Of a stretch of 64,000 nt of DNA, positions 1 to 64,000 are shown piece by piece; positions within the stretch are counted from its first letter, which is position 1; the number at the start of each line of letters is the position of its first letter. A model generated the notes under the pieces. It was not told the origin of the DNA and searched no databases. It saw nothing but the letters and a program-made list of their open reading frames with translations. The translations under genes and the position numbers were made by a program. The DNA is from Nitrosopumilus sp. (GTDB lineage Archaea; Thermoproteota; Nitrososphaeria; Nitrososphaerales; Nitrosopumilaceae). The stretch covers positions 1,600,001 to 1,664,000 of the forward strand of contig OZ242220.1 in the NCBI GenBank assembly GCA_965206745.1, in the 5' to 3' direction.

Positions 1-507
1 AGTGCATCTGATGTAAAAATTAAAGCCGATAAAATCCCATTGAATTATGATTTGGGTTACAAGTGGAAATTTAATTGTCAAACTAATCTTTATGAGAAAA
101 CATCAGTAAAACAATCACAAGATGCAGGTATATTATTCTTAGAAAGATGTGTAAAACTTATTGCTCCTAATGGTAAAATAGGGATTGTATTACCGTCAGG
201 GGTTTTTAACAATAAAACAACCGAATATGTGCGTCAATGGATACAACAGAATATTGATGTCAAATTAGTTGTTAGTTTACCAATTCATACTTTCAAACTA
301 ACAAACGCTAATAATTTCACAAGTATTCTATTTGGAAAAAGAAAAATTAAACCTAATAACAATATACCAACATATGCTGTATCTATTGCTAATGACATAG
401 GGTTTGATGATAAGGGAAATACAGTAGATAAGAATAATAATAAAATACATTCTGACTTGGGACAAATTAAAGACTTGTTTTTCAAAAAAGTTGGGTGGGA
501 AAATTGA
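1..507 (+). CDS. hsdM: N6-adenine DNA methyltransferase, type I-like R-M M subunit (C-terminal part, 5' truncated by window)
   Basis: Frame open from base 1; LFLERCVKLIAPNGKIGIVLPSGVF and VVSLPxxTF...TSIL are typical N6_Mtase C-terminal motifs; overlaps an S-subunit gene. Confidence 0.8.
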   Translation, partial: SASDVKIKADKIPLNYDLGYKWKFNCQTNLYEKTSVKQSQDAGILFLERCVKLIAPNGKIGIVLPSGVFNNKTTEYVRQWIQQNIDVKLVVSLPIHTFKLTNANNFTSILFGKRKIKPNNNIPTYAVSIANDIGFDDKGNTVDKNNNKIHSDLGQIKDLFFKKVGWEN

Positions 508-1958
508 GTAGAGAATTAGTATTTGTTATATCGAAACCCACATTTCTTTATGAAAAAATGGATGCAAATTTCCTTCATCCAGAAAGAATAGAAACTATCA
601 AAAAATTACAAGATATGGAAAAAAATGGAATAATTGAAATGAAACAATTAACGAAAATTGTAAAAAATATTAAAAAAAGGAGTCCTGAAAATGAAAAAAT
701 AATATTGCCATGCATAGAATTAGCAGATATTCAACGTGATTATGGTCTCATTAATGTAAAACAGAGAACCATTAAAGATGCTGGAACATCTACAATATTC
801 TGTGAAGGCAACAATATTTTGTTTTCGCGTTTGAGACCATACTTGAACAAAGTTGCATTAATTCCACCATCTATCAAACAAGCAATATGTTCAGGAGAAT
901 TTTTTGTTTTTTCTAGAATAGACAAAACAATTCCTTTAGGTTATCTTTGGTTAGTATTACGATCTAATTTTATATTGAATCAAAGTATTCATTTGCCAAC
1001 TGGTTCATTACGCCCACGCATAGATGAAGATGATCTAAGTGACATAATAGTACCGCTTATTGTAGATAAAAAAAGGATTAAGGAGATTGATACACTTGTA
1101 CAAAAAGGACTTGGCGATTATTTTTCTGCTTCGAAAAATCTTAATACAGTAGAATCAAATTATTATAATTCAATTTCATTACCACCTCTATCAAAACCCC
1201 CAAAATTATTTTTTGCCATGTCAAATCTACCATCTGATTGTAAAAGACCATCCTATAGAATGGATCCATTATTCTTTCACTCACATTATTACGATAATTT
1301 GAAGCAAATCTTACATAAATGGGCAAAAGATCAAAGTGGTGAAATAAAAGAATTAGAGGATTTAGCAATTTCTATTGTAAGATGGAAATCTAAAGTTAGA
1401 GGTAAGATAGGCTCAACACCTAGATTAGGAGTTACTAACGTTACTAATCGAGATATTTTATGGGATTGTGATTATGTGGATGTGGAATTTCATCAAAATA
1501 ATTTTATGTTGCAGAAAAATGACTTATTGATTAGTTCTACAGGAATAGGTTCTACATGTAAAGTAGAAATTTATGATGAAAAACAACCAGCTATAACCGA
1601 TGGACATATAACAATTATACGACTAAAACCAGACATTGATCCTTATTTCTTGTTAGTTTATTTACGTTCTGAATATGGACAGAGACAATTAGCAAGAATG
1701 GAACGTGGTACAAGTGGTCAAATTGAAATTTATGCAGATGATGTAAAAAAACTATTGGTACCTTTTCATAAAAATAAAAAATTCATTTCCAAGGCTAAAC
1801 AAGAAATAAAAAATATGTCAAGCACAATTATTAATGCAAAAAAGAAATTGAATGAAGCAATGTATTTACTTGATGCATCATTTAAGAATGAAAAACCCAT
1901 AGATTTCAAAAAATTAGATACAGCTATTCCTAAAAAAGAATGGAGAATTTCACGATAA
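495..1958 (+). CDS. hsdS: Restriction-modification specificity (S) subunit, two TRDs
   Basis: Two TRD-like halves: ILFSRLRPYLNKVA..CSGEFFV..TGSLRPRI and DLLISSTGIGS..YFLLVYLRS..GTSGQ; translationally coupled to MTase. Confidence 0.8.
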   Translation: MGKLSRELVFVISKPTFLYEKMDANFLHPERIETIKKLQDMEKNGIIEMKQLTKIVKNIKKRSPENEKIILPCIELADIQRDYGLINVKQRTIKDAGTSTIFCEGNNILFSRLRPYLNKVALIPPSIKQAICSGEFFVFSRIDKTIPLGYLWLVLRSNFILNQSIHLPTGSLRPRIDEDDLSDIIVPLIVDKKRIKEIDTLVQKGLGDYFSASKNLNTVESNYYNSISLPPLSKPPKLFFAMSNLPSDCKRPSYRMDPLFFHSHYYDNLKQILHKWAKDQSGEIKELEDLAISIVRWKSKVRGKIGSTPRLGVTNVTNRDILWDCDYVDVEFHQNNFMLQKNDLLISSTGIGSTCKVEIYDEKQPAITDGHITIIRLKPDIDPYFLLVYLRSEYGQRQLARMERGTSGQIEIYADDVKKLLVPFHKNKKFISKAKQEIKNMSSTIINAKKKLNEAMYLLDASFKNEKPIDFKKLDTAIPKKEWRISR

Positions 1959-2011
1959 ATATTGCATTGAGAAATTGCTACGTGTCTTCACTTTCTCGTG
2001 GGCATTTTTAA

Positions 2012-2058
2012 GGCTCTGATCAAATATGGTAATCAGATCACCGTTTGTGACCCGAACC
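2012..2058. repeat. 47-bp imperfect palindrome (dispersed repeat B)
   Basis: ggctctgatcaaatatggtaatc-a-gatcaccgtttgtgacccgaacc; arms pair 16/23; homologous copies at 22523, 28848, 32372, 36475. Confidence 0.75.
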
Positions 2059-2084
2059 AGTAGATAAAATATCAGTTAACTTGT

Positions 2085-2255
2085 TCATATTCCGCTCTTC
2101 ACGATAATCTTTTTCCCATCTATTACAAACTGAACAGAGTCAGGGTTATCCAAAAATTCCAATATGGGTTTTGGTACTCTGCAAATTGTACTATGCCTTC
2201 CATCATCAGACAGTTTTACAGAAAATATGGTTTCATCTTTTTTCCAGCGTGTCAA
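2085..2255 (-). CDS. Small AbrB/MazE-like DNA-binding protein (56 aa, below ORF-track cutoff)
   Basis: Hand translation MTRWKKDETIFSVKLSDDGRHSTICRVPKPILEFLDNPDSVQFVIDGKKIIVKSGI; xxPKxIxxxL...VxF pattern of swapped-hairpin AbrB fold; divergent from transposase. Confidence 0.6.
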   Translation of the reverse strand: MTRWKKDETIFSVKLSDDGRHSTICRVPKPILEFLDNPDSVQFVIDGKKIIVKSGI

Positions 2256-2495
2256 CAATTCAACGAATATTCAATATTATAAAAATTAACCGATCGCTTA
2301 GTTTTGCATACGGTTAACAGTAAGCATTAAATAAGCATACGGATAATATAACTACATGAAGCAAAGAGCGAGACAAACAATGAAGAAGACAAAAAATTCA
2401 GAGGGAAATTCACTCCCAATGATGAATCTGGCGTTACCCGAGTTCTTGAATCTCTTTGCTTTTTCCACTTTATTAATTTTCAAGAGGTCTTACGC

Positions 2496-3629
2496 ATGAA
2501 CAAAAGAGCTCGAAGAGCAAATCAGATCATGGAACTGCCAAACTTATTTGTCATACTCAGGAAAGGGGAGTATCAGGTAAGATCACAGTTTAATCATGAT
2601 TTATCCTACATTGTAAAAAGCACAGGTTTGGGTCTGGTGTGTGAGTGTCCAGATCACCAAAGACGAAGGTCCGACTGCAAGCACATCAAGGTGGTTCTAT
2701 GTCACATCAAGGAAAACAAGATTGAAAACAATGCCTTTAGAATGATGGAGAGAAACGAGGTAAAAATATGCAGATACTGTGATTCTGGAAACATCAAGAA
2801 AAATGGTATTGCAAGAAACAAATTAAGAAATATTCAGATGTTCAAATGCAGAGATTGTGGTAAGAAATTCCGAGATAATCTTGGATTTGAGAGAATGAGG
2901 CATGATCCAACTGTTATAATTCAAAGTATAAGAAAATTGAACTCAAAAATGTCCACAAGGGCAATAGCAGATGATTTTGAGCAGGACAATAGGACTCTAT
3001 CTCATATGAGTGTGTATCGCTGGATAGGAAAATATTCTAATCTGATATTTGATTATGCAAGAACAATAACCCCAAGACTATCTGAAAAATGGAGAACTGA
3101 TGAATTGTACGCAAAATTCAGCGGTAAGGGAAAATGGGTCTATACCATGATGGATGATGAAACCCGATTCATGATTTCCCAACAAATTTCAGATACAAAA
3201 TATACAGAAGATGTAACCCCCATGTTTAGGGATGCGAGTAAATGGGCAGGTATGATTCCCCATACTTTGATTTCTGATGGAGCTCCAAACTTTCACAACA
3301 TATGGAAATTGGAATGGAGACAAAAAAATCAATATCGAAAACTGACTTCACATATTCGTCATATTCATCTTGCAGGAGATATGAACAATAACAAGATGGA
3401 AAGACTGAATGGAACAATGAGGGATTGGGAACAAACCAGACGAGGTCTGAAAAAGATGAATAGTCCCATGTTCAAGGGATTTATGATTTTTTATAATTTT
3501 GTCAAGAAACATGGGGGACTGGATGGAAAAACACCGGCAGAAGAAGCCTTGATTCACGTTATTGGGAAAAATAAATTACTGACCCTGATTCAAAATGCAA
3601 GTTTGGAGAAAAGCAGAAATGCCTTTTAG
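2496..3629 (+). mobile_element. IS6-like DDE transposase with N-terminal SWIM Zn finger and Zn ribbon
   Basis: CECPD..CKH (SWIM); CRYC..CRDC ribbon; WRTDE, ISDG, NNKMERLNG = DDE triad; YNF..H..L..KTPAE C-terminus. Confidence 0.85.
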
Positions 3630-3870
3630 ATGTCGAATTTGCCTCATAGGCTATGATGATAGTCAGAAGGCAGATAGCCTGGTGGTCATGGGAATTCTAA
3701 CTCACAGATGCAAGGAGTGTGTGAGAACAGGCAACACAGAAGCAAATACAACTCATTGTAGATTTTGTGATGAAAAACACAATAATCTACAAGATTTTGA
3801 TTGTGGAGAGAATATTGTACCTCTTTGTAAGAGATGTTATGATGAAGAAACCGTGAAACTTGGAAAATAA
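3619..3870 (+). CDS. Small Cys-rich (4x CxxC) zinc-finger protein, probable IS passenger
   Basis: CRIC, CKEC, CRFC, CKRC; start overlaps transposase end. Confidence 0.55.
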   Translation: MPFRCRICLIGYDDSQKADSLVVMGILTHRCKECVRTGNTEANTTHCRFCDEKHNNLQDFDCGENIVPLCKRCYDEETVKLGK

Positions 3871-3887
3871 TTAATTCTTGTTTGAGA

Positions 3888-4058
3888 ATCGATTTGAGGC
3901 AAGATCCGTGTTTGCAGAACCAGTCTCATCTCATATCAACTTGACAGAAAATCCTCGATTTTAGGATTTTTTGAATTAGAAGAAGATCCGTATTTGGTGT
4001 TTTACATGCCATGAGTTGATTAATTCAAGGATTTGAATTGGAATAAGATCCGTATTTC
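3888..4058 (-). repeat. Three clustered copies of dispersed motif A
   Basis: aagatccgt cores at 3901, 3983, 4045, preceded by tttgaatt(a/g)gaa-like sequence. Confidence 0.65.
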
Positions 4059-4137
4059 TACTCATGTCTAGCCCCCGTTAATGTTACAGAACCTTATTTT
4101 CAACAACTTTAAATCTTTGAAGGTAACTTATACTAGT

Positions 4138-4458
4138 ATGAGTGATTCTGAAGGACACAAAAATAGAGCAAAGCATTTTTCAGAACAAGTAAAGGCTAAA
4201 CTTGAAAATGAATTTGGCTCCAAAGTTGATTGGGAGGGTGATTCTCCGCCAAGTCTACAGTTTACCATAAAGACTGGCAAAAGTTATGAGATGAGACTAG
4301 AATACAATCAAACCGAAGACTCGTTTGAATTATATGATAAAGATGCCAAAACTCAAAGAAATGAAACACTTGGCAAGTTCTCACCTGCAAATGTCACAGA
4401 TCCAAAAGATACAACCGCCTCAGATGTTGTAGAAGCAGTAAAGAAACATGCAATTTGA
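4138..4458 (+). CDS. Hypothetical protein
   Basis: ORF, likely start MSDSEG at 4138; no recognisable motif. Confidence 0.6.
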   Translation: MSDSEGHKNRAKHFSEQVKAKLENEFGSKVDWEGDSPPSLQFTIKTGKSYEMRLEYNQTEDSFELYDKDAKTQRNETLGKFSPANVTDPKDTTASDVVEAVKKHAI

Positions 4459-4586
4459 AGAATATTTTTTTAGATTTAAAAAATTATAGACATTATCATC
4501 CATGATCCATTTTATGAAACCGTTGCATGCTGGAATTTCCCTTCACAACATATCAAGATATTAGTCATTAGTGTCTGAAAAAAACG

Positions 4587-5438
4587 ATGCGCAGGCACTC
4601 CAAACATCCTGAATTTGTAAATTTGGAGAAGATTGTCTGGGAGGGCCTAAACAACATCGGCAGGACCATACCGCAAATAGAAAAACAAGAGGATAAAACT
4701 ATCAAAATCAGCCCTGAGCAGAAATCATCTATAAACGACCCAATCTGGCACACCAAGCCCGAGTTGGATCAGTATGTCGCAAAAGAACTGGGATTGGTAT
4801 TAAAGGACTATGGAGATAACACAAAGACAAACGCGCTTTACAATGCAGTCGTATCTGAAGTGCGCAGATTACGAAAATGCAACATCCTCATAGACTGGCA
4901 TCTGACTGAAAGCAAGAAAAGAGGAATGGGCTTGTGGAGATTGGACAAAACAAAGCTTGAAAAATTTGTACACCGGCGCGCAGATCAAGAGATGAGGGAG
5001 AGCAACTTTTATTCGAATGGCAAGACCTCGATGATCTTTGTAAGGCAAAAGCAGGTCGCCTTTAGAAAAAAGTTGCTTGGAGAATATGGCAAGTGCGCAT
5101 TATGCGGATTCAAGCTTCCAGACTACATGATTGGGGCCCACATCGTACCCTATTCAGTGATGAGAAGAGAGGATGCGGCAAATGCAATGAATCCTGCCAA
5201 CGGGCTGCTGCTGTGCAGACTCTGCGATGTCGCATTTGAAAAGGGATCCATAACACTAGAGTCGGATTTGGGAATAACAATATCTGACTATCTGGCTGAG
5301 CAGGAGAGTCCTGCTGTAAGGTCCTGGCTTGGGCCGATTCCGGCAGAACTGCGCATCAGGGCAGATGCAAAGTATCCTCCGGATCCCAGCTATCTGAAAT
5401 GGAAGAAGAGGTTGCTTGCCAGTGCATGCTTGAATTAG
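4587..5438 (+). CDS. HNH endonuclease (HNH_2 type), putative modification-dependent restriction enzyme
   Basis: RQKQVAFR..CALCG..GAHIVP..NGLLLCRLCDVAF..P..YLKW; N-terminal helical/wHTH-like region. Confidence 0.8.
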   Translation: MRRHSKHPEFVNLEKIVWEGLNNIGRTIPQIEKQEDKTIKISPEQKSSINDPIWHTKPELDQYVAKELGLVLKDYGDNTKTNALYNAVVSEVRRLRKCNILIDWHLTESKKRGMGLWRLDKTKLEKFVHRRADQEMRESNFYSNGKTSMIFVRQKQVAFRKKLLGEYGKCALCGFKLPDYMIGAHIVPYSVMRREDAANAMNPANGLLLCRLCDVAFEKGSITLESDLGITISDYLAEQESPAVRSWLGPIPAELRIRADAKYPPDPSYLKWKKRLLASACLN

Positions 5439-5529
5439 AACGGATTTTGGTGAATCTTTGGAATGTGCGTTTTTTGTAGGGTACAATAAAATAACTCTTA
5501 ATAATATATGAGCGTCTGATGAATCGTGT

Positions 5530-6531
5530 ATGACCTCGGATTTGGATGAGAAAACAAAATCCTTGAATCAAAGTGGGGCGTTTTTACAACTTCATGTGAT
5601 AAATCAGCTAGAAAAATGTGGTTGGAATGTATTATCTGAATATCCAGTGCGCATCTCTCCATTCATAGATTCACCTGAAAATGATGATACGATAAAGCAG
5701 GGCTTGGAAAATGATGCAGGTGTTGAACCAAACAGTTTTGTGAGGACAGTCAGAAATTGCATGGATAAAACAACAGTAAAAGAGACATCTATTGATGTGA
5801 TTGCAGCCAAATACGCACATAGGAGACAAATGCATACCCTATGTATCGAATCAAAGAAATTACATCCTGATTTTGTGGATTGGGTGTTTTTCAAGCAAAC
5901 GCAATCTGATGGAAAACTGCGACTTTTAGTTAAAAGTGAGTGCGAACCGGAGGTTCCACTATTTACGACGCCAAAAACCACAAAATATGAAAAAACACAT
6001 CTTGAAATATGCACCATTAAAGAATTCTCAGGTTATGAGATATGCGATTTTGGAATATCACTAAAAAATAAAAAAATAGATAATGAATATTACAAATCAG
6101 ATAAGACAAAAGTTGATGATGCAACTCGGCAGATAATGGAGGGAACGTACGGATACATTGTAGATAAAATATTGCAAAATATACAACAAGGTGAACCAGA
6201 TCTTCAGAATAATGATATAGAGTGCTTTTTTCCAATAGTTGTAACAAATGCAAATTTATTCGTATGTGATGTTGATAAGAATAAAATAGATCCACAAAAA
6301 GGGACTATAAATGAGAATCCAGAATACATGCCAGTTGATTCTCTGATTTACGAATGTCCTACACCAAGTACCATCCAATTCCCTGAACCGTTTAAAGCAA
6401 TCCTTGATTCAGATAAAAATCGTGCAATAAAAAAATGGCATGTATTAGTATTATCGCCAAAAGGTTTTGCTGAATTTCTAGATATACTTGACAAATCACA
6501 TATTTCTAAAATAACCAAGAATCCATTTTGA
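5530..6531 (+). CDS. PD-(D/E)XK nuclease-fold protein
   Basis: SGAFLQ..V...L...GW.V..EYP, SIDVIA, LCIESKK, PIVVTNA. Confidence 0.65.
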   Translation: MTSDLDEKTKSLNQSGAFLQLHVINQLEKCGWNVLSEYPVRISPFIDSPENDDTIKQGLENDAGVEPNSFVRTVRNCMDKTTVKETSIDVIAAKYAHRRQMHTLCIESKKLHPDFVDWVFFKQTQSDGKLRLLVKSECEPEVPLFTTPKTTKYEKTHLEICTIKEFSGYEICDFGISLKNKKIDNEYYKSDKTKVDDATRQIMEGTYGYIVDKILQNIQQGEPDLQNNDIECFFPIVVTNANLFVCDVDKNKIDPQKGTINENPEYMPVDSLIYECPTPSTIQFPEPFKAILDSDKNRAIKKWHVLVLSPKGFAEFLDILDKSHISKITKNPF

Positions 6532-6726
6532 CTGTAATTGAATCACAGTGATGAGAAAAATCTCATTCAGATAGTACCATTATTGTCCTTATGACTTCAA
6601 ATTAAGAATAAAATTGTGTCTTATGCAAAATGATGATCAGATTATCAAAATATACTAAATCGATATGAATTTAATTTCTTCTGCATATAAAAATAACATT
6701 ATATTTGAACAATACCATGTTTTTGC

Positions 6727-7302
6727 ATGGATTTTAATCTCATATTTTCAGTTTTGATACCCGTAGGTTCTGCTATTGCTATTAGTCTATTTTTCAAATA
6801 CAAATTACGATCGAAAATTGAAAAAACATTTGAAAAGAATAGAGATGAGGCATTGGCTAAATTATCTATTTTATTGTTTGAGTATGATTCTAAATTCGGG
6901 TATTTCTATGAGTTTTTTGAAAAAGAATTTTTTGTTCTAACAGATAATAAAGTAGAGTTTGAACTAAAACCACAACAGAGAGATAGATTGGATCAGGCTT
7001 ACAAAAATTATAAAACTCCCATCAAGGGAATTTTTGATGAATTTGAAGATTTGAAATATTTGAGTGATTTTGTAGGCTTGGATATACTCAAAATCATTCG
7101 GTACTATTTTTCTACTTCTCATAATTATTGTCAAAGTTTATCACAACAAATGAATGATATTTATTATTTAGAGCAGAGATCACAGAGTGCTGTAAATCTG
7201 ATAGTTTGCATAAAAAAAGAAGGCATTCCTAAAGGAAATTTAGGATATTTTCTAAATGAATTTGTATCTAAATGGGAAAACAGGTTAGGCTACATCATTT
7301 AG
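6727..7302 (+). CDS. Membrane-anchored hypothetical protein
   Basis: N-terminal hydrophobic helix LIFSVLIPVGSAIAISLFF followed by helical soluble region. Confidence 0.65.
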   Translation: MDFNLIFSVLIPVGSAIAISLFFKYKLRSKIEKTFEKNRDEALAKLSILLFEYDSKFGYFYEFFEKEFFVLTDNKVEFELKPQQRDRLDQAYKNYKTPIKGIFDEFEDLKYLSDFVGLDILKIIRYYFSTSHNYCQSLSQQMNDIYYLEQRSQSAVNLIVCIKKEGIPKGNLGYFLNEFVSKWENRLGYII

Positions 7303-7634
7303 ATTTCATTTTGTTACACAACTCTTAATTTTTTTGCAGTAAAAAGATACCAGATGAAAACTAGCCTCCAGCAGACATCATGTCGGCAAGATATAAGATT
7401 TGGCGCAACTCTGCCGAACTTGAAAAACATGCGGGCCAGTCTATTGCAGAAATGAGGCATTCTTCAGGTTTATCAGTATGAGATAAGAGTAACATCCTGT
7501 TTTTTCAAAGACATCTCCACTTTTGATCAGTTCTTTTTAGTTTTTTGTCGGATCTGCTAACATCTTGTTTTACCAGTTTGTGGGGGGTTTATGGACAACA
7601 CATATGCAGACGTATTATTAGATAGGCCAGACCA

Positions 7635-9659
7635 CTAGGATGGTTGTGGGTTTGCCAATCGAATACATTCTTTGAAAATTTTTTCAAAGATTTGTAATTT
7701 TTCAGCAGACACTATTTTTTCTGCAAAACTGTATGCAATTGCCGGTTTTGATGATTTATTTTCTCGTTTAGCCTCAGAATATGCATCGGAATCAATACGT
7801 TCCATCAGATCTTCCAAATCCCCACCTTCTATGACTAAAACAGGACCATCTGGACATACATCGTCTTTAGAGATGGTTCCACTTGAATCAAAAAGGTCTT
7901 TTGCATCATAGTCAGCTATAATCAAGTATGGAATTTCAAAACTTGCCATTAACTTTTCATACTTGGCAAAACCATCCTTTCCGCCAACTTGTGTAATTAT
8001 TATATCGTTTCCAGTAATATCAGCACCCTTTGAACGAGATTCCAAGAAATTAGAGATTCCAATCAAGAGATTTTTATCAGAATCACCTTCGGTAAAAATA
8101 ACACCTTTACTAAAAAATATCTGCGTATCTAGTTGATGTCTTAGCCTATGACGATTTTCATTAAACCATGTCTCTGTTTCCCCATCTAGTTTTTTTACAA
8201 CTGTATGTTGGTCCGTCTTGCGTAAATATAGTATGTCAGATTTCTCTTCAAAAATTTCATGGCTTGTAAGTTCAGGGGAATGTGTAATTACAATAAATTG
8301 ATTGGTATTATCCGAATTTTGCAATGATCTGGTCAGTGATTTCATTAAATTTGGGTGTAGGTTGACTGATGGTTCATCCAACAAGATGACAGAGTTGCTT
8401 ACTCCATGTGCTAACGTTAGGAGGTAGATTACCTCCAATATTCCAGAACCCACTTGATTAGTTGGAAATTGTCTTTCTAACTTTTTATCAACGATCATGA
8501 TGGCAGGTATTTTGGGTTTTGGAGGATTCAAATTTCCCACAAGATCATAGTCTGGACGATGTCTAGATTGTAATAATACATCAAAATCTAAATTGTTTGT
8601 TTCAAATATATCATGAAATTCATTTTTAATTTTAGAAAATTTGATTCTGGCATTTTGTTTTGGAGAATTTTTCAGACTAAACAGAAATTGTGTCAAATTA
8701 CTCCCATCAGATTTTAACATATCATCAAATTCAATGACTTTATCAAGTGCCCGTTGATCTAGTACTTTATTAAAATCATTTCTTGTTTCCCCATCAACAT
8801 TTACTTGTTGTGTATATGGAATTTTCAAAAAATGGGCATAGTCCAAAAGAGTTAGAGATGGATTAGATCTGTTACCTGAAGAATGAATAATGCCTTTTTG
8901 GAGAATTTGCCCCAGTATCTCTAGAAAACTTATGCTGTTACTATATCCAGGATAAAGTTCTAGATAAGATAACAGTTCTGTTAGAGTTTTTTTTCCCACA
9001 TCATCATACTGTTCATGTTTTCCTGCTTCAATATTTGATAAAAAAATGCTTGTTTGAATTTTATCATCAAAAATATGATCGATATGCTCAACTGTGTTTT
9101 TTATTTCAGTTATTCCATCAAGTATATTAAAAAATTTGATTTTTTTTTCCATTGTAGTTTCAATATTTTTTGCTGGAAATTTATTTGATATTTTGAAACT
9201 AGAAAATGAATTATTAAAAAATTTCAAACCACTTTTAGGAAAATTAATTTTTATAAAAGAGTCAGATTCATATCCCTTTACTACTTTTTCCCATGACAGA
9301 TTGATTGTCATTTCATCAAATAATTCTAGTAAGATTTCTCTGTTCTCAAAATGATGATATTTTACTCGGTCAGTTACTGTGTCAGTATAAAAACCGAAAC
9401 AATCTATGATTTTTTGAGTTTCATCAGTTGAAAGTTTTAGAGATATTTCTAGAGATGGATTGAGATGGCCGATTGAAATCTTTGAATCATCTAAAGAAGA
9501 TCTGTGTAATGTATCAGTTAAAAGCTTCAAAAGTCGAAATATATTTGATTTGCCAGAATTGTTAGGTCCTACTATTACCATGTTATTTGTAAATTTAAAA
9601 TTAATCGGTTTGTAGAAAGAATACAATCCTTCGCATCTAAGATGTTGCAGACATACCAT
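7635..9659 (-). CDS. OLD-family ATP-dependent nuclease (ABC ATPase + TOPRIM)
   Basis: Walker A GPNNSGKS, signature GSG, Walker B ILLDEP, ITHS, TOPRIM TEGDSD and DYD. Confidence 0.85.
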   Translation of the reverse strand: MVCLQHLRCEGLYSFYKPINFKFTNNMVIVGPNNSGKSNIFRLLKLLTDTLHRSSLDDSKISIGHLNPSLEISLKLSTDETQKIIDCFGFYTDTVTDRVKYHHFENREILLELFDEMTINLSWEKVVKGYESDSFIKINFPKSGLKFFNNSFSSFKISNKFPAKNIETTMEKKIKFFNILDGITEIKNTVEHIDHIFDDKIQTSIFLSNIEAGKHEQYDDVGKKTLTELLSYLELYPGYSNSISFLEILGQILQKGIIHSSGNRSNPSLTLLDYAHFLKIPYTQQVNVDGETRNDFNKVLDQRALDKVIEFDDMLKSDGSNLTQFLFSLKNSPKQNARIKFSKIKNEFHDIFETNNLDFDVLLQSRHRPDYDLVGNLNPPKPKIPAIMIVDKKLERQFPTNQVGSGILEVIYLLTLAHGVSNSVILLDEPSVNLHPNLMKSLTRSLQNSDNTNQFIVITHSPELTSHEIFEEKSDILYLRKTDQHTVVKKLDGETETWFNENRHRLRHQLDTQIFFSKGVIFTEGDSDKNLLIGISNFLESRSKGADITGNDIIITQVGGKDGFAKYEKLMASFEIPYLIIADYDAKDLFDSSGTISKDDVCPDGPVLVIEGGDLEDLMERIDSDAYSEAKRENKSSKPAIAYSFAEKIVSAEKLQIFEKIFKECIRLANPQPS

Positions 9660-10017
9660 TGTTGTATGATGTGTGATTAGAGTTTAAAATGATTCGATTC
9701 ATTTTGTACAAGAATTTGTGTGTATGATAAATCTCAACATATTCTGAAAAGAAAAAGATAATAAAATTGCTCAGGGAAGACCGTACAGTGCAGGTGATAT
9801 AAGAAGAATAAAAGACAATGGAAGAAAGGACAGAACTATAGTGATAAACAAAAGTTTGTTGAAGTGGATCTAATTGTTTGCCTTAAGGGAAAATAGTAAA
9901 GATGGAGGCAAATTTTTGATCGATACTATAGTTATGAGAAAAATCTCATTTAGATAGAAAGTATTGTATAAAATAAAAAATAATTGGAATAACAATGAAT
10001 TTTTGATCATGACTACA

Positions 10018-11157
10018 CTATGATTCCATGATAGAATCAGCTAGTATAGAATAAGAATTTGTCAATTCTATAATTAATTTATCATATAATGCTTCGAAAT
10101 TTTTAGTTGTAATTTCTAGTCGCTGGTAACAAGATTCTAGTCGTTTTTCCTTTTCAGATTCACTTATCTTATGATCTAGTAAATTTCTGAAATCAGAAAG
10201 AACAAAAAATGGATTAAGAATATTTTTATCATTTAAAGATTTTAATCGTAACTCCACCCATATTTCTAAACATTTTAATCCTTTTTTGTCCTTCACATCA
10301 ATATCGACATTTAATTTATTGATCTGGGTTTTGAGATTTTTATTATAGATTGATTCGACACACAGTTTTGTAAGAGAATTAATTATGTATATGACACCTT
10401 GCTCATTCCAATTTACGGGTCTTAGTAATTTTCCTAAAAATTCATAATCATTTTTTTCATAATCAAAAATTTGAAAACAGTCATGATCTTTACAGGATTT
10501 TCCAAATTTATTTCGTTGTTTTAATAGTTTATTTTCATTAGATAGATCCGAGAATTCTGCTTCTATTTGTCCAGCATAAAATTCTGAACCTACATCATGA
10601 TCTGAAGGTATATTTTCAGATCGAAGATAATATTTTTCGTTTTGTGGTATATCTTCTAGGTCTCCAAGCCAGCAAAATACTTTATCATTTCTATTTATTC
10701 CATAATCTAAAGATTGTTCGTCTTGGAAAAAAATTGTTCCATATGTATTTCCTGCCACATGAATTTCATATTCATTAAAACAAAGATATTTGTGTAGAAT
10801 TTTTTTGTCAAAAAATACAGGAGTAAAAAATCCTTTTTTGCAAAGTTGTCCATTTAAGCCAGGAATGAATAGACAGTCATTTGGATCATAACGAAATTTT
10901 AATTCTTTACATATTTCATAACGCGGATTAGATGATTTTTGAAGTTTAAAATCAAAGCTAGTCCGATTGTTTTTTTTACACACATCTATTATTGAACAAA
11001 TAATACCATCTATTGGATATTCTTCTTGGCAGTCATGGCATACTAATATTGGCATATCAAGTGCAGAGATATGAATTTCTTTAATTATTTCATCAAATTT
11101 TTTATAAATTAATTTAAGCCAACCATTACAATTATCACAATGAAGTGTTTGAACCAT
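10018..11157 (-). CDS. Zn-ribbon protein with C-terminal HEPN-like domain
   Basis: CDNC...CHDC N-terminal ribbon (MqsA/YgiT-like); C-terminal DFRNLLDH = Rx4H. Confidence 0.6.
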   Translation of the reverse strand: MVQTLHCDNCNGWLKLIYKKFDEIIKEIHISALDMPILVCHDCQEEYPIDGIICSIIDVCKKNNRTSFDFKLQKSSNPRYEICKELKFRYDPNDCLFIPGLNGQLCKKGFFTPVFFDKKILHKYLCFNEYEIHVAGNTYGTIFFQDEQSLDYGINRNDKVFCWLGDLEDIPQNEKYYLRSENIPSDHDVGSEFYAGQIEAEFSDLSNENKLLKQRNKFGKSCKDHDCFQIFDYEKNDYEFLGKLLRPVNWNEQGVIYIINSLTKLCVESIYNKNLKTQINKLNVDIDVKDKKGLKCLEIWVELRLKSLNDKNILNPFFVLSDFRNLLDHKISESEKEKRLESCYQRLEITTKNFEALYDKLIIELTNSYSILADSIMES

Positions 11158-11190
11158 GTGTATACCTCTAGATAATTGTAAAATAGTATT

Positions 11191-12354
11191 TTATTTATTT
11201 AATTCCATTTTGCTATAATTACCATCATCATCAAAATAATGACACTTCCATAAACCACAATTATTAAACACTTCATCCATTATTGATGAAGTTATTTTAC
11301 TAAAATCACTTTGAAGTTGCTCTACATTATATTGCCTTTTAATTGCAATATGATTATTTTCTGATTTGAAAGTAGAGCCAAACAATCTACGAGGAGATTC
11401 GATGCATAATTTTCTGGAGGTATTTTTCAAACAGATGAAAATTTCTACCTCATCAAAATAATTATGTTTTGATAATATAACATATGCAAACTGTAAAACA
11501 TGCATGATTCTTATTGCTAGGAGTGAATCTCTTATGTATACACCAACCAGATCATCATCTCTAAAATATCCCAAATCAGCACAATAATGAATGCAGCCAT
11601 TTCTATGAATTTCTAGGTTCGCTCTATCATCTTTATGTATCACACCATGTTTACTAGGTATTGAATGGGAGGGTAAAAAACTATGATGTGGTGCAAAGCT
11701 AAAACCAGCAGGTTCAAAATTTATTCTGTTAGGATCAAGCCAGTCAAATTCTTCAGGATTAGTTGTTTGTATCAATTGCTTATCTATAATAGATGGAATA
11801 ACAACAATTTGTAGTAAAACTTTTTCATGATTATAAATATCTGTAATTTTATCAAGATATTTTTTTGTATTTTGAAGTAAATAAGATCTATTTTTGTACA
11901 TTGAAGATATTTCTTGTTCGGACATTGGTGTTGATGTAAATTCAAAACGTTTGTAAAACTTGTTGTTCTTATTGTTGTAATGTGGTTTATGACCGCTGTC
12001 AGGTACTTGAAGAATTAAGAAAAGATTGTCATTTTGTTCATTTTCTATTGTATGTATCTTTACATGAAGCCGTGGCTGGATGTTAGACAATATTATTTGC
12101 TCTATTCTTTCTTTATTGATGGGAGCTTTGATACCCTCTGTTGCTATCGGATGACCGCCCTTGCCTGATTCTTTAATACCAAATACAATATAACCACCAC
12201 GAGTGTTTGCAAATGCACTTACATGCTTTACTAGTGCATCATCATCCATCATCTCTTCCTTGTAATCAAGCATATCACTTTCTGGAATTTTATCATTTAG
12301 GAGAAATTGCACATCATTGTAATCTAAATCATCTATATTTTTTTGAAATATCAC
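11191..12354 (-). CDS. Schlafen/AlbA_2 domain protein
   Basis: ESDMLDYKE..VSAFANTRGGYIVFGIKE..KPH..FYKR. Confidence 0.85.
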   Translation of the reverse strand: MIFQKNIDDLDYNDVQFLLNDKIPESDMLDYKEEMMDDDALVKHVSAFANTRGGYIVFGIKESGKGGHPIATEGIKAPINKERIEQIILSNIQPRLHVKIHTIENEQNDNLFLILQVPDSGHKPHYNNKNNKFYKRFEFTSTPMSEQEISSMYKNRSYLLQNTKKYLDKITDIYNHEKVLLQIVVIPSIIDKQLIQTTNPEEFDWLDPNRINFEPAGFSFAPHHSFLPSHSIPSKHGVIHKDDRANLEIHRNGCIHYCADLGYFRDDDLVGVYIRDSLLAIRIMHVLQFAYVILSKHNYFDEVEIFICLKNTSRKLCIESPRRLFGSTFKSENNHIAIKRQYNVEQLQSDFSKITSSIMDEVFNNCGLWKCHYFDDDGNYSKMELNK

Positions 12355-12493
12355 ATATGATCATATACACACGGATAAAAAAATGTTTTACTTGTGTTGC
12401 TGAAACGTTATAGAAATTAGAGAGAAATACAATATTTTATTCAGATTCATATTTCACCAAATCAGTAGATATAACAAGCCATGTATTGAATTA

Positions 12494-13246
12494 CTAGGGA
12501 TTTGTTGTATTACGTAATCTTATAATTCTCAAAATGTAAGAATAAAAAAATGGTTTTATGGATTCTATTTTTTCTACACATTGAAGCCAAATTTTCCATT
12601 GATACTCTGAATTGTGATTATATTTAAGATCTTCAGCAATGAGACTATTTATCATAGCTTTTCGATTCAAAACAGAAGAGAAAATATTTTTTAGAGGAAG
12701 GGCAGGAATAATCTCAAATCCATATTTTCTATGATTATATTTTACCATTCCTTTAAATCTACCCATCTTATCATATACAAATAAAACATTACCATGTAAT
12801 CTATCCATATTTTTGATTCTTAGTTTTAACAGTTTAGCAGGATGAATATCAAAAATATTTCTCAAATCAACAGATATACTAAGAAATTGTTTTGAGTTAG
12901 GATTTACAAAAAATAATTTTTTCAAAGACTTTGAATTGTAAGGAAAAAATTCTATATCAGATGCTGGTTTTATGTGTTTTTTGATTACTTTTTTTATTGT
13001 TTTTGATGAAATTTTTAGTATAGATTTATGATTTTTTTTGCCTTTATTATCACTAGTCAAATGTAAATCGAGTCTTTTTTTTGAAATAGATAATGTAAGA
13101 TGTTTTTTTAATTGTTTAAGAGGAAAAATAATTTTCCTATCTATTTTTGATGATCCTCCACATTTAAAATAATAATCACCTACATACACCTTAGAGTTTT
13201 CATTATACCAATCAAAACGAGCCCAAGAAAAGAATATCATACACAT
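12494..13246 (-). CDS. Hypothetical basic protein
   Basis: 250-aa ORF in very AT-rich DNA; start uncertain. Confidence 0.5.
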   Translation of the reverse strand: MCMIFFSWARFDWYNENSKVYVGDYYFKCGGSSKIDRKIIFPLKQLKKHLTLSISKKRLDLHLTSDNKGKKNHKSILKISSKTIKKVIKKHIKPASDIEFFPYNSKSLKKLFFVNPNSKQFLSISVDLRNIFDIHPAKLLKLRIKNMDRLHGNVLFVYDKMGRFKGMVKYNHRKYGFEIIPALPLKNIFSSVLNRKAMINSLIAEDLKYNHNSEYQWKIWLQCVEKIESIKPFFYSYILRIIRLRNTTNP

Positions 13247-13445
13247 TAATTAAATTTTAAGATATTTGAAATTATCGCTAGCTAATTTATTGTGTTATAT
13301 GAGAACCGATGAGATGCAGATCTTATTTCGATTCAAAAAATCACTAGTCTATAGATTCAACCCAGTGGCATATTCATGAAAAATTATTTTTAAAATATGT
13401 GAGATATTGTTCAAAATCAATTAAACTTTTACATGATATACAAAA

Positions 13446-14318
13446 TTATTCACTCATATAGTCATCTAACCGTATTTTTCCTTCTTCCTTTTTCAAAATA
13501 TCATAACATGTTTTGCGTAGATTAGATATGGCAATAGTGTTTGGTTTGGTACTACTTTGTATTGTTCGTATTTGATCTGCAAATTTGGGATATGTGGATT
13601 TTAAATCTTTGATTATTTCTGGGATTAAATTTTTCAGGGAATTTTGATGTTCTTTTGATAATATTTTCCACATTTTATGAATTCGTGACAAAATAACTTC
13701 ATTCAAAAAAGATTGAGGATCTGTCAAGTCAACATGATTTAGTTTTCTATTCATGAGAACTGAAATCATGGCACGCAAAACATGGGGCGTTATCACTCTA
13801 CGATCATCTGATTCGGAAAATGGATAATATGAAATTGGTGGTTTCAAAGATTTTATAGAAATGGGACTAGCAAACTTTGCATCCAATTCTTTTTTAGAAA
13901 AGTTATTGTGTTTTTCTAATGAAATATTAGAAATGGATAATATAGGAAAACTGATTTTGCTAATAATTGATTTAAGATTTTTTGTGAAATTAAACACACA
14001 TACATCATGAGAGTAGTTATCAGAAATGCGCACATCGACCCATCTCAAAAGATCAGATGGTGTCAAATCCTCATATCGTAAAATTTGGTCATCAGATATT
14101 GTTGTTCCTCCCTTACATTCAAACACGACAGAATGAGTGGTTTTGTTAGAAGTTGCAACGACATCAGGTTTAACAGATTTTCCTGATTCTGTACGAATTG
14201 TTTGCTCAATTAGCTGCGCCTTGTAACCAAGATCTGCCAGAGGATGAATCCAGGAATCACTTTTTTTGCAAAAACCAATTGCGCAGTTTATCAAGATGGT
14301 ATGAGGTGAAGGATTCAA
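13446..14318 (-). CDS. PD-(D/E)XK nuclease-fold protein
   Basis: VKPDVVA..VVFECKGG..QILRY. Confidence 0.65.
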   Translation of the reverse strand: MNPSPHTILINCAIGFCKKSDSWIHPLADLGYKAQLIEQTIRTESGKSVKPDVVATSNKTTHSVVFECKGGTTISDDQILRYEDLTPSDLLRWVDVRISDNYSHDVCVFNFTKNLKSIISKISFPILSISNISLEKHNNFSKKELDAKFASPISIKSLKPPISYYPFSESDDRRVITPHVLRAMISVLMNRKLNHVDLTDPQSFLNEVILSRIHKMWKILSKEHQNSLKNLIPEIIKDLKSTYPKFADQIRTIQSSTKPNTIAISNLRKTCYDILKKEEGKIRLDDYMSE

Positions 14319-14327
14319 AAGACTACC

Positions 14328-15437
14328 TCACATTAATTGTGGACAATGTATTTTAGAGTCAAAAAATCTCTGAAGATTAACAAATAGTCGTGTAATTACA
14401 TTGCCGCAGCTGCCCTCAGGCAGATAGATTCGAAATAGATTGTCCATTACTTCTATATCCAGCGGATGCCCTGTGTGAGCATCCACCCCCAGAACACGGT
14501 AAAACCCTTCCCCAATTTTGCTTGTAATTCCCCATATTCTAAACGGATCCTTGGCATTGAAAATACGAGTCAGGAAGAAATTCCAATCATCCACTTTTCT
14601 CTCAAAGACAAAATCAAAAGGCTTGCCTTCAACTGACTTTGTATTACTATCACCATAAATTCTGAATTTCTCTATCTCTTGTACCTGTTGAGAATAGTCA
14701 TCCTTTACCATGTTCACCAGGCTGATGTGATCATCAACAGATTTTCCCTTAACCACTCTGAATCTTCCAGAATAATCTAGATCGTCGATAACTCCAAGAG
14801 TGCTTGTTCCCCTGCCAATAGTTATCCTGTCATATCCCATTATCTGCTTTATCTCTGCATCATGTTCTAACAGCTGCAGAATTTTTTCAGATTGTTTTCC
14901 AGAGATATCCATACGTGAAAACGTAGCTGGTGTGATTGGCTCATCGTCTTCTGTTTGCTCATGTTGGAAATAATCAGTATGATTTACACTAAAACCATGA
15001 TCTTTGTTACCGGATTTACTTGAAATGTTTTTCAGCGAGTCAGTAGATAGCCAGGCATTGTCAAATTCAACTGTTTGGGAATTAATAAGGCGTTTGATCA
15101 TAGGCTTTACTTGGTTAGCAAGATCAAATGTGTGGAATACCAAAAAACGTTCATCTGTTTTATCCAAGTAAAATTGCACGCTATCATTAGATTTTTTCTG
15201 GTCAGCTAATGTTAAAATTTTAACATGGTCCAATCCTGTCTGATCTATTTTAACTTGCAGATCTTCGGTGTGAAACTCTTGGAGTAATTCTGTATTACTT
15301 TCAATAAGAAAGGTTTTCAACTCTGTTGGTTTGCCTGCAGTTGAACCCTCTTCCGTAGGTATTCTAGGAGGATTAATTCTATCATGCAATACATCCATGA
15401 ACTCTTTTTGAGTCTGAACTTTGGGTAATTGTAACAT
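14328..15437 (-). CDS. Hypothetical protein, operonic with downstream nuclease
   Basis: 369-aa ORF 9 bp upstream of nuclease; motif-like C-terminus PFRIWG..VDAHTG..RIYLPEGSCGNVITRLFVNLQ. Confidence 0.7.
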   Translation of the reverse strand: MLQLPKVQTQKEFMDVLHDRINPPRIPTEEGSTAGKPTELKTFLIESNTELLQEFHTEDLQVKIDQTGLDHVKILTLADQKKSNDSVQFYLDKTDERFLVFHTFDLANQVKPMIKRLINSQTVEFDNAWLSTDSLKNISSKSGNKDHGFSVNHTDYFQHEQTEDDEPITPATFSRMDISGKQSEKILQLLEHDAEIKQIMGYDRITIGRGTSTLGVIDDLDYSGRFRVVKGKSVDDHISLVNMVKDDYSQQVQEIEKFRIYGDSNTKSVEGKPFDFVFERKVDDWNFFLTRIFNAKDPFRIWGITSKIGEGFYRVLGVDAHTGHPLDIEVMDNLFRIYLPEGSCGNVITRLFVNLQRFFDSKIHCPQLM

Positions 15438-15757
15438 TAGTTGTGGCCTCCTTTGAACATAGGTATCGGATTTTGAGAATTATTATATAATTCTATCATC
15501 TCATGACTCATGCAGAATAATGCGATCACTATTATAAAGATCTATTCGGTTATCTGCCCTTCGTAATCTGCTTTGTTGAGAGGTTTGGCAACAGTCATAC
15601 TAATGGCTTTGATTTTTGCTTTTTATTGCCCTTGCATGGTTTTGATTTTAGGCATGATAATTCATTGATGTCTTTATGGTTTAAGAAATGCAGACCAGAA
15701 GGAATTAGAGATATTGTCAACTTGCACTTTAAATCATACCAGAATTAATTATATGAC

Positions 15758-17128
15758 ATGTCTATTGAGACTGACAAATCATTATCGTCAACCATAGATG
15801 ATTTAATTTCATTGATTCAAGATACAATAAATGAAGGAAAAAAAGATGGACGATTAATTCCTCAAAAAATGTTTTATCAAAAATGGATTTTAAATAATTT
15901 CAAGTATACAGATAATGGAGTTGAATATGGTGGTGCAGGAACTCAACCTTTTACAAGAAATGAATGGAGCCAAGCTAAATTAGTATTAGAAGACTACTTG
16001 AAAAAATCTCAGAAATATCAAGCGTTATGCTCCAAACTCAAATCCATGATCAATGGAAATTCTGAAAAATTATTTCATATATTTGCATCAAAACTAATGC
16101 AAAAACTACTTGATGGTAAATCCTCTTCAGATATTCAACAATTAAAGACCATATTCATAAAGGAAATCAAAAATAAGCCAATAGTTACTAGAGTTAGTAA
16201 TGCTTTGGTTGGTATTGTTATACGTTCTCCAAAGATTGTAATTAATGACTCAATTTCATTACGACAGGTACAAAAAGATGATCTGGAAACAGAAACTGAC
16301 ATTTACATGAACGGATTTATGTACAGACATCCACGTCCTTCTGCATTCTTAGAAATAGAAGGATATACAACTGATTCTAATCTATACAAAAAAGAACAGT
16401 TATCAATAGTGATTCTACGGTTATTCAAAGTTGGAAGCGTGAAATCAATACAATCAAAGAAATATAGTGAACATCTTGCACAAGGCCTAGAAACATCTTA
16501 TTCTAATGTCTCTACAGCCATATCAAATGTGATGTTAATTAAAGAAGATGAAGAACAAGCATTACGACATTTCTGGCAAAGTATTGAAAATTACATACCA
16601 AAATCATTTGTAGAATATTCATTTTCTGATTCTAATTTCTCGGATATTGCTCATCGTAGGTATATAGATGCATTATTGAAAGCTGACACTGAAGAATTTA
16701 GAATTGCTAATACCATGATGGGATTGGAAAGTATCTTTCTGAAAGATGACGGGGAATTACAGGAATTATCCTATCGTCTCAGGCTACGTGTAGCTAAGAT
16801 TATGAGCAACTTTGGATATGATCCATTTGAGACTTCCAAAATCATCAAAGACGCATACCAGGTAAGAAGTAGTTTCGTTCATGGAGGTTTGTTATCCTAT
16901 AAAAATAAAAAGAAACTTGTGGAAAAATACAAAAGTATGAATAATTTAATTGAAAAATTACTAGACTTTTTACGCTTATCCATAATCACATCTATAACAG
17001 TTAATGTGAGCAAGGAGGAATTAATCGATACAATAGATGATTCCTTTTTGGATTCCAAATCTCAAGAGAGACTAGCTGCTTTAACATATTATGCAAAAGA
17101 CGTGATGTCTTTGAATAAAAACAGATAG
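15758..17128 (+). CDS. ApeA-like HEPN domain protein
   Basis: GLESIF..ELSYRLRLRVA..AYQVRSSFVHG (Rx4H). Confidence 0.75.
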   Translation: MSIETDKSLSSTIDDLISLIQDTINEGKKDGRLIPQKMFYQKWILNNFKYTDNGVEYGGAGTQPFTRNEWSQAKLVLEDYLKKSQKYQALCSKLKSMINGNSEKLFHIFASKLMQKLLDGKSSSDIQQLKTIFIKEIKNKPIVTRVSNALVGIVIRSPKIVINDSISLRQVQKDDLETETDIYMNGFMYRHPRPSAFLEIEGYTTDSNLYKKEQLSIVILRLFKVGSVKSIQSKKYSEHLAQGLETSYSNVSTAISNVMLIKEDEEQALRHFWQSIENYIPKSFVEYSFSDSNFSDIAHRRYIDALLKADTEEFRIANTMMGLESIFLKDDGELQELSYRLRLRVAKIMSNFGYDPFETSKIIKDAYQVRSSFVHGGLLSYKNKKKLVEKYKSMNNLIEKLLDFLRLSIITSITVNVSKEELIDTIDDSFLDSKSQERLAALTYYAKDVMSLNKNR

Positions 17129-17232
17129 CAGGCAGACCTATTTGATTATTTTACAATACCATATGCTTGTTCAGTTAATGAAAAAATAGATTCCAGAGTC
17201 AAATTTAATAATATCAATCAAAATCATACAAC

Positions 17233-17523
17233 ATGGTAAAAAATTATGGAGACGGAGGCATTACCATGATAGGTTTCAAGAAAATGCACGGTGTTAGAAC
17301 TGAAAACATGTCTACATCATACAATTCTAATGAAAAGATACCTGCATTTGATATGAGAATAAAAGCTAATGAAGATGATTTGTATGTGTATGTGCGAGAT
17401 ATAGATGATGATTGCCACATATTCAATATTCCTAAAGGTAATGAGATGTTTGTAAAAGGTACTTTGTTGATCTTTGATTCATCAAAAATCAAAACAGAAT
17501 ATAAAGACGGTAAAATATGGTAA
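17233..17523 (+). CDS. Hypothetical protein
   Basis: ORF with AT-rich TATA-like region upstream. Confidence 0.5.
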   Translation: MVKNYGDGGITMIGFKKMHGVRTENMSTSYNSNEKIPAFDMRIKANEDDLYVYVRDIDDDCHIFNIPKGNEMFVKGTLLIFDSSKIKTEYKDGKIW

Positions 17524-17559
17524 GAAATAATAAATAACATCAGTCAGATCTAACTAGCA

Positions 17560-17946
17560 ATGAGTGATGATTGTAGTGAGTTAAGAGAAAAGTTAAACCA
17601 ATACATAACAAAAAAGGAAACAAGTACACTTGAAGATGATTTGTCACCTCAAAATATTTTATCATTGTTTTCAAACAAAGCAAAATGTCTATCCAATGAC
17701 AAAATAAGTGATCAATATGTAGGTTGGCAAAGTAACAGCGGATGGATAGGATTAAGTATTAAGATAAAACGTCAACCGTACAATTATGTCAGTTTTTCAC
17801 TACGTACTACAGAATCAGATACTATGGAGATCACTTCTAGGAACGAATTTTCAGGGTTTACTTGCAAGGAACACCATAAATTTTCTGAATTTGATGATGA
17901 TTTGGTAACTCAAATATTTAGAAAAGCCATGGATGACTTGACATAA
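17560..17946 (+). CDS. Hypothetical protein
   Basis: 128-aa ORF, co-oriented with previous. Confidence 0.55.
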   Translation: MSDDCSELREKLNQYITKKETSTLEDDLSPQNILSLFSNKAKCLSNDKISDQYVGWQSNSGWIGLSIKIKRQPYNYVSFSLRTTESDTMEITSRNEFSGFTCKEHHKFSEFDDDLVTQIFRKAMDDLT

Positions 17947-18064
17947 GATAAAACTGGACATCGATTGGATTCCATATCATATGAAAAGTATTAGAATCTG
18001 TATGACTCTAATTTTAGGCATGCCATGCAACAAGCCTCAACTGCATACCATTACAGATCCTAAT

Positions 18065-19078
18065 TTAGGAAAATAATGCGTGTATGTAATCTAGATACTC
18101 TGTATCATATTGGTAAAAATCATCGTCCCAATCCATATCAATTTCAGAAAGTACTCTCCTATCCTCCATGTATCCTTCATAATGCATCACTTTGTCACCA
18201 GGATTGTAAATTAGTACTTTGGAGAGTGCTCCCACATTACAGGAATTGCCTTTACTGTACCATGTGTCATCGTTAATCTCTTCACAGCCAGGATAATAAG
18301 ATCCTTTTCCCTCATTAAAAAATTCTTCATTATCTGTTTCGTATGGAAGTATGAAAATTTGAAAACTTGCATTATGATCTGGTACATCAACATAGTAGTA
18401 CTGTTCCCCGTCATTGCAGAAATCAATTTGTTCATACCAATTGGGGGGCAATGTTCCATTGAAATCTCGGTCCTTTTTGAATTGTGTCTCTCCTGATGGA
18501 TACATGATGTTATCCACTTTGTCACTGTGCCCGTATCCTAAAACGTGTCCTATCTCATGCCAAGTGGTTTGTGTGATTGACCAGTCCGTCAAATGCTGCC
18601 ATGTACCATCACAACTTGTTGCACCTAGGGATACTGTTGCTATGTTTCCACTATATGCCACTCCCAGATATTCAGGTCCGTAATCTTTTACCCACATTAT
18701 TGTAAAGTCAGCTTGTGACTCATCGTAAACCCTAGTTAATTTTATTCCTTGTTCATATCTTCCGTCCAAAAATTCATCGAAATGCGAGATGTCATAAGTT
18801 GAGTAGAATGGTAATGGATCCACATAATAATTAATTTCACCGTAAATTATGCCTCTTAAAACCGGATTTGTGAAAGATTCTTGATGAGCTAATTGTATTT
18901 CTAGGTCTTCGATGGCATTCTCTAATTCCCGAATATAGGACTCTGTTTCTATAACGTATGATTCGTGATATTCTTTCCATTCATAAACAAGTTCTTCCCA
19001 GCTTTGGGCATAAGCTGATCCTGCCCCCATTGTAGCAACCAAAGATAATGCCAGAATCGATAAAATGATCTTGTTCAA
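18065..19078 (-). CDS. Secreted matrixin-like (metzincin) zinc metalloprotease
   Basis: Signal peptide ending AYA; HEIGHVLGYGH zinc motif; Met-turn IMYP. Confidence 0.85.
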   Translation of the reverse strand: MNKIILSILALSLVATMGAGSAYAQSWEELVYEWKEYHESYVIETESYIRELENAIEDLEIQLAHQESFTNPVLRGIIYGEINYYVDPLPFYSTYDISHFDEFLDGRYEQGIKLTRVYDESQADFTIMWVKDYGPEYLGVAYSGNIATVSLGATSCDGTWQHLTDWSITQTTWHEIGHVLGYGHSDKVDNIMYPSGETQFKKDRDFNGTLPPNWYEQIDFCNDGEQYYYVDVPDHNASFQIFILPYETDNEEFFNEGKGSYYPGCEEINDDTWYSKGNSCNVGALSKVLIYNPGDKVMHYEGYMEDRRVLSEIDMDWDDDFYQYDTEYLDYIHALFS

Positions 19079-19201
19079 TGAATTTCAGAGATGTTGTAGT
19101 TTTAAAAGAATTGCTGATTATTTGCCTTAATTTGTCAATTTTTTTGTAATGTCTGGGAATGCCCATTTACCATTAAATACAAGAAATAATCATTGATAGT
19201 C

Positions 19202-19300
19202 ATGGCAAAGAGAACCTTTGAGGAAAAAGTTCAGAGGTTGATGAAGGAGTGCAATTATCCCAGAATCATGGCAGAGAACGAAGTCAGACGCTGGTCTTAG
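19202..19300 (+). CDS. 32-aa microprotein
   Basis: MAKRTFEEKVQRLMKECNYPRIMAENEVRRWS; TATA-like ttaaata about 25 bp upstream (leaderless arrangement). Confidence 0.4.
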   Translation: MAKRTFEEKVQRLMKECNYPRIMAENEVRRWS

Positions 19301-19446
19301 AGACACTTTCATTTTTCAGGAATTTCAAAATCCCTCACAGTATTTTCCAGTCCCTACAGAACATCCCGGCTCAGATGCACACATTAGATGCCACCCTTGT
19401 AACCTGCTCCAAACTACAGACAACACCAAATGACTGCTGGACCAAT

Positions 19447-19773
19447 CTACCACTTTTCCCAATCATGGTTCAATAGATCATCCCAGGAACCAGATACCTG
19501 CGGCTCAAACTGCTCATCAGGGCCCTCCTGTACATCTGCCTGCTCCCTCCGAATCTGTCTGTCTGCCTTTACCCTCCGAGTATCATTGAAGGGCTCAGGA
19601 GCTGCTGCACCTCCAGAGAGGGCACGGTACGAGTGGGTGATTCGTTTGAACTGCTCTGTAGTATCAGATTTATTTCTGTCAGGGTGCATCCTCAGTGCCA
19701 GCTCCCTGTACCTCTGCTTTACCTGATAGGGGGAGGCATCCCTTGGCAGGCCCAGTATATCGTGATGGTTCAT
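19447..19773 (-). CDS. J-domain (DnaJ-like) protein
   Basis: HDILGL..VKQRYRELALRMHPDRN..FKRITHSYRAL. Confidence 0.8.
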   Translation of the reverse strand: MNHHDILGLPRDASPYQVKQRYRELALRMHPDRNKSDTTEQFKRITHSYRALSGGAAAPEPFNDTRRVKADRQIRREQADVQEGPDEQFEPQVSGSWDDLLNHDWEKW

Positions 19774-20174
19774 TGGCGTAACTTGGCAAATGCGCTTATA
19801 GCCTTGCGTGATAACAGTATAACCTGCACATTATTAGGATAGACTGGTGTGACTCTGAATTTTTTGGCACTGGTCATAAATACTGCAAGATCTTGAAAAC
19901 AAGTTCACCGGGAATGGATTTATAAAATTTGACTAGGCAAAGCCGTCGCCCCTTCGGATAAATCCTATGTGCAAAGACGCGGATTGACGGACTTATTTGC
20001 GTACTAGTATATTATACATAATATGATAAAAAGGATTTGGTCTGACTCCCGCATGGATAAGTCACATGTGTCGTTTGGTCAGATGATGCAGATTACAGTT
20101 TAGAGTCTTTGTGCCTGTAGCATGCAGAGAATGCCTTGCAGTCTGGTTTTAGTTATTAATAATTCATGGGTTTT

Positions 20175-20675
20175 TTACGGTTTGGGCACTAGTGAAAGAC
20201 AGGTATCGTAATCTGTACATTTGATCTCAGCTGCCAGTCCTTCCACTGCACCTGCATCAGATTCTGCGACCAAGAAACTATAGATATATCCAGGACACCC
20301 ACATCCTTCACAAGTAAGATAATCCACATCTTTTCCTACTGCATCATAAAGAAAAATCCCATAATTCTCAAGATACTTTTGTGTTGTGTATTTTAGAGGG
20401 TTGAGTTCTTTTGTCAGATAGGCAGACGGTTCAAATGGATTATCTGGATTAGGTGTCTCCTCTTCTTGATGATAATATCTCCACGGCGGATGTCCATCAC
20501 ACTGTGAATACGTGATGTTAACCCAGACTGGAAGTGGATCTGTATCTTGTGTGTTGAAGAGTGTAGTGGGTGGTGAGTCTGTGGTATTAACTGGAATTAG
20601 TGGCAAACCAACCAGCCAAAATACTCCAAGCCCCAACCCGACTGCAACCACAATGACATATGCCAGTCTCCTCAT
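20175..20675 (-). CDS. Membrane-anchored Cys-containing protein
   Basis: N-terminal TM helix; QC..PW and CEGCGCP motifs. Confidence 0.65.
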   Translation of the reverse strand: MRRLAYVIVVAVGLGLGVFWLVGLPLIPVNTTDSPPTTLFNTQDTDPLPVWVNITYSQCDGHPPWRYYHQEEETPNPDNPFEPSAYLTKELNPLKYTTQKYLENYGIFLYDAVGKDVDYLTCEGCGCPGYIYSFLVAESDAGAVEGLAAEIKCTDYDTCLSLVPKP

Positions 20676-20830
20676 CAGACATCTAATCTCATGCCTTGGT
20701 ATTTGTACTTGTAGAGATATCTCATGGCCATATCACAGTGTTGGAATAACCCATAGCCGCATCTACCAATTATACATAATATAATTAATAATGGCATACG
20801 ATTACCAAATCCATGTGGAGAGTCTAATTC

Positions 20831-21025
20831 ATGGTTTCAATAAAATATGATGAAGAAGCAGGGGCACTTTACTTTCATATGAGAAAAGGCAAGATTGCAA
20901 GAACAATATCTCTTGGAAAGGACCAGTTTCTGGATGTAGACAAAGATGGAAAGATGGTAGGCCTTGAAGTTTTGCTGTCTGATAAAATTCCAGCTGGAGC
21001 AAAAAAAGTAATTTCAAACGCATAG
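20831..21025 (+). CDS. DUF2283-like small protein
   Basis: IKYDEEAGALYF..LDVDKDGKMVGLEVL. Confidence 0.75.
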   Translation: MVSIKYDEEAGALYFHMRKGKIARTISLGKDQFLDVDKDGKMVGLEVLLSDKIPAGAKKVISNA

Positions 21026-21085
21026 TTCCTGCAAGGCTGCTCAAAAATAATCAAATAAATATCGTTTTGGCACATCAAAATACTA

Positions 21086-21850
21086 ATGGATACCGGCTCG
21101 TTTGATGGCATCAGAAGAAACGATGAGAGGTACAGGTGGCAGGTGATGGCAGACCATGCAGGGCTGGTCGGCAAGGCCAAGGAGGCAGTCCGATACCAGT
21201 ATGAGCTGCACGGAAGGCTTGTCAGGCGCCTAAATGAAAAGCTGCAGAACCGTGACCTGCAGGAGATGCCTCCGGCAAAGAGGAGGATGGTCATCTCGCA
21301 CTCGCTGTATGTAAAGAACTGCAGGGCAATCCACTCGTCGTACGAGCTTGTCTTGGGCGGGAAGATATCTGCATCCTATGCGCTTCTCAGGGACATACAC
21401 GAGGCAGTACTGGCACAGTACTATATTGGACTGTGTGAGGAGACAGAGTTTTCCAGGTATGCAAAGCTGCACCAGTGGGAGCGTGCCGGGTCAGACCATG
21501 ACTTTTACAGGCAGAGGCTGTATGTGTATGACGCCCTTGATGCTGCCTCCCGTGCATACTCGAAACTCTGCCGTCTGGCCCATCCGGGCTGGGATGTGCA
21601 GCTTGTCGGCTTCCAGTATGATGCAGAGGTGGTATCAGATTCCCTTTGCTGCCTGCTGTCAAGTTCGCTGTATAATGTGATGGCGCATTCTCAGGCCTGG
21701 ACGTTCAATGAGGGATTCATGCCCGAACTCTTGGGGATGGTCCGGCCGTTTGTTGAGCGGTATCTGCATGATTTGGATTACAACATGGAGGGGATGTTTC
21801 CAAACCATCCGGATGTGGCCAATAGGGTTTTGTGGAAGCCTTTGGGTTGA
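21086..21850 (+). CDS. Hypothetical helical protein, DUF5677/HEPN-like; GC-rich
   Basis: LLRDIHE..YSKLCRLAHP; visibly higher GC than neighbours. Confidence 0.55.
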   Translation: MDTGSFDGIRRNDERYRWQVMADHAGLVGKAKEAVRYQYELHGRLVRRLNEKLQNRDLQEMPPAKRRMVISHSLYVKNCRAIHSSYELVLGGKISASYALLRDIHEAVLAQYYIGLCEETEFSRYAKLHQWERAGSDHDFYRQRLYVYDALDAASRAYSKLCRLAHPGWDVQLVGFQYDAEVVSDSLCCLLSSSLYNVMAHSQAWTFNEGFMPELLGMVRPFVERYLHDLDYNMEGMFPNHPDVANRVLWKPLG

Positions 21851-21868
21851 TTTGTTTCTTAGATGGGG

Positions 21869-22273
21869 TCACTTGAGATTTGCAACCGGGATTCCAGCCT
21901 GTCCTGACTTTTCAGCATGCTTGAGGGAACTCTCTATCTTTTTCATGTATATGGCACAGTTGTGGCACAGGATGCGGAAATTTCTATCTGGGCTTTTTCC
22001 GTGAATTATTGTTTCTCCAACTAGCGTCTTTGCGTATTTTGAGTCATTTTGCTTTGAATTTTCAATGCGGTAGATGGTGAGAAGCTCCTCATGTTTTTCA
22101 CTACACACCACGCACCTGCCCCCCAGGATCTCCATCATGCTTGCCGTAGGCGTGCAGTCTTGATTCTCAGGCGGATTGGTCCTGTCATCTACCACCCCGT
22201 ACATATCGTCATGGTCATATAGAATCTCTTGTTTAACTTGGGCATCAGTTGCAAAACTATTGTCATATGACAT
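21869..22273 (-). CDS. HNH-like zinc-binding protein (degenerate)
   Basis: LGGRCVVC..LLTI..ILCHNC; catalytic DH replaced by YR. Confidence 0.5.
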   Translation of the reverse strand: MSYDNSFATDAQVKQEILYDHDDMYGVVDDRTNPPENQDCTPTASMMEILGGRCVVCSEKHEELLTIYRIENSKQNDSKYAKTLVGETIIHGKSPDRNFRILCHNCAIYMKKIESSLKHAEKSGQAGIPVANLK

Positions 22274-22522
22274 TGTATGTTTTGTGTGCCGGAGATCTAT
22301 AGATCTTGTGGTTTAAAATATCGTCGTTTCTCTGCAGAAAAATTGACAAGATTTTGTCTGCAAGTTTGGTTATACATGTCCAAGATTTGATTGGTGGCAG
22401 ATTTTGCTCAAAGATGCAAGTCTGACCAGTTCTTGAAGATGCCTATCCTCTCCAAATCAGTTCTTTGAATGTGGAGGATAGAAAGATCCTTGTAAAAAAT
22501 GGCTGAAGACAAGTGTGTAAAT

Positions 22523-22569
22523 GACCATACTCACAAACGGGGATCTGATCACTATATTTGAGCAGAGCT
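22523..22569. repeat. Dispersed repeat B copy
   Basis: tcacaaacggggatc-t-gatcactatatttgagcagagc. Confidence 0.7.
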
Positions 22570-22706
22570 GGTAAAAATAATCATGCACATTCATTTCCAT
22601 CAAGATTTGATGTATAATGGCTATTCATGCCACCTGTATTTTTCTATCATGGGCAGTTTCTAGCTGTTGATCATAACCTAAACTTTGATAATGTCTATAG
22701 TTCCAA

Positions 22707-23147
22707 TTATGGAAGCAAAAAATTATAGATAAATGAAAGTGATCCAAACACAACTCCAGCAATATATCCCACATATTGAATTATTGGACCTAGCGGTCTT
22801 AGATCCTCAGAAAAAATATCTATATCAGGATTTTCTTCTTGATATGTTGCTAATGCACGTTTGAATGTTCTGGGCTGTCTTATCTTAAGATCCCATTTGT
22901 GTCGATTAAACTTGTATCCAATTTGCACTTTTGATTCGGTCAAATCCTCTTGTAATTTTAGCATTCTCCGTAAATTATCACACATTACAGCATCCAATGT
23001 TTTATCTTTTAAATTTAATCGTAATCTTATATTCGGAATGCCTGGAAATAGTTTTCGCCTAGTTTTTTGTAGTGATCTGGATACTTTGGACTTTTTCTTT
23101 ACATTTTTGGAAGATTTCTCTGGCAACTTTTTCTTTTTCTTGTTCAT
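22707..23147 (-). CDS. Hypothetical protein with C-terminal TM helix (true start probably below 23059)
   Basis: C-terminal hydrophobic YVGYIAGVVFGSLSFIYNFLL; 5' part overlaps next ORF. Confidence 0.45.
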   Translation of the reverse strand: MNKKKKKLPEKSSKNVKKKSKVSRSLQKTRRKLFPGIPNIRLRLNLKDKTLDAVMCDNLRRMLKLQEDLTESKVQIGYKFNRHKWDLKIRQPRTFKRALATYQEENPDIDIFSEDLRPLGPIIQYVGYIAGVVFGSLSFIYNFLLP

Positions 23148-23304
23148 TTTCTAATTCTAATTTTGCAGATATATCAAAAGATGGCGAATTAGCAAGATCT
23201 TTTAAATCGGTAAATCCTAAACCCTCTAAAACACGTTTCACTTCAGGACATGCCTGATGCGTATTACAAAGTATCTTGAACTCGACCTCTGTTTTCAAGA
23301 GCAT
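23059..23304 (-). CDS. Small protein resembling Lrp/AsnC ligand-binding (ferredoxin-like) domain
   Basis: 81 aa beta-alpha-beta-beta-alpha-beta pattern with FDISAKLEL..VQSIQI. Confidence 0.45.
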   Translation of the reverse strand: MLLKTEVEFKILCNTHQACPEVKRVLEGLGFTDLKDLANSPSFDISAKLELENEQEKEKVAREIFQKCKEKVQSIQITTKN

Positions 23305-23601
23305 GATTTTAAATTTTGACCTCCAAGATATATTTTAAATAACAATAATCTATTATTGAATAACTACTATAAAATATTATATTTTATTATATTTTATTAT
23401 TATTCAATAATTATTTAGTATCTCAGAGTAAAGAATTGTATGAGGGCTAACAACTCAAAAAACTAGGCATGGAAATATTTTCGACAATGGTAATTCGTGC
23501 CTAACCAAAAGAAAGTAGCGATCTCATACGTTTTGTCTCTCTGAAAATACAGATTCCCAAATGGAACTCTAGTACACGCATACATCTAAGGACGGAAAAT
23601 A

Positions 23602-24441
23602 TCAGTCAAATACTGACCATTTTTCCGGATATCTTTCTCTTAATTTATCATACATTGCCTCTAATTTATCAGACTCCATACCGTGATCTACGATTCTGCG
23701 AATCTCCCTAAAATCATCATAATAAGAGGTAAAGGATTTATCGGATTCGCTAGTATTTTTCCTTGCATCAGCACGTCCTTTCTTATCTTTTTTTAAATTG
23801 GCATAGGCATAATTCTGACCTGCCAACTCATGGCTTAAATCAATACATTTTCGATAAAGAAAATTTAGACATGACCCAATTTTATCATGCAGTTCTGGAT
23901 ATTGTTTTTCAACTTTAGAGAGGATTCGATCATACTCCTCATGCATCAATGTTTGCCTAAACATGGCAATGGCAGAAGTATTGGGCATCGTGTGGTTTGC
24001 ATAAGATTCCAACTCCTCAGACAGATGCTCCAACAGATCAACTAGATCAGTTTGGAACTTGTGAGGGTGTCCTTTGAATGTCTCCTCTATGCTACTAGCT
24101 GATTCTGTTATGCGCTTGGTTATTTTTTTCAAATCATCGGTCAGCTCCTCAGAGGTCTTTGATGTGGTTGGGATCCATTGAATATTTTTTCCCGATTCGT
24201 CATATTTGATTTTTTTATCCTCTACAAGGTCATCACAGTATTTTTTCAATGTTTTTCTGTCACACATATCATCCACAATACAGAGTTCCTTGCGCAACTC
24301 TACATCAGATATACCATGTATCGACTTGACTGTACGACATATTCTGTCCTTGATCCTTTTTTCCGTATTTATACCCAAGATATGGACACTTTTACCAGTG
24401 CCGTATATTATTTCTTGGAATTTTGTCCTTGTTGAATCCAT
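23602..24441 (-). CDS. Winged-helix N-terminal domain + helical C-terminus, putative regulator
   Basis: GISDVELRKEL..DRKTLKKYCDDLVEDKKI wHTH pattern; likely start MDSTRTK. Confidence 0.55.
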   Translation of the reverse strand: MDSTRTKFQEIIYGTGKSVHILGINTEKRIKDRICRTVKSIHGISDVELRKELCIVDDMCDRKTLKKYCDDLVEDKKIKYDESGKNIQWIPTTSKTSEELTDDLKKITKRITESASSIEETFKGHPHKFQTDLVDLLEHLSEELESYANHTMPNTSAIAMFRQTLMHEEYDRILSKVEKQYPELHDKIGSCLNFLYRKCIDLSHELAGQNYAYANLKKDKKGRADARKNTSESDKSFTSYYDDFREIRRIVDHGMESDKLEAMYDKLRERYPEKWSVFD

Positions 24442-24469
24442 GTATAACGGAAAGAGCTTGGTACAATAC

Positions 24470-24583
24470 ATGAGCAAAAATGTTCAATCAGCATCCCGTG
24501 CTGGAAAAGGAAAAGGAGGAAAACCTTCTGGCACAGGCAAGCCCTCTGGTGGCGGACGAGACAACAATCCACTAGGAAAATAA
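24470..24583 (+). CDS. 37-aa Gly/Lys-rich microprotein
   Basis: MSKNVQSASRAGKGKGGKPSGTGKPSGGGRDNNPLGK, immediately followed by a terminator hairpin. Confidence 0.5.
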   Translation: MSKNVQSASRAGKGKGGKPSGTGKPSGGGRDNNPLGK

Positions 24584-24591
24584 GCCCATAT

Positions 24592-24625
24592 CCTGCTAGG
24601 ATTATTCCTAGCAGGGCTTTTTTTT
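24592..24625 (+). terminator. Hairpin + T-tract terminator
   Basis: cctgctagga-ttat-tcctagcagg perfect 10-bp stem, then gc and T8. Confidence 0.75.
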
Positions 24626-24832
24626 AATTTGTAGCAGATCAACTGTACTGTAAACTCGTGACTGAAATTATCAGTAATGATTTGCAGATGGAAATCTAAT
24701 TGGATTTGCTCCCAAGATAGTTAGTATGAGTCAGAACAAGATTCAGTATTTCAAGTCCAAGACTGCACAGGACCTAGATTTTTGATTGCAAGTCTATTCG
24801 TGGATTCTGAGATACGCTAGATGATTTTGATA

Positions 24833-26641
24833 TTATCTTAACCACCAAAACCAATCAAATTTAGATAATGCAGGTGTGGAATCAGATTTGGAATGAGTAT
24901 TTTGTTTTTGAAATTTTGTATTTTGAATCTTCTTGAGAATATCATCTAAATGTGTTTTTTCAGAAATAATTTTCTTGGTTAATTTAGAATTTACATCATC
25001 TGCTCTAAAGTCAGATAGATGATTAAGGCAAATAGTTAGTTCGTCTAATATATCAAAAGATATGTTTTGGAATTGATAAAAATCTAAATCAGAATTCCAT
25101 AAAAGTTTCAATTTGTCATTTTTGACTATATTTTCTTCAAGAAAATTGTCTATGGGTGTTGAAAATGTCTTAGTTAATGCAAGGATTAGTTCTGGTGGGG
25201 CATCATTACAAAATACAGGATTTGGATAAATTTCATGGACAAGTTTTTTAATATGTTTTAAATTATCTAAAGAAGATATTGTCAAGTTAATTCTAGTGAG
25301 AATATTTTCTAATAATTCAAAATTATTGTTAATACATAATTTTATCACCATTTGGATCTTTTTTTCATAATTAATGTTTGGAAAATCCTCTAGTTTCAAA
25401 AATTTTATAATTTGAGGATTTAACCTCTTTGTAGTTATAAAAATTTTAAAAATATTTTCTTGATATTTAGAACGTGAACCGGCAACTTCATCCAGAAATT
25501 TGACTCCTTTTTCTTTAACCTCGTTCTTTCTTTTATTGAGAATATTCTTCAATACCTTATTTATTAAATAAGGATCTTGTTTTTCTACCTGCTTTAAAAT
25601 ATTTTCAATTGGATACAAGCCCAAATGGTAATCTTCTGTACTTTGAAGCAGTTGCTCAGTATTAATTTTTGCAAGTAATTTGGGATTTCTTGGATCTCCC
25701 GCATATTTTTTTGCGTTATTGAGATACACGGATGCTGATTTCAAATGCAGTTTACTTGCAGCTTTTGCACATTCCAAGTAATATCTTGCTTTTTTTGTCG
25801 ATTCAGTTGTTTGTTTTGAAAGATTTTCATAATTTAATAATTTAAATTTGTCAAATTTAGATTCTCCTTCAATTTTATTAAATTCTGTATTGAATTCATG
25901 AATTTTGGATTTATTTTTTGTATAAATAATATGTGAAAAGTATGTTACATCTTTGAATCTAATATATGAGTCATCTTTGTTTGAAAATCCAACCACGGTC
26001 CATCGTTTATCTGTAAGATCAATTTTATCATAAGGAATTTGAATAAAATCATATGTAGTTTGTCTTTTTGTATCTGTAACCAGTGTTGAAAATGAAAGTA
26101 ATCTCATAGGCATAGGCAATGCAACTAAAAGATTTTGAATGGCAGATATTGACTCAATATTAGCATAAGCAATTTTTTTCTTTGAAATTATCCCATGAAA
26201 AATTTTATTCAAAATCCCTTCTGAAATTCCAGAAAAAGCACTAAAATCAATTGGGACAGGTGAAGACTTGATTTGTATGGGTTCTAATTTTCCAGATAAA
26301 TTAGAATCTTCTATAAAATAATTATCAAATATTCTTGAATCATTTTCAATTTTTTCAAAATCTTCTTTATCAAAAATAAACGTGTGATTGTACAACGTTC
26401 CACGTCTAGCATCATAACCGACGCCGATATTTTTAATGATGCTATAAGCAATTTTATTCTTGAAAATTAATTGAGAACGTGATTCTTGAAATTTTTCTAA
26501 ATTTGTTCCAATTGGATAATAATATCCTGATAGTTCAGAAAGTATCTCATTTGAAATGCCGTTGCTTTTTGCTATAATTTGATAACCTTCTTTTTCATCA
26601 GTCTTTGCCGACGTATAAATAAAATGATCACATGAAAACAA
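24833..26641 (-). CDS. GAP1-N2-like domain protein (GTPase-associated conflict system component)
   Basis: HFIYTSA..GYQIIAKS.GI..G.D..R.G.LY.HTFI and LP..MR.LSFST patterns; coupled to GTPase. Confidence 0.65.
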   Translation of the reverse strand: MFSCDHFIYTSAKTDEKEGYQIIAKSNGISNEILSELSGYYYPIGTNLEKFQESRSQLIFKNKIAYSIIKNIGVGYDARRGTLYNHTFIFDKEDFEKIENDSRIFDNYFIEDSNLSGKLEPIQIKSSPVPIDFSAFSGISEGILNKIFHGIISKKKIAYANIESISAIQNLLVALPMPMRLLSFSTLVTDTKRQTTYDFIQIPYDKIDLTDKRWTVVGFSNKDDSYIRFKDVTYFSHIIYTKNKSKIHEFNTEFNKIEGESKFDKFKLLNYENLSKQTTESTKKARYYLECAKAASKLHLKSASVYLNNAKKYAGDPRNPKLLAKINTEQLLQSTEDYHLGLYPIENILKQVEKQDPYLINKVLKNILNKRKNEVKEKGVKFLDEVAGSRSKYQENIFKIFITTKRLNPQIIKFLKLEDFPNINYEKKIQMVIKLCINNNFELLENILTRINLTISSLDNLKHIKKLVHEIYPNPVFCNDAPPELILALTKTFSTPIDNFLEENIVKNDKLKLLWNSDLDFYQFQNISFDILDELTICLNHLSDFRADDVNSKLTKKIISEKTHLDDILKKIQNTKFQKQNTHSKSDSTPALSKFDWFWWLR

Positions 26642-26643
26642 GA

Positions 26644-27636
26644 TTAGTCATTTAGGTTTTCATCTAACCATGAAATAAATTTAACATATTCATCTTCGCT
26701 GTAGGACAACGGTATTTTGACTTTATACGTAAATTCTTGTTTTTTTACTTCTGAAGTGCCAGCTGGTGGAGTAATTAAAGTAGGCTTTCCAGAACGTGTA
26801 GAAGCCTTTGCATTGTATAGAGAAGGATATGGAGTGCCTGATTCTATCTTAATTTTAATTGGTTTATTATCTGAACCACGTTCCACATCCAGATATACCT
26901 TAAAAAATCCAACATCTTTTGTAACCATTCCTTTCATGTGACGATAAAATTCTGGCATGTGTTTTTTTAGTAAATCTTCTGCAGTCAGTATTCTATTTTT
27001 TTCATCAAGAAGATCAGTTTTTGTGAACATGATTGCAATTGGATTGTTAATTTTACCATCCTTTGATTCATTGATTGATTGTTTTAATGCAAGAATTTTA
27101 TTAAGTAAAATCATATTATCAAAAGATTGGTCTTTCCACAATTCGATCTTTTGACAATCAATTAAGAGGACATATACTTTCGAAAAAATCAGAAATGAGT
27201 AAGGGCTAAATTTAGTACCTTTCTGTTTTTCATAATTGATAATTCTAGTAGCTAATGAGGAGGCATCCATCTCATTAGTAAAAAAATAATCATTTAATTC
27301 TCCTGCAAAATCATTTAATCTAAGTTCAATTTCACCACCACTTGCTTTCTTTTGTTTAAGAATCATTTGAACTTGTTTGATTTCGGATTCTGCAGTCTTT
27401 TCTGGAAATTTCCCTCCTTTTAATGACATACTGTTTGCTTTCATATGTTCAATTCCATTTTTTATTCTAAAATCATATTCTGGATGATCTTCAAGAAATT
27501 TGTTAATTATTGTATCAAGTAATAAAGCTCCAACGATTGTTTTGCCAGTTTTTAGAGAACCAAGAATTGAAATAATTTTTTGGTTTTCAAATGATTTTTT
27601 AGCAATATCCAAAGAAGATATATTTTCTTTACTCAA
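26644..27636 (-). CDS. TRAFAC-class GTPase (double-GTPase/DO-GTPase-like)
   Basis: G1 GSLKTGKT, G2 PEKT, G3 DFAGE, G4 TKTD. Confidence 0.8.
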   Translation of the reverse strand: MSKENISSLDIAKKSFENQKIISILGSLKTGKTIVGALLLDTIINKFLEDHPEYDFRIKNGIEHMKANSMSLKGGKFPEKTAESEIKQVQMILKQKKASGGEIELRLNDFAGELNDYFFTNEMDASSLATRIINYEKQKGTKFSPYSFLIFSKVYVLLIDCQKIELWKDQSFDNMILLNKILALKQSINESKDGKINNPIAIMFTKTDLLDEKNRILTAEDLLKKHMPEFYRHMKGMVTKDVGFFKVYLDVERGSDNKPIKIKIESGTPYPSLYNAKASTRSGKPTLITPPAGTSEVKKQEFTYKVKIPLSYSEDEYVKFISWLDENLND

Positions 27637-27674
27637 ACAATATCAATTCCATTATGTGTTTAATAAGGATTAAT

Positions 27675-28664
27675 TTATTTGCTTATCATTTCTCTGTATT
27701 TTGCTATGTCTCGAACATAGAAACTTTTGCTTTTTTTATCCTGATTATCAGTAATTGCGATACTGATACGAATCACCCCTACTCCATCATATTTTTTTCC
27801 AAATCTTGAAGGTGCAGGATTCGCTTTCTCATATTCTACAAATGCATTAGTGCCTTTTATGATGGCATCATCAATTTGTTTTATCGTAGAATATCCTAAT
27901 TCTTTCAATTGCTGAGTAATTTCTAAAATTGACGATGGTATAGATTCAGGTCGACTAGTAAATTTTTGTTTGATATATTGAGTTAACGGTTCTAATTTGC
28001 AAGGTTGACCAAGAAGATCTTCACCGATATCAATTTTTAATTTTTGCTCTTGTGAATTATAATATGTGTCAAATCTTTGATCAACAAAAAAGAATAAACT
28101 ACTAATTGCATACATTTCTCTACGGAAATTTTCATTTAATTCAACTTTTTTGTATAGAGTATCATGTGAAACATTAGCCCATGCATGCATTAATTCAGTT
28201 CGTATTTGGATTTCACATTGAGTTTTCAATATATCTGGCCAAAGAAACAGATCTGATTTTGAAACAGAATTATTTGATAATTTGAGAATATAATGATCAG
28301 ATCGATAGCCGGATTCACTTACTCTTTCAGAAAAACTATGTTGTTTTTTTTGAATTACATTGAAGTTATCTTCAATTAATTTATCAATTTCTTCCAACTC
28401 TGAATAATACAAACAAATTACACGAATTCCAATAAAATCTTCCATATTGATGAAATAATTATTATTTATTTGCTTACGTATAATTTTATTATAAAATGAT
28501 TCAAAACTTTTTATTCTTTTTCGTAAATTAAAATTTTTAATATTTGTTAAACCAATTTTAGCAGTAAGAATTTCTTCAACTTTATTCATAGCTGGTTCGA
28601 ATATTTTTTTTTGTTGATTATATTCATCATTCAGAGATTGTTCATCTGGAGCACTAAAACCCAT
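27675..28664 (-). CDS. RelA/SpoT-domain small alarmone synthetase-like nucleotidyltransferase
   Basis: RIKSFESFYNK, EDFIGIRVI, SGYRSDHY, EIQIRTELMHAWA..H..LYK all intact; extra C-terminal domain. Confidence 0.85.
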   Translation of the reverse strand: MGFSAPDEQSLNDEYNQQKKIFEPAMNKVEEILTAKIGLTNIKNFNLRKRIKSFESFYNKIIRKQINNNYFINMEDFIGIRVICLYYSELEEIDKLIEDNFNVIQKKQHSFSERVSESGYRSDHYILKLSNNSVSKSDLFLWPDILKTQCEIQIRTELMHAWANVSHDTLYKKVELNENFRREMYAISSLFFFVDQRFDTYYNSQEQKLKIDIGEDLLGQPCKLEPLTQYIKQKFTSRPESIPSSILEITQQLKELGYSTIKQIDDAIIKGTNAFVEYEKANPAPSRFGKKYDGVGVIRISIAITDNQDKKSKSFYVRDIAKYREMISK

Positions 28665-28733
28665 ATATTTTTCAATAGTGCCAATTTTTTAAATTTATCT
28701 TTTTTCGATATTACTGTGTTTATGAGAACATGA

Positions 28734-28894
28734 TATATGGATCTTATTTCAACTCAAAAAAACTCGCTCACCCTAGAATTTCTATCAAAAGGATTAACTT
28801 GTCGTGTGTTAAACACTAGATACAGATCCTCTTCTGATTCAATTACTGATTCTGGGAGATTTTGGTGATCTGATCATCATTTGTGACCAGAGCC
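28734..28894. repeat. Motif A (28734-28762) plus composite A+B (28821-28894)
   Basis: atatggatcttatttcaactcaaaaaa; tacagatcctcttctgattcaa..ggtgatc-t-gatcatcatttgtgaccagagcc. Confidence 0.7.
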
Positions 28895-28920
28895 TAGATT
28901 TTTTTTAGCGTAATGAAAGA

Positions 28921-31900
28921 TCATCGTAACAAATCTCTATAGTCATAACTTGATCGTAATAGATGATCGATGATTTTCTTGCAAATATCTCTAACGCCAT
29001 CATGATTATCTTTCAATAATGATTCTAAGAGATTTTTAATTTCTGGTTTAGGGATGTATGCACTATTTCGTTTTTCAACAAGCAATTTTAGACATTCAGC
29101 CACAAGTATAGAATATTTGGGAATATATTTTTCCAATTTTGAGAATTTGATATAAATTAAGTTGAATTTTCCTTCATAACGCTCAAGGTAATCACGATAT
29201 AATTTTATCGTAGTTTCGTCATCTAGAGGGCTGTTTGTAAACCATTCATATAATTGAGCATGTTTTGAAAATGATTCATGATTCCAAAGTTTTTTTAATT
29301 TTTCTTTATTAAATTTCTGATCATTCTTTTTACCTTTAATTACATTAGCTATTTGGAATACACAGTGTTGAATTGGTGCCTCGTAATCATTTTCCTCATC
29401 TGTTATCTCTTTGTTCTCTACTAAAAATTGTTCAAAATATGCATCGACTTTATCAAAATCATAAAAATATGCCAAAATCATGTGATCGATTGTGGAATTA
29501 TACGCAGCGTGTGCTTTGTTATCCCTTAACAAATCAGAATTAAGCATTTTTGCATACCACGTAGGTATTTTCTTAAAAATATCAGTATACAATTTGTTAT
29601 AACGCACATAACACTCCCAAAAAGCAATCTTTAATTTTTTATCGGATTCAATTTTCTCTAATATTTGATCAAATAATTCTTTATCCAAATAATAAAAACT
29701 CGGCAAATACAAACCAAATACTGCATGACGTGAAATTGTCTGTCTGATAAATTTTTTATCAAGATAATTATCCAGAATCTGCTTTATCCTTGGCTCTATG
29801 AATTTTTTGCCATCACTATGTTTGCGGTGCCATAATAAATAATTGGCAAGTATATGAAAAGATACACCATCCATACCATTAATACAGACTGTTAAAGCAT
29901 CATCCGCAAAATTTTCTCCTAGATAATTATCACTCGATGGGTTTTTTGTCCCAATCTCTACAATGCATTCTAAGATTGACAACAATCTATCCTTATGGAT
30001 AAAATCAATGTAATCTTCTTTTAATGCAGTTTCCAGCAATTGAGAAAATTTCAATATTGGATCATATGATGTTGATCTATACTTTTCATCATCATGGTTT
30101 TTGATCAGATATTTGATTAACGATAATATCCCATCCCAATTAATTTCATTTTTATCTTTAAGGGCATTTTTTATGTTAGAAAAAAATTCATAAAGCAAAT
30201 AGGGCGCTATGTCCTTTAGCTCAATTGCTCTCTTTGAGCATTCCAAGGTATTATTTTTTACATAATCTCCAAAATTCACAGCTCGTATATCATCACGTGC
30301 ATATATTCCAGAATTTAATTTCAAAGTTTTGGCAATCTCAAACACATCATCTACTGATTTATGTCTAAAATCATCAGATGGTTTAGGTGGTTCCATAACT
30401 GAGACTCTTACAGGAGGATGTAAAGATTCAGGCGTATCAATCGATCCAAGTTCTTTTTCTAATTCATCAAATATTTGTTTGTGTTTTTTATCAAGATATT
30501 TTTTAATCGATGTTAGTTGTCTTAATTTACAGGATTTTTGTAGGTATATCTCTTCTTCAGCAAATTTGATCTTTTTTGGAATTTCTTCATCAGAATATCC
30601 ATCAATGATCATCTCAAGAATTTTCTCTCTGATACAATTAGAAACATTGCCAAACATCTTTTCAATTAGATTGTAATACTCGTGATATGCATCTATATTC
30701 TTAAAATATAGTAATAATGACAGCTCTATCTGAGGTTTAAACGCATCAGGAAATACTGAAAATATATGCAATTCAATTCTTCGGTATATCAGATATTTTT
30801 TTCCATTTAGTATACTCATACAATTTTTTAAGATGGAAATGTCTTTTTTGCCAAGTTCTACAAGGCATATCCGGAGTTTGCTGACAAAGGGGGATTTTAT
30901 ATCGGTATTCCTGTTCTGTTCGTCATCTTCAATTGCAGATCTCCAATATGTGACAGACATTTGTGCATCCATTCCAAAATGATCTATATCAAGAGCCTTT
31001 TCCAACAGATCGGAGATCAATTTAATGGTTAATTTTGGATGTTTAGAGGATATGTCAGATATTAAATCAGAAAAATACTCGTTATACCAAAATTCTGTAA
31101 ACGGATAGATTGCTTGCTTAGAATTAGGTTGTTCCCAAAGATCTGAAGACGTCTCCGATGAGATGGGATTAAAAATGAGTTCAAATATCTTTGTTGCAAG
31201 ATCTGATTCATTTTCTAAAAATAATTTCTTTACAAACTGTGAATATTTTTCAGTAAACAAATGATCTTGCGTATAGCCAGATTGGATAAAATCATACCAA
31301 TTCTCATCTAGTGATTTTTGGGCAATTTTTAATGCATGAGTAATTGGCAAAGTAATTGCACATGAAAGAAAATCTTCATAGATTCTAGGGTTACGTTTCT
31401 TTTTACTTTTAAATTTACAATCTAAAATTATCTGTGTGACTAGATCTGGATATTCTTTTACACATTTAATTAAATAAGCAGATGGGGCCCAAAAATAATA
31501 AACAAGTTTGCCATCTTCAGAAATAGATCCTGAGGGATTATCAAAAAATCCAACCTTTTTTAGAAATTCTAACCACTTTTCAGATAGTTTATCAAACATA
31601 TGAATAACTGATGCATAAGGCACAGCAAGATGTTTTAATTTCTCGGCATCTTTTATGGAAGGCGAATGCGTGATAATCTTATCAATTTCATCAAAAATAT
31701 CTGTTGGGGGTTGAACTAGTTCTGCTATAATTTTCCCAACATCGTCAAGTTTTGATATTAAATCATCTTCATCATCTATTGTACCATGATGTACAATACC
31801 ATTAAGGTAGCGATATTCATTAACTAACCTATCATAACGAGAATCATTTGAAATAGATCCCTGTCCTTTTAGATCTATAACCTGTTTGAGCAAGAATATA

Positions 31901-32139
31901 CGTTCACTATGATCTATTGGTTTTCTTCGTTCACCTGAATTCGTCATATTTTTCTTTGTCAACAAATCAATCACTTCACGCAACGAATGTGCAAAATGAA
32001 CTAATCTTTCAGGATTGTCTATGTGTTTTAATGCATAAATTGCGCCTAAATATGGTTCCTGTAATCTATCATAGAATTCCGATATTGTAATACAGATTTT
32101 CTTTTGTTCGGGAGTACAATGTCTAAAATCAACCGTCAA
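28921..32139 (-). CDS. Large protein: N-terminal HEPN-like domain + long alpha-helical repeat region
   Basis: NPERLVHFAHSLRE..YRYLNGIVHH; WRSAIEDDEQN and all-helical C-terminus; no Walker A found. Confidence 0.7.
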   Translation of the reverse strand: MTVDFRHCTPEQKKICITISEFYDRLQEPYLGAIYALKHIDNPERLVHFAHSLREVIDLLTKKNMTNSGERRKPIDHSERIFLLKQVIDLKGQGSISNDSRYDRLVNEYRYLNGIVHHGTIDDEDDLISKLDDVGKIIAELVQPPTDIFDEIDKIITHSPSIKDAEKLKHLAVPYASVIHMFDKLSEKWLEFLKKVGFFDNPSGSISEDGKLVYYFWAPSAYLIKCVKEYPDLVTQIILDCKFKSKKKRNPRIYEDFLSCAITLPITHALKIAQKSLDENWYDFIQSGYTQDHLFTEKYSQFVKKLFLENESDLATKIFELIFNPISSETSSDLWEQPNSKQAIYPFTEFWYNEYFSDLISDISSKHPKLTIKLISDLLEKALDIDHFGMDAQMSVTYWRSAIEDDEQNRNTDIKSPFVSKLRICLVELGKKDISILKNCMSILNGKKYLIYRRIELHIFSVFPDAFKPQIELSLLLYFKNIDAYHEYYNLIEKMFGNVSNCIREKILEMIIDGYSDEEIPKKIKFAEEEIYLQKSCKLRQLTSIKKYLDKKHKQIFDELEKELGSIDTPESLHPPVRVSVMEPPKPSDDFRHKSVDDVFEIAKTLKLNSGIYARDDIRAVNFGDYVKNNTLECSKRAIELKDIAPYLLYEFFSNIKNALKDKNEINWDGILSLIKYLIKNHDDEKYRSTSYDPILKFSQLLETALKEDYIDFIHKDRLLSILECIVEIGTKNPSSDNYLGENFADDALTVCINGMDGVSFHILANYLLWHRKHSDGKKFIEPRIKQILDNYLDKKFIRQTISRHAVFGLYLPSFYYLDKELFDQILEKIESDKKLKIAFWECYVRYNKLYTDIFKKIPTWYAKMLNSDLLRDNKAHAAYNSTIDHMILAYFYDFDKVDAYFEQFLVENKEITDEENDYEAPIQHCVFQIANVIKGKKNDQKFNKEKLKKLWNHESFSKHAQLYEWFTNSPLDDETTIKLYRDYLERYEGKFNLIYIKFSKLEKYIPKYSILVAECLKLLVEKRNSAYIPKPEIKNLLESLLKDNHDGVRDICKKIIDHLLRSSYDYRDLLR

Positions 32140-32304
32140 TATTCATTCAACATATTACAAAAAATATAAATTATTATAATTTTACATTTAACTGCATTGA
32201 TCAAGTGTTTTACTCTGTTGTATTGTTAAGAAGTTTTTAGAATTTTTGTTAAGTTATTGTGTATCAGAAATTAAAGAATCAAAGATATCAAGTTATTGTG
32301 TGAC

Positions 32305-32418
32305 AGGTTCTGTGTAATCTTGGGGATATAGATGTGAAATACGGATCTTATTCTGATTCAAAAAACCCCTTGGTTCTGTTCACAAATAGTGATCTGATCA
32401 CTATATTTAATCAGAGCC
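32305..32418. repeat. Most complete composite dispersed repeat (leader + motif A + 47-bp palindrome B)
   Basis: aggttctgtgtaatcttgggga..gaaatacggatcttattctgattcaaaaaacccc-tt-ggttctgttcacaaatagtgatc-t-gatcactatatttaatcagagcc; B arms pair 18/23. Confidence 0.8.
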
Positions 32419-32470
32419 AATCAAAATGTTTTATTTGTAAAGATTGCAATATACGATGATAGTTTGAATA

Positions 32471-32749
32471 TTACTTGGCCTTGTAATATTGTGAACCATC
32501 TCTTTCAGTTACTATAATTTCTATTTTTCCTTCATCAACTAATTCTTTTAATGCATCTTGTATTCGAGGTATTGATCCGAAATTTTTAAGAAATTGGCCC
32601 CAGGGTTCATCGCTAAAATTATTTTTAAAATACTCGAAAATTTCTTGACGGTCATATCTATCTGATTTGTTATTGTCTAGATAAGAAAATATTTCTAGTT
32701 TTAATCTAGAAGAATATTTGGCTTCATTCCCTTCTTCATTTATTGGCAT
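32471..32749 (-). CDS. Small winged-helix-like protein
   Basis: EIFSYL..YDRQEIF..IQDALKELVDEGKIE..YYK. Confidence 0.6.
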   Translation of the reverse strand: MPINEEGNEAKYSSRLKLEIFSYLDNNKSDRYDRQEIFEYFKNNFSDEPWGQFLKNFGSIPRIQDALKELVDEGKIEIIVTERDGSQYYKAK

Positions 32750-32904
32750 ATTGTATTTATGAGATATTACAATTTATGTATTTTCACTAGCATGGCATAT
32801 GAGATCAGATACTCAAAAAACTAGATACAAAAATATTTTCAGCGATTCATATCTAACTAAAAGGCACAGGCGACCCCATACATTTTGAATCAATTTTTAA
32901 TTTA

Positions 32905-33579
32905 TCAAATAATAAGACGCAATATTTTACAATCTTTTACAACATTATGAAAATCATGAAAATCAATTTTATTTTTATCAGAATTAAAGGCAGGAGAAGT
33001 CTCACATTTAGTTGAAATATTTTTTAAATTATCTAATGTTTGTTTATCATATAATTTATCTGAAACATGATCTGGATTTTGTAAATTAGTTCCACATTCA
33101 TCTATGTTTTTCCAAATATAATCAATTTTTTCTTTTAAGAAGGTTTTTTTCTCTTTGTTTTTTGATACTTTCCATTGTTTTTCAAGTTTTTTTATCTCTG
33201 AGAATAAAGTGATGATCTCATCTAGAGATAGCAATAAATATAATTGTGAAGTTTTAGGGTGATTTTTTTCTAATTTAAGATTACTAGATAAAATCCTCTC
33301 AATTCGCATAATTTTTGATTCTATATGGTCTTGTGATCTCTTTTCTATACAATATACAATCCAGACAACCATAACTCCAAAACCAGTACCTGATGCCAGA
33401 GTAAACCAATTAGGAAAATCACTGTATTGCCAAAGTTGTATTGCAGCGAACATTACAGATAACAGTATAGCGAACGCAATAACTATCAAGACTGGCATTA
33501 TAATTGAAAATGTAGTATTATCCAAAAAATTTTTGATAGTATACAATCGATATCTTAATCTCTGAGTACGACTAAACAT
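32905..33579 (-). CDS. 2-TM membrane protein, paralogue of N-terminus of 39747..41555
   Basis: Two hydrophobic helices; LKNISTKCETSPAF aligns with LKTISSQCQNEPNF. Confidence 0.65.
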   Translation of the reverse strand: MFSRTQRLRYRLYTIKNFLDNTTFSIIMPVLIVIAFAILLSVMFAAIQLWQYSDFPNWFTLASGTGFGVMVVWIVYCIEKRSQDHIESKIMRIERILSSNLKLEKNHPKTSQLYLLLSLDEIITLFSEIKKLEKQWKVSKNKEKKTFLKEKIDYIWKNIDECGTNLQNPDHVSDKLYDKQTLDNLKNISTKCETSPAFNSDKNKIDFHDFHNVVKDCKILRLII

Positions 33580-34124
33580 ATCTTAATAATTGTCACTATG
33601 AATTTGTACTCTTGGTAATTGTATTATACAAATCTCTTGAAATTTGCTCATTAAATCAATTAGATAAATTCTTTGATTTCAATCTCTGATTTTGAAGAAT
33701 TGCCTAGTTCATCAATAAAATTGGCATGATAATATCAGATTCAGCAAAATATAACACATGCAAGATTGGAGCAGAACCGTTTGCATCTTGGCAAGAACAT
33801 GATTGAAAGGCACCAAAAACATCTCTAATGAAATAGAAATTACTGTAAATTGGGAATAAAATCTACATTTTAGGGCCAATTCTCTGATACCTTGACAGTC
33901 CTTGCTTCATAGCTTTCTCAGGCGTGATTTTTTATAGAAGATGTGCATTTTGTATACTTTCATTATATAGAATTAGATACAAGTCAAGGCATGGTAGAAA
34001 AATCTGATGAAATAGATGAAGTCCAGTCGATTTTGCATGATGTATGTAATAATGCAGTTCAATTAAATAATGAGATTAAACAGTTCATCACAGAAAAAAA
34101 GATTAATCAACCAACAAGGTATTC

Positions 34125-35012
34125 TTGGTTTTAGAGAAAAGTATGGCCGGCAATAAACATCTTACTAGTCAATTAGAAGAAAAAGGCAGCAATTTGGTGT
34201 TAACTAGTCAAAAAATATCTAAACGTCGAAAAAAATTGGATACGGTAACAATTATAGTTCTATCTATTATAACAATTTTTTATTCATTGTTAACATTTGA
34301 ATTCATTAAATTTGATAATGAAATTATTTATCATTGGACAATAGTTTCTCTAGCAATTTATTTAGTGATTAATACAGGTATGCGGATCAAAATCAAACGT
34401 ATAAAAAATGAAATCACACCGATAGATTCAGCTTTTTTATATTCATATAATGCATTCATATCATTAGAATTACATTTAGATCGTGGACAATCGAAACACA
34501 AATTAGAAAATTTAGATGATGCAATAAAAAACATTAGTAAACTAAGTTACATAGTTTCTATCGGATGGAGAAAATTTACCAAAGATAATAATATTTTATC
34601 TAATCTTGATACAAATATGAATACTTTTGTAGAGAGCTTAAATGGATTAAAAAAAACATTAAAAAAAGAACCACATAAACCAAATGAAATTAAAACTGCA
34701 TTGATTCAAATAATGGAATTTTTAATGAGCAATAAAAAAAATAATTTTAAAAAAATCAACAAAGAATTGGAAGAATATAATTTTAAGAATCAGACAATAA
34801 CGATTCGACAGCAAATTAAAGAATTTATAATAGTTAAAAAACATATTATCGTAATAAATATACTTTCAGCAGCAATTATAACACCAATAATTGTGATAAT
34901 GGGGATAGATTCAAGTTTAATAGAATATAGCTTAGCAGTTAGTGCAATTTTGGCACCCATATTAGGAGCACAGATCTCTCCCTGGTTAAAGAAAATTGCA
35001 ACTAGTAAATAA
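34125..35012 (+). CDS. 4-TM membrane protein
   Basis: Two N-terminal and two C-terminal hydrophobic segments around a helical soluble domain. Confidence 0.65.
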   Translation: MVLEKSMAGNKHLTSQLEEKGSNLVLTSQKISKRRKKLDTVTIIVLSIITIFYSLLTFEFIKFDNEIIYHWTIVSLAIYLVINTGMRIKIKRIKNEITPIDSAFLYSYNAFISLELHLDRGQSKHKLENLDDAIKNISKLSYIVSIGWRKFTKDNNILSNLDTNMNTFVESLNGLKKTLKKEPHKPNEIKTALIQIMEFLMSNKKNNFKKINKELEEYNFKNQTITIRQQIKEFIIVKKHIIVINILSAAIITPIIVIMGIDSSLIEYSLAVSAILAPILGAQISPWLKKIATSK

Positions 35013-35326
35013 ATTACATTCAAAGAATAACAAATACATCAATCTATATTTTAATTATGAAATAGTTCATTGATGAAATAATCTAAAATTTAAATCAACT
35101 AAAATGTATGAAAAAATAAATCTGAATAGATCTAGATTTCATGTTATCTCCCATTGGTTTGTTACACGGCATGTCTAACAATAAAGGAATCAATGATTCA
35201 GCATGTCAAATCAAAGTCATACAACAAAGCAAAACATCTGCTTTTTGACATGTTATTTATTCTAATCAGACTATTTTTATCCTGAAATTTGCCGGTTTCT
35301 CCAAACCATAACAGAGCCTAACTACC

Positions 35327-35710
35327 ACGCATGACACCCTCCAGTCCCGGCAGGCACAGCCACTGCGTGGCTCTCAAATAGTATGAGAAATACAACAAAG
35401 TGTGAAGACTGGGAGGACCTGCAAGGAAGTATGCAAAAAGTACGAGGTAAAAAAGCCCGCCGGGGCAGGAAGATACGTCTCAGGGCAGGGCAGGTGCCAG
35501 ATCTGCGAGATATGGATCGACCACAGGGGATGCCACATCAGTAACGGCTCTCCTGCAAGCGCCGCTGACCGCGGCTGGTTCTGCAACTGCTGCAACTATA
35601 GGATAAGAAAGACGCCGCGCAACAAGGTGTACAAGGAGAAGCTGAGGAGGAGCCAGGATGAAGCCGGGGTGTGATGCGGGGTTGTGCGTCTCTTTTGGAT
35701 TTGTGATGGT
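35327..35710 (+). repeat. ~380-bp direct repeat, copy 1
   Basis: Near-identical to 41572..41951. Confidence 0.9.
35402..35674 (+). CDS. Small Cys-rich Zn-finger protein of a Thaumarchaeota-type family
   Basis: TCKEVC..GRYVSGQGRCQICEIW..CNCCNYRIRKTPRN. Confidence 0.7.
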   Translation: MKTGRTCKEVCKKYEVKKPAGAGRYVSGQGRCQICEIWIDHRGCHISNGSPASAADRGWFCNCCNYRIRKTPRNKVYKEKLRRSQDEAGV

Positions 35711-35959
35711 AAGATGTATGGCAGAGTATAGTAGAATAGATGTTGCCATTACTACAATGGATAGAACTGGAATAATTCTTGCATTGTTAAATCGAATGAA
35801 AGTCTCACTAGACTGTAAAGTTCAAGTGATTTCAGTACACTCTACACATGTAGGATGACTAGAACATACATAGAGGTAAGTTGAAAACCCCAATCAACTG
35901 GCCAGTGCATTTGTTCAGACACTGTTCAATTCACAGGATCTAGGCACTATTTTATTAGG

Positions 35960-36029
35960 AAAATTTATAAATATTATAAATTTTACAAATTTTGTAAATA
36001 ATATATTTAATATATTAAATATATTATTT
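35960..36029. promoter_or_regulatory. Three abutting AT-rich palindromes including a perfect 34-bp one
   Basis: aaaatttataa-ata-ttataaatttt (35960-35984); tttacaaa-t-tttgtaaa (35982-35998); aaataatatatttaatatattaaatatattattt (35996-36029) is its own reverse complement. Confidence 0.7.
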
Positions 36030-36185
36030 GTAAAGCTGATGGTGGGATTAACTATACCCACAAAAGAATTTACCAGTCGGTCTTCTCACCAATTGGAAAT
36101 TTTCACTCACAGATGAGGTGAGCAGCGAATATGTGCTTCACCAGCTTATCATATCTAAGTAATGTTTATAATAAATACATATTGC

Positions 36186-36332
36186 ATTATACACTGACAA
36201 AATTTAAAATGTTGAATTGTACATTTGTAAAATTAAAATGTTGAATTATACCCTTACAAAATTAAAAATATGCTGAATTATGCACTGACAAAATTAAAAA
36301 TGTTGAATTATACATTTACAAAAGTAAAAATT
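36186..36332. repeat. Five ~30-bp iteron-like direct repeats
   Basis: Consensus attatacaytkacaaaattaaaa(a)tgttga, period 29-32 bp, non-coding. Confidence 0.8.
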
Positions 36333-36474
36333 ACTATTGTGTCTCGAAATCTGTTCACGATATAAAACACAATATAAAACACAATCTAAGACAGAAGTTC
36401 CGATTGACTCTCAAAATAACAAAAAACCTGATTTTTCAGACCTTTGGATCTATTGGGAAGAAGTCTATATCAGT

Positions 36475-36547
36475 GGTTTTGATCATAATGATGATCAGAT
36501 CGTCATGTTTGATCAAAATTGGAGATTTTTTGAATCGGAACAAGATT
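36475..36547 (-). repeat. Composite B+A repeat in reverse orientation
   Basis: ggttttgatcataatgatgatc-a-gatcgtcatgtttgatcaaaatt, then ttttttgaatcggaacaagat at nearly the same spacing as the 32341 copy. Confidence 0.7.
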
Positions 36548-36884
36548 GCATTAGAAAAATAATGTGCTGATACAACATGTGAAATGAAATAGTGTTATTT
36601 GAAATTATTACATGACAATTTGCCTCCCCTTACCATAATTCCAGGAATTATCCGATCAGATTTATATCGAACCCATCTTGTGGCATTCTCCTCTGGGTTG
36701 TCCAATACTGTGAGGGATAGGCAGGGCTGAGATCAGGCCAAGTGCCTGTTCAATAAGGGATTTGTAGGTTCATGGGTATGGAGGAGCTTCCAAGATGAGA
36801 TTGGATGCTGTCTTTCTATAGAGTTCTCCAGTCTGGGAGCTGTGCAGACCAAAATAATTTTAAATTAGTTTTGCCATTTCAGAG

Positions 36885-37811
36885 GTGTTGGGATTTTTTG
36901 ATGCCATTAAAAAGAGCAGAAGGCAGGTGAGTCGGGAGAATCAGAGTCAGGGCAGGGCAGGCGAGAAGAAGATTCGTGAAAAATATGAGATGACAGGATA
37001 CAAGGTGACAAGGACCGGGAAGGGGCACGACCTCAAGGCAGAAAAAAAGGACTGGTTCACCGGGGAGAACAGGGCAAAGTACATCGAGGTCAAGACAGGA
37101 AACTCTAAACTCTCCAAGCTTCAAAAGAAAAAACAGGGACAGATCGGGGGCAAGTATGTTGTTGAACGTCTCAAACCCACGACGTTTGGACTGGTTTCAA
37201 ACAACCGTGAATCAGATTCACGCTCCAAGAAGTCAAAGTCATCTGGCTTTGGCAGTCCTGTTACTTGGGGGTCTGGCTCTACGAAGAAGAAGAAATCAGG
37301 CGGTATATTTGGATCCAGTACAGTTGATTCCATCTTTGGTTCGAGTTCAAAAAAGAAATCCAAGAGTAAGTCAGTTAGTATGTTTGGATCTAGTACAGTT
37401 GATTCCATCTTTGGTTCGAGTTCAAAAAAGAAATCCAAGAGTAAGTCAGTTAGTATGTTTGGATCTAGTACAGTTGATTCCATCTTTGGTTCGAGTTCAA
37501 AAAAGAAATCCAAGAGTAAGTCAGTTAGTATGTTTGGATCTAGTACAGTTGATTCCATCTTTGGTTCGAGTTCAAAAAAGAAATCTAAAAGTAAAAAGTC
37601 AGTCAGTATGTTTGGATCTAGTACAGTTGATTCCATCTTTGGCTCAGGTTCAAAAAAGAAGTCCAGGAAAAAGAAATCAGTTAGTATGTTTGGATCCGGT
37701 TCAGTTGATTCCATCTTTGGTTCGAGTTCAAAAAAGAAGTCCAGGAAAAAGAAATCAGTCAGTATGTTTGGATCATCAAAAAGAAACAAGAAAGATGTAG
37801 GAATCTGGTAG
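36885..37811 (+). CDS. Restriction-endonuclease-fold (DUF3883/NOV_C-like) domain + Lys/Ser-rich tandem repeat tail
   Basis: GRAGEKK..GY.V..TGKGHDL..YIEVKTG; six 25-26-aa repeats FGSSTVDSIFGSSSKKKSKSKSVSM. Confidence 0.7.
   Translation: MLGFFDAIKKSRRQVSRENQSQGRAGEKKIREKYEMTGYKVTRTGKGHDLKAEKKDWFTGENRAKYIEVKTGNSKLSKLQKKKQGQIGGKYVVERLKPTTFGLVSNNRESDSRSKKSKSSGFGSPVTWGSGSTKKKKSGGIFGSSTVDSIFGSSSKKKSKSKSVSMFGSSTVDSIFGSSSKKKSKSKSVSMFGSSTVDSIFGSSSKKKSKSKSVSMFGSSTVDSIFGSSSKKKSKSKKSVSMFGSSTVDSIFGSGSKKKSRKKKSVSMFGSGSVDSIFGSSSKKKSRKKKSVSMFGSSKRNKKDVGIW
37308..37784 (+). repeat. In-frame coding tandem repeat, 75/78-bp units, 6 full + partial
   Basis: Unit starts at 37308, 37383, 37458, 37533, 37611, 37689, 37767. 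Confidence 0.9.
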
Positions 37812-37958
37812 AATCACATCTAGTGTCTAATTGTATGATTTTATGCATGATAATTCATTGATTCCTTTGTGGCTTGGACACATCATGCAATCAATTATAA
37901 TTGATAATAAAATAATTGAGAAAAAAGTCACAGGTGGTTTATTTATTTTGTACAAATA

Positions 37959-39272
37959 TCACAACTTGATTTTATACTCGTCCTTATAGTAAGATTCCAC
38001 ATCTGAATATTTATCAGATTTTTCAATCATGTCTAAAAGAAGATATCTAAGATTAATTTGTAATCCTGTGACTTCCTCATCGTAAATTCGAACATTTTCA
38101 TCATGGACCAAATCATTTCTTTTATCATAGTATTTTTTATAGAATTCAGCATGTTTTTGATCACCAGAAAATATAATGGCCGAATGCTCTCCGAATTTTT
38201 TTCCTTTTTGTCGCTCGTGTTTTTTTAAAAGCAATTTTTCTAATCCAATTAAATAATAAAGAAATTTTTTTACATTTGAATCACGCAGACTGTCAATAGA
38301 ACCATACCAATACATGGAAGAAAAAATTGATTTCTGAAATGCAGTCATATGTTCAGAATATAGAAAGGATGCAAGTTTCCCCCATGTATTCTCTAATTTT
38401 TTATAGAATTCTTCACTAGGAGTTGTTCTGCAAAGTGTATAATAATTATATCTAGAGGGTTGAAGAGATCCAATAGATTTGTTATGGATTAAAATCATAT
38501 AATTAATCTGCTCATAACTATATTTTCTTGTAGAAATAAAAGAACCAGAATCAAATAATTTTATAGAAGAAATAAATTTATCAAGTGATTCTTCTGCTAA
38601 TTCTTGAGCTGCATCAACATCATGTGCCTTTACAGTAATAATAGCGCCGATGTCAGTATTATTGCTTTTTATGAAATAATCAACATCATGAAGATTGTTA
38701 GGAATTTGCTTATTCATTGCAAAATATTTTTTAATCAAATCACTGTCAATCTTTGCAATGGTGATATTATCAATAGTAAAATGGTCATTATAATCATAAT
38801 GATTAACAGGCAGTAAAATTCTATATTCGTATTGGTTTACACTATCAAGTTTTTCAAGCCATTTTTTAACATGAGATGCTACATCTGAATCTGACATCTT
38901 TGATGATTTGCATAAAATCAAAAAATCAACAATGGTTTTATCTAAGTAATTTTCAGATAAACTATAGTTTTTTTCAGAGTAATATTCTCTCAGAATCCTT
39001 TTTATGTTAAAAAAATAATGTGCCGCCTTGTCTTGTAAAACAAATGCCTTCATGGATTCTAGAGATCCAAATCCAATAGCGCGACATTCAGTAGGATTGG
39101 GAAATATGTCAGATCTATGCGTAATATCTTTTATTTTTGAAAATTTGAGTATATTAATTACATTTTCATTAATTGTGTCGATTATCAATGATTGTATGTT
39201 GTAAAAATATAGTATTTGGCTTTTGATTTCCTTGTTATGGATCTTGTTAGTACAAATTTTGTTGACGATCAT
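37959..39272 (-). CDS. ApeA-like HEPN domain protein (start uncertain)
   Basis: FLYYLIGLEKLL..YYDKRNDLVH; ApeA-type N-terminal part (A.D...AQELA). Confidence 0.7.
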   Translation of the reverse strand: MIVNKICTNKIHNKEIKSQILYFYNIQSLIIDTINENVINILKFSKIKDITHRSDIFPNPTECRAIGFGSLESMKAFVLQDKAAHYFFNIKRILREYYSEKNYSLSENYLDKTIVDFLILCKSSKMSDSDVASHVKKWLEKLDSVNQYEYRILLPVNHYDYNDHFTIDNITIAKIDSDLIKKYFAMNKQIPNNLHDVDYFIKSNNTDIGAIITVKAHDVDAAQELAEESLDKFISSIKLFDSGSFISTRKYSYEQINYMILIHNKSIGSLQPSRYNYYTLCRTTPSEEFYKKLENTWGKLASFLYSEHMTAFQKSIFSSMYWYGSIDSLRDSNVKKFLYYLIGLEKLLLKKHERQKGKKFGEHSAIIFSGDQKHAEFYKKYYDKRNDLVHDENVRIYDEEVTGLQINLRYLLLDMIEKSDKYSDVESYYKDEYKIKL

Positions 39273-39746
39273 TTTATAATCAAGTAAATATGCGAAAATT
39301 AATCCAAAACATGTTTTCTCAAATCAATATTTTTGATGCATTTCTTGAAATATGGAATTGTCTCATTTGTTAGAGTTTCATAACAATTTATCTTGGAATA
39401 AAATTATTGATTCTCTCTTTGTAATTATACAAGCATTGCAGCAAAGACCATCCATATTTGCGCTAATCTGCATTGATATGTCATTGGATTTTTGCAAGGT
39501 ACTCTCAAATTCCCTATTTACAGACTTTTTACCCTTCAGGATTGCAAAGTGTGATCATGGTTGAGGGATTGACACCTTTATCTTGTTAGTGAAACTGTTA
39601 GTATAGACGATATCATATCGCATGATGCCGCATCTGTTTTTTACTTGAAACAAACCTATATCATCAAAGATATTGTCAATTTTTTGAGTGGATGGGAGTA
39701 CATCAGAATAATCAATTTTTATATTTAGTGTATATGCTAAAAATAA

Positions 39747-41555
39747 TTGAAGAAAAAGATTACAGAGGTAGTGTTTGTTACAATTATTGTTATTCTCATA
39801 TTCATTTATTTTTTTAGATATTACAATATTGTGATCGATGACAACATAACGTTAATTGTAGAAGTTGGTGTGGGAATCATTATTACAGCTATAGTTTTGA
39901 TAATTTCTCAAAAAAACGAGTTAAAGATAGAGAAAGCAACTAGTGATATTTTGGGTATGATTAAGAAAGAACACGATGGGAAAATAAAGAATCAGAGATA
40001 TGCAAAGGATTTATTTTTACACGAATTTTATGCCATAGTAAAATCTATTGAATCTATACATATCATGACTGAATCACATGGTGAGGATACGAACTTGACA
40101 CTAAATAATTCTCAATACATCACCATAATGTCCCATGTAAATAACATTAAAAAACATGGAAGAAAATTAGATGAGATAATAGAGGATTCACGTGATTATT
40201 TTGAAATGCACGATAGAGGCATATTAAAAACTATATCAAGCCAATGTCAAAATGAACCTAACTTTGAAAATGGCAAAATACATCATGATTCCTACGAACC
40301 TTTGAAAAAGATAGTTACATCAAAGATTGAAGAATATGAACAACCAAAAGATAAAACTGAAAAATTAGAAATGCCTAAATCTATTCCTCAAAATTTAGAA
40401 GAGAAACAAGAATTTGAAACCAGTTCAAAAAGCAAGTCATCGGATTCAGAAAAAGAACCCGTAATGGATGGTTTCATTACTGTTTCCAGTGATCGTACAG
40501 TATACCCACTTGACAGTGTTATTCATGCACGAGCAAACCTTCGGGATATAATTAAAAATGAAAACATCGTTTATGAAATCTTTAATTCAAAAGGGGAATT
40601 ACTTTTGTCAAAAACGCTTGATCCTGCAACTTGTAATGATTTAGAATTAACAAAGGGCAATATTTTTCAAGTTGATTTTAAAATGAATGGAGATAAATGG
40701 ATGATAGGAAATGAGTACACAGTTAGAGGAATCTATGGCACATCATATGCAGAGGATAGTTTTGTAATTGATCAAAGAACACCAGTAATTCAAACAGATG
40801 AGACATTTTACAGGATACATAGTGATTTGATCCTAACTGTAATTGATCCTGATGCAGATAAAGACAATCAGATTCCAGAGCTTGTTGGAGATAGGAATGA
40901 TTCCAAACTGACTATAGAGTGCCCTTATGGGAAAATTGACGGGTATAAACTGAAAGAGACAGGGAGATCCACAGGGATATTTCAAGGAAAAATAAGAATT
41001 TTGGGCATAAGCAAAGATGGCAGTGTGATGAAATGGAATATAGATGGAGAAATCATTGACATGATTCAGGGTACCGGTATTGATGATGGATTCATTGGAG
41101 GAGGACCAGGTGATGAAATCACCATAAAATACGAGAATGACAGTGGAGTTGTAACGGTATCATTTTTTATCTCAAATTATGATGTAAGAGTTGGAATAGA
41201 TGAATCAACATATCGACCAAATGACAAGGTTCACTTCGCTGTTTCTGCACCAGATTTTAGTTTTGATTTTGACTCAAAAAATGAGATAGGCCAAGAACCT
41301 GGAAGCATAGTTAGTGTTCGCACCGGCATTGACAAGTTATCGAATTACAAACTGGTGGAGACAGGTATTGATACGGGAATTTTTACCGGAGAGTTGCAAC
41401 TGGTGGACTCGTTGGAAAAGTCATCTAACAGATACCAATCAAAGTTTGGGCCTAGTGACGGCTGCATTGCATGCAAAAAGGATGATTTTATCGAGATAAC
41501 ATTTGAGCCATTCAAGGACAAGAAAATCACGGATAAAGCATCAATAAAGCCATAA
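39747..41555 (+). CDS. 2-TM protein fused to S-layer-like Ig repeats
   Basis: TVIDPDAD..LKETGRSTGIFQG and VSAPD..LVETGIDTGIFTG repeats, as in thaumarchaeal surface proteins. Confidence 0.7.
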   Translation: MKKKITEVVFVTIIVILIFIYFFRYYNIVIDDNITLIVEVGVGIIITAIVLIISQKNELKIEKATSDILGMIKKEHDGKIKNQRYAKDLFLHEFYAIVKSIESIHIMTESHGEDTNLTLNNSQYITIMSHVNNIKKHGRKLDEIIEDSRDYFEMHDRGILKTISSQCQNEPNFENGKIHHDSYEPLKKIVTSKIEEYEQPKDKTEKLEMPKSIPQNLEEKQEFETSSKSKSSDSEKEPVMDGFITVSSDRTVYPLDSVIHARANLRDIIKNENIVYEIFNSKGELLLSKTLDPATCNDLELTKGNIFQVDFKMNGDKWMIGNEYTVRGIYGTSYAEDSFVIDQRTPVIQTDETFYRIHSDLILTVIDPDADKDNQIPELVGDRNDSKLTIECPYGKIDGYKLKETGRSTGIFQGKIRILGISKDGSVMKWNIDGEIIDMIQGTGIDDGFIGGGPGDEITIKYENDSGVVTVSFFISNYDVRVGIDESTYRPNDKVHFAVSAPDFSFDFDSKNEIGQEPGSIVSVRTGIDKLSNYKLVETGIDTGIFTGELQLVDSLEKSSNRYQSKFGPSDGCIACKKDDFIEITFEPFKDKKITDKASIKP

Positions 41556-41571
41556 AATTCGCATCATCCCA

Positions 41572-41951
41572 ACGCATGATACCCTGCAGTCCCGGCAGGC
41601 ACGGCCGCTGCGTGGCTCTCAAATAGTATGAAAAACACCACAAAGTGTGAAGACTGGGAGGACCTGCAAGGGAGTATGCAAAAAGTACGAGGTAAAAAAG
41701 CCCACCGGGGCAGGAAGATACGTCTCAGGGCAGGTGCCAGATCTGCGAGATATGGATCGACCACAGGGGATGCCACATCAGTGACGGCTCTCCTGCAGGT
41801 GCCGATGACCGCGGTTGGTTCTGCAACTGCTGCAACTATAGGATAAGAATGACGCCGCGCAACAGGGTGTACAAGGAGAAGCTGAGGAGGAGCCAGGATG
41901 AAGCCGGGGTGTGATGTGAGGTTATGCAGCTCTTTGTGGGTTTGTGGTAGT
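41572..41951 (+). repeat. ~380-bp direct repeat, copy 2
   Basis: Offset to copy 1 shifts from 6245 to 6240, consistent with a 5-bp deletion. Confidence 0.9.
41647..41914 (+). pseudogene. Frameshifted copy of the Zn-finger gene at 35402
   Basis: tcagggcagggcaggtg has become tcagggcaggtg (loss of one 5-nt unit). Confidence 0.8.
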
Positions 41952-42093
41952 GAAATGTATCCCTAGACTTTACAGGGCCAATTATAACGATAAAAGACAC
42001 TAAAATTATGTTTGTCAAGAGGGCATTTGCAGAAACTCTCGCCATCAAACATTATTTAGAAAAACAGATATCACGCTAAAATATGAAATTCAT

Positions 42094-43380
42094 ATGAGAT
42101 ATGAGAGTTTAAATGATCCACGATCTGAATTTCTTAAACAAGTTCAAAAAACATCTAATTGGTTTAAGAATGTTGAAATTTCTTTAGTGATTGTAAAAGA
42201 AGAAGGAAAGAATTTGTTAGTTGCAGGTAATGCGATCTTTGTTCACAAAAATGATGAAAACAGAAAAGAGATAACATATGACTATGACCGAGTAGTTTTA
42301 GCTAGAAGAATTTTGGAGATTGATGAATTCATCAAGTTATTTCCATCTAAACCTTCAAACACATTAGACATCAAAGATCTAGAGGCTATTTTTCTTGGAA
42401 CAGGTTTTGACCATGGCGTTTATCACATTCCCAGCAATTCTAAAGGATTTGATATGTTATTTGATTGGTCATCTAGAGTGTATCTATATGTGAGTGATCA
42501 AAGCACTTCCTATGATAGCGGATGGGATTTTCTTGTCAAACCTAACTGTCCCCCATTTCCTAATTTGAATGACGCAATAGATTCATTCTTAGATAAAGAG
42601 CATGCCCTTAGAGATCATCGTATTGATGGTCTAAAAATTATTTTGCCTGATTATCATGCACGTATCAAAGATATCGTAATATCTGATAACAGTATTTCAG
42701 TTGAAATAGAATCTAGAGAAATTAATCAAGATCAACTAATTTTTAAAATAAATGCCAAATATGGCCAAAAGCAATTTTTGTCTGAGGATATTTACATAGA
42801 TCAAAAGATCATTTACGTAAAAATCCCATTTAAACCTGAAACCATGTACTTATTTTTGATTGACAAGACTAATGGCAGTCTTTTTGATTTTGTAGAGTAT
42901 GGAAATTACACTACAGATCGTGTTAAACATATCACAATCAAAACATCCTCTGAATTAATTGAATCTTTGATTACCAAGGGAGAGAACAAAAATATTGAGT
43001 TAAAACGTAAAATAGGTTCTGAATTCTTAGAATCTGTAGGGGCTTTTGCAAATACTGAAGGTGGAAAAATTATTCTAGGCGTGGATGATCGTCAAAATAT
43101 TGTTGGGATTCATGATGATTTCTCAAAGTTGGAAAAACAAATTCGAGGTACAATTAATGGTAGAATTCAACCTCAAATAGAGGTGAATGTTGAGTTAATT
43201 GAAATTCGTCAAAGTCCTGTTGTGGTTGTTACCGTTCCTAATGGTAAGAACAAACCTTACTTGTTAGATGGAGTTGCATATATCCGAAATGACGAAGCAG
43301 ATGTGGCAATGGGTAGATCTGAATTAGATGCAATATACCATTCTAGATATTCTGTGAATAGAGACTCTGATCAAGATTAG
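42094..43380 (+). CDS. Protein with C-terminal Schlafen/AlbA_2 domain
   Basis: GENKNIELKR..VGAFANTEGGKIILGVDD..KPY..YIR. Confidence 0.8.
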   Translation: MRYESLNDPRSEFLKQVQKTSNWFKNVEISLVIVKEEGKNLLVAGNAIFVHKNDENRKEITYDYDRVVLARRILEIDEFIKLFPSKPSNTLDIKDLEAIFLGTGFDHGVYHIPSNSKGFDMLFDWSSRVYLYVSDQSTSYDSGWDFLVKPNCPPFPNLNDAIDSFLDKEHALRDHRIDGLKIILPDYHARIKDIVISDNSISVEIESREINQDQLIFKINAKYGQKQFLSEDIYIDQKIIYVKIPFKPETMYLFLIDKTNGSLFDFVEYGNYTTDRVKHITIKTSSELIESLITKGENKNIELKRKIGSEFLESVGAFANTEGGKIILGVDDRQNIVGIHDDFSKLEKQIRGTINGRIQPQIEVNVELIEIRQSPVVVVTVPNGKNKPYLLDGVAYIRNDEADVAMGRSELDAIYHSRYSVNRDSDQD

Positions 43381-43509
43381 TGATCTCGATAAAATTTTAT
43401 TATCTTTTTTAACATGTTGAATGCGATTTGATTTTATGATATTTTAGCTGACCTTTTGTATACAATTCATAAAACGTGGGTATTGTCAAATCTTCGGAGG
43501 TTAGTCGTT

Positions 43510-43540
43510 AAATATGGATCTTGTTCCGATTCAAATCCTC
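43510..43540 (+). repeat. Motif A copy
   Basis: aaatatggatcttgttccgattcaaa. Confidence 0.7.
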
Positions 43541-43701
43541 CATTTGGATCTAGATATGTCTAATCACACAATTCCAGAAATATCTCAAATTATAAAGTGA
43601 GAAATTATACGGATGCCATATTCAGGATCTGAAAAGGAGGTCAAGTAAGAAATGATGGTTGGTTTTTCCTCCTTATTTTGATCGGTTCTGTTAAATTATG
43701 A

Positions 43702-43959
43702 TTAGGGCTTGCATTTTATACAGGATTGAGCCTCGGGATAGTCTTGTTTGATGCAGGATAGTTGGGATTTTGTATATAATTTATAATCTGAATGAAGAGG
43801 AGAATCTTCTTTTTGTTCCATCATTGGAAGTTGGAAAGAACAACAACTAGTTTTATGAAATCTGTTTTTTGATGATGCTGGTCCTCTCACGACTGCCACA
43901 TAACCATCGACATTATTCTTGATAAAATATCTCAATTCTTCATGCGTTGTTTTATCCAT
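43702..43959 (-). CDS. Small Zn-binding protein (Ada-like H-x3-C...CxxCxP)
   Basis: RFHKTSC...CIKCKP. Confidence 0.55.
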   Translation of the reverse strand: MDKTTHEELRYFIKNNVDGYVAVVRGPASSKNRFHKTSCCSFQLPMMEQKEDSPLHSDYKLYTKSQLSCIKQDYPEAQSCIKCKP

Positions 43960-44009
43960 AATTATTTATCTTTTCATGATTGATTTAACCATTTTGTTGG
44001 TTGATTCTA

Positions 44010-44066
44010 TGTAGTCTTGGGGACCTGAAATACTGATCTTATTCCGGTTCAAAAAACCCCTCTGGT
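44010..44066 (+). repeat. Leader + motif A copy
   Basis: tgtagtcttggggacctgaaatactgatcttattccggttcaaaaaacccc. Confidence 0.75.
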
Positions 44067-44141
44067 AAAGTTGGAACATTTAGAACAATACAGATTGGTG
44101 TGTGGAGATGGTTGATTACAATCATGATATTAGATTTTTAA

Positions 44142-46736
44142 TCAAGATTCATCGAGAATTAAATCCAATTCCACATGTAGTGAAGTAGGTAGCCATTCCA
44201 ACACATTTGATTTGTTTTTACGTATCCATGCAATACAATCATCAACATTTGAAATTTCCGGCTCCATTTTTGTATAAAGATAAAGTGCACTAGTTCGAGT
44301 AAAACCTGCATCTATCAATAAAAATATCCTAGGATCCCAAGCACCTGCTTCTAGATATTCAGGTAAATTAACACAGAAAGGTTCATCAGAATTATTTTCA
44401 TTTAAAATCTGTCCAACTATATCACAATAGCATTGTAAGGCTCGTGTATATTCAAATTTAATTTCAGTTTCAATATCATCATCAAGCTCATCAATCACTC
44501 TATTGATAAATGCTTTATCTTTTTCCTCATTCTTACGTAGACTTAGTTCAATTTTTTTAGCAAGTAATTGTTTGTATGGATATCCCTTAATCCAGTTAAC
44601 GGCAAGAGTACCAAAATAAATATAACTTTTATTAGATTTATGGAAAATAATTCGTGAAATAATTTCAAAAATTTGTAAAAGATTGTTGTAAAAATTTTTA
44701 CGATCATCTGGAAATGGTGGTAAAATTAAATTCTTTGGTGTTTTTAAAAATTTGTAAAGGTGATGCTGGAATCTAGGATCAATGCCTCTATTTTTAAGAA
44801 TAACGCTACGATTCAGATCTTTAATTGATGTTGAAATTTCTTGTAAATGAGTTATTATCTGTCCTTTTATTTCAGGATCTAATGATTTACATTTAGTATT
44901 CAAATAACCATCGATATCTAGAACCTGAAAATATTTTGTCATTAAATTTATTGCAACACTTTTTGTACCTTGATTTAAATTATTAGTAGTAAGAGAATTT
45001 TTTAGATATTCTAGAACGTCTGCTGTATTTTTAGAAAGAATTTTTTCAGTTGCACTTTTAATAGGTTCAATTTCAATTTCTGGATCAAATGGATCACTTT
45101 CAAACCATTCTTCTCTATCGATGCAGTAAATGTCTCCATAGTAATCTTTCAAAAGTCTACCTGCACGACCTGCTATATTATTCAAACTGGTTTTATCCAT
45201 ATTTAGTGTCTTGCCTAATTTTGGATTAAACAACACGACATTTTTTGCAGGTAAATTAACTCCTTCTATCAGTGTACTGGTACAACATAATGTGTCGATT
45301 TGTTTATTTTCGTAAAGATCTTTTACAACCAGTCTTACAAAATGAGGCATTTTACCATAATGATATCCTATTCCTGCGTCAAGATGATCTAGTAAATAAT
45401 ATTCAGAATGTACGTGTGTTTTAATAAAATCTATTGATTCTTTTAATTTATCAGACAATTCTGATCTTTCAGAATATTTAGAAATATACTTACAAACTGT
45501 TCTGCAATCACTCCTAGTATTACAATATACTAATGTTGGATCTTTACGTTGAATAATGTCAGTTACAACCAATGCTTTTTTAACCGACATTGTCTTTATT
45601 TCTACATTTTTCTCTATTTTTTTATCATATAATGGAATATTTTTATTAAATTCATACGAGAATAAAGAAAGATTCATTCGTTTTGGTTTTTTTGAAAATA
45701 TAACATCAAAGAAATTTTGACCTACGGGTGTTTTTGTTGTTTTGAATGTATTTATTCTATCATTAATATTGAAAATTTGTTTAAATCTATTTGGATCTGC
45801 ATTAGGAGAAATGAAGATTTTTTGCATTGCTGGATTTGACGACATCAAATCATACACTGCATCTTCTATTATTACTCCTCTATCATATTCACTTACTTTT
45901 TGTGCTTCATCGACGACTAATAATTGCACTTGTATTTCATACTCATTTGCAACCATTTGTTGTAATCTTTCTTGTGTCATAACAAAGATTTTTTTCTCAA
46001 CTTTAATTATTTTATCTATATTCATATTATTAACTGAATTAAAAATTAATATCTTTTTTGTAACATCTTCATAATTTTTTAAATTTTGTTTTAGGCTATC
46101 TTGAACTTCTTTAATCAATGATTTAGTAGGTGCAATGTAAACTGCACAATAGGTATCATTATGTTGAAGTTGTTCTGTAATAAATTTATGTACAATGAAA
46201 GATTTTCCAGCAGAAGTAGGAGCAGAAAAAGAAACATTCAGTTTCTTTTTAAGATTCAGTAAAATCTTACTCTGAAAATCGGTTAAATTATATTTTATGT
46301 TGCCAATTTCCTCTTGGTTGAAGATTTTTGATGAAATGATTTCTGGTAATTGCATATCATTTCCTTTTAACTCTACTGGAGAATCAAGAAAAGAAAAATA
46401 ATCTTTAGAATCTTCACTGTTGATCATATATTGTATGGTTGGAAGATCTCCTAATCGTGCCAAAATAATCTGGGCAAGATAAGGCAAGAATTCATATTTG
46501 TTTTTAAGAGTTTCTAAAAGAAAAATAGTGATTTTAAAGGCGATTTTTTGAAATTTTGCATTATTTTGATTTAAAGCCAAAACTGATGCAGATTCTACGA
46601 GTCGTTTGATTTGCTCTCGGGTAAGAGATTCGTTAGAGTTTGTAAATTTTGATAGTATTAGATCTCGATAATCTTTTTGAAAATCACTATTCTGATATAT
46701 GTTATCAGTAATAGCTGATACAAGTTTGCTAGTCAT
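44142..46736 (-). CDS. hamB: Hachiman HamB, Ski2-like SF2 helicase
   Basis: SAPTSAGKS, VVDEAQ, TQER, TSTLIEGVNLP, AGRAGR; overlaps a DUF1837-type gene. Confidence 0.85.
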   Translation of the reverse strand: MTSKLVSAITDNIYQNSDFQKDYRDLILSKFTNSNESLTREQIKRLVESASVLALNQNNAKFQKIAFKITIFLLETLKNKYEFLPYLAQIILARLGDLPTIQYMINSEDSKDYFSFLDSPVELKGNDMQLPEIISSKIFNQEEIGNIKYNLTDFQSKILLNLKKKLNVSFSAPTSAGKSFIVHKFITEQLQHNDTYCAVYIAPTKSLIKEVQDSLKQNLKNYEDVTKKILIFNSVNNMNIDKIIKVEKKIFVMTQERLQQMVANEYEIQVQLLVVDEAQKVSEYDRGVIIEDAVYDLMSSNPAMQKIFISPNADPNRFKQIFNINDRINTFKTTKTPVGQNFFDVIFSKKPKRMNLSLFSYEFNKNIPLYDKKIEKNVEIKTMSVKKALVVTDIIQRKDPTLVYCNTRSDCRTVCKYISKYSERSELSDKLKESIDFIKTHVHSEYYLLDHLDAGIGYHYGKMPHFVRLVVKDLYENKQIDTLCCTSTLIEGVNLPAKNVVLFNPKLGKTLNMDKTSLNNIAGRAGRLLKDYYGDIYCIDREEWFESDPFDPEIEIEPIKSATEKILSKNTADVLEYLKNSLTTNNLNQGTKSVAINLMTKYFQVLDIDGYLNTKCKSLDPEIKGQIITHLQEISTSIKDLNRSVILKNRGIDPRFQHHLYKFLKTPKNLILPPFPDDRKNFYNNLLQIFEIISRIIFHKSNKSYIYFGTLAVNWIKGYPYKQLLAKKIELSLRKNEEKDKAFINRVIDELDDDIETEIKFEYTRALQCYCDIVGQILNENNSDEPFCVNLPEYLEAGAWDPRIFLLIDAGFTRTSALYLYTKMEPEISNVDDCIAWIRKNKSNVLEWLPTSLHVELDLILDES

Positions 46737-47656
46737 GTTTCTAATTCCTCTAAGAATTTTTTTCTAAATTTATCTACACTTTTGAACGGCAGTATGTAAA
46801 AAGTTGTTGTTCTATTACGATCATCAGTTAAATTATTTTGAATAGATTCAGACACTGTCTTAAACAATCTATCATGTTCTTTTTGATATTCAGTTTGTAA
46901 ATAATTTCTAAGAGATGATTCAGATGCTGGTTTTTGTTTTCCCATTAAAGATTCATCATAACCAATAAACACTGCATTGGTTTTTGATAAATTACGTTTA
47001 TCTGAATATGGTGATAAAAGTTTAACAAGTTTCTCTGCGTATTCATCATATCTACTATTATCAATATGGCTTGAGACCAAATCAATTTCAAATTTTTCTT
47101 TTTTATGATCAAAATTTTTTATATCTTTAACTGCAGCATTCACTCCCGAAGAAAAATCCTTATGCATTTTAGATTGACCGTAATGTAGAATTATGCCATT
47201 ATCTACTTGAATATGAATTGCATCTAACCCATGAACATGCATTTGACTACTAGATTTGAGATTCATTTTATTCAAAAGTTGGAATATGCTTTTAGATTCA
47301 AGAATTAAAAAAAGAATTAATTCACCAGCTTCACCTGTTGTTTTATTTTTCACAAATTTACTTTTTGTTTTTTTCACAATATCAAACATTTTTGATGCTT
47401 GTTCTTCGGCAGTTAATCCTTCTAGAATGTATTCTTTTCTTTGTAAAACATAATTAATGCTTTTACTAGTAATAAATTCTATAAACTCTTCTTCACGAAT
47501 TTCACTCACTGTAGATTCAATTAGAAAAAATTCACAATTCAATTTCTGTTTAGATTTTGAATTTGGAAAAGAATACAAGATATTATCTAAAGTTGATTCA
47601 TTAATTGATCGTCTATTCTCCATAAATTTTTTGAATTCTGATTCATTTAGTGGCAA
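46733..47656 (-). CDS. hamA: Hachiman HamA (DUF1837) nuclease
   Basis: GEAGELILFLILE, KMNLK..VHGLDAIH, GQSK, VFIGYD, LPF. Confidence 0.85.
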   Translation of the reverse strand: MPLNESEFKKFMENRRSINESTLDNILYSFPNSKSKQKLNCEFFLIESTVSEIREEEFIEFITSKSINYVLQRKEYILEGLTAEEQASKMFDIVKKTKSKFVKNKTTGEAGELILFLILESKSIFQLLNKMNLKSSSQMHVHGLDAIHIQVDNGIILHYGQSKMHKDFSSGVNAAVKDIKNFDHKKEKFEIDLVSSHIDNSRYDEYAEKLVKLLSPYSDKRNLSKTNAVFIGYDESLMGKQKPASESSLRNYLQTEYQKEHDRLFKTVSESIQNNLTDDRNRTTTFYILPFKSVDKFRKKFLEELET

Positions 47657-48779
47657 CGAATAATCTAATGATCAATTATATTTAAAACCGTTTATGAATA
47701 TTCAGAAATTCTGATTGTATTTTCAAAATAACTGAAAAAATCTAATTTTTCAGATATTTGGATCTATTAAGAAGGAATATTCTATCATGCCAAGATATCA
47801 TGCCAAAAACACGACAAAACACTCCAAAATAACCACAGCATTGGCAAATTCAACTTTTCCATGATTGTATAGAAAAGGTCAACATTCCAATCTCAAAGAG
47901 ATACAGCTCAAAATATGGCCTAGTGCATACCGTATCACTATTACTTGTTATGTGCAAAAAACACTGCACTGTCAAATCCTCATATATTGGACATCAAATA
48001 CATGATCTTATTCCACCTCCAAAAAACCCCCCAGGCCCCCGACATCTATCAAACACACCCATTCATCGGACTGTCAATCTGATATTCCCACAGAAAGTTT
48101 GGGCAGGTATCCCCCCCAAACATCATATCGCAGGGTACAGGGGATACACCTGTGCAGGTTTGCCCCTTGGGCCCGCAGTTATCCTATCCCCCATATAGGG
48201 TATTTACAGTCAGGAGGACAGCAAGGGATGCCAGTAGGGTCTGCAGTCATCTCAGGGTAATCCTCAAGGGTACTATTGGCCGCATGTATGCAAGCCGGGG
48301 ATCAAAGCATGCCCTCTCCCTATCCCCCCAGGTCACAGAAGAGCCGGAGATTGTAAAGATCATAGAGAGGCACTTTGAGGGACGCCAGGGGTTTTCACTA
48401 TCTGCAGGGATTTGCAGGGACAGGGGTGCAAGGGCCTGAAAGGGTCAGAATATGCATAGAGGGGCCCCCACCCCCCACAGATGACAGGGAGGCAGGGCTT
48501 GCAGAACGTCATGTGACAGTTTCAGAGGCGGTAGGGGGGTATAGGGCTTTGGTGTGTAGGGGAACAGGTGAAACTGGGAATCTAAAAGCTGTTTCTTTGA
48601 TTGTATGGGGTTTAGAGGGATATCCCAAAGGTATGCCCTGGCCTGTAGTATCCCAATTTACAGGCGTAAATTTGTCAAATCCTGACTAGATATCAGATAA
48701 TCCTTGCCAAATTCTGCAATATCTGGAAAAATCCCGATCTCTTATGAAGGTTATATTGTCGTGCATACAGGCTTTTGTA

Positions 48780-49745
48780 ATGCCCAAAGATTATCTGCAG
48801 ATGTTCAATCGCTTCTTCAGCAAGGAGGGAAGAATGTCAAGCACATACAAGCCGGTATTCTTACGGGCCATTTTGGACATTGGGGATCTACACGACTCTG
48901 AAACAAAGCAAGGGTTGGTCGGAGGGCAGTGGTTGGAACGCAAAGATGGCAAAATCTTGGTGGATCTGAATTTTATTGCGATACGTTTTGCAAAATATTA
49001 CTGGGATATGGAGTATAGCTTTCATCTCAGACAATCCCAAGATCCGCAAGATGCAAACATTACCAGATTCATAAAAGAAATTCATGATCCCCAAAAGAAA
49101 CCGCCCACCATAAAGGAACTGTCATCTGATGAGATGGAGCATTTTAGAAACAAGGTAATTGCCAAGAGCATCAGGCCAGAGGTTCTGGTGTGGCTGCTTA
49201 CCGACATGGATGGGTTTTATAAAAAAATAGATTCAAAGATAATATCACTTGATGAGGATGTTATCGAATTTCTGCATATGCATAAGAGTATTCTCAAAAA
49301 AGGATTGAATAATTCCCTTGCAAAATACCTTGAAAAATTGAATCGCATGACGCCACAAATTGCAAACAAGATAGACAATGGGCTTAAAAATCGTACAATT
49401 TTAAAAACAGAGATACAGCTTTGGCTGAACAAACAGCAGGATTCCAAGTGTTTTTATTGCAAAAATAAACTTGATCGTCCACATGTTGATCATGTGATAC
49501 CATACAACTATGTTTTTTCAACTGACCCGTACAACTGTGCACTGACATGCCAGCAATGCAATTGCACAAAATCAGACATGTTGCCACACAAGGATTTATT
49601 CGACAACATAATAGAACGTAACAGGGAGATCACGGACTACCTGAAAAAGATAAACTCACAGTATGATGAGAAGTCATATCTGCGACTTTTTGATACGTGT
49701 GCAGAAGAATACAATGCTGGAAGATATTTTAGTCCGGATATCTAA
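48780..49745 (+). CDS. McrA-like HNH endonuclease with helical N-terminal domain
   Basis: CFYC..HVDHVIP..NCALTCQQCNCTKS; N-terminal STYKPVFLRAILD..YYW. Confidence 0.8.
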   Translation: MPKDYLQMFNRFFSKEGRMSSTYKPVFLRAILDIGDLHDSETKQGLVGGQWLERKDGKILVDLNFIAIRFAKYYWDMEYSFHLRQSQDPQDANITRFIKEIHDPQKKPPTIKELSSDEMEHFRNKVIAKSIRPEVLVWLLTDMDGFYKKIDSKIISLDEDVIEFLHMHKSILKKGLNNSLAKYLEKLNRMTPQIANKIDNGLKNRTILKTEIQLWLNKQQDSKCFYCKNKLDRPHVDHVIPYNYVFSTDPYNCALTCQQCNCTKSDMLPHKDLFDNIIERNREITDYLKKINSQYDEKSYLRLFDTCAEEYNAGRYFSPDI

Positions 49746-49766
49746 TAATTGATGAAAAATTTCAGA

Positions 49767-50036
49767 TTAATCTCTGGTTTTTGATATTATCAGGCCCAAT
49801 GCTATTGCTAAACCACCACCAATAATAACGCCTTTGCCCAAATCACTCTTCCACACATGTTTGACCAGTTCAGGGATGGATTCGTGTGGATCATTTTCAT
49901 CATAATGTGTTGAGCAGTTACCAGTTACAGGATCACACTCTGCATGCCAGTGCCCATTACGAAAATGGATTTTGTCTAATTTTTCACCTAATGATGGCTT
50001 CCAGTCTGGGTCTGCCTGATAGTCGTGAATACTCAT
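49767..50036 (-). CDS. Small His-rich protein with C-terminal TM helix
   Basis: HFR..HWH..HYDENDP..KH then GVIIGGGLAIALGLII. Confidence 0.6.
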   Translation of the reverse strand: MSIHDYQADPDWKPSLGEKLDKIHFRNGHWHAECDPVTGNCSTHYDENDPHESIPELVKHVWKSDLGKGVIIGGGLAIALGLIISKTRD

Positions 50037-50251
50037 ACTATCAAAATATGACTACTAGTATTTAATGATCAATGAAAAATTCCTTGTACAGTATCAGAGC
50101 AGATCATCATATTCGACCATAACTATAACAGTAAACCTCAAGTAGGTTTGTTATACCCATAACAATTTATACAAATATATTATCAATTAATTGAAATGTG
50201 CATTTTTTTCTCAAAAATAGACTTCCAAATTAGCCTCAAAATGGAGAAAAA

Positions 50252-51274
50252 ATGGTAATCAACACCCATACGTTTGAGGCAATTCGTGGAAGACAGGCAG
50301 GTAGTGATTTCTACATTGCCATGTGTACGTTAAAGTCTGTGGCAAAGATGTTTACATTCAAGGATGCAGATATTCCAGCAGAACAGAGAGCTCAGAGAAT
50401 ACTTCGTAAATCTAGGATTCCAAGGATACGTGATTACATTTTACAAAATTCAGAGGATTACACTTTTTCATCAATTACCGTATCAGTGGATGGAAAGATA
50501 ACATTCAAGCCAACTTCAGCGAAGAAAGATCTTGGGGAGATTTCAATATCTCAGGAGGCAGCAATTCTAATCAATGACGGGCAGCACCGTGCAGCCGCAA
50601 TAAAAGAGGCCATAGTAGAAAATCCGGAACTTGGCAAAGACAAGATATCAGTGGTATTTTTTGAGGACTTAAAACTCGAAAAGAGTCAGCAAATGTTTGC
50701 TGATTTGAACAAGCATGCAGTAAAACCTACAAAGTCACTTGGGATACTATATGACAGACGAAATGACTTTGCAACATTTGTAGTAGACATGATAAAAAAT
50801 GTCAAGGTATTTCACAACAGGATTGAGATGGAAAAGACCAGCATATCCAATCGATCTACAAAATTCTTTACACTCAGTGGATTGGAACTTGCAACAAAGA
50901 ATCTTCTTGGCAAAGACAAGAATCTAAGAAAGGAAGAAAAGGAACTGGTGGTTAGTTTCTGGAATATTGTTGCAAAAAATATTCCAGAATGGGTTTTACT
51001 GATGGATAAGAAGGTGACTCCAGCTGAATTGAGAGGTGACTTTGTCCATGCAAATACAAATATGCTTGAATCAATAGCACTTGCAGGAAGACATCTGATA
51101 AAGAATCATCCAAAAGAATGGAAGCGGAAATTATCCGGATTGCAGAAAATAGACTGGGGCAGGACAAATCCAGAATGGGATGGCAAAATAATCATTCGTG
51201 GCAAGATGACTAAAACCAAGGCAGGGATGAACAAAGCTGCCAAAATTCTGATAAAATACTGTGGAGGCACATGA
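50252..51274 (+). CDS. dndB: DNA sulfur modification protein DndB
   Basis: AIRGRQAG, RAQR, INDGQHR, QQMFADLN. Confidence 0.92.
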   Translation: MVINTHTFEAIRGRQAGSDFYIAMCTLKSVAKMFTFKDADIPAEQRAQRILRKSRIPRIRDYILQNSEDYTFSSITVSVDGKITFKPTSAKKDLGEISISQEAAILINDGQHRAAAIKEAIVENPELGKDKISVVFFEDLKLEKSQQMFADLNKHAVKPTKSLGILYDRRNDFATFVVDMIKNVKVFHNRIEMEKTSISNRSTKFFTLSGLELATKNLLGKDKNLRKEEKELVVSFWNIVAKNIPEWVLLMDKKVTPAELRGDFVHANTNMLESIALAGRHLIKNHPKEWKRKLSGLQKIDWGRTNPEWDGKIIIRGKMTKTKAGMNKAAKILIKYCGGT

Positions 51275-52689
51275 TGGAATCCGTCTTTGAATCAAGAACA
51301 CTAGACGAGATATATACCGAGATTCAGGAGGTGTATCTCGGCGATTCGAGACCCTGGATTCTAGGGTATAGTGGTGGCAAGGATTCCACATGCATGATAC
51401 AGATTATATGGACTGCACTATCAAAGCTACCAAAATCCAAACTGAATAAAAAAATCTACGTGATATCTTCAGATACTCTGGTTGAATCCCCAAAAATAGT
51501 AGAGACTGTGACTGACTCTCTTGAGCAGATGGAGATTTTTGCAAAAAAGTCGTCTATTCCACTTGAGACCAATCTTGTAAGACCAGTACTCAATGACACG
51601 TTCTGGGTGTGCATGATAGGAAAGGGATATCCTGCTCCATCAAACACATTTCGTTGGTGCACAGACAGATTAAAGATAAAGAGTGCAAACAAATTCATCG
51701 AAGACAGGGTATCTGAACACGGAGAAATCATCATGGCACTTGGAAGCAGAAAGGCAGAGAGCAGTACCAGAGCACATGTAATTGACACTCATCGAATCAA
51801 GGGCAGTCCTTTATCACATCACAACATGCTTCCACAGGCATTTATCTATGCCCCACTACAGGACTTTACCACAGAGGATGTCTGGAATTATCTTTTACAA
51901 AATACAGAGAATCAGTGGGGCAAGAATAATCGTGATCTTCTTGCAATGTACCGCGATGCAGATGCCGCTGAATGTCCTCTTGTAATTGATACTAATACTT
52001 CATCATGTGGAAACAGCAGGTTTGGATGCTGGGTGTGCACTGTGGTGGATCGTGACAAGTCAATGGAGAACATGATTGACAATGGCGAGGAATGGATGGA
52101 GCCACTTCTTGAGCTCAGACAGATACTAAAGGACACACAGGATCCAGAAAAAAAGAATGAGTTTCGTGACCTGAAGCACAGAAACGGGCACATCTTATTC
52201 TGGAATGATAGACTTGCATACGGCCCATACAAATTTGAGTTTTGTAAAAAGATACTAGAGGATCTTCTAAAGGCACAAGTTGCCGTCCGCAAAAACGGAC
52301 CGGATCCAAGCATTGCATTAATCCATGACGATGAGATTCATGAAATTCAGCGCATATGGAGGACAGAGCATGGAGACTGGAAAAATTCAGCATATGAGAT
52401 ATATCAGAAAATAACAGGGAGTGTGATTGCTCCAAAGAATGATGACTTGGGACCATTTGGTATCGTAGAACAATCAGAACTAGAGGCATCATGTAACAAG
52501 CACAGCGTCCCATACGAGCTTTTGGCTAGAGCACTGCAAGTGGAATTTGACATGCAAGGCATGACCAACAGGCAAAAAGTGCACAAGTCACTTGTAAAGA
52601 TCCTATCTGAGGAGTGGAGAGAAAATATGACTGATGCGGTACAAGATGTTGCAGATAAAAAACAAAAGATAAAGGAGATTTATGAATAA
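51271..52689 (+). CDS. dndC: DNA phosphorothioation sulfurtransferase DndC
   Basis: YSGGKDS PP-loop, RWCTDRLKI, ECP, CGNSRFGCWVCT. Confidence 0.95.
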   Translation: MMESVFESRTLDEIYTEIQEVYLGDSRPWILGYSGGKDSTCMIQIIWTALSKLPKSKLNKKIYVISSDTLVESPKIVETVTDSLEQMEIFAKKSSIPLETNLVRPVLNDTFWVCMIGKGYPAPSNTFRWCTDRLKIKSANKFIEDRVSEHGEIIMALGSRKAESSTRAHVIDTHRIKGSPLSHHNMLPQAFIYAPLQDFTTEDVWNYLLQNTENQWGKNNRDLLAMYRDADAAECPLVIDTNTSSCGNSRFGCWVCTVVDRDKSMENMIDNGEEWMEPLLELRQILKDTQDPEKKNEFRDLKHRNGHILFWNDRLAYGPYKFEFCKKILEDLLKAQVAVRKNGPDPSIALIHDDEIHEIQRIWRTEHGDWKNSAYEIYQKITGSVIAPKNDDLGPFGIVEQSELEASCNKHSVPYELLARALQVEFDMQGMTNRQKVHKSLVKILSEEWRENMTDAVQDVADKKQKIKEIYE

Positions 52690-54660
52690 TTGCTCCTTGA
52701 AAGACTATCCCTTGAGAATTATGGCTCTTATGCTGACAAGTCCGAGTTTGATTTGTCATCAACGCCTGACAAACCAATCGTCCTTGTAGGCGGACTCAAT
52801 GGCGCAGGAAAGACAACTCTCTTTGAATCACTCATGGTTGCACTGTATGGCAAGACATACCTTGGCAGAAGGGCTACAAAAAAAGAGTATATGGAATTTA
52901 TCTCTGAAAAGATGCACAGGCATGGGAATGTACGGGCAGACTCTGCATCAGTAGAGATTGCATTTAGATTCTATCACAATGGATGTGAAGACGGATATGT
53001 GGTGAATCGAAGCTGGACTCGAGACGGCGCATCTGTATCAGAATCCCTTTTGATACAAAAAAACGGCACTCCAATGAATGATCTTGATGAATCTCAGTGG
53101 CAGTCATTTATTGAAGGACTATTACCTTTGGGAATTGCGCAGTTGTTCTTTTTTGATGGTGAAAAAATAGTACGCATGACCCAATGGAATGATCCGGGCA
53201 ACGATGAGATACAGATATCCCTTGACATGCTGCTCGGGTCTGAATTGATCAATCGGCTTTACTCTGATCTTGATCTTTACATGGTGCGAAGACTGGGCAA
53301 GGCAGATGCAAATGGCGCAATGCAGGAAAAATACAATGAGATGAGCAGAGAAAAAGAATCCCTTGCTTCAGATATTGAAATTTTAAATGCAGAATGTGAG
53401 CAGAAAAATATCGAAATTCAAGAGGCAAACTCGATGGTGGCAAGCAAAGAATCCAAGATCATGGGGATAGGAGGCACCCTGGTAGACACACGCGAAAATC
53501 TGCTTACTCAAAAGGCAGTCCTTGAAGAAAAATTACGACATCAGGGCAAGACCATACAGGAGGAACTTGGGGAGGATGCACCGCTGTACCTTGCCACCGA
53601 AATGTTGCAGGATATAAAAAAACAGGTTGAATCTGACATGTCCATTACAAGCCAAAAGGCATCTGCGCATGCTGCAAAACACAAGATAGGCAAACTCAAG
53701 GACGAGATGGTCAAAGACGAGTTCTGGCCAAATGGCGTGGACGGTGCACTGTCAGATAAAATAATGCAGAGACTGGACAGCATGTTTGAGGCCCCAAGGG
53801 ATGATACCTTTTTTGACATGGCACCAAACGATGCTGCATGGATGCTAGATAAAATCTCCAAGCTGCCTGAAAAATACGACTCGCTATACCAGCAGATTAT
53901 AGAGTACGGCAAGACTGACACGCATTTTGAAAAGGTGGAATCTGATCTTGTACAGATTCCAAAGGATGACGAGATAGGTCCCAAGATATCTGAGATAAAC
54001 TCGCTGCATCAGGAGATTGGAATTTTAAAATCAGAGATTGCACACATCGAACAGCAGGTATCCTCCAAGCAGGCATATCAGAAGATACTTCAAAACAAGT
54101 TAAAGAAAATACTTGATGGCATCTACAAAAACAAAACCGCAGATGCAGGAATGAATCTTGCATCAAATATGCAGAGTGTACTAGATACGTATTCAAAGAA
54201 TCTGCGAGAGCGCAAGATACGTGATCTTGAATCCAATCTTCTCAATGCGACAAAGTCACTGCTACATAAAAAACACATTGATAGAATAGAGATTGACAGG
54301 ACTACATTTGAGATACGAGCGTATGCAAAAGATGACGAGAGTCCCCTAAAGTTGCCATCAATGGGAGAGCGACAGATGGTTGGAACAGCATTGTTGTGGG
54401 CAATCGCTAAAACCAGCGGACGCTCCCTGCCTTTTGTTATTGATACTCCACTAGGACGACTAGACGGCAAGCATCTCTCAAATCTGATGAGCAAGTTCTA
54501 TCCATTTGCATCACACCAGCTGATTCTGCTATCCACAGACAGGGAGATAGGGGGGAAAGAATACGCGGAACTAGAGCCATACACGTCTCGTTCCTATCAG
54601 ATAGCATGCGATGAGAGCAAATCCGTCACCACTGTAACTAGAGGATACTTTGGAGAGTAG
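52690..54660 (+). CDS. dndD: DNA sulfur modification ATPase DndD
   Basis: GLNGAGKTT, FFFDGE, coiled coil, SMGERQ, IDTPLGRLD, STD. Confidence 0.95.
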   Translation: MLLERLSLENYGSYADKSEFDLSSTPDKPIVLVGGLNGAGKTTLFESLMVALYGKTYLGRRATKKEYMEFISEKMHRHGNVRADSASVEIAFRFYHNGCEDGYVVNRSWTRDGASVSESLLIQKNGTPMNDLDESQWQSFIEGLLPLGIAQLFFFDGEKIVRMTQWNDPGNDEIQISLDMLLGSELINRLYSDLDLYMVRRLGKADANGAMQEKYNEMSREKESLASDIEILNAECEQKNIEIQEANSMVASKESKIMGIGGTLVDTRENLLTQKAVLEEKLRHQGKTIQEELGEDAPLYLATEMLQDIKKQVESDMSITSQKASAHAAKHKIGKLKDEMVKDEFWPNGVDGALSDKIMQRLDSMFEAPRDDTFFDMAPNDAAWMLDKISKLPEKYDSLYQQIIEYGKTDTHFEKVESDLVQIPKDDEIGPKISEINSLHQEIGILKSEIAHIEQQVSSKQAYQKILQNKLKKILDGIYKNKTADAGMNLASNMQSVLDTYSKNLRERKIRDLESNLLNATKSLLHKKHIDRIEIDRTTFEIRAYAKDDESPLKLPSMGERQMVGTALLWAIAKTSGRSLPFVIDTPLGRLDGKHLSNLMSKFYPFASHQLILLSTDREIGGKEYAELEPYTSRSYQIACDESKSVTTVTRGYFGE

Positions 54661-54662
54661 GA

Positions 54663-55034
54663 TTGAATAGATTAGACAAGCTGCGACTGTCAATTCGGGC
54701 CCAAAACCACCTAGGTCAGTTAAAGCACAGGACGGGACTGCCAATTAACGTACTTGCAAGATTTGGCATGTGCATGTCCTTGAAGGATTCCAGCATGCCC
54801 AATTCTGACATGTATGATGAGAAGGGCATGGAGTTGATGCCGCATATACTGTTTGGAAAAAATGAACTGATATTTGCTGCAATGTTTCAACACAGATTAA
54901 AAAAAGACGGTTTGGATTATGACCGATATGCCAATAGCATGATACGTGCACACGTGAACCGTGGCGCAAGCATGCTTTTTCCACGAATAGACAGGCTAGA
55001 GGACTTTGCAAAGCTTTTGGAGACAAGAACATGA
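54663..55034 (+). CDS. dndE: DNA sulfur modification protein DndE
   Basis: LK.RTGLP.NVLAR.G.C.SL..E..LFG..AHVNRG. Confidence 0.9.
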   Translation: MNRLDKLRLSIRAQNHLGQLKHRTGLPINVLARFGMCMSLKDSSMPNSDMYDEKGMELMPHILFGKNELIFAAMFQHRLKKDGLDYDRYANSMIRAHVNRGASMLFPRIDRLEDFAKLLETRT

Positions 55035-55770
55035 CGATGAGTGCAAATATCAGAAATTTTGTAGAAACATGTGAAATTAATTCTCTTATAGGCACAGATA
55101 GAAATCTCAGTTTTGTAATTAGGGAGAATGATAACGACGATCAAAGTCTGCTCTATGATGAAGTTAAATCATATTTTTATTCAAATGAGACTAATTATAT
55201 TTCAATGAATATGGGTGAAACAAACGAATGTGATTTAGATTTCATATTTGCTGATGGCTGCACATATGGTCATCTTAAATCAGCAAATTCAAAAGTACGA
55301 AAAAAAATGGATGCTGAGTATTCAAGAGTTCTAAATGATAAACCCAAAGAAGAACTAGACAGCATACTTGATGTATTGAATAGAGATTTTCGACAGATAC
55401 CACATTTATCTAGTGAATTAAAGATATCTGATAAAATTGATTATCCGCAAGAGTATGGACCAATGTATCTCTTAAAACTACCTCATTGATGTGCATAGCA
55501 CTGTTATTTATCAGAAAAATAACTGAATGTGATTCACCGTTTATAGTTCAGGGGGCTTGGTTCAATAGATTAGATGTAAAAGCACGATATGAACTATGCA
55601 AGCTTTTGGCATATCATACAAAACAGACTATTATTTTTACTAATAGATATATCATTGACAAACCATATGAATGTGGGACAGACAAATCATTGCAAGATGC
55701 TCTTCGACATGACGGTGTGTTGGGAAATGTTGATTTTGAAAAAGGAATTATGAAGAATGACACAGATTAA
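55031..55770 (+). pseudogene. Split, catalytically degenerate ABC/DndD-like head domain (ORFs 55031..55489 and 55486..55770)
   Basis: IRNF..NLSFVIRENDNDDQSLLYDEV..FY matches the Walker-A region layout without GKT; DFIFADG resembles FFFDGE; SPFIVQGAWFNRLD resembles PFVIDTPLGRLD. Confidence 0.45.
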
Positions 55771-56920
55771 ATTCCCAATCTATCTTGATCATCATGCTAC
55801 AACACCTTTAGATCCTCAAGTGTTAGAAGAGATGATGCCATATTTGACTGAAAAGTTTGGTAATGCATCTAGTCTGGATCATCCTTTTGGATATGATGCA
55901 TCAGTTGCAGTTGAATCTGCAAGAGAAAAGATTGCAAATGCAATTGGTGCAAGACATGATGAGATTGTTTTTACATCAGGAGCTACAGAGTCAGACAACA
56001 TTGCACTGATTGGTACAATGGAAAAATACAAGGACAAAGGCAATCACATCATTACCTGTACAACTGAGCACAAGGCTGTTTTAGATACCGTAAAACATCT
56101 TGAAAATTTGGGGAAAAAAGCTACCTATCTTCCTGTCAATGAATATGGCCAGATTAATCTTGAAGAACTAAAAGAATCCATCACAGATGAGACTGTCATG
56201 ATATCTGTCATGGCAGCCAATAACGAGATCGGAACAATACATGATATCGCAGAGATTGGAAAGATTGCACACAAGCATGACGTGTATTTTCATACTGATG
56301 CTGCACAAGCTGTAGGTCACATTCCAGTTGATGTTAATGCGATGAACATTGATTTGATGTCATTTTCTGCTCACAAAATGTACGGTCCTAAGGGGATTGG
56401 AGCACTGTATGTTCGCGGAATAAACCCGCGAGTGAGGCCCAATTCCATCATGTATGGCGGAGGTCAGGAGCGAAACATTCGTTCTGGAACTCTAAACGTT
56501 CCTGGAATTGTTGGATTTGGAAAAGCAGCAGAGATTGGAATAAAAAAGATGGAGTCAGAAAATAAAAGATTCAAAGAGTGGACAGACAGGATGCTTGAAT
56601 CATTCCAGTCTGCAGGCGGTAGACTCAATGGAGATAGGGAAAACAGATTATCTTACAATCTCAATATCTATTTTCCAGGCGTTCAAAGCAAGGCAATAAT
56701 TAATTCCGTATCCAAAGAGATTGCAATATCTGCAGGCTCTGCATGTACCAGTGATGCTGTTGAACCATCTCATGTATTGCTTGCGTTGGGTTTTGATGAG
56801 GAACATGCACATTCCTCCATACGAATAGGACTGGGGCGATTCAATACGGAGGAAGATGTTGATTTTTGCATCAAAAAGATATCAAAATCAGTGGAATCCC
56901 TCAAAGGCATTACTGCATGA
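55757..56920 (+). CDS. dndA: Cysteine desulfurase DndA (IscS-like)
   Basis: YLDHHATTP, FTSGATE, HTDAAQ, SAHK (PLP Lys), SAGSAC; located in dnd operon. Confidence 0.92.
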   Translation: MTQIKFPIYLDHHATTPLDPQVLEEMMPYLTEKFGNASSLDHPFGYDASVAVESAREKIANAIGARHDEIVFTSGATESDNIALIGTMEKYKDKGNHIITCTTEHKAVLDTVKHLENLGKKATYLPVNEYGQINLEELKESITDETVMISVMAANNEIGTIHDIAEIGKIAHKHDVYFHTDAAQAVGHIPVDVNAMNIDLMSFSAHKMYGPKGIGALYVRGINPRVRPNSIMYGGGQERNIRSGTLNVPGIVGFGKAAEIGIKKMESENKRFKEWTDRMLESFQSAGGRLNGDRENRLSYNLNIYFPGVQSKAIINSVSKEIAISAGSACTSDAVEPSHVLLALGFDEEHAHSSIRIGLGRFNTEEDVDFCIKKISKSVESLKGITA

Positions 56921-57105
56921 TTGTAATAAATCCCAATAGACTAGCATCAAACTCACATGTATGCTGATGGATATGTGGATATAGACATGAAAATTCTTCA
57001 ATTTGTGTTGTTCATTCCAGAGGATCCATAGTATAGACACATTGGTGGATTTAACAATGAATCCCTAAAAGTTAACAGCATCCTAATTCCTTAAATAATT
57101 ACATC

Positions 57106-58881
57106 ATGACACGTACCATGACTAAATCTGAAAATATTCAAATTAGATTCACAGATAGAAGTAAGGTCAAAGACAAACTTCGAAAATCACAATTTGATGA
57201 CAAAATAACATTTGATTTGACAATTACAGCCTTTGAACTGTTCTCTAAAATCAAAGAAAGTAAACTCTCCATCATTTCTTCAATAAAATCAAACAAGGCA
57301 ATCGAGTTATATGATCATCAGATTTTTGCAGCAATGAAAGTAAAAAATGAGTTAGGAGGTTCAGCAATATTAGCTGATGAGGTTGGTCTTGGGAAAACTA
57401 TGGAGGCAGGAATCATTTTGAAAGAATTTCTAATTTCAGGCCTTGCAAAAAACATCTTGATACTGGTTCCTCCTTCCCTTGTTTACCAATGGCAGGATGA
57501 ATTACAATCAAAGTTCAATCTCAACTTTATACAGAAAGATGATCCAAATTTCCAAGATCCTGCAAGTCATGAATTGCTGATATTTTCACACAGTTCAGCC
57601 ACATCGCCTGCAAAGAAAGAATTGTTGATGAGGCGAAATTGGGATATGATTATTGTTGATGAGGCGCACAGTATGAAAAATGCATCCACTCAAAAACATC
57701 AGTTGTTAAAAGAATTATCACGAAAATTTACACTATTTCTTTCTGCAACACCCATCCAGAATAATCTCTTAGAACTGTATAACTTGGTTGAATTACTAAA
57801 GCCTGGAACTTTTGGCACCGTGTCTGAGTTTAAAACTAGATATGCGGATGATTCACAAATGCGCAGAGTGAATCCGTTTTTCAAGGAAGAATTACAAATA
57901 AAACTGTCAAAAATAATCATCAGAACAACAAGACAGCAAGTAAAAAAATACATTACTTTCACAGATAGAATTGCACATACCAAGATCCTCAAACCTACTG
58001 ATGATGAACGTGACTTGTATGATAGAATTACAAATAAGATCCGTAACTTTTATGATTCTGGATATGATATTCTATATCTCATGGTAATACAGAGATTGAT
58101 ATCTAGTAGTAATGAATCCACCAAACAAGCTTTATTCAAGATGTTAAAATCAAAGATAATTGATGAAAATAATTATGCAGAATTAATGGAAATTGCAAAC
58201 AGGATAAAAATGGATACCAAGGCAAGTGATCTTTTAGACGTAATCAAGAGGGATAAATATTCGAAATTTCTAATATTTACAGAGTACCATGTGACACAGG
58301 ATTATCTGGCTAGAGTATTTGCAAAAAATGGATATTCTGTAACTTTGTTTAACGGGAAAATGAATCTTACAGAGCGAGCCGAATCTGTTGAAAAATTCAG
58401 AGACAAATCACAAATTATGATTTCAACAGGAGCAGGTGGTGAAGGACAGAATTTTCAATTTTGTCATAACGTTGTCAATTATGATCTTCCATGGAATCCG
58501 ATGAGGGTAGAACAAAGAGTTGGAAGAGTGCATCGGATAGGACAAAAAAATAACGTGAATATATACAATTATGCCTATGAAAACACGATTGACGCACACA
58601 TTCTGCAGCTGCTTTATATAAAAATTAAATTATTTACTATGGCCATTGGACATCTGGATTTACTGTTTGAAGATGTTACAGATGAGAAAACAGGAACACA
58701 TTTTTTTAAAGAATACATGACTGCAAAAAACGAAAAAGACTTGAAAAATAAATTCTCAACGATGGGAGATGGTTTTAAAAATAGAAAAGAAGATCTTGCC
58801 AATGCCATAGAACAATTCAATCAAGAAGTTTTTGATAATTTTTCGTTATCACCAATTGAGAATGGAAATGTCATTGATTGA
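57106..58881 (+). CDS. SNF2-family helicase (YqhH/HepA-like)
   Basis: LADEVGLGKT, DEAH, SATPIQN, GGEGQNFQ, WNPMRVEQRVGRVHRIGQ. Confidence 0.9.
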   Translation: MTRTMTKSENIQIRFTDRSKVKDKLRKSQFDDKITFDLTITAFELFSKIKESKLSIISSIKSNKAIELYDHQIFAAMKVKNELGGSAILADEVGLGKTMEAGIILKEFLISGLAKNILILVPPSLVYQWQDELQSKFNLNFIQKDDPNFQDPASHELLIFSHSSATSPAKKELLMRRNWDMIIVDEAHSMKNASTQKHQLLKELSRKFTLFLSATPIQNNLLELYNLVELLKPGTFGTVSEFKTRYADDSQMRRVNPFFKEELQIKLSKIIIRTTRQQVKKYITFTDRIAHTKILKPTDDERDLYDRITNKIRNFYDSGYDILYLMVIQRLISSSNESTKQALFKMLKSKIIDENNYAELMEIANRIKMDTKASDLLDVIKRDKYSKFLIFTEYHVTQDYLARVFAKNGYSVTLFNGKMNLTERAESVEKFRDKSQIMISTGAGGEGQNFQFCHNVVNYDLPWNPMRVEQRVGRVHRIGQKNNVNIYNYAYENTIDAHILQLLYIKIKLFTMAIGHLDLLFEDVTDEKTGTHFFKEYMTAKNEKDLKNKFSTMGDGFKNRKEDLANAIEQFNQEVFDNFSLSPIENGNVID

Positions 58882-59641
58882 AGATCAGATAAATTCACTT
58901 GTCTTAGGATATTTCTCTAAAATTAATGCAAATGTTATAGAGAAAAACGGATTATTTGATGTTGAAATTCCTAAAGAATATTCAAAAATGTTTGGGACAA
59001 CCAAGTTAAAAATTACATTTGATACAAAACTTTCAGGTTTCGATGACTATGTGTTGATATCTCCTGGAAGTGATATTCTGCTGTCTATTCTAAGACTCGC
59101 TCTAGATTTTGGTCCTGTTACAAGTGTCAGATTAAATTCAACGAAGCACGGTTCAAGAATTATAAGGTTTTATTTTTATGTATTATTCGAGTCAGTGCAA
59201 TCCAAGACCAAATTAGTGCATGTGGATGTTAATGTAAATGATAAAAAGATTACAGTGATTGATGATTCTGAAATTAATTTTGATGAATCCAACTTGAATA
59301 TCAAAATCCAACCTGAGATTATTGATGATTGTTATGTTGAATCTATAACATATTTGGAACAAAGTTTATTCAAATCAGATATAATTAATTTTAAAAATCA
59401 TATATTACATCTCAAACAAGAAGAATTGGACAATATCATTTTGGAATATGAAAAACGTAGGAAGGAAATTCAAGATCAATTTATTATTTTAAGAAGTAAG
59501 GGAAAATCTGGAATTGCACTTGAAAGTCTTATTGATAAAAATCAAATCATACGTAATGAAGAAATCCATATACGAGAAAATTTGGATAAAAAATATGCTG
59601 TGGTAATAGATTTTGCACTAATCGCATCTTTGATAATTTAA
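58868..59641 (+). CDS. Helicase partner, YqhG-like
   Basis: Overlaps helicase stop; LKITFD..ISPGS.IL..I pattern and C-terminal coiled coil, as in partners of YqhH-type SNF2 helicases. Confidence 0.55.
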   Translation: MSLIEDQINSLVLGYFSKINANVIEKNGLFDVEIPKEYSKMFGTTKLKITFDTKLSGFDDYVLISPGSDILLSILRLALDFGPVTSVRLNSTKHGSRIIRFYFYVLFESVQSKTKLVHVDVNVNDKKITVIDDSEINFDESNLNIKIQPEIIDDCYVESITYLEQSLFKSDIINFKNHILHLKQEELDNIILEYEKRRKEIQDQFIILRSKGKSGIALESLIDKNQIIRNEEIHIRENLDKKYAVVIDFALIASLII

Positions 59642-59679
59642 CACAAAGAACATATACCTATTTCTTTGAAGAGGCAATA

Positions 59680-60615
59680 TTGCCATCTAATTCTAACAAA
59701 TTCAAAAAATTTGATTATATTGAACTTGACAAATTGTATGTTGGCTTGAGTAATGTTCGAATAGAAAATGCAACCAATGAGGAAGAATTACTAATTCTTG
59801 CAGAACATATTGGAAAACACGGATTACTAGAACCCATTGTTGTTTTTGCAGTAAATGAACTTGATGAAGAACATCCATTATATGAAAGTAGAAAAGCCAA
59901 GAAGGATCAATATGAAATTTTAGCTGGTCAACGAAGATGGAATGCATTTAGGATACTAAACGAAGAAAATCCAAATGAAGGATGGGATAAAATTCCTTGT
60001 CACATAAGAGAATCTCCTGATGATGATGTTGATGCAAAAGCAATTTCACTTGGTGAAGGATTAACTCAACTTCCATATACACTGGCCGATATTATTGATG
60101 CCTGTGATGCACTCTTCAAAAAATACAATGATCCCAAAATTGTTGCAAGAAAGACGGGCATTTCAACAACTCTCGTAAACAAATATGTCAAATTTGCAAG
60201 ATTACCAAAATTCATTCAGGAAAATTTGGGGGCAATTCATAGAAACCCTAAAACTGCTGTACAGTTAGGTGTGGAAGCAGCAGATGCATTAGCATGGTCT
60301 CCAGATAATGAGGTTCCGGAGAATAAAGTATATGACCTTGCAATAAAATTGGGAGAAAAGAAAAAGAAATCTCAGGAAGATTATAAAAAATTCAAACAAG
60401 CAGCTGAAGAAAACCCCAAACTGAAATTAAATGAAATTGAAGAAGAATCATTAAAAATTATGTCTCCAAAAAAATACACCGTTATTCTTGATGCAAAAAT
60501 TGCCACACGCCTAGATACTGCAGCTGAAAAAAGTGGACGAGATGCAGGAGAGGAAGCATCTAACATTATTGAAACTGAATTAAATCGTAGAGAAGGACAT
60601 TCTTCAGAAGAATAA
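59680..60615 (+). CDS. ParB/Srx CTPase-domain protein with HTH
   Basis: NVR..GLLEPIVV..YEILAGQRRWNA..IPC; HTH PKIVARKTGISTTLV. Confidence 0.85.
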   Translation: MPSNSNKFKKFDYIELDKLYVGLSNVRIENATNEEELLILAEHIGKHGLLEPIVVFAVNELDEEHPLYESRKAKKDQYEILAGQRRWNAFRILNEENPNEGWDKIPCHIRESPDDDVDAKAISLGEGLTQLPYTLADIIDACDALFKKYNDPKIVARKTGISTTLVNKYVKFARLPKFIQENLGAIHRNPKTAVQLGVEAADALAWSPDNEVPENKVYDLAIKLGEKKKKSQEDYKKFKQAAEENPKLKLNEIEEESLKIMSPKKYTVILDAKIATRLDTAAEKSGRDAGEEASNIIETELNRREGHSSEE

Positions 60616-60623
60616 TCTTCAAC

Positions 60624-61421
60624 ATGGTTGAAAAGATTTTAGATGATTTGGATACCTATTCAGATCTTTTGTTAAGTATTGGAACTCATAATACGGATAG
60701 GCCTTTTACTCCTATTGAGGTCTCAGATCTTCTTTTGAGACTAAAGAAAGAAACAGGGGATTCATTGGAGCAATTATCAAAAAGAGTAGGATTGGGTAAA
60801 AAACGCAAAAAATCAACAGTTGATAAACAAATAGATACCAGCCAAATAAAATTATTTGAAAAACTACAAAATCTGTCTAGAAGAAATGCATACATGCTTG
60901 GATGGGGAGTCTCAAAGGATGGGAAAATCTCAATGACTATTGGATGTGATATTGCAACAATACCCAACAAAGACGAACAAGATATTATTTTAAACACGAT
61001 TCTTCAAAGTTTAGATACAAACAAACCTATACGTAAAAATGACGTAAAAAACATCATCAATAGAAAAACCAAGTCTCCCGATACTCCTATAGAAGGAATC
61101 ATCCAACATGTCATGGATATTAAACCTATAATAGAACTATTTTGGAAAATTGGGATTACACCTGAAAATGATTTCCTTGATAAATTTAGGCAAAAATCAT
61201 CTAATGAAAAAATCATTCCATCAGAACTATTAAGAAAGTTGTTGGAAAGAAAGATAGAAAAAGATATGATAAAATCCATATCCATTTCAAACAATAATTT
61301 GATTTGGATTACATTAGATGAAAATAATTTTAAAGAATTAGAGAAGGAATGGAAGTCTAGAAAAATTCCAGTGACTAGTTTTTTCAACAAAATTTTAAAC
61401 GAGGAAATTCAAATTGAATGA
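60624..61421 (+). CDS. ParB-HTH-like protein lacking the CTPase domain
   Basis: FTPIEVSDLLLRLKKETGDSLEQLSKRVGLG..L..L...GKISMT.G..IA resembles ParB central domain. Confidence 0.5.
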   Translation: MVEKILDDLDTYSDLLLSIGTHNTDRPFTPIEVSDLLLRLKKETGDSLEQLSKRVGLGKKRKKSTVDKQIDTSQIKLFEKLQNLSRRNAYMLGWGVSKDGKISMTIGCDIATIPNKDEQDIILNTILQSLDTNKPIRKNDVKNIINRKTKSPDTPIEGIIQHVMDIKPIIELFWKIGITPENDFLDKFRQKSSNEKIIPSELLRKLLERKIEKDMIKSISISNNNLIWITLDENNFKELEKEWKSRKIPVTSFFNKILNEEIQIE

Positions 61422-62511
61422 TTTAAGCCAATTGGCAAAAATTCATTGTGATATAATGAGTCCAAGGACAGAAGATGGGGTTCCCAAAGATCAAGCAATT
61501 TTACTTGGCAATTCCATAGTTTGTGATGGATATGTAACTGGAAAAACCACAGCTATTTTTACACATTTTCATGATGATCATACATGGAATTTTAATAGTG
61601 CATTAAGAAATTGTCATAACATTTTGCTAACAGAAGCTACCTATAGATCTCTTCAGGCGTTACAGAAATTTCCTGAACGGCCTGCTATTCAGATATTATC
61701 ATACAATTCATCATTTACAACCACAACTGGAGAAATAATAGAATTAATTAATGCAAATCATGTTCCAGGTTCCTCCCAGGTATTAGTAACAATGGAAGAA
61801 ACTAATCAAAAAATTCTCTATTCAGGAGACTTTTCATTTCCAGACATATCTGCCCCAAAAGCAGACGTGTTGGTTTTGGATGGAACTCATGGAATTCCAC
61901 TTTATGATTTTAATACGGATAAGCAATCTATTCTAAGACGTATCTTTGACGAGGTTTGTCATCAAATTGAAAATGATCGCCCTGTGGAAATTCTAACCCA
62001 TCGTGGCACGATGCAAGACATCATGGCACATCTATCAAAACAAGAAAATGGGAATTTTATCGCAGACGATATTCCATTTTTGGCAGAACCAAATGATGTT
62101 GCTCTTACTGACGCGCTGAGATATACTTATGATGCAAATATTAGAGAAGTTGAGATCTCAACAAATAGCAGATTAAATGAGTTATACAATGAGCAAAACA
62201 AACCATACATACGATTTGCAAGACCAGGTCATGGTTCAATGCAGCAAGAACGGGCTCAAACAATACAGATAGATGTTAATCCAAATTATAAGACTAAGGG
62301 TCCGTTTTGGACTGATAAAAATGGGAAAATCTATGCCTGTTTAGCCGCTCATGCAGATTATGGAAATATTCTAAAATATGTAAAATCAGTAGATCCGAAA
62401 CATGTTATTGTAGACGGAACAAGAGCTAATTCTGATGATTCAAAAGATCTTGCAAATGCAATTAGTAAAGAATTTGGAATTACGTGTTTTATGAATCATT
62501 GTAAATCATGA
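61414..62511 (+). CDS. Metallo-beta-lactamase / beta-CASP nuclease (SNM1-like)
   Basis: THFHDDH, ANHVPGS, YSGD, LDGTHG, AAHAD. Confidence 0.8.
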   Translation: MNDLSQLAKIHCDIMSPRTEDGVPKDQAILLGNSIVCDGYVTGKTTAIFTHFHDDHTWNFNSALRNCHNILLTEATYRSLQALQKFPERPAIQILSYNSSFTTTTGEIIELINANHVPGSSQVLVTMEETNQKILYSGDFSFPDISAPKADVLVLDGTHGIPLYDFNTDKQSILRRIFDEVCHQIENDRPVEILTHRGTMQDIMAHLSKQENGNFIADDIPFLAEPNDVALTDALRYTYDANIREVEISTNSRLNELYNEQNKPYIRFARPGHGSMQQERAQTIQIDVNPNYKTKGPFWTDKNGKIYACLAAHADYGNILKYVKSVDPKHVIVDGTRANSDDSKDLANAISKEFGITCFMNHCKS

Positions 62512-63863
62512 CCAAACAAAAGATATTAAGAGATTTTCTGATTAATGCCGTAAAGGAATCCATTGATAAATTTGATGAAGCCGGTTTAAAAAAAACATTA
62601 AAGCAAAAAAATCTAAAACATTATGAATTTAAAAATGATTGTTTTAATAAAGAAATACCAATTAAAAAAAATGATTTTGAAGAATTTTTCTCAAGAAAAG
62701 AAGTTAAATCAAAATTGGAAAAACTTGATGATTTTGATGACATAGTGGGCATTGTTTCAGGATATTCCAATACGCAGATTTTTTTGAAAAGGAAACTAAC
62801 GGGAAAAAGATTAGTTTTTTCTTTTATGGAAAACTATACAAAAAATGTAGATGATTTTAAATTTGATAGAGAGGTATTTGAAAAGATTTTTAAAAGTTTC
62901 ATCAAATTTTTAGATTCAAAAATTTTACAAGTTCATTATTTTACTCCATTATTTCGTCTATCTTTTCCTTCTAGGCACAATGGAAAAGAATTAGATGAGA
63001 TTAAACTTGTAAAAATTAATGAAGAGCGTTTTAAAATTATCAAAGACAGTTTGGTTGGAGATAGGGCACCTCCCGGTTCACTTCGAAAATTAAGTTATGT
63101 ACTTGAAACAAGTGTGAATTTTGAAGATAATTCATCTGATGAGGATAAGGCTGCTCAAAAAAAATTTAACACATTTCTAAATGCTGCACATTTGTTTGGC
63201 AAGGGTGATTTGAAAATTGGTCCCATTTACAAAAACTATTCCCCTTGGATGTATAATTCATCAAAAATTTTGAATATGCATGAAATTGTACTTGGTCCAA
63301 ACATACTTCAACTGAATTCTTCCTCATATGATGAATTAAAAAGATTTCATCATGAATATTGTAATGTTGATTTTGACAAGGATTGGTCATTTGTTCAGGT
63401 AGCCATAGATAGATTTTCCTCAAGTATTTTGAGAAACGATCCAATTGATAAGATTGTAGATCTTAATGTTGCATTAGAATGCTTGTTCAGTTCCTCTGGT
63501 GAAACGTCATTAAAAATTTCTAATCGTTCTGCAATGATAGTTGGTCTTAATGAAAATGATAGAGAAAATTGTTGGAATTTTATTAAAAATACCTATCGAT
63601 TACGAAATGACATATTGCATGGAAGAAAAGGAAATGATATTGATATGACTAATGACGTTATAGAATTAGAAAAAATCATTCGAACATCCATAAGAAAATT
63701 TCTCAATATTTATAAAAACATATCAAAAAAAGAATTAAAATCACAAAGTAAGACTGGAGATCAAAATATTCGCGATTACATACTAAATGAATTAGATTTA
63801 GGATTGATTAATAGAACCAGATTGAAAACCTTTTCAGTGCAAACAACAGGTAATTTTGATTGA
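62508..63863 (+). CDS. ApeA-like HEPN domain protein
   Basis: AIDRF..IVDLNVALECLF..TYRLRNDILHG. Confidence 0.8.
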   Translation: MTKQKILRDFLINAVKESIDKFDEAGLKKTLKQKNLKHYEFKNDCFNKEIPIKKNDFEEFFSRKEVKSKLEKLDDFDDIVGIVSGYSNTQIFLKRKLTGKRLVFSFMENYTKNVDDFKFDREVFEKIFKSFIKFLDSKILQVHYFTPLFRLSFPSRHNGKELDEIKLVKINEERFKIIKDSLVGDRAPPGSLRKLSYVLETSVNFEDNSSDEDKAAQKKFNTFLNAAHLFGKGDLKIGPIYKNYSPWMYNSSKILNMHEIVLGPNILQLNSSSYDELKRFHHEYCNVDFDKDWSFVQVAIDRFSSSILRNDPIDKIVDLNVALECLFSSSGETSLKISNRSAMIVGLNENDRENCWNFIKNTYRLRNDILHGRKGNDIDMTNDVIELEKIIRTSIRKFLNIYKNISKKELKSQSKTGDQNIRDYILNELDLGLINRTRLKTFSVQTTGNFD

Positions 63864-63876
63864 TATTGCCATCTCA

Positions 63877-64000
63877 TCAATCATTAAATTCATTTGAATG
63901 TTCTTTGGCAAATTCTTTTGCATTTCCTTGATTTTTTATCTGATCAATCATTTCCCAAGCCCATTGTTTTAAAATTCTACGACCTTTCTCATATTCCCAC
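63877..64000 (-). CDS. C-terminus of a gene entering from beyond the window
   Basis: Open frame ..WEYEKGRRILKQWAWEMIDQIKNQGNAKEFAKEHSNEFND*. Confidence 0.5.
   Translation of the reverse strand, partial: WEYEKGRRILKQWAWEMIDQIKNQGNAKEFAKEHSNEFND

Follow-up and report, generated by a model that had tools for sequence, protein, structure and literature searches.

The dispersed 47-bp palindrome found between genes of Nitrosopumilus sp. is probably, with a likelihood that we put at about 70% from sequence comparison, a family of miniature sequences, non-coding and specific to this lineage, that derive from the ends of IS6-like insertion sequences (ISs). The stretch of DNA analysed, here called the window, has a length of 64,000 nucleotides, and a preliminary description of it had likened the palindrome to integron attC sites, pdif modules or REP elements. 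This likeness is not supported: no such recombinase was found, sequence is conserved over structure, the orientation is unfixed, the copies are far fewer than the genes, and the arms appear to be derived from IS ends.

Copies in the window and in the genome

In the window, the arm pattern is matched seven times at up to three mismatches, compared with no match in 100 shuffles. The palindromes at 2012–2058, 22523–22569, 28848–28894, 32372–32418 and 36475–36521 are all present as first described, and their designation as five full copies can be kept in part: those at 2012 and 32372 have two good arms, those at 22523 and 28848 have only the right arm within three mismatches, and the one at 36475 is degenerate. 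When oriented, every copy pairs an “a” arm with a “b” arm. The first element (2012–2058, + strand) reads a-arm then b-arm, at the expected left end of the resident IS6-like element, and the solo element at 22523–22569 (− strand) has the same order with a degenerate b-arm. The third belongs to a composite at 28737–28894 (+ strand), in which long-form IS-end boxes (core 28737–28761) are followed by a degenerate a-arm, a T and a b-arm (28848–28894), with 26 nt to the stop of the ORF 28921–32139. At 32306–32418 (+ strand) a long-form IS end (tip 32306–32320, box 32341–32365) abuts the element 32372–32418, which itself reads a-arm then b-arm on the − strand. A further, degenerate composite at 36475–36560 (− strand) is made of an IS-end box, a-arm, T and b-arm, one arm being 22 nt long (one base short), and shows BLAST similarity to composites at genome positions 115574 and 895575.

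Two half-sites had also been reported. The first is a single variant (“c-type”) arm at 43363–43385 (+ strand), which does overlap the stop codon of the SLFN/AlbA_2 gene (ORF 42094–43380) and matches at 20 of 23 positions (three mismatches), not at 19. The second, placed at 50102, contains an arm with five mismatches and is a degenerate c-type arm with its partner box (50078–50124, − strand), a module that recurs at genome position 1769215. A distance of 27–54 bp from a stop codon, ascribed earlier to several copies, applies to two of them, with 53 nt (2012) and 26 nt (28848). The tetranucleotide GATC is mildly under-represented (observed/expected 0.78).

Genome-wide, 45 arm matches were obtained at up to three mismatches and none with a reversed-pattern control; at exactly four mismatches there were 22 more (one for the control), which gives 67 against 1 at up to four mismatches. 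The curated set comprises about 46 loci, with 51 arm centres and 22 full copies, and 19 copies are in the alignment. The 47-bp element is intergenic and enriched in genomic islands, with 47 of the 51 arm centres between genes, 23 of the 46 loci at 1.6–1.8 Mb, and a flank GC of 0.38 compared with 0.41 for the genome (p = 4e-6). The setting given in the preliminary description is supported in that the copies lie between genes, in DNA that is lineage-specific, low in GC and rich in defence genes, and the first 60 kb of the window (1–60 kb) show zero synteny in the five best-matching members of the genus. The gene context of the 47 intergenic sites is unbiased (34 tandem, 8 divergent, 5 convergent) and the orientation is mixed, with 11 forward and 8 reverse copies among the 19 aligned. 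Neighbouring copies at 201902 and 203196 are oppositely oriented within a co-directional row of genes, and copies take either orientation with respect to the genes beside them. In total, the 47-bp end pair occupies about 46 loci of the genome, in addition to at least 25 fragments of long-form IS ends and one gene for an IS6-like transposase, all in variable DNA.

The element is restricted to this genome. Its 22 full copies compare with none in 150 same-genus genomes and none in 16 other families. A search of 185,579 species genomes gave five core-pattern stretches and a search of metagenome contigs gave eleven, all without arms and coding-like, and there was no match in viral contigs.

Arm anatomy and the resident transposase

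The copies are about 20% diverged from one another, and the 19-copy alignment has a mean column identity of 87%, with a strongly conserved inner GTGATCNGATCAC core. Arm identity over 23 positions is 17.4 between a-arms and 18.8 between b-arms, both higher than between a- and b-arms (16.2). What is conserved in the 47-bp element is sequence and not structure, and the hairpin is not maintained: paired cells amount to 75.7% compared with 76.1% in shuffles (388 of 500 shuffles at least as high), the covariation score is 0.115 compared with 0.120 (344 of 500 at least as high), and pair positions 12 and 14 are never paired (0/19). The earlier statement that the arms covary has to be dropped, since complementarity within a copy (16.05 of 23) is no better than that between copies (16.18, permutation p = 0.73).

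To hypothesize that the palindrome serves the host without transposition, as a REP-like sequence, a hairpin at transcript 3′ ends, or a site for a regulator or chromatin protein, would agree with its intergenic position, with the position of some copies 13–53 nt after stop codons, and with the strongly conserved GTGATCNGATCAC core. However, we hold this to be very unlikely, as the palindrome's absence from all 150 congeners indicates no conserved host role, covariation is absent with two pair positions never paired, the gene context is unbiased, no Rfam family is found in the window, a Y1/RAYT-type gene is absent, and the arms align to IS ends.

By sequence alignment, the arms are homologous to the termini of an IS6-like IS whose transposase contains a zinc finger and a DDE_Tnp_IS240 domain. 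In a MAFFT alignment, four a-arms together with the short end at 3921 align to full-length IS ends from four same-genus genomes, with the tip and the AAATAYGG..ATC box in common and a gap of 26–28 columns between them. Each arm has the form of a “short-form” IS end, that is, a 7-nt tip (GGYTCTG) joined to a subterminal box (AAATAYGG(TG)ATC) with about 27 nt lost between. A single base separates the a-arm from the b-arm, the tips of both point outward, and this layout is the geometry of an insertion sequence without its whole interior. In relatives, ends of the GGTTCTGT type (GGTTTTGG in one case) stand beside the transposase gene at 10 of 12 loci, and at 4 of 6 in a second set.

Here, a long-form IS end directly adjoins several palindrome copies, and further IS-end fragments are present in the window. 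In a short-form end at 3903–3921 (− strand), the inner box follows immediately on the GGTTCTG tip, and this end aligns like the a-arms. Next to it, a canonical long-form end at 3967–4095 (− strand) has its tip at 4095, followed by two direct AAATACGGATCTT boxes (cores 4029–4053 and 3967–3991). An isolated long-form box lies at 13316–13340 (+ strand), and the fragments at 43684–44056 (+ strand) include a tip-like part (43684–43698) and a long-form end with its box (44003–44056). A loose search of the window for IS tips was uninformative (113 matches, 85 expected), and only those at 4079, 32306 and 43684 are credible.

An intact gene for an IS6-like DDE transposase, missed in the preliminary description, is located 437 nt to the right of the first copy (2496–3629, + strand). 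The 377-aa product consists of an N-terminal zinc-binding domain (NF050000, 29.3 bits, cut-off 28) and a DDE domain (Pfam DDE_Tnp_IS240, PF13610, 38.2 bits, cut-off 27; 41.5 bits in the genome search). Its best NCBIfam match is the IS6 family transposase model, spanned over the whole profile at 73.7 bits, below the cut-off of 125. It is the sole copy in the genome (one tblastn match, one PF13610 match), and full-length homologues without stops are present in relatives. The first base of copy 2012 lies 484 bp before the transposase start, compared with about 500 bp in the closest homologue that is full-length and has clear ends, and no canonical IS tip is found upstream of the gene; by position, copy 2012 stands where the left end of the resident IS is expected. 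In the DNA alignment with that homologue the coding part alone aligns (65%), as the non-coding DNA is too diverged for the left end to be confirmed in this way.

The full-length ISs of relatives measure 1722–3248 bp and the resident copy about 1.9–2.1 kb; ends of full elements are about 50–60 nt with repeated boxes, and 8-bp target duplications flank five of the seven full-length ISs in relatives. Members of the IS6 family are about 0.7–0.9 kb long with a single ORF, a length that neither the relatives' ISs nor the resident copy has. As described in the text part of Varani et al. 2021 (PMC7986276), IS6 inverted repeats have GG tips and cTGTt / caaa (CTG/CAAA) motifs, and the insertions have 8-bp duplications; the relatives' IS family shows these traits, with GG-tipped GGTTCTGT ends containing the motifs and with 8-bp duplications. 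Two candidates for another transposon were rejected, namely the 2-kb second contig, an internally repetitive sequence lacking any ORF of at least 100 aa, and a 12-copy family of 410-aa genes with no Pfam match.

Recombinases, target duplications and breakpoints

No recombinase of the three other classes tested was found in the genome, which is 99.6% complete: the tyrosine recombinase model (PF00589) gave no match here and matches in 14 of 14 control genomes, serine recombinase models none here and matches in 12 of 14, and the Y1 HUH transposase model (RAYT/TnpA, PF01797) none here and matches in 6 of 14. The linked tyrosine recombinase or HUH transposase that the preliminary description had suggested looking for was not found genome-wide, and its remark that RYYYAAC/GTTRRRY boxes are missing is correct for the consensus and for all 19 aligned copies. 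In favour of an attC-like or pdif-like site, at which a site-specific recombinase would capture single-gene cassettes, one can cite that the palindrome is imperfect, separates defence genes that are unrelated, and keeps pairs 12 and 14 unpaired throughout. This reading is largely refuted already, and we regard it as hardly credible, because tyrosine and serine recombinase matches are absent from a 99.6%-complete genome where controls gave 14/14 and 12/14, the consensus has no GTTRRRY/RYYYAAC boxes, it is sequence that is conserved and not structure, and the orientation is not constant. The dif site has an 11-6-11 architecture, which speaks against pdif for an element of 23-1-23.

Matching flanks of an 8-bp target duplication were found for 0 of 29 copies, and among these copies no flank 8-mer is common to different copies, direct or inverted. 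Ten of 79 tips lie within 6 bp of a paralogy boundary, while 0.58 such coincidences are expected for random intergenic positions and 1.69 for local intergenic ones (maximum 7 in 2000 draws); four of the ten come from one tandem serpin array, so that about 7 are independent. The partner paralogues at these breakpoints have no element. At four loci compared with relatives, which are not of the same species, no clean 47-bp presence/absence difference was seen and the element lies inside larger variable segments, as at 813028 and 895575. At 1213957 a lineage-specific insertion of 1.53 kb, flanked by a 15-bp direct repeat, contains the element about 150 bp in from the edge.

If the palindrome is derived from IS6-like ends, as is probable, the end pair would act at the DNA level, to be bound and cleaved by the one IS6-like transposase acting in trans. 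Copies would spread or rearrange by IS6-type reactions without a flanking 8-bp duplication, candidates being cointegrate or conservative events and adjacent deletions, and rearrangement of this type would explain why unrelated DNA segments meet at the tips. A large part of the copies may be inert today. Against the derivation from IS ends, none of the 29 copies has the 8-bp duplication that is usual in full-length relatives, the transposase scores under the NCBIfam IS6 cut-off, and the ISs measure 1.7–3.2 kb instead of about 0.8 kb. When viewed as a MITE, the element is short, non-coding and present in many copies, with terminal inverted repeats homologous to the lineage's autonomous IS, but it lacks a flanking duplication of the parent's 8-bp length.

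The divergence of about 20% between copies is compatible with old or imported relics as much as with an active family. There is a real, though minority, chance that all copies are inert, imported in horizontally acquired island DNA or remaining from an old burst, with no enzyme acting and no cassette role. Besides the divergence, the lack of target duplications (0/29), the position of the element inside lineage-specific segments and not at their edges where relatives are comparable, a flank GC under that of the genome, and a resident IS without a canonical left end all point in this direction. On the other hand, no possible donor was found, with 0 matches with arms in species genomes, metagenome contigs and viral contigs; the genome itself encodes an intact transposase of the matching family, and tips are found at paralogy breakpoints within it.

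Conservative, targeted events of IS26 do not create a duplication. By analogy, the IS6-like transposase might excise or fuse a copy with its adjacent gene or genes and re-insert them beside another copy or IS end, building the defence island in this way. This would agree with tips that are exact junctions of paralogous segments, with absent target duplications, with copies that repeatedly adjoin other IS-end fragments through junctions that differ (copy 2012 lies next to the IS, and copy 32372 next to a long-form end, opposite to the usual composite arrangement), and with copies between genes within lineage-specific multi-gene insertions. We nevertheless judge such shuffling of cassettes unlikely: the orientation is mixed (11 forward, 8 reverse of 19), for the roughly 55 genes of the window there are only about 5 copies, a 15-bp direct repeat unrelated to the element flanks the one insertion that could be resolved, and no circle, cointegrate or polymorphism was seen.

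Known systems and meaning

REP/BIME sequences with their RAYT, and the palindrome-associated elements of IS200/IS605, are short intergenic imperfect palindromes in many copies without target duplication. The 47-bp element shares the missing duplication (0/29), a feature not specific to that family, but here the Y1 HUH transposase is absent, the arms match DDE-type IS ends and the hairpin is not maintained. Archaeal integrons have been described (Ghaly et al., bioRxiv 10.1101/2022.02.06.479319). Like attC sites, the element is an imperfect palindrome between unrelated accessory genes; unlike them, it comes with no integrase or tyrosine recombinase, no R/L boxes, no covariation and a variable orientation.

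Similarity to the IS6/IS26 family consists of the DDE_Tnp_IS240 domain of the resident transposase, inverted repeats that have GG tips and carry CTG and CAAA motifs as given in the review text, and 8-bp duplications in full-length relatives (5/7). However, the resident transposase is distant, being below the NCBIfam IS6 cut-off and having an extra N-terminal zinc domain, and full elements here are 1.7–3.2 kb with ends of about 50–60 nt and repeated boxes. MITEs of this family are rare, and the text part of the review mentions two, of 227 and 336 bp (Varani et al. 2021, PMC7986276). With these the element shares its nature as a non-coding derivative of both IS ends; it differs in its size of 47 bp, its internally deleted arms and the absent target duplication. 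The running text of the literature searched, including passages of PMC7986276, PMC13343696 and PMC6563490, gave no description of the palindrome or of IS6-derived MITEs in Thaumarchaeota.

Arrays of IS26 are described in the same review text (Varani et al. 2021, PMC7986276). Like IS26 translocatable units and pseudo-compound transposon arrays, the island has gene segments punctuated by IS-end units without duplications and junctions exactly at IS tips. In contrast to these, the units here are 47-bp end pairs and not whole ISs, their orientations are mixed, and an archaeal host carries defence genes as cargo in place of resistance genes.

The idea of an “archaeal integron”, exciting but unsupported, is replaced by a concrete and testable one. 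If the end pairs are dead relics, the finding is an ordinary one; the palindrome would then mark island DNA, and it would warn against taking such sequences between defence genes for attC-like sites. Shuffling of cassettes, if it takes place, would amount to a transposase-run analogue of cassette capture by integrons, using a minimal 47-bp substrate. If the transposase can still act on the end pairs, these would rank with the smallest transposon derivatives known to function, and they could reveal the way in which defence islands of ammonia-oxidising archaea become reshuffled.

Copies of the palindrome and conservation of their arms

The palindromes first reported in the window are present (2012, 22523, 28848, 32372 and 36475, with half-sites at 43363 and 50102), although of the five described as full copies only those at 2012 and 32372 carry two good arms, while one arm is degenerate at both 22523 and 28848, and copy 36475 is degenerate with one arm of 22 nt. 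The 23-nt arm pattern matched seven times in the window at up to three mismatches, and never in 100 shuffles. Over the whole genome (1.86 Mb, 41% GC, 99.6% complete), 45 arm matches were obtained with up to three mismatches, 22 with four and 35 with five, against 0, 1 and 10, respectively, for the reversed-pattern control. Out of 80 candidate centres, approximately 46 loci were retained, excluding lone five-mismatch arms with neither a second arm nor a partner module, which are likely chance matches; a 31-nt pattern spanning the centre gives 22 full copies in the genome.

Most sites are intergenic, with 47 of 51 arm centres lying outside ORFs of at least 100 aa (on an ORF map made for this analysis, with 85% coverage) and the remaining four in short or start-proximal ORFs. 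The gene context of the 47 is tandem in 34, divergent in 8 and convergent in 5. It can also be seen that 23 of the 46 loci are found at 1.6–1.8 Mb, and that the flanks have a GC content of 0.38, compared with 0.41 at random sites (p = 4e-6). A scan of relatives, as the preliminary description had suggested, found the palindrome in none of the 150 other genomes of the genus and in none of 16 genomes from other families of the order. For a wider search an exact core pattern was used, which matches 11 loci in this genome; it occurred in 5 stretches in 185,579 species genomes and 11 in metagenome contigs, all without the arms, and in no viral contigs.

When oriented, all copies consist of one a-arm (consensus GGCTCTGGTCAAATACAGTGATC) and one b-arm (reverse complement of GGYTCTGGTCACAAATGGTGATC) flanking a single base; in the alignment of 19 copies this base is mostly A (13), otherwise T (4), G (1) or C (1). 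The arms had been said to covary; the cited examples do exist, but they are at the level of chance, since complementarity between the arms of one copy (16.05 of 23) does not exceed the 16.18 obtained for arms taken from different copies (permutation p = 0.73) and the covariation score is 0.115, compared with 0.120 in shuffles. In the pair-count test on aligned copies, 75.7% of cells were paired versus 76.1% when shuffled, and 388 of 500 shuffles reached or exceeded the observed value; pair positions 12 and 14 are complementary in none of the 19 copies. Because, in addition, arm identity is higher for a with a (17.4) and b with b (18.8) than for a with b (16.2), what is conserved is a pair of related yet distinct sequences, not a structure. 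No Rfam family reached threshold within the window.

Relation of the arms to the ends of IS6-like elements

The ORF at 2496-3629, 437 nt to the right of copy 2012, encodes a DDE transposase, the sole gene of its kind in a genome-wide search. It matches Pfam DDE_Tnp_IS240 with 38.2 bits (cut-off 27) and carries an N-terminal zinc-binding domain scoring over its cut-off; the top NCBIfam match is the IS6 family transposase model, covered over the whole profile, at 73.7 bits, which is under the cut-off of 125. Homologues often occur in several copies per genome; of 151 genomes in the order, 79 have them (a count that takes in the unpublished genome G148, which underlies no other result), as do 41 of 121 in the genus when E <= 1e-60 is required. 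In the relative G067, two identical copies delimit a 2.8-kb IS with 50-bp inverted repeats starting GGTTCTGT, while in the clade closest to the transposase of the window (52–55% identity) the ends consist of GGTTCTGTRAMRTTATCG, 5–15 nt, and GAAATAYGGATCTTCT. Perfect 8-bp target duplications flank five of the seven full-length IS copies inspected in relatives. For the inverted repeats and targets of the IS6 family, Varani et al. (2021, PMC7986276) describe GG tips, the motifs CTGT and CAAA, and repeats of 8 bp, and the elements of the relatives agree in all of these; however, typical IS6 members are shorter than the elements here (1.7–3.2 kb).

Long-form ends of this kind, with the GGYTCTG tip separated by a spacer from the box, occur at 25 places in this genome (box within five mismatches), and several palindrome copies are directly preceded by one. 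When four a-arms, six long-form ends and the short end at 3903-3921 were aligned with MAFFT, the arms showed the tip GGYTCTG, a gap of 26–28 columns and the box AAATAYGG..ATC; they are thus short-form IS ends, with the tip joined directly to the box. The 47-bp element is accordingly made of two such ends, tips outward, with nothing in between. Insertion sequence families of Thaumarchaeota have been catalogued by Krupovic et al. (2019, PMC6563490), in whose main text the term "MITE" is absent.

To the right of the transposase, there are the short-form end at 3903-3921 and, finishing at 4095, a long-form end in which the box occurs twice. Upstream of the gene a canonical tip was sought and not found, and the only IS-end-like sequence is palindrome 2012, 484 bp ahead of the start codon; in the nearest full-length homologue, the IS end is approximately 500 bp upstream of the gene. 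We infer that the a-arm of copy 2012 is the left end of the resident IS. The non-coding DNA of the two elements did not align, as divergence is too high.

A second module was also observed, in which a variant arm of the CAAGATTAGTGATC type is followed by box CTCCYAGTTACTGTTCAATGGTG in direct orientation (main contig, G000:C1:1370990-1371122, 659397, 1436271, 1453271 and 1769215; window 50078-50124). As it resembles the 50-bp ends with doubled sub-repeats of the G067 IS, it could be an end from a further IS subfamily, with no transposase left in this genome.

Variable DNA and insertion scars

Positions 1-60000 of the window are a lineage-specific defence island, containing an HsdS/MADS5-like specificity subunit (495-1958), HNH_2 (4587-5438), an OLD-family ATPase-TOPRIM nuclease (7635-9659), two SLFN/AlbA_2 proteins (11191-12354 and 42094-43380), a GAP1-N2 and double-GTPase pair (24833-27636), a RelA/SpoT-domain protein (27675-28664), a 1072-aa protein with a weak pPIWI-associated nuclease match (28921-32139), Hachiman HamA plus a helicase (44142-47656), HNH (48744-49745) and dndB/C/D-like genes (50252-54660). 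A 394-bp direct repeat (35327-35719 and 41572-41960, 92% identical) encloses 5.9 kb with palindrome 36475 and three ORFs; the ORF at 36885-37811 has a Nucleoporin_FG repeat match (E 1.9e-13) that rests on a tandem DNA repeat of approximately 75 bp (self-alignments 37287-37774). The first 60 kb have no syntenic counterpart in the five best-matching genus members, with only scattered matches of 64–77% identity, mostly in the dnd genes, so fine breakpoints cannot be read in the window.

Copies elsewhere on the main contig were compared with relatives. Copy 1213957 lies approximately 150 bp inside a 1.53-kb insertion (locus L015, G000:C1:1213787-1215314) that all five of the best-matching relatives compared lack at the corresponding site. 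Its one gene encodes a repeat-rich, membrane-anchored protein, and it is flanked by the 15-bp direct repeat ATTATTATTATATCT, of which the two relatives inspected have a single copy at the unoccupied site; the segment looks like an insertion made at a specific site or through microhomology. Copy 813028 is in a stretch of approximately 200 bp that replaces 600–760 bp in four relatives and approximately 3.1 kb in a further one (G017), copies 895575 and 896548 are between genes of a 4.7-kb insertion, and copy 115574 adjoins a non-syntenic gene. With copies within or beside variable segments at these loci, the element associates with lineage-specific DNA; a clean 47-bp insertion was never seen among them.

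The suspected link with variable gene boundaries is real. Of 79 element tips, 10 lie within 6 bp of a homology boundary (from self-alignments of at least 150 bp), compared with 0.58 expected from random intergenic positions and 1.69 (sd 1.24; 7 in the highest of 2000 draws) from intergenic positions within 3 kb of each element. Independent cases number approximately seven, because four of the ten belong to one tandem serpin array (locus L002, G000:C1:1704001-1713600; Pfam Serpin E near 1e-117 in all three genes tested), where an IS-end arm follows the stop codon by 13 nt in four genes. Wherever this was inspected, the element is missing from the paralogous partner, which runs on into unrelated DNA. 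Further serpin paralogues are found at approximately 152, 224 and 228 kb, and another family, of approximately 410 aa and with no Pfam match, has about 12 diverged copies (G000:C1:272225-273457 and approximately 11 other loci, 69–94% DNA identity). The second contig (G000:C2, 2066 bp) has direct and inverted internal repeats and no ORF of at least 100 aa, and is possibly an assembly leftover.

Mobility and origin of the element

Matching 8-bp flanks were found at none of 29 copies, which argues against simple transposition; flank 8-mers common to copies, direct or inverted, were absent at 7/8 or better, and composites starting with a long-form tip showed no target duplications. The missing duplications fit IS6-type events that leave none, subsequent rearrangement, or arrival of the copies as imported relics.

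A linked tyrosine recombinase or HUH transposase, which the preliminary description had proposed to look for beside a possible cassette recombination site resembling attC, pdif or REP, was not found, nor was a serine recombinase: the Phage_integrase, Resolvase and Y1_Tnp models have no match in the whole 99.6%-complete genome, while in control genomes they matched 14, 12 and 6 of 14, respectively. This also implies that a chromosome resolvase of the usual Xer type is absent. The integron, pdif and REP readings are all rejected, their defining tests having failed. Given the link with variable gene boundaries, a role of the element in cassette shuffling driven by the transposase keeps a low probability. 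The palindrome is a lineage-specific family of miniature end pairs derived from an IS6-like element.

Follow-up and report, generated by a model that had tools for sequence, protein, structure and literature searches.

The window analysed here is the whole 64,000-nt stretch at positions 1,600,001-1,664,000 (forward strand) of contig OZ242220.1, from the Nitrosopumilus sp. assembly GCA_965206745.1. At its left edge lies a unit transposon, of which the window holds, in this order, an N6 DNA methylase gene, a gene for a type-I-like specificity subunit, a copy of palindrome B, a transposase gene and a 91-aa Zn-rich ORF. Palindrome B and its asymmetric companion, motif A, are repeats that a sequence-only reading of the window had singled out. 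The features of the transposon are as follows.

Contig positions 1598487-1604093 (window -1513..4093), + strand: unit transposon of 5,607 bp (TIRs, 8-bp direct repeat, ORF calls)
1..4093, + strand: right-hand 4.1 kb of the transposon, within the window
Ends at 507, + strand: N6 DNA methylase gene (ORF call)
495-1958, + strand: type-I-like specificity subunit gene (ORF call)
2012..2059, no strand: palindrome B copy between the specificity-subunit and transposase genes (nhmmer E=1.2e-13), tip GGCTCTG at 2012
2496..3629, + strand: DDE transposase, 377 aa, with N-terminal Zn-binding region (Pfam, NCBIfam)
3595-3870, + strand: 91-aa Zn-rich ORF (ORF call)
3901..4093, - strand: right TIR with three motif-A cores, tip at 4093

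Both ends of the transposon start with GGTTCTGT and contain three AAATAYGGATCT boxes each. The TIRs are imperfect (initial 26 nt identical, 80% identity across 127 nt), and an 8-bp direct repeat, TTATTTTC, is found on either flank of the element. In the right end, the distances from the tip to the motif-A cores are 37, 99 and 181 nt; these cores correspond to the copies noticed earlier near 4045, 3983 and 3901, the last of which matches only in the 13-nt core, with one mismatch. In the left end, outside the window, the corresponding distances are 37, 91 and 164 nt. The cargo genes point towards the right end and give Specificity_I/MAD5-like and MAD2-like profile matches. The transposase matches DDE_Tnp_IS240 in Pfam with 38.2 bits (cut-off 27), and also rve. 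Among the NCBIfam models, the IS6 model NF033587 is the best, aligned over positions 1-202 of 202 with 73.7 bits (cut-off 125 bits); the IS481, IS1 and IS3 models score lower, and an IS1/IS1595 Zn domain is detected in residues 92-127. A comparison to PDB sequences returned zinc-finger noise alone. This is the sole IS240-type DDE gene of the genome (tblastn and PF13610 genome search), and a Pfam search of the window revealed no second transposase or integrase.

Further units that contain motif A, palindrome B or both are dispersed over the window; coordinates at 24727-24774, 43479-43545 and 44003-44065 are approximate, with a possible error of a few bases.

13310..13345, + strand: solo motif A without the canonical GGTTCTGT tip (profile match), with the 3' end of a minus-strand gene (13446-14318) 103 nt away
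22524..22569, no strand: palindrome B with one degenerate arm (nhmmer E=1.5e-12)
24727..24774, - strand: degenerate leader and motif A, tip GGTCCTGT at 24774 (leader 24757-24770; weak profile match 24727-24753, E=0.25)
28731..28894, + strand: long-type end relic with A at 28731-28766, a second A at ~28816-28852 and half of B at 28863-28894, tip 28894 (profiles), with the 3' end of the Dsr1-like gene 27 nt away
32306..32418, + strand: best-preserved composite, 113 bp, with tip GGTTCTGT, leader, A at 32335-32370 and complete B at 32372-32418 with two tips (consensus, profile, leader)
36476..36556, - strand: composite of A and palindrome B in opposite orientation, with degenerate leader (profiles)
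43479..43545, + strand: variant leader GGTATTGTCAAATCTTCGGAGG and motif A, then another shared module (~70 nt; profile, sequence)
44003..44065, + strand: leader and motif A as a solo end with degenerate tip GATTCTATG (consensus, profile, leader), with the 3' end of hamB 82 nt away

The sequence-only reading had counted at least 11 copies of motif A. A degenerate family is indeed present at all 11 places, whereas the literal 30-mer consensus is much rarer: with up to three mismatches it has two matches (32336 and 44027; none expected from 100 shuffles), and with up to eight substitutions four, the additional two being 3967-3996 and 4029-4058 (minus strand). The literal search was dropped as too strict and replaced by a profile, which we iterated with nhmmer until convergence (E<1e-3) on the whole 1.86-Mb genome. 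The profile finds 29 copies compared to 0, 0 and 0 in three locally shuffled genomes. Eight of these copies are located in the window (3964, 4029, 13310, 28731, 32335, 36522, 43509 and 44026); weaker copies near 28818 and near 24728 have E=0.019 and E=0.25. The core AAATAYGGATCTT occurs exactly 23 times in the genome, compared to once for the reversed control. Across copies, the columns of the core GGATCTT and the A-run are best conserved, and indels of 1-3 nt occur within the motif. In a scan of ~185,000 species genomes, the full motif had no match outside the source genome. The observation that the copies avoid credible genes also holds, as 26 of 29 lie outside ORFs of at least 100 aa (crude calls) in a genome of which only 16% is non-coding. 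The proposed upstream leader was found at 24757-24770 (-), 32310-32323 (+) and 44007-44020 (+). Most dispersed copies carry a leader of a type unlike that of the resident transposon, resembling instead ISs seen only in other genomes.

Palindrome B is a 47-bp sequence in which two 23-nt TIR tips stand back to back. Its arm has 39 matches in the genome, compared to none for the reversed control, and 32 of the 34 genomic copies are intergenic. The fixed distance between motif A and the palindrome could be confirmed: measured from the first nucleotide of A, the centre of B lies 59 nt away in four composites, and sequence inspection gives ~59 nt also at 32335, 28816 and 36556. The 113-bp composite is bounded by the tip GGTTCTGT and, at its opposite end, by CAGARCC. 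Using one composite as a BLAST query, we obtained 23 matches in the genome and 11 composites of A and B, including the query; only three of 40 congeners match, each with one weak match. We found no target duplications around the units: in all five true B copies that were compared, at most three of eight flanking bases match, and neither of the two composites with both canonical tips is flanked by a duplication. The mobility of the small elements in the source genome is therefore only putative. A clean empty site was not available among the nearest sampled genomes, which are ~78-80% identical in the genes flanking the island and are not collinear. Among the public runs, two from closely related strains share 93% and 50% of the island's sequence words, and no RNA run is listed.

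Related elements in other Nitrosopumilaceae connect these units to transposon ends. The closest homologue of the transposase (54% amino acid identity) is encoded in a 2,259-bp IS of genome G219, whose perfect 57-bp TIRs consist of the leader and motif A and read tip, leader, GAAATACGGATCTTCTTC. This IS is present twice in G219, with flanking repeats that match at seven of eight bases, and an IS in G154 has a perfect 8-bp duplication, ATTTTACG. The tip recurs in the ISs of G013 and G019, with an A-like box ~26-36 nt inward. In G259, a homologue with 31% identity has 83-bp TIRs that contain CAGGATCTTCTCCAGATTCA, with 9-bp duplications at two copies; in the same genome, a 4,789-bp element flanked by a perfect 8-bp duplication, GTAATTTT, is delimited by the B arm, as is a 120-bp MITE-like relative without target duplication. 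Scanning ~185,000 species genomes for the leader yielded nine loci, all in Nitrosopumilaceae records; eight of them run on into the A box (one degenerate), and at five of the nine the tip is immediately followed inward by a transposase homologue. The leader and A end matches IS TIRs of G219, G154 and the loci from the leader scan. The IS6-like clade is present in 128 of 301 sampled genomes of the family, with element lengths of 1,855 bp (G154), 2,259 bp (G219), 3,040 bp (G019) and 5,607 bp (source genome). Clade elements contain small extra ORFs, and the element in the source genome has its two cargo genes. Every end that was examined has a GG tip and CTGT, and the B arm also has CAAA.

The leader and motif A together very probably constitute the TIR of an IS6-like IS clade of Nitrosopumilaceae, with motif A as its inner part and the dispersed copies being solo ends and MITE-like derivatives. 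The elements of this clade encode a DDE transposase to which a Zn-binding region is added at the N-terminus. The earlier suggestion of a remnant of a non-autonomous mobile element is thus borne out by the 57-bp TIRs in G219, by the triple boxes and the 8-bp duplication of the resident transposon, and by TIRs that abut transposase genes in relatives. The repeat belongs to a known kind of mobile-DNA debris and is no new regulatory site. In the proposed mechanism, the outer 8 nt, GGTTCTGT, would form the tip at which cleavage and strand transfer take place, and the AAATAYGGATCTT box, 26-37 nt further in, would be the conserved subterminal part. Judging from its position and conservation, this box is most likely a sequence-specific binding site of the transposase. 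The alternative suggestion, an asymmetric site for an accessory protein, fits only in the sense that the box would be bound by the transposase.

The genome would have kept one autonomous copy, the 5.6-kb transposon with three boxes per end and methylase/specificity-subunit cargo, next to ~29 putative non-coding descendants, which comprise solo ends, two-box 'long' ends and MITE-like composites of ~113 bp. Because leader and A as well as palindrome B are pieces of TIRs, the dispersed copies are interpreted as solo ends and MITE-like chimeras. The composite would be a leader and A end fused to palindrome B at the fixed 59-nt spacing, and palindrome B a minimal MITE in which two tips of a related element abut. 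As most copies have another leader type than the resident transposon, their cross-mobilisation by its enzyme can only be assumed. The copies are concentrated in the defence island that also houses the transposon; this could be due to local or end-targeted insertion, or to the decay of earlier cargo transposons.

The orientation of the copies is relevant to several other explanations. The inner side of all eight window copies, which represent six independent loci and the right end of the transposon, faces the 3' end of the neighbouring gene, whatever the strand. Elsewhere in the genome this is the case for only seven of 18 copies, and genome-wide 15 copies point towards 3' ends and 11 towards 5' ends. 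The sequence-only reading, which had placed many copies 3' of operons, thus describes the window but not the genome. This local pattern would be expected if the units were cassette-linked sites of recombination or transposition, where the IS6-like transposase moves a cassette plus one end in the manner of IS26 translocatable units or by one-ended transposition, similar in function to integron attC, and the island was built cassette by cassette. In addition, the copies separate defence modules (OLD/GajA-like, PDC-S33 RelA-SpoT, Dsr1-like and Hachiman), the sole intact element has defence-type cargo with genes heading for the right end, and passages in PMC7986276 and PMC8477213 describe insertion of IS6-family elements beside existing copies. 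We nevertheless consider such sites unlikely. The gene calls are crude (ORFs of at least 100 aa) and the pattern comprises just six loci; no convincing paired ends and no duplications delimit any island cassette in the window, most island copies have degenerate tips, and the window is without a second transposase or integrase. Furthermore, the same pattern would arise if cargo transposons had lost their transposase and left end. It is equally doubtful that each defence cassette was delivered as cargo of IS6-like transposons, with the single retained 3'-side end as a working handle by which the transposase might bring cassette and end next to another end, as with IS26 translocatable units; if true, this would constitute an archaeal, transposase-driven analogue of integrons for defence genes.

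Adoption of the units by the host, whether for transcription termination or for protein binding, is improbable. On its reverse strand, motif A does have an archaeal oligo-T terminator signal, TTTTTTG, by a short GGATC/GATTC hairpin, this T-run is sense-oriented 3' of the neighbouring gene in all eight window copies, and the core GGATCTT and A-run are the best-conserved columns. However, the genome-wide ratio of 15 to 11 shows no orientation bias, the family is lineage-specific with its single weak matches in three of 40 congeners, and the same columns are kept in intact IS TIRs elsewhere, which explains their conservation without a role for the host. Even less probable is a family of structured small RNAs with a GGRGR/YCYCC stem around motif A. 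Such pairs can be seen by eye (GGAGA/TCTCC, GGGG/CCCC, GGAGG/CCTCC and GGGAT/ATCCC), but in mean energy, duplexes of a copy's own arms (-5.43 kcal/mol) differ little from those of swapped arms (-5.26 kcal/mol; permutation p=0.31, 28 copies), and the RNAalifold consensus consists only of a 4-bp inner hairpin (-1.6). Rfam gave no window match at the gathering score, and none at E<=1 in four loci that carry the units. The possibility that a decayed protein gene left the motif behind, for which a short open frame (FFESEQDPYF) had been noted, is not supported by the data and highly implausible: copies differ by indels of 1-3 nt, the box is inverted at both ends of intact ISs outside ORFs, and all but three of the 29 copies avoid ORFs of at least 100 aa.

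Two further ideas were rejected. A REP/RAYT origin was discarded as PF01797 (Y1 transposase) has no match in the genome, whereas the control search was positive in six of 14 reference genomes. For a tRNA fragment or att site, the T-loop-like stretch GATTCAAATCC forms no T arm, and the window contains no tRNA genes. In addition, no metagenome relative was found for the neighbouring HNH protein.

Interpreted as ends of an IS6-like clade, the units can be compared to described systems, with Varani et al. 2021 (PMC7986276) and Harmer & Hall 2019 (PMC6807381) as reference works for the IS6/IS26 family. The transposase resembles this family in its match to DDE_Tnp_IS240 and in its best NCBIfam model, and the clade ends resemble those in the family descriptions of PMC7986276 in tips that start with GG and contain CTGT, with CAAA also in the B arm, and in 8-bp duplications. 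Some longer IS6 members, termed 'clade h' in that review's account, have a zinc-finger N-terminus. However, the clade elements are 1.9-5.6 kb long, compared to ~0.8 kb with a single transposase gene, and their TIRs, which contain between one and three subterminal boxes, span 57-130 bp, compared to 15-20 bp in the review's description (PMC7986276). The transposase also scores below the NCBIfam family cut-off, and one relative in G259 makes 9-bp duplications. Movement in the IS6/IS26 family goes through cointegrates alone, by a copy-in or a targeted conservative route. Finally, the window element carries two passenger genes, whereas for the whole IS6 family the relevant passages of PMC7986276 list just one member with a passenger gene, along with two MITEs.

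Similar to MITEs and solo IRs, the units are short, non-coding, multi-copy and intergenic, with ends that match autonomous TIRs and a lineage-specific expansion. They differ in that the copies of the source genome lack target duplications, that two end types (leader and A, and the B arm) are combined in the chimeric common composite, and that the 47-bp palindrome B, consisting just of abutted tips, is shorter than usual MITEs. Tn7 and phage Mu have several subterminal transposase-binding sites in each end. Comparably, three like-oriented boxes of 12-13 nt occur here within ~180 nt of each tip, with unequal spacing between the ends; however, the transposase is IS6-like and not TnsB or MuA, the element encodes neither an accessory ATPase nor a target selector, and its duplication measures 8 bp. 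With integron attC sites and REP/BIME elements, the units share imperfect palindromes that are located 3' of gene cassettes or dispersed intergenically. Unlike these, the units are IS ends, the cassettes occur in both orientations, and there is neither an integrase in the window nor a Y1/RAYT transposase in the genome.

In a survey of thaumarchaeal genomes, 244 ISs of 13 families were reported from 20 genomes (Krupovic et al. 2019, PMC6563490); its main text mentions IS6 four times and does not contain the word MITE. In the main-text passages of that survey we found neither the ends with their subterminal box nor the cargo transposon or the non-autonomous derivatives reported above, and the literature that we searched yielded no description of MITEs in these archaea. 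Our analysis adds to archaeal mobile DNA an IS6-like clade of ammonia-oxidising archaea with unusually long ends and a conserved subterminal box, a unit transposon with restriction-modification-type cargo, and a swarm of non-autonomous derivatives that includes a 47-bp tip-to-tip palindrome. The apparent mystery of a conserved asymmetric motif, a 'leader' and a partner palindrome is gone, as all are explained as pieces of transposon ends. That end relics are concentrated between the defence modules and without exception face the 3' end of a gene provides a modest hint on how an archaeal defence island is assembled. Simple decay does not predict the shared orientation of the eight window copies.

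The repeated asymmetric motif (motif A) reported in the sequence-only reading is real. As a literal 30-mer it was too strict, resulting in 2 matches at up to three mismatches and 4 at up to eight substitutions; but the sequences at all eleven reported places are visibly related, and five of these fall into one repeat family (D5) by repeat grouping. A profile built from seven copies and iterated over the whole genome to convergence (E<1e-3) detected 29 copies, compared to none in three locally shuffled genomes. Eight of the 29 lie inside the window, which makes up 3.4% of the genome. The copies at 28818 (E=0.019) and 24728 (E=0.25) match the profile weakly, and the copy at 3901 has kept the 13-nt core alone. 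For the core AAATAYGGATCTT, we observed 23 exact occurrences in the genome versus one for the reversed control. The copies were also said to lie outside credible genes: based on crude ORF calls, 26 of 29 are outside ORFs of at least 100 aa, where 16% of the genome is non-coding. With this count, the alternative of a pseudogene fragment fails a simple test.

Three of the reported copies are located in one end of a 5,607-bp resident transposon (C1:1598487-1604093). Its left tip, at C1:1598487 just upstream of the window, begins GGTTCTGTAACATTAACGGGGGCTAG, and its right end, an inverted repeat of the left, stops at window position 4093. The first 26 nt of the two ends are identical, with 80% identity over 127 nt, and the octamer TTATTTTC is directly repeated outside the two tips. 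Each end contains three motif-A cores, all oriented inward, and four proteins are encoded between the tips.

Features of the resident transposon
Left-end motif-A cores: 37, 91 and 164 nt from the tip
Right-end motif-A cores: 37, 99 and 181 nt from the tip (copies 4045, 3983 and 3901)
N6 methylase: 596 aa
Type-I-like specificity subunit: 487 aa
Transposase: 377 aa, matches DDE_Tnp_IS240, with an extra zinc-binding N-terminus
Cys-rich ORF: 91 aa

The transposase is the sole gene of its kind in the genome; its best NCBIfam model is the IS6 transposase, but the score is below NCBIfam's IS6 cut-off.

At the level of sequence, relatives of this element settle the assignment of motif A and its leader, the stretch just upstream, as insertion sequence (IS) ends. 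Of 301 family genomes sampled, 128 have transposase homologues, a tally that takes in seven unpublished genomes, all positive (121/294 without them), which no sequence-level claim uses. The closest homologue (54% identity, genome G219) is inside a 2,259-bp IS, of which that genome has a second copy, with perfect 57-bp terminal inverted repeats (TIRs). These read GGTTCTGTGAAGTTATCGAGGGATAACATGAAATACGGATCTTCTTCAAATTGAATT, that is, tip, leader and motif A. In ISs of G013 and G019 this tip recurs, with an A-like box 26-36 nt in, and the TIRs of a G259 homologue of 31% identity are 83 bp long and retain CAGGATCTTCTCCAGATTCA. The leader was confirmed at all three places where it had been reported. 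Most dispersed copies carry a leader type (GGTTCTGTGTAATCTTGGRGAYCTGAAATA) that is unlike that of the resident transposon. Across one genome per species, this type was detected at nine loci, each in a record labelled Nitrosopumilaceae. The box follows at eight of these loci (degenerate at one), and at five a transposase homologue, 40-55% identical where aligned, lies immediately inside the tip. Target duplications measure 8 bp in the studied genome and G154, as well as in G219 (7 of 8 bases matching), and 9 bp in G259. GG tips, an internal CTGT and 8-bp duplications make up the signature that passages of PMC7986276 give for the IS6 family.

Motif A was reported at a fixed distance from a partner, palindrome B, and this spacing holds: the centre of B lies 59 nt from where A starts, and the genome contains 11 joined A+B units. 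Palindrome B is 47 nt long and near-perfect (GGCTCTGGTCAAATAYRGTGATCAGATCACCRTTTGTGACCAGAGCC), with 34 copies, 32 of them intergenic. Its arm pattern has 39 matches in the studied genome (control: 0) and was detected in 4 of 300 family genomes elsewhere, all congeners. In G259, a 4,789-bp element is bounded by inverted copies of the arm and, outside them, by a perfect 8-bp duplication, GTAATTTT; it carries TnpB fragments, a UbiA-like protein and a methyltransferase. The arm also makes up the ends of a 120-bp MITE (miniature non-coding transposon derivative) there. As both arms of palindrome B start with a GGYTCTG tip and the arm serves as element ends in G259, palindrome B is two TIR tips placed back to back. 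The previously reported 110-bp composite is a chimeric MITE whose two ends are of different types, leader-plus-A and B-arm.

The suggestion of a non-autonomous mobile element remnant is thus borne out: the dispersed units are IS ends and miniature derivatives, intact elements with such ends have transposed and left 8-bp duplications, and the repeat family has expanded specifically in the studied lineage. The composite has 23 BLAST matches in the studied genome; of 40 congeners, three have a match, a single weak one each. Public records with the same repeat ends are all labelled Nitrosopumilaceae. The tip would be where cleavage occurs, and the transposase would specifically bind the conserved subterminal box, of which simple ISs have one copy and the cargo transposon three at each end; small units may be, or have been, mobilised in trans. 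Several points sit less well with this reading: the leader at the resident element's own ends differs from that of most copies, the transposase scores below NCBIfam's IS6 cut-off, and the elements greatly exceed textbook IS6 in size. In addition, no target duplication was found around dispersed copies in the studied genome. This may be because the copies are old (~75-90% alike) or because IS6-type cointegrate and recombination pathways scramble flanks.

The genome has 1.86 Mb and a GC content of 41%, and the window is C1:1600001-1664000; GC is ~28-36% across its initial 48 kb, a defence island that is dense in defence genes at 7635-47656.

Defence genes in the window
First 48 kb: type-I-like methylase/specificity pair
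First 48 kb: HNH protein
7635-9659: OLD/GajA-like ATPase-nuclease
Within 7635-47656: two Schlafen/AlbA_2 proteins
26644-28664: RelA-SpoT protein (PDC-S33) with a double-GTPase (DO-GTPase1) neighbour
28921-32139: Dsr1-like protein, 1,071 aa
44142-47656: Hachiman HamAB
From ~50.2 kb, after HamAB: dndBCDE (Dnd) cluster

The units are possibly host transcription terminators within the island, where 8 of 8 copies place a T-run in sense orientation after the adjacent gene; however, genome-wide orientation (15 vs 11) gives no support. A structured RNA is unlikely, with no Rfam match and a GGRGR/YCYCC stem that pairs no better within than between copies (p=0.31). REP/RAYT and tRNA-fragment readings fail simple tests. 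The orientation bias of the island copies and the cargo of the resident element point towards island cassettes that may have come as cargo of such transposons, or that may move as a cassette plus one end, yet paired ends or duplications delimiting any cassette were not found.

As transposon ends and miniature derivatives, motif A and its partners are ordinary in kind and probably new in detail for these archaea. Krupovic et al. 2019 (PMC6563490) counted IS-like transposons of 13 families in Thaumarchaeota, and the word MITE is absent from the main text. Full-text searches combining MITE with ammonia-oxidising archaea, Nitrosopumilus or Thaumarchaeota found no paper on such elements. For the whole IS6 family, the passages of its review (PMC7986276) name just two MITEs and one passenger-carrying member.

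Further repeats were observed around these units. In G259, B-arm tips bracket 2,980 bp (L118:587-3566) with an unrelated DDE_Tnp_4 transposase and a GNAT gene; no matching duplication was found around this stretch, which is probably a nested insertion. At C1:1705880-1711980, four copies of palindrome B share a left flank (TACTGATA). Each is placed 14 nt after the stop of a different gene in a tandem row of four on the minus strand, which makes B there belong to a larger gene unit that is itself repeated. On either side of the composite at C1:115487-115597 is a direct copy of a ~136 nt flank (96% identical, 242 nt start to start; C1:115361-115738, L032:1062-1439), a repeat far longer than an 8-bp target duplication.

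A 40-60-nt module (CTTCTT..AATAGATCCAAA..CTGAAAAATYAG..TTTTTT, minus strand) follows palindrome B at window 36421-36460 and recurs alone just upstream of hamA (47735-47774); this module may also be part of these ends. A ~70-nt module follows motif A at four sites (window 43545-43620; C1:1342171-1342235, 1350045-1350237 and 1732778-1732980). At two of these, conserved T-rich sequence and the beginning of paralogous genes come directly after it; the module may be an element-borne promoter. The second contig (C2, 2,066 bp) has no match to C1 and consists largely of internally repeated units (offset ~143 nt, 87-91% identity, both orientations). In the window, short direct repeats (AAAATGTTGAATTRTAC, D6) cluster at 36172-36329, a gene-free stretch adjoining an A+B unit, and two ~370-bp direct segments (D3/D4; 35327-35695 and 41572-41935) are 94% identical and 6.2 kb apart. 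Six tandem 75-78-nt repeats (37287-37774) lie inside ORF 36885-37811, whose product has a low-complexity Nucleoporin_FG profile as its sole match.

Follow-up and report, generated by a model that had tools for sequence, protein, structure and literature searches.

The side-by-side placement of a RelA/SpoT-type synthetase gene, a GTPase gene and a GAP1-N2 gene raises the question of whether the three products form one system and, if so, what that system would do. The window analyzed here, a 64,000-nucleotide stretch of Nitrosopumilus sp. DNA, carries these genes (A, B and C) on the minus strand, with gaps of 38 bp between A and B and 2 bp between B and C, as read directly. On balance, and with considerable reserve, the trio appears to be a single GTPase-switched anti-virus system of the DO-GTPase plus GAP1 kind, in which the RelA/SpoT-type pyrophosphokinase serves as the output. 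An archaeal host, considered probable in the initial annotation of this DNA, is supported by relatives in the Nitrosopumilaceae, reached via a homolog named Ca. Nitrosopumilus sediminis.

Layout of the Locus

The features discussed below are the following.

27675..28664, minus strand: gene A, RelA/SpoT-type small synthetase with a helical C-terminal domain (CTD), 329 aa, ATG start
27678..28037, minus strand: CTD of A, residues 210-329, located by hhalign, phmmer and profile search
26644..27636, minus strand: gene B, DO-GTPase-family TRAFAC GTPase, 330 aa, TTG start
24833..26641, minus strand: gene C, GAP1-N2-type protein, 602 aa, TTG start
28665..28920, minus strand: 256-bp intergenic region 5' of A, presumed promoter region
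24576..24620, minus strand: possible operon terminator, a 9-bp-stem inverted repeat (CCTGCTAGG / CCTAGCAGG) followed by a T-rich run
28921-32139: gene D, Dsr1-like protein of 1072 aa, just upstream of A

An A/T-rich, TATA-like stretch lies approximately 20-35 nt ahead of the ATG of A, inside the putative promoter region. The candidate terminator sits approximately 220 nt downstream of C and could equally serve the convergent plus-strand ORF at 24206-24583. Rfam and tRNA scans of the window returned no matches. The RelA/SpoT, GTPase and GAP1-N2 identities and the operon-like layout proposed at the outset are upheld by the ORFs, the gaps and the Pfam matches; A and B score above the Pfam cut-offs, and the near-threshold score of C is backed by its homologs.

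The Three Proteins

Gene A matches the Pfam family RelA_SpoT (PF04607) at 79.3 bits (cut-off 27) over residues 49-173, with the synthetase occupying residues ~1-209 and the CTD residues ~210-329. In a 62-sequence alignment, R50, K52, S56 and K60; D76, G79 and R81; G119, Y120, S122 and H124; and E151, Q153, R155 and T156 are either fully conserved or conserved in at least 90% of sequences, and H167, Y171 and K172 are invariant or nearly so. The first four groups we take to be the basic R/K-x-K-x3-S-x3-K motif, D-x-x-G-x-R, the G-Y-x-S-x-H G-loop and E-I-Q-x-R-T. The predicted model of A has the three-dimensional fold of small alarmone synthetases, with RelQ and RelP as the closest folds; CapRel (7ztb_A) aligns to residues 5..197 of the model only, and the CTD is all-helical. 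By profile, motifs and fold, A is a RelA/SpoT homolog synthetase, for which pyrophosphate transfer is predicted.

The protein encoded by B matches Pfam DO-GTPase1 at 29.2 bits (cut-off 27) and DO-GTPase2 at 24.6 bits; among its relatives, 26 of 27 match DO-GTPase2 and 22 of 27 match DO-GTPase1 (E<=0.01). Invariant across these 27 sequences are G26, G31 and K32 of G1, T81 of G2, D109 and G112 of G3 together with the Walker-B glutamate E113, and K206 and D208 of G4. DO-GTPases are defined as TRAFAC GTPases with a conserved Walker-B glutamate in the main text of the survey that described them (PMC7159879), and B combines the conserved E113 with the Pfam match. It carries neither a zinc ribbon nor a transmembrane (TM) segment, and a search of PDB sequences with its profile gave P-loop-level matches only, with E above 1e-3. 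The conservation of catalytic residues in the 62- and 27-sequence alignments agrees with the earlier reading that the synthetase motifs and GTPase motifs G1, G3 and G4 are intact.

Gene C matches GAP1-N2 at 23.7 bits, just below the cut-off of 24, and 26 of its 48 homologs have a precomputed PF20013 match. Its product consists of an alpha/beta DENN-like module (residues 1 to ~300), helical repeats (~300-580) and a disordered tail; C has no further Pfam family at E<=1, and GAP1-M and GAP1-C were not detected. The predicted fold of residues 1 to ~300 superposes on a longin plus DENN module over ~250 residues, and this resemblance to DENN guanine nucleotide exchange factors (GEFs) fits a role as a GTPase regulator. 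The eukaryotic DENN-module Rab GEFs (DENND1A/B-Rab35, DENND10) may share this fold with C, which is tied to its GTPase genetically.

Recurrence of the Trio and Its Sister Systems

Linkage of the RelA gene to the GTPase-GAP1 pair extends beyond this window, and the initial annotation had named the lack of any such linkage in other genomes as grounds for abandoning its proposal. Genes A, B and C occur in the same order and on the same strand in a same-genus genome (locus L030) and in two loci from metagenomes (L130 and L132), both with a 4-nt overlap between A and B. The latter are both of the type-1 (RelA-containing) metagenome loci that include upstream sequence, L131 being too short. One ENA contig probably also carries the trio, as close homologs of A (65%) and C (72%) are both listed with a longest contig of 27,894 bases. 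Pairwise identity among the trios is 39-65% for A, 42-51% for B and 33-72% for C; with the exception of the ENA pair (65-72%), the proteins are 33-51% identical across copies. A tree of 62 sequences groups the five A proteins from trios in a clade of their own (support 0.999). The L030 copy has its GTPase gene broken into two ORFs, which may reflect decay of this copy or a fault in the assembly. No longer protein containing A, and no A-B or A-C fusion, was found, which is weak evidence.

The B-C pair itself is more widely distributed within the archaeal family, where it is adjacent and co-oriented in 20 of 20 loci. The upstream slot of these loci is filled by a RelA-CTD protein in one, a ~700-aa wHTH-MNT-CTD protein (type 2) in nine, a pentapeptide-repeat protein in eight and other proteins in two. 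In the C tree as in the B tree, each of the three slot types corresponds to a clade, some with low support (0.46-0.68). Judged by the presence of a slot gene in front of every B-C pair and by the way its type tracks both trees, the upstream slot belongs to the system.

Solitary Relatives of A and a Shared CTD

The setting of A in this lineage differs from that of its wider family. The RelA-CTD gene is solitary, with variable neighbors, in all 80 other genome loci; no B- or C-like ORF lies within 7 kb of it in any of the 80, and neither GAP1-N2 nor DO-GTPase2 was found anywhere in five bacterial genomes that carry it. The family is widespread and normally autonomous. Because these solitary genes lack a GTPase and GAP1, the enzyme can in general do without a GTPase, an adaptor role toward GAP1 cannot be the whole account of the CTD, and the GTPase pair is best seen as a layer added in this lineage rather than a general requirement. 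Ten loci on (pro)viral contigs also hold relatives of A; no relatives of C were found on viral contigs.

A also matches the PADLOC profile PDC-S33 (E 2.4e-20, for which PADLOC supplies no curated cut-off), with residues 18-263 aligned to positions 40-284 of 349. PDC-S33 is described as one of 145 untested phage defense candidates (bioRxiv 10.1101/2024.01.29.577857). The solitary genes of the wider A family are as expected of a single-gene candidate, whereas A itself sits in a conserved putative operon with a GTPase and GAP1.

The CTD links A to other effectors. An hhalign comparison of A3 with A1 gave a probability of 98.2 and an E-value of 3.9e-14, with the CTD as the sole region aligning, and the domain is common to the type-1 (RelA) and type-2 (~700-aa wHTH-nucleotidyltransferase) upstream proteins. 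A CTD profile search collected 726 representatives at E<=0.001; according to Pfam searches with 35 of them, the CTD is rarely joined to TIR or TPR proteins, and it is also seen fused to a CAP12/Pycsar-type TIR domain. From the presence of the CTD in both slot types and in the TIR fusion, the RelA domain emerges as an effector that can be exchanged. The pentapeptide-type systems have no CTD, so there is no single coupling principle. For the CTD, the highest-scoring ESM Atlas match (0.77) is no more than a lead. As newly delimited here, the CTD is a novel helical domain.

Defense-Island Context

In addition to the trio, the window encodes Hachiman, DndA-E, an OLD/GajA-like protein, a type I restriction-modification S subunit and the Dsr1-like protein. 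The GC content of the trio is 0.277, compared with 0.412 for the genome, and falls within the lowest 0.3% of genome windows; RelA_SpoT is found in 12 of 231 family genomes, and C-like genes in 20 of 401 class genomes. The trio resides in a horizontally acquired anti-virus gene island. The defense context that had been suspected from the trio is borne out by the PDC-S33 match and by the defense genes across the window.

Proposed Mechanism and Alternative Explanations

For the single A-B-C system we infer the binding events, which component controls which, what triggers it and what it makes. With its N-terminal longin/DENN-like module, C would bind the GTPase B and set the nucleotide state of B, while the C-terminal helical repeats of C would sense a cue derived from the invader. 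A would dock on the B-C core, and the switched GTPase would release or activate it. A may then move pyrophosphate from ATP onto a purine nucleotide, yielding (pp)pGpp or (pp)pApp and draining nucleotide pools; alternatively, it may modify the 3' CCA end of tRNA, like CapRel and FaRel2. The nucleotide product is slightly favored over tRNA because the fold of A is closest to RelQ/RelP. Either output would halt growth and virus replication. A more specific version, which we consider unlikely though far from negligible, holds that GAP1 is a prokaryotic longin/DENN-type exchange regulator of its DO-GTPase, that the pair gates the RelA/SpoT enzyme and that the CTD plugs RelA, MNT or TIR effectors into the sensing machinery.

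Complex prediction lends weak support to the proposed docking of A. For A against B plus residues 1-258 of C, the score was 0.55 (runs 0.44, 0.63 and 0.55), which lies in the weak band, in a three-chain job with custom alignments that differs from the calibration set. At least 32% of contacts recur between runs, with partner pLDDT of at least 76, and the controls, including one in which B was replaced, reached a best of three of 0.00. In the calibration, 58 of 80 solved complexes and 2 of 110 mismatched pairs scored at or above the mark; only 7 of those 80, and both of the mismatches that passed, did so with 0.60 or less. Prediction of A against B plus C also returned no interface.

Instead of one system, the locus may hold two independent neighbors, adjacent only through the tendency of defense genes to cluster and to move as a group. 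One would be an autonomous, PDC-S33-like RelA-CTD defense gene whose CTD does the sensing, much as the C-terminal domain of CapRel does, and the other a separate GTPase-GAP1 pair. The solitary RelA-CTD genes with variable neighbors in 80 of 80 other loci, the lack of GAP1-N2 or DO-GTPase2 in all five RelA-CTD genomes, the 38-bp gap between A and B and the dense defense island in the window all suit such clustering. It is nevertheless improbable, given that order and strand are kept at approximately 35-45% identity in at least three further loci, with 4-nt A/B overlaps in two, that the trio-linked A proteins form an exclusive clade, that every sister GTPase-GAP1 pair has a co-oriented slot gene whose type follows the B and C trees, and that the weak-pass complex score falls to 0.00 on replacing B. 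Control could also run in the reverse order, with RelA-CTD sensing infection and making (p)ppGpp, (p)ppGpp switching B, and the B-C complex responding. Many TRAFAC GTPases bind (p)ppGpp, solitary RelA-CTD members must sense unaided, and the closest folds to A are the (p)ppGpp synthetases RelQ and RelP. However, B and C contain no recognizable effector domain, and TIR, to which the CTD is also joined, is a domain typical of terminal effectors. Moreover, an MNT-type nucleotidyltransferase or a pentapeptide protein replaces RelA in sister systems, so the GTPase cannot generally depend on ppGpp, and a reversed order is slightly less probable still than chance neighbors.

A physiological role outside immunity has the smallest likelihood of these alternatives. 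By analogy with Obg-SpoT in bacteria, the trio would be a stress module in which a GTPase-regulated alarmone synthetase tunes growth to the nutrient or energy state. The sporadic occurrence of RelA_SpoT (12/231 family genomes) and of C-like genes (20/401 class genomes), the very atypical GC content of the trio, the known defense systems that flank it and the sharing of the CTD with a TIR effector all speak against housekeeping. The HD_4 hydrolase is likewise not coupled to the trio, as it is present in 120 of 231 genomes yet missing from the other trio genome (G108); for the same reason it was rejected as a partner antitoxin.

Relation to Known Systems and Significance

GAP1-N2-type DO-GTPase ("GTPase-centric") conflict systems are a computational prediction, described as "present in a few archaea" (PMC7159879). 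According to the main text of that survey, they share with the trio a DO-GTPase that carries the Walker-B glutamate and has a GAP1 gene encoding GAP1-N2 immediately downstream (C begins 2 bp after B), and a constant GTPase-GAP1 core with a variable third component. In contrast, the archaeal trio has a single GTPase and no FNIII-repeat protein, zinc ribbon, TM segment, or tubulin, HSP70 or kinase theme. Its variable part is a RelA/SpoT enzyme, and that of its sisters a wHTH-MNT or pentapeptide protein, none of which is listed in the main text of PMC7159879. The FNIII-repeat protein had no match among the 39 window proteins scanned or the scanned neighbors of family loci; because of this absence, the trio is a variant of the predicted GAP1 systems and not a canonical member. 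In that survey (Kaur, Burroughs, Iyer and Aravind, eLife 2020; PMC7159879), the main text names RelA for vWA-MoxR systems alone. No description of a RelA/SpoT, DO-GTPase and GAP1 combination was found in the literature, represented for Kaur et al. (2020) by the main text. CapRel(SJ46), FaRel, FaRel2 and Tas1, the toxSAS enzymes described in PMC11782079, likewise combine a small RelA/SpoT synthetase with a C-terminal helical or regulatory region and act as growth-arresting effectors in defense or conflict, the role proposed for A.

GTPase-centric GAP1 systems are known from one computational survey alone, as predictions. A compact, soluble three-gene archaeal version with an easily assayed enzyme offers a tractable entry to the role of the DO-GTPase-GAP1 switch and to what the CTD module senses or binds. 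The trio also bears on a possible immune use of RelA/SpoT chemistry in archaea, a group for which (p)ppGpp signaling is largely undocumented. Should the DENN-like fold of GAP1 hold, it would have implications for how eukaryotic GTPase regulators arose. Were GAP1 gating to prove true, the trio would represent the first immune pathway, here in archaea, in which a GTPase switch controls alarmone synthesis (or tRNA pyrophosphorylation), and a prokaryotic counterpart of the eukaryotic DENN-Rab pairing.

Flanking Repeats and Neighboring Gene D

The initial annotation had placed repeats of one motif on both flanks of the trio. The copy upstream of A stands (28865-28893, a 29-nt palindrome), but on the other side the next copy (22540-22568) lies 2.3 kb past C, with ORFs in between. 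The palindrome is a dispersed repeat with 19 matches genome-wide, compared with 0 for the reversed control, and a role as operon boundary was rejected because it is scattered across the genome. The 15-nt word AAAATCTAGGYYCTG, found downstream of both C and D, is not significant, as 14 of 100 shuffles gave at least two matches to a pattern derived from the very two copies being tested. Gene D was rejected as a fourth component, since L030, L130 and L132 contain no D. Among the sister systems, a homolog of D adjoins a type-2 system in locus L031.

The predicted RelA/SpoT-GTPase-GAP1 operon

The feature formed by genes A, B and C is real, conserved and situated among defence genes, in a host genome of 1.86 Mb (99.6% complete). 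The open reading frames and Pfam matches agree with the three co-oriented genes of the initial annotation, separated by 38 bp (A-B) and 2 bp (B-C):

27675-28664, minus strand, gene A, RelA/SpoT synthetase with a helical C-terminal domain (CTD), ORF of 329 aa
26644-27636, minus strand, gene B, DO-GTPase, ORF of 330 aa
24833-26641, minus strand, gene C, GAP1-N2 protein, ORF of 602 aa

Protein A, the sole RelA_SpoT match in the genome (79.3 bits; cut-off 27), also matches the profile of the PADLOC candidate PDC-S33 (E 2.4e-20). B scores 29.2 bits against DO-GTPase1 (cut-off 27) and C 23.7 bits against GAP1-N2, below the cut-off of 24. These borderline calls are made firmer by family-level matches among relatives: DO-GTPase2 and DO-GTPase1 match 26 and 22 of 27 B relatives, respectively, and 26 of 48 C homologues have a precomputed PF20013 match. 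The motifs initially described as intact are conserved across 62 A and 27 B sequences; the synthetase residues are invariant or nearly so, and in B, G1, the switch-I Thr, DxxG followed by a family-specific Glu, and G4 (K206/D208) are invariant.

The window is a defence island, which also contains:

28921-32139, minus strand, Dsr1-like protein, 1072 aa, directly upstream of A
within the window, type I R-M specificity subunit
within the window, OLD/GajA-like protein
within the window, Hachiman HamA/HamB
within the window, DndA-E
within the window, SNF2 helicase

The Dsr1-like protein matches the C-terminal two thirds of PADLOC Dsr1 (E 4.8e-25); no SIR2 match was found in it, and its N-terminus gives only a weak pPIWI-associated-nuclease-like match (21.6 bits, below cut-off). 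The GC content of the trio, 0.277 versus 0.412 for the genome and within the lowest 0.3% of 3.8-kb genome windows, points to horizontal acquisition.

Linkage and co-divergence

The initial annotation would have been refuted by a RelA gene never linked to the GTPase-GAP1 pair in other genomes, but the trio recurs in loci L030, L130 and L132. Among 401 genomes of the class, C matched in 20, its own included, all from one family (19/223, versus 0/178 elsewhere). The name of one homologue, Ca. Nitrosopumilus sediminis, suggests that the family and genus relatives are ammonia-oxidising archaea. In all 20 loci examined, the GTPase and GAP1 genes lie side by side in one orientation. Ahead of the GTPase stands a RelA-CTD gene (type 1, 328 aa) in one locus (L030, a same-genus genome), a ~700-aa protein that combines winged helices with the signature of a minimal nucleotidyltransferase (type 2) in nine, a pentapeptide-repeat protein (type 3) in eight, one of these divergent, and other genes in two. 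A metagenome scan with the C alignment gave 24 loci, among them five more of type 2 and three of type 3; of the type-1 loci, L131 is too short to judge, and the two that reach far enough upstream, L130 and L132, have A-B-C with a 4-nt overlap of A and B. A longest contig of 27,894 bases is listed for both a close A homologue (65% identical) and a close C homologue (72%), which probably lie together on one contig.

This conserved linkage, together with pairwise identities of 39-65% (A), 42-51% (B) and 33-72% (C) and the clades recovered, marks the trio as an old, co-diverging unit. The A proteins linked to a trio, five in all, group in a clade of their own (support 0.999; 62-sequence tree, no rows dropped). 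Each upstream-gene type is a clade in trees of C (first 260 residues) and whole B (supports 0.46-0.99), where L041 falls within type 3. The sister systems are composed as follows:

L031-L038, L040, L135, L138-L140: type 2, ~700-aa protein (winged helices, minimal nucleotidyltransferase and a CTD as in A), ~292-aa GTPase, ~430-aa GAP1
L039, L042-L048, L141-L143: type 3, pentapeptide-repeat protein, GTPase with a coiled-coil insert, GAP1 of ~355-600 aa

A Dsr1-like homologue adjoins the end of a type-2 system in another genome (L031:9644-12893). Several relatives (L030:10093-11084; L031:7299-8178; L145) have a GTPase gene broken into two ORFs that overlap, through either frameshift (decay) or assembly error; among them is L030, from the one further complete genome that has the RelA trio.

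The RelA-CTD family and the CTD module

The RelA-CTD family extends far beyond the trio, and its genes stand alone elsewhere. A genome scan returned 111 A relatives in bacteria and archaea, with 80 loci kept; HMMs built from the archaeal proteins found no B- or C-like ORF within 7 kb of the RelA-CTD gene in any of the 80. The CTD is present in 66 of 79 loci with an A match, neighbouring genes differ from locus to locus, ten A relatives lie on (pro)viral contigs, and searches of five whole bacterial genomes with a RelA-CTD gene gave no GAP1-N2 or DO-GTPase2 match. The solitary loci therefore identify the RelA-CTD enzyme as an autonomous unit, recruited into the GTPase-GAP1 operon by one archaeal lineage.

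In a profile-profile comparison, type-2 proteins and A share only the last ~110 residues (probability 98.2, E 3.9e-14), and phmmer alignments also show this common CTD; it is absent from the pentapeptide proteins of type 3. A CTD profile search gave 726 cluster representatives at E<=0.001. The 35 scanned with Pfam are mostly RelA_SpoT proteins or fragments, with one exception each of a CTD after a CAP12/Pycsar-type TIR (P0196, 424 aa), two CTD stretches before TPR repeats (P0069, 469 aa), and a wHTH-MNT protein. From this company of RelA_SpoT, TIR, TPR and wHTH-MNT, the CTD is a module joined to effector-type domains.

Ten other RelA_SpoT genes of the same archaeal family (L155-L164) have neither a CTD nor a nearby GTPase/GAP1; in L162-L164 a co-oriented 353-356-aa gene lies directly upstream of each, which suggests a different two-gene module. 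Outside the window, the host genome has an HD_4 (SpoT-hydrolase-like) ORF of 201 aa (G000:C1:432137-432505). HD_4 occurs in 120/231 family genomes, a tally that takes in four flagged unpublished, and RelA_SpoT in 12/231, which supports an HD_4 hydrolase uncoupled from the trio.

Structural models

The model of A (pLDDT 91.6) superposes over its first ~205 residues on solved structures, which slightly favours a nucleotide over tRNA as acceptor. One study, however, links the choice of substrate to how the surface around the acceptor site is charged (PMC11782079).

Complex prediction of A against B plus C residues 1-258, with custom alignments, returned no interface. The score was 0.55 (runs 0.44, 0.63 and 0.55), a verdict of weak support. 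For comparison, 58 of 80 solved complexes attained the mark, as did 2 of 110 mismatched pairs; only 7 of these 80 complexes attained it with a score <=0.60, as did the two mismatched pairs. At least 32% of contacts are common to the runs, and partner pLDDT is at least 76; the best of three controls, a B-replaced one included, scored 0.00.

In the C model (pLDDT 90.3) the N-terminal part is alpha/beta, and residues ~300-580 form helical repeats. Its first eight secondary-structure elements run strand-strand-helix-strand-strand-strand-helix-helix, which we take to be the longin topology. Solved chains covering C residues 1-228 are DENN modules only, and further Foldseek matches were DENND1B, TagF and FLCN (E 3e-3 to 3e-2).

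Functional readings and relation to known systems

We consider it somewhat better than an even bet that the trio is a three-component, GTPase-centric defence system with the RelA/SpoT pyrophosphokinase as output, whose control logic, trigger and product we infer. A pair of independent neighbouring systems is an improbable reading. Reversed signalling, in which ppGpp is the ligand of the GTPase, earns slightly less credence still; a non-immune stress module, amid the surrounding defence genes, seems the least probable.

GAP1-N2 systems, mainly of multicellular bacteria, were defined by the co-occurrence of DO-GTPase, GAP1 and FNIII-repeat proteins; zinc ribbons, TM segments and tubulin/HSP70/kinase themes were described as well (Kaur et al., 2020; PMC7159879). 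Compared with that account, the trio shares the GTPase and GAP1-N2 domain but has no FNIII, zinc ribbon, TM segments or tubulin/HSP70/kinase themes; the main text of the paper mentions RelA and pentapeptide repeats for vWA-MoxR systems alone. PDC candidates are predictions awaiting tests (10.1101/2024.01.29.577857). No further literature was found on GAP1-N2, double-GTPase, PDC-S33 or RelA-plus-GTPase defence. The trio is new as a variant, its GTPase-centric kind being known from prediction alone, and it offers three leads: RelA as an effector in archaea, the CTD as a new module, and a GAP1 that resembles DENN.

Other features of the island

Many other island ORFs have no family match. The window also holds:

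11191-12354 (minus), 42094-43380 (plus), 2496-3629 (plus) and 36885-37811 (plus): together, two Schlafen AlbA_2-domain proteins, an IS240-type DDE transposase and an ORF with a Gly/Phe-rich 'Nucleoporin_FG' repeat match

A 29-nt palindromic intergenic motif, GTGATCTGATCAYYATWTTTRAKCAGAGC, stands at window positions 2013-2041, 22540-22568, 28865-28893 and 32389-32417 (4 versus 0 expected; genome-wide 19 versus 0 for a reversed control). This dispersed REP-like element is apparently enriched in the defence island.

Follow-up and report, generated by a model that had tools for sequence, protein, structure and literature searches.

Several described systems tie a DNA modification to a further set of genes, and four of them are close enough to be compared with the locus described here. 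In DndBCDE/DndA with DndFGH, DndH is a protein of about 1700 aa which joins a HerA/FtsK ATPase to an REase domain, and the Aravind-lab paper, in its available text, argues that DndFGH is itself a standalone system (PMC10853773). The haloarchaeal PbeABCD comprises a PLD-helicase (PbeA), an SMC-like protein (PbeC), and PbeB and PbeD with 66 and 152 aa; its co-evolution with DndCD is reported as low, and copies standing alone are reported too (PMC6459918, available text). The others are SspABCD-SspE and the 7-deazaguanine system Dpd, whose DpdB is described as a ParB-like ATPase in the available text of PMC12839542. DpdE is taken as an SNF2 helicase from its PADLOC/NCBIfam model names.

The window, that is, the whole stretch of 64,000 nucleotides of Nitrosopumilus sp. 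that was analysed, contains a complete operon of the order dndBCDE-(two small ORFs)-dndA, followed by six tightly packed genes on the same strand (as shown in Table 1). The ORF calls agree with the sequence-only reading that these six co-oriented genes begin 185 bp after dndA, the distance following from the end of dndA. The junctions from the SNF2 gene to the HEPN-like gene are an overlap of 50 bp (14 bp if the later start of the second gene is used), gaps of 38 bp and 8 bp, and overlaps of 8 bp and 4 bp. An HNH gene lies co-oriented 506 bp upstream of dndB, and its homologue is found near the cassette of one other locus (L008). No relative of its product was found among solved structures; the protein is possibly a further dnd-associated nuclease outside the cassette.

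Table 1. Features of the phosphorothioation operon 1 and of the adjoining gene cluster in the window.
Feature	Position	Strand	Basis and remarks
HNH endonuclease-domain protein	48744..49745	+	Pfam HNH 1.5e-6, residues 236-278
Phosphorothioation operon 1	50252..56920	+	Pfam; DndC above NCBIfam cut-off (genome search)
dndB	50252-51274	+	Pfam DndB 8.2e-118
dndC	51271-52689	+	Pfam PAPS_reduct; above NCBIfam DndC cut-off
dndD	52690-54660	+	Pfam AAA_23/SMC_N
dndE	54663-55034	+	DndE 4e-20
Two small ORFs	55031-55489, 55486-55770	+	No Pfam match, no family
dndA	55757-56920	+	Pfam Aminotran_5 2.3e-87
SNF2-family ATPase, RapA-like	57106..58881	+	591 aa; Pfam, NCBIfam, PDB profile match
SNF2 partner, 257 aa	58868..59641	+	ORF may open at 58832 (269 aa)
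ParB	59680..60615	+	311 aa; Pfam ParB_N, alignment
ParB-HTH-only paralogue	60624..61421	+	265 aa; alignments
beta-CASP metallo-beta-lactamase nuclease	61414..62511	+	365 aa; Pfam Lactamase_B, PDB profile match
HEPN-like protein (candidate)	62508..63863	+	451 aa; alignment, structure model

Like DndFGH, the cluster adjoins dnd modification genes and combines DNA-binding components with an NTPase motor and a nuclease, and in both cases modification-only loci are common; however, DndF, DndG and DndH are missing from it, and its proteins are small and separate. Like PbeABCD it is archaeal, follows dnd genes and includes a helicase, but it has no SMC-like gene and carries a ParB pair and a beta-CASP nuclease instead. 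That the helicase is without PLD had been noted before and is correct: Pfam finds no PLD domain in it, nor anywhere in the genome. For the cluster, the stated absence of dndFGH and ssp genes is borne out in that no DndF/DndH-type or SspE-type gene was found there with Pfam, PADLOC or NCBIfam; the NCBIfam models dnd_assoc_1 and dnd_assoc_3 have no match in the genome and are equally silent in control genomes. One GmrSD-type ORF lies 715 kb from the cluster. The bacterial relatives of the cassette recall SspABCD-SspE through their cysteine desulfurase, PAPS-reductase-type enzyme and DUF262/DUF1524 (GmrSD, SspE-like) protein, and a one-to-one mapping of roles (ATPase, DNA binder/nickase, sulfur enzyme) is conceivable. 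Their sulfur enzyme, however, is of the DndC type (PADLOC DndC 7.6e-115 vs SspD 7e-6), no DUF4007 (SspB) or DUF499 (SspC) Pfam domain occurs in the scanned bacterial operon, and the window cluster lacks an SspE-like gene. Dpd is similar in being modification-linked and in having a ParB-fold NTPase and an SNF2 helicase, but the window protein reaches only 208.6 bits with DpdE (cut-off 500), the modification genes here are dnd, and Pfam scans of the cluster contain no tRNA-guanine transglycosylase. PADLOC, applied to the core trio and HEPN-like protein (both copies and one bacterial cassette), gave no match except weak ones of ParB to PD-Lambda-5_A. Together with NCBIfam and the literature searched, comparative surveys included, in whose available text the cassette is not described, this agrees with the earlier statement that no described system is known to have such a gene set. 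The cassette is read here as a new restriction/effector arm coupled to phosphorothioation, with a probability of about one half.

The six genes were first regarded as one module, and this does not hold. Retrieval with the beta-CASP profile, one genome per species, gave 80 related loci from 13 phyla, among which related genomes are not independent samples. All 80 contain a core trio of ParB with intact NTP-binding boxes, the ParB-HTH-only paralogue and the beta-CASP nuclease; only this trio is universal. An SNF2 motor occurs in 63 loci, and the 257-aa and HEPN-like proteins are confined to Nitrosopumilaceae-type archaea. That is to say, the six genes are three layers (trio, SNF2 and HEPN-like) and not a single conserved unit.

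The first gene is an SNF2 ATPase as proposed (Pfam SNF2-rel_dom 1.8e-35, Helicase_C 1e-23), and Walker A (GLGKT) and a DEAH box can be read from its translation. In NCBIfam it scores, besides DpdE, 230 bits with RapA (cut-off 576) and 256 bits with DrmD (cut-off 950), and among solved structures it matches RapA at 1.8e-39, residues 19-243 corresponding to RapA 109-343, the part before the ATPase core included. The database homologues of its partner begin 12 codons after position 58832 and have a length of 257 aa (32 clusters). The former label "YqhG-like" finds no support for this partner, which has no YqhG match in Pfam at E<=0.01 and no sequence family; its structure model (pLDDT 85.4) resembles the C-terminal region of RapA and no other part. 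With Foldseek against PDB, the best match is RapA 6bog_A (E 4.6e-7, probability 1.00, query TM-score 0.34), all four matches at E<=0.001 are RapA chains, and a fifth RapA chain follows at 1.1e-3. The two genes are read together as one RapA-like enzyme, of which the first encodes the 591-aa motor and the second a C-terminal piece. It differs from RapA in being archaeal, encoded by two genes and devoid of the RapA N-terminal domains, and RapA is bacterial and RNA-polymerase-associated, whereas no link to RNA polymerase is seen here. It is not orthologous to the SNF2 protein of bacterial cassettes.

ParB is correctly named: ParB_N scores 35.3 bits (cut-off 26.3), and GQRR (box II) and E126/N127 (box III, ENL..R) are invariant in an alignment of 27, while the NCBIfam parB_part/Noc matches stay below cut-off. 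Its N-terminal NTPase-fold domain and HTH are accompanied by a C-terminal segment in which the succession of strand, helix and helix resembles, by eye, a ribbon-helix-helix. The label ParB-HTH is right at family level, since alignments show in the second protein the pattern of the ParB DNA-binding domain, together with a C-terminal domain and without the N-terminal NTPase domain. Its bacterial homologue matches parB_part positions 102-183 of 186, and its copy 2 gives HTH_ParB at 7.8e-4, below cut-off. In one lineage (L052) the paralogue and the nuclease are a single polypeptide of 582 aa (hhalign probability 100, E 8.5e-53), and thus the two are physically tied. Like the CTP-gated clamps ParB/Noc, the cassette ParB has a ParB_N domain, in which GxRR (box II) and EN..R (box III) are invariant, and an HTH behind it; but here ParA is absent, no parS site is known, and the partners are a nuclease and a paralogue that lacks the N-domain. 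According to the available text of PMC12704722, the nucleotide specificity of ParB is not predictable from sequence.

The nuclease passes Pfam Lactamase_B at 23.2 bits (cut-off 22.7), with RMMBL below cut-off. Its metal-binding motifs are intact, H51, H53, D55, H56 (HxHxDH), H116, D139 and H313 being invariant in the alignment, and its profile finds beta-CASP enzymes throughout among the matches listed in PDB, RNA-cutting and DNA-cutting ones alike; the beta-CASP assignment is therefore sound. Compact enzymes such as SNM1A/Apollo, the ligase-associated exonuclease and type VII CRISPR Cas14 share the fold, the metal motifs and the size (340-365 aa), with profile matches of 1e-13 to 1e-16. The cassette enzyme differs as a separate family which always adjoins the ParB pair, is far under every NCBIfam cut-off and has only about 266 representatives at E<=1e-30 among 1.84 billion. 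These relatives bear on a housekeeping role, that is, repair or processing at phosphorothioate sites, in which SNF2 and an SNM1/Apollo-like exonuclease would act on damage, or ParB-based partition of chromosome or island. Such a role would fit SNM1A and Apollo among the solved relatives, the best NCBIfam match (TIGR04122, ligase-associated DNA-damage-response exonuclease, 1.3e-11, far below cut-off) and the enrichment of ParB (COG1475) in sponge-associated Thaumarchaeota, which the available text of PMC9289680 reads as partition. It is nevertheless very improbable: Pfam finds no ParA in the cluster, the HEPN-like, GmrSD and GHKL companions are defence-typical, and the family is rare and patchy (11 of 301 sampled Nitrosopumilaceae genomes). 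Moreover, searches of 72,556 plasmids, 50,697 phage records and IMG/VR contigs gave no homologue, which speaks against a partition or phage function.

The last gene encodes a protein with an invariant R366-x4-H371 in an all-helical C-terminal domain (alignment of 22; structure model pLDDT 87.6). No domain is assigned to the N-terminal two thirds. The HEPN label is supported by this motif; there is no Pfam family at threshold and no fold match in PDB, and HEPN_Apea, found on the closest named Atlas clusters at sub-threshold scores of 0.83-0.84, is a lead only. A HEPN-like candidate RNase is plausible, not proven.

The tie to dnd suspected from the window is far above chance in the co-occurrence across archaea and bacteria. 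In 70 of the 80 loci the nuclease gene has a DndC-type PAPS reductase gene in its vicinity (median distance 4.7 kb, maximum 8.1 kb), which in 51 stands upstream in the same orientation, and three of the ten loci without it end at a contig edge less than 2.6 kb upstream. In the Nitrosopumilaceae sample, DndC is present in 9 of the 11 genomes with a true nuclease homologue vs 37 of the 290 others, and the two genes are within about 12 kb in seven genomes. Dnd without cassette is common and cassette without Dnd is rare, which is the pattern expected of a restriction arm. In the cassette tree, the type of modification module changes 14 times (shuffled mean 34.3; 0 of 200 shuffles as low), and a single clade, in which 36 of 38 rows are type II, covers at least 8 phyla. 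Thus the module type tracks the cassette lineage, and the operon moves in its entirety.

A second dndBCDEA operon lies just beyond the window end, and 35 bp after it start paralogues of ParB, HTH, beta-CASP and HEPN-like genes (31%, 23%, 29% and 29% identity to copy 1). Hachiman, an OLD-family ATPase, Schlafen-like proteins and double GTPases make the window itself a dense defence island. This setting would also suit an independent defence system which merely stands beside dnd in islands, answers another infection cue and does not read the mark. In five genomes whose trio has no PAPS reductase next to it, DndC is absent from the entire assembly, the completeness of which is unstated, so that the trio can work without phosphorothioation. 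The nuclease of copy 1 is nearest to that of L003 (80%), and its identity to the nucleases of L006 and L010 is no more than 31-32%, while the DndC of operon 1 is nearest to L010 (82%) and then L005/L006 (76%); the modules are shuffled among relatives, and there is no fixed cassette-dnd pairing. The standalone status argued for DndFGH in the text seen of PMC10853773 points the same way. Such independence is, however, unlikely in view of the proximity and orientation of DndC, which exceed island co-location for one partner, the short gaps after dndA in both copies, the overlapping genes of bacterial operons and the travel of the operon across phyla.

The main rival makes the cassette part of a modification machine independent of DndD/E. 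The SNF2 motor, recognition by ParB and HTH, and nicking by beta-CASP would replace DndD/DndE (or SspB/SspC) for DndC, and a GmrSD/SspE-like protein, found in 26 loci, would be the true effector of the bacterial seven-gene operons; in the window, it is the cassette that would serve DndC as an additional delivery device, either redundant or specialised. DndD is absent from 46 loci, all with a DndC-type gene, so the cassette may itself take part in modification. SNF2 occurs in 45 of these 46 vs 17 of the 25 loci with DndD, which fits modification as well as restriction. Whole-genome searches of DndD-less loci, positive control included, found neither DndE nor a DndD above cut-off in 5/5 genomes; their DndC passes the NCBIfam cut-off (351.7 vs 290.4 bits) but lacks the C-terminal quarter. 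The bacterial order, with overlapping genes, is cysteine desulfurase, DndC, GmrSD, SNF2, ParB, HTH, beta-CASP. Even so this is rather unlikely, since DndD coexists with the cassette in the window and 24 other loci, where no substitute is needed, SNF2 is absent from copy 2, L005, L006, L007 and L010, and DndC without cassette and trio without DndC both occur, as given above. A PAPS-reductase-type enzyme alone is reportedly sufficient for phosphorothioation in the Tdp system, which also counts against it.

For the restriction arm count, in addition, the invariant catalytic motifs of the nuclease, ParB and the Rx4H protein, the HTH-nuclease fusion, the paralogous set after the second dnd operon, the defence-typical partner genes (GmrSD/SspE-like, GHKL ATPases, HEPN-like) and the defence-island setting. 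We infer each biochemical step of its working, together with the substrate of the nuclease, the nucleotide of ParB and the dependence on phosphorothioate. The trio would form a nuclease module that targets DNA: the HTH paralogue would recruit the nuclease to DNA, the full ParB would load onto it and spread as a clamp gated by nucleotide, and the SNF2 motor would translocate the assembly. The sulfur marks set by DndBCDE-DndA on the cell's own DNA would halt or disengage the assembly, so that unmarked incoming DNA would be degraded, and the HEPN-like protein may be a back-up RNase leading to dormancy or suicide if restriction fails. The cassette is thus probably a new defence partner of the sulfur DNA mark.

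The finding of a cassette behind the first dnd operon is real and reaches well beyond the window, and the unit of the cassette is a core trio of ParB, ParB-HTH paralogue and beta-CASP nuclease to which further genes are added. The six ORFs, that is, an SNF2 protein, a 257-aa protein, ParB, the ParB-HTH paralogue, the beta-CASP nuclease and a HEPN-like protein (genes 1 to 6), all lie on the plus strand and start 185 bp past the end of dndA (56920). At successive junctions they overlap by 50 bp, lie 38 bp and then 8 bp apart, and overlap again by 8 bp and by 4 bp, so that the co-oriented run with overlapping or <40-bp junctions was recovered at exactly the positions first read. The operon upstream is complete and consists of DndB, DndC (PAPS_reduct), DndD (AAA_23/SMC_N), DndE, two family-less small ORFs and DndA. 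The genome measures 1.86 Mb and is 99.6% complete; the G+C content of the window is about 30% and swings from 0.28 to 0.45 along it, and its nearest relatives point to a Nitrosopumilus-type archaeon. The tRNA and Rfam scans of the window returned nothing. The HNH protein upstream of dndB has 235 unassigned residues at its N-terminus and no relative among solved structures. A homologue lies near the cassette in the related locus L008, and the protein could be one of the Dnd-associated nucleases of the types listed in the sections of PMC10853773 covered here.

Coordinates of the cassette, its surroundings and related features (window positions unless prefixed; L-numbers are extracted loci, L001 and L002 from the same genome, G000)
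Feature	Coordinates	Strand	Remarks
Six-gene cassette	57106-63863	+	
First dnd operon (dndBCDE-A)	50252-56920		
Pair of small ORFs that overlap (152 and 94 aa)	55031-55770	+	between dndE and dndA; no match in Pfam, NCBIfam or PADLOC
HNH-domain protein, 333 aa (HNH, residues 236-278)	48744-49745	+	506 bp upstream of dndB
Second dnd operon (B-C-D-E-A) and cassette paralogues	G000:C1:1666589-1677106 (L001:10590-16958, L002:994-5107)		just past the end of the window
397-aa ORF, no family	L001:7878-9071	-	between the two systems
98-aa PIN-like/DUF5615 ORF	L001:9640-9936		between the two systems
HTH-nuclease fusion	L052:7428-9176		one polypeptide
Broken HEPN-like gene	L003:11095-12464		three ORFs of 71, 215 and 127 aa
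GHKL-type ATPases (HATPase_c_3)	L027:1774-4122, L042:11164-12768		type III loci and some Poribacteria loci
Hachiman-type pair	44142-47656	-	HamA (PF08878, 1.7e-38) and DEAD/Helicase_C helicase; immediate upstream neighbours of the dnd locus
OLD-family ATPase with TOPRIM (AAA_21, OLD-like_TOPRIM) and two Schlafen AlbA_2-domain proteins	7635-9659, 11191-12354, 42094-43380	-, -, +	
GAP1-N2 (602 aa), double-GTPase (330 aa), RelA_SpoT-domain protein (329 aa), then 1072-aa ORF	24833-32139	-	1072-aa ORF with weak pPIWI-associated-nuclease match
ORF with DDE transposase/integrase core	2496-3629	+	
308-aa ORF	36885-37811	+	matches 'Nucleoporin FG repeat' (1.9e-13); overlapped by other-frame ORFs

The Hachiman-type, OLD-family and Schlafen-type genes listed in the table give the entire window the look of a defence island. 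The GTPase-containing run is a candidate GTPase-centred conflict system, and the 308-aa ORF is most likely a low-complexity repeat protein.

The assignments first made for the trio stand. Gene 3 is a ParB (ParB_N, 35.3 bits against a Pfam cut-off of 26.3; TIGR00180, 42.1 bits, below its cut-off of 58.45) and shows the ParB/Spo0J pattern, namely ParB_N with GxRRxxA as box II and ENxxR as box III, and an HTH behind it. In 27 sequences, G83, Q84, R85, R86 and E126 of boxes II and III are invariant, and A89 and N127 are nearly so; the C-terminal segment has a strand-helix-helix pattern that, by eye, looks like a ribbon-helix-helix. Gene 4 is a paralogue of ParB that keeps the DNA-binding domain and is devoid of the N-terminal NTPase domain. 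Gene 5 is a beta-CASP nuclease carrying the metallo-beta-lactamase motifs 1-4 (HxHxDH, H, D), in which H51, H53, D55, H56, H116, D139 and H313 are invariant. Two stretches, LVLDGTHG and HAD.., fit the beta-CASP motifs A (acidic) and B (H), and the motif C position is, by eye, an invariant Asp. All 42 listed matches of its profile among solved structures are beta-CASP enzymes, both RNA-cutting and DNA-cutting, and its score against Pfam RMMBL is under the cut-off. In a Dehalococcoidales-type genome (locus L052; 582-aa database protein P0180), the HTH paralogue is fused, as residues 1-235, to the nuclease, residues 241-573 (hhalign probability 100, E 8.5e-53), which is the best available hint that these two proteins may work together physically. 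The co-fold of ParB and beta-CASP with the HTH paralogue as partner scored 0.00 and gave no verdict.

A ParB might also point to a housekeeping role such as partition. However, the locus differs from ParABS: no ParA-type gene is found among the six genes or their neighbours, the four short inverted-repeat pairs in 50000-64000 include neither a parS-like candidate nor a notable palindrome, and none of the pairs lies in the dndA-SNF2 gap. Searches of plasmid, phage and IMG/VR collections gave no nuclease relative. A housekeeping role is very improbable.

Gene 1 is an SNF2 ATPase (Pfam SNF2-rel_dom 1.8e-35, Helicase_C 1e-23), with GLGKT and DEAH boxes in its translation, and it falls under every curated NCBIfam cut-off, including that of full-length RapA (NF003426, 230.4 bits against 576, profile positions 107-641 of 959). 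RapA is also its match among solved structures, the region ahead of the motor included. Gene 2 belongs to no sequence family in the Pfam, PADLOC or NCBIfam scans; its homologues (257 aa, 32 clusters, all at least 48% identical) have no Pfam domain. It had been labelled YqhG-like, and this label was dropped as unsupported by sequence: the Pfam scan at E<=0.01 gave no YqhG (PF11079), the sole entry being a sub-threshold Ig_TgrO1. In the PDB, its predicted model (pLDDT 85.4) finds RapA chains and nothing else (E from 4.6e-7 to 1.1e-3; probability 0.98-1.00; TM-score of about 0.34 on the query). Since gene 1 matches RapA and the model of gene 2 matches nothing else, the two genes look like a split RapA-like enzyme, the likeness to RapA carrying on structurally from gene 1 into gene 2.

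Gene 6 carries a motif, R366-x4-H371, that all 22 aligned sequences share and that is situated in the helical C-terminal domain, which agrees with the HEPN assignment first made, but no family model or fold match backs it: in Pfam none of the 22 members reaches threshold (one matches HEPN_RiboL-PSP at E 0.02), and the whole model gave nothing usable against the PDB (Foldseek, best E 0.16). An Atlas look-up returned Apea-type HEPN (HEPN_Apea) at scores of 0.83-0.84, as a lead only. The closest relative, L003, has its HEPN-like gene in pieces, with the other cassette genes whole.

For the comparison of relatives, the nuclease profile found 115 loci (one genome per species, contigs), the best 80 of which were taken with 10-kb flanks, ORFs were called, and iterated profiles were built from the window's proteins. 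ParB and the HTH paralogue are present in all of these best 80 of 115; SNF2 is found in 63, DndD in 25, DndE in 22, DndB in 20, the HEPN-like protein in 6 and the gene-2 protein in 3. RapA gives 139 bits with the window SNF2, and the SNF2s of bacterial cassettes give 58-100 bits; the bacterial cassette SNF2 is closest to a Sulfolobus Rad54-like enzyme and ISWI, with RapA absent from the best 60. The SNF2 is therefore not the same gene across cassettes, and a motor was recruited to this position at least twice. The six genes were accordingly rejected as one conserved six-gene system. The loci fall in 13 named phyla (including Pseudomonadota 18, Acidobacteriota 11, Chloroflexota 10, Poribacteria 8, Actinomycetota 8 and Nitrososphaerota 7), and several come from taxa named for sponge association, judged by record titles only.

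The co-occurrence of the cassette with dnd was scored over the same loci: 70 of the 80 have a DndC-type/PAPS-reductase ORF (broader profile), never farther than 8.1 kb from the nuclease (median 4.7 kb), and it is upstream and co-oriented in 51. Among the 10 loci without it, three have a contig end less than 2.6 kb upstream. Three architectures can be distinguished. In type I (25 loci and both copies of this genome), classical dnd genes with DndD are followed by the cassette. In type II (41 loci), the typical order is cysteine desulfurase, short DndC, GmrSD/SspE-like protein, SNF2, ParB, HTH and beta-CASP, often with overlapping genes. The short DndC, at 351.7 bits, exceeds the cut-off (290.4) but covers only positions 5-341 of 447; the GmrSD/SspE-like protein was found in 26 bacterial loci by clustering (two checked by Pfam), and its best PADLOC matches are HEC-06, Orf5 and SspE. 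In type III (5 loci), the cassette is preceded by uncharacterised proteins, by a GHKL ATPase (seen in L027, the locus scanned) and by a PAPS reductase of 282-296 aa. That the cassette serves to deliver DndC would fit two observations: SNF2 is present in 45 of 46 loci that have DndC without DndD, compared with 17 of 25 that have DndD, and neither DndD over its cut-off nor DndE was found in the five type II genomes searched whole, in a DndE search that finds both copies in the present genome. This role is nevertheless regarded as rather unlikely.

Within the family, 301 Nitrosopumilaceae genomes were sampled, with a true nuclease homologue defined as >140 bits; the unpublished G077 is merely counted in the 301 and has neither such a homologue nor DndC. 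The nuclease occurs in 11 genomes and DndC in 46; DndC is present in 9 of the 11 genomes with the nuclease and in 37 of the 290 others, the two exceptions being fragmented assemblies and related genomes not being independent. Nuclease and DndC lie within about 12 kb in seven genomes and on different contigs in two. Among the genomes behind the 80 loci, five (L011, L041, L045, L047 and L065), whose completeness is not reported, contain the trio without a neighbouring PAPS reductase and without DndC anywhere, and these count against the simple reading.

The second copy in the same genome encodes a ParB of 288 aa, an HTH paralogue of 251 aa, a beta-CASP protein of 366 aa and a HEPN-like protein of 459 aa, 35 bp after its dnd operon, with 31, 23, 29 and 29% identity to the window proteins; it has no SNF2, and its dnd operon, which is 29-69% identical to the first, has no small ORFs between dndE and dndA. 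In the nuclease tree (FastTree, 81 rows), the two copies fall in different archaeal subclades, so they do not derive from a recent duplication. Architecture labels change 14 times on this tree, compared with a mean of 34.3 after shuffling (0 of 200 shuffles as low), a clustering that near-copies inflate. A nuclease from a Candidatus Poribacteria record (L009) is placed inside the archaeal clade beside a Nitrosopumilus locus (support 100, long branches), which hints at transfer between bacterium and archaeon.

Three related loci resemble the first operon in their DndC, namely L010 at 82% identity and L005 and L006 at 76%. The window nuclease is 80% identical to that of L003, whose DndC is only 55% identical to the first-operon DndC, and 31-32% to those of L006 and L010. 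Because these identities point to shuffled partners, co-evolution of each dnd operon with its own cassette was rejected; the dnd and cassette modules are shuffled among relatives. An independent defence system would agree with this shuffling and with the five trio genomes that have no DndC, but a DndC-type gene lies within 8.1 kb in 70 of 80 loci, and such independence is judged unlikely.

As for described systems, none of the six proteins matches the Dnd restriction models of PADLOC or NCBIfam. The NCBIfam models of DndF and DndH (TIGR03236, TIGR03238) have no match in this genome and are silent in the control genomes too, and TIGR04095 (dnd_restrict_1, cut-off 600 bits) gives only helicase-level matches, none above 30.8 bits. 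PbeABCD differs in that PbeA is a PLD (HKD)-helicase; as had been read from the sequence, the window SNF2 has no PLD domain (Pfam), and PLD PF13091 has no match in the whole genome (control positive in 12 of 14 genomes). PbeC is an SMC-like AAA_23 ATPase, none of which is among the six proteins, nor does Pfam find among them the DUF262 (GmrSD_N) plus DUF1524 (GmrSD_C) protein of SspE/GmrSD, the only GmrSD_N ORF of the genome being at C1:885719, about 715 kb away. In contrast to DISARM, the SNF2 is under both DrmD cut-offs (256.3 and 241.7 bits against 950 and 610) and the other five proteins have no DrmA/B/C match; in contrast to Dpd, it is under the DpdE cut-off (208.6 bits against 500) and no TGT-family match is found in the scanned genes. 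In PADLOC-DB 2.0.0, the SNF2 receives generic BrxHI/DrmD/DpdE/ZorD matches and ParB weak PD-Lambda-5_A matches, and no model hits gene 2, the HTH paralogue, the nuclease or the HEPN-like protein (both copies and one bacterial cassette).

The literature accords with the earlier statement that no described system has this gene set. The nucleases near Dnd genes listed in section 17 of PMC10853773 are HKD, HNH, REase, URI, HEPN and PIN, and that list holds no beta-CASP nuclease, SNF2 helicase or second ParB. The main texts of PMC10853773, PMC12839542, PMC3710099, PMC3632139, PMC6459918, PMC12704722 and PMC9289680, in the parts covered, do not describe the gene set. The cassette therefore appears to be new to the literature, which is represented here by open main texts, so that a prior description is possible.

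The core idea of the sequence-only reading, a candidate effector module of a phosphorothioation system in which a putatively CTP-dependent ParB clamp and an SNF2 translocase could scan DNA for PT status and trigger a DNase and an RNase, holds in outline, with the trio plus add-ons as the unit in place of six genes. The trio would be a self-contained DNA-targeting nuclease module that seems to have been joined, more than once, with an SNF2 motor and with sulfur modification of the DndC type. Judged by domain content, ParB may act as a clamp, SNF2 may translocate, a phosphorothioate may block the process, and the HEPN-like protein may serve as back-up. In this genome, with its complete dndBCDE-A operons, a restriction or effector role is the most likely one (probability about 0.5). 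A bolder proposal, which is doubtful, is that SNF2, ParB, ParB-HTH and beta-CASP are the working partner of DndC in a third sulfur-modification architecture beside Dnd and Ssp. There, a nucleotide-gated ParB clamp, and not the SMC-like DndD or a DUF499 ATPase, would find and scan DNA, and one assembly would both deliver DndC to self DNA and aim the nuclease at unmarked DNA. The Nitrosopumilus loci would then be of hybrid make-up: a classical dndBCDE operon that gained this machine, together with a HEPN-like RNase as its weapon.

No natural modification of the DNA backbone other than phosphorothioation is known. Operons without DndD and DndE would offer a direct test of whether DndC works with a quite different delivery machine, and the cassette would bring ParB-type nucleotide switches and beta-CASP nucleases into the repertoire of modification-based immunity. 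For many dnd loci, no restriction partner is recognised; in the sections covered of the Aravind-lab survey, DndFGH is found in only 806 of 3416 taxa with a Dnd-linked endonuclease (PMC10853773). The cassette would give such a partner to the dnd loci of ammonia-oxidising archaea and of many uncultured bacterial lineages. Several of the lineages carrying it fall in taxa named for sponge association. The cassette also suggests that the 'Spo0J/ParB' enrichment in sponge-associated Thaumarchaeota, taken as chromosome partition in the part of PMC9289680 covered, may have another reading.
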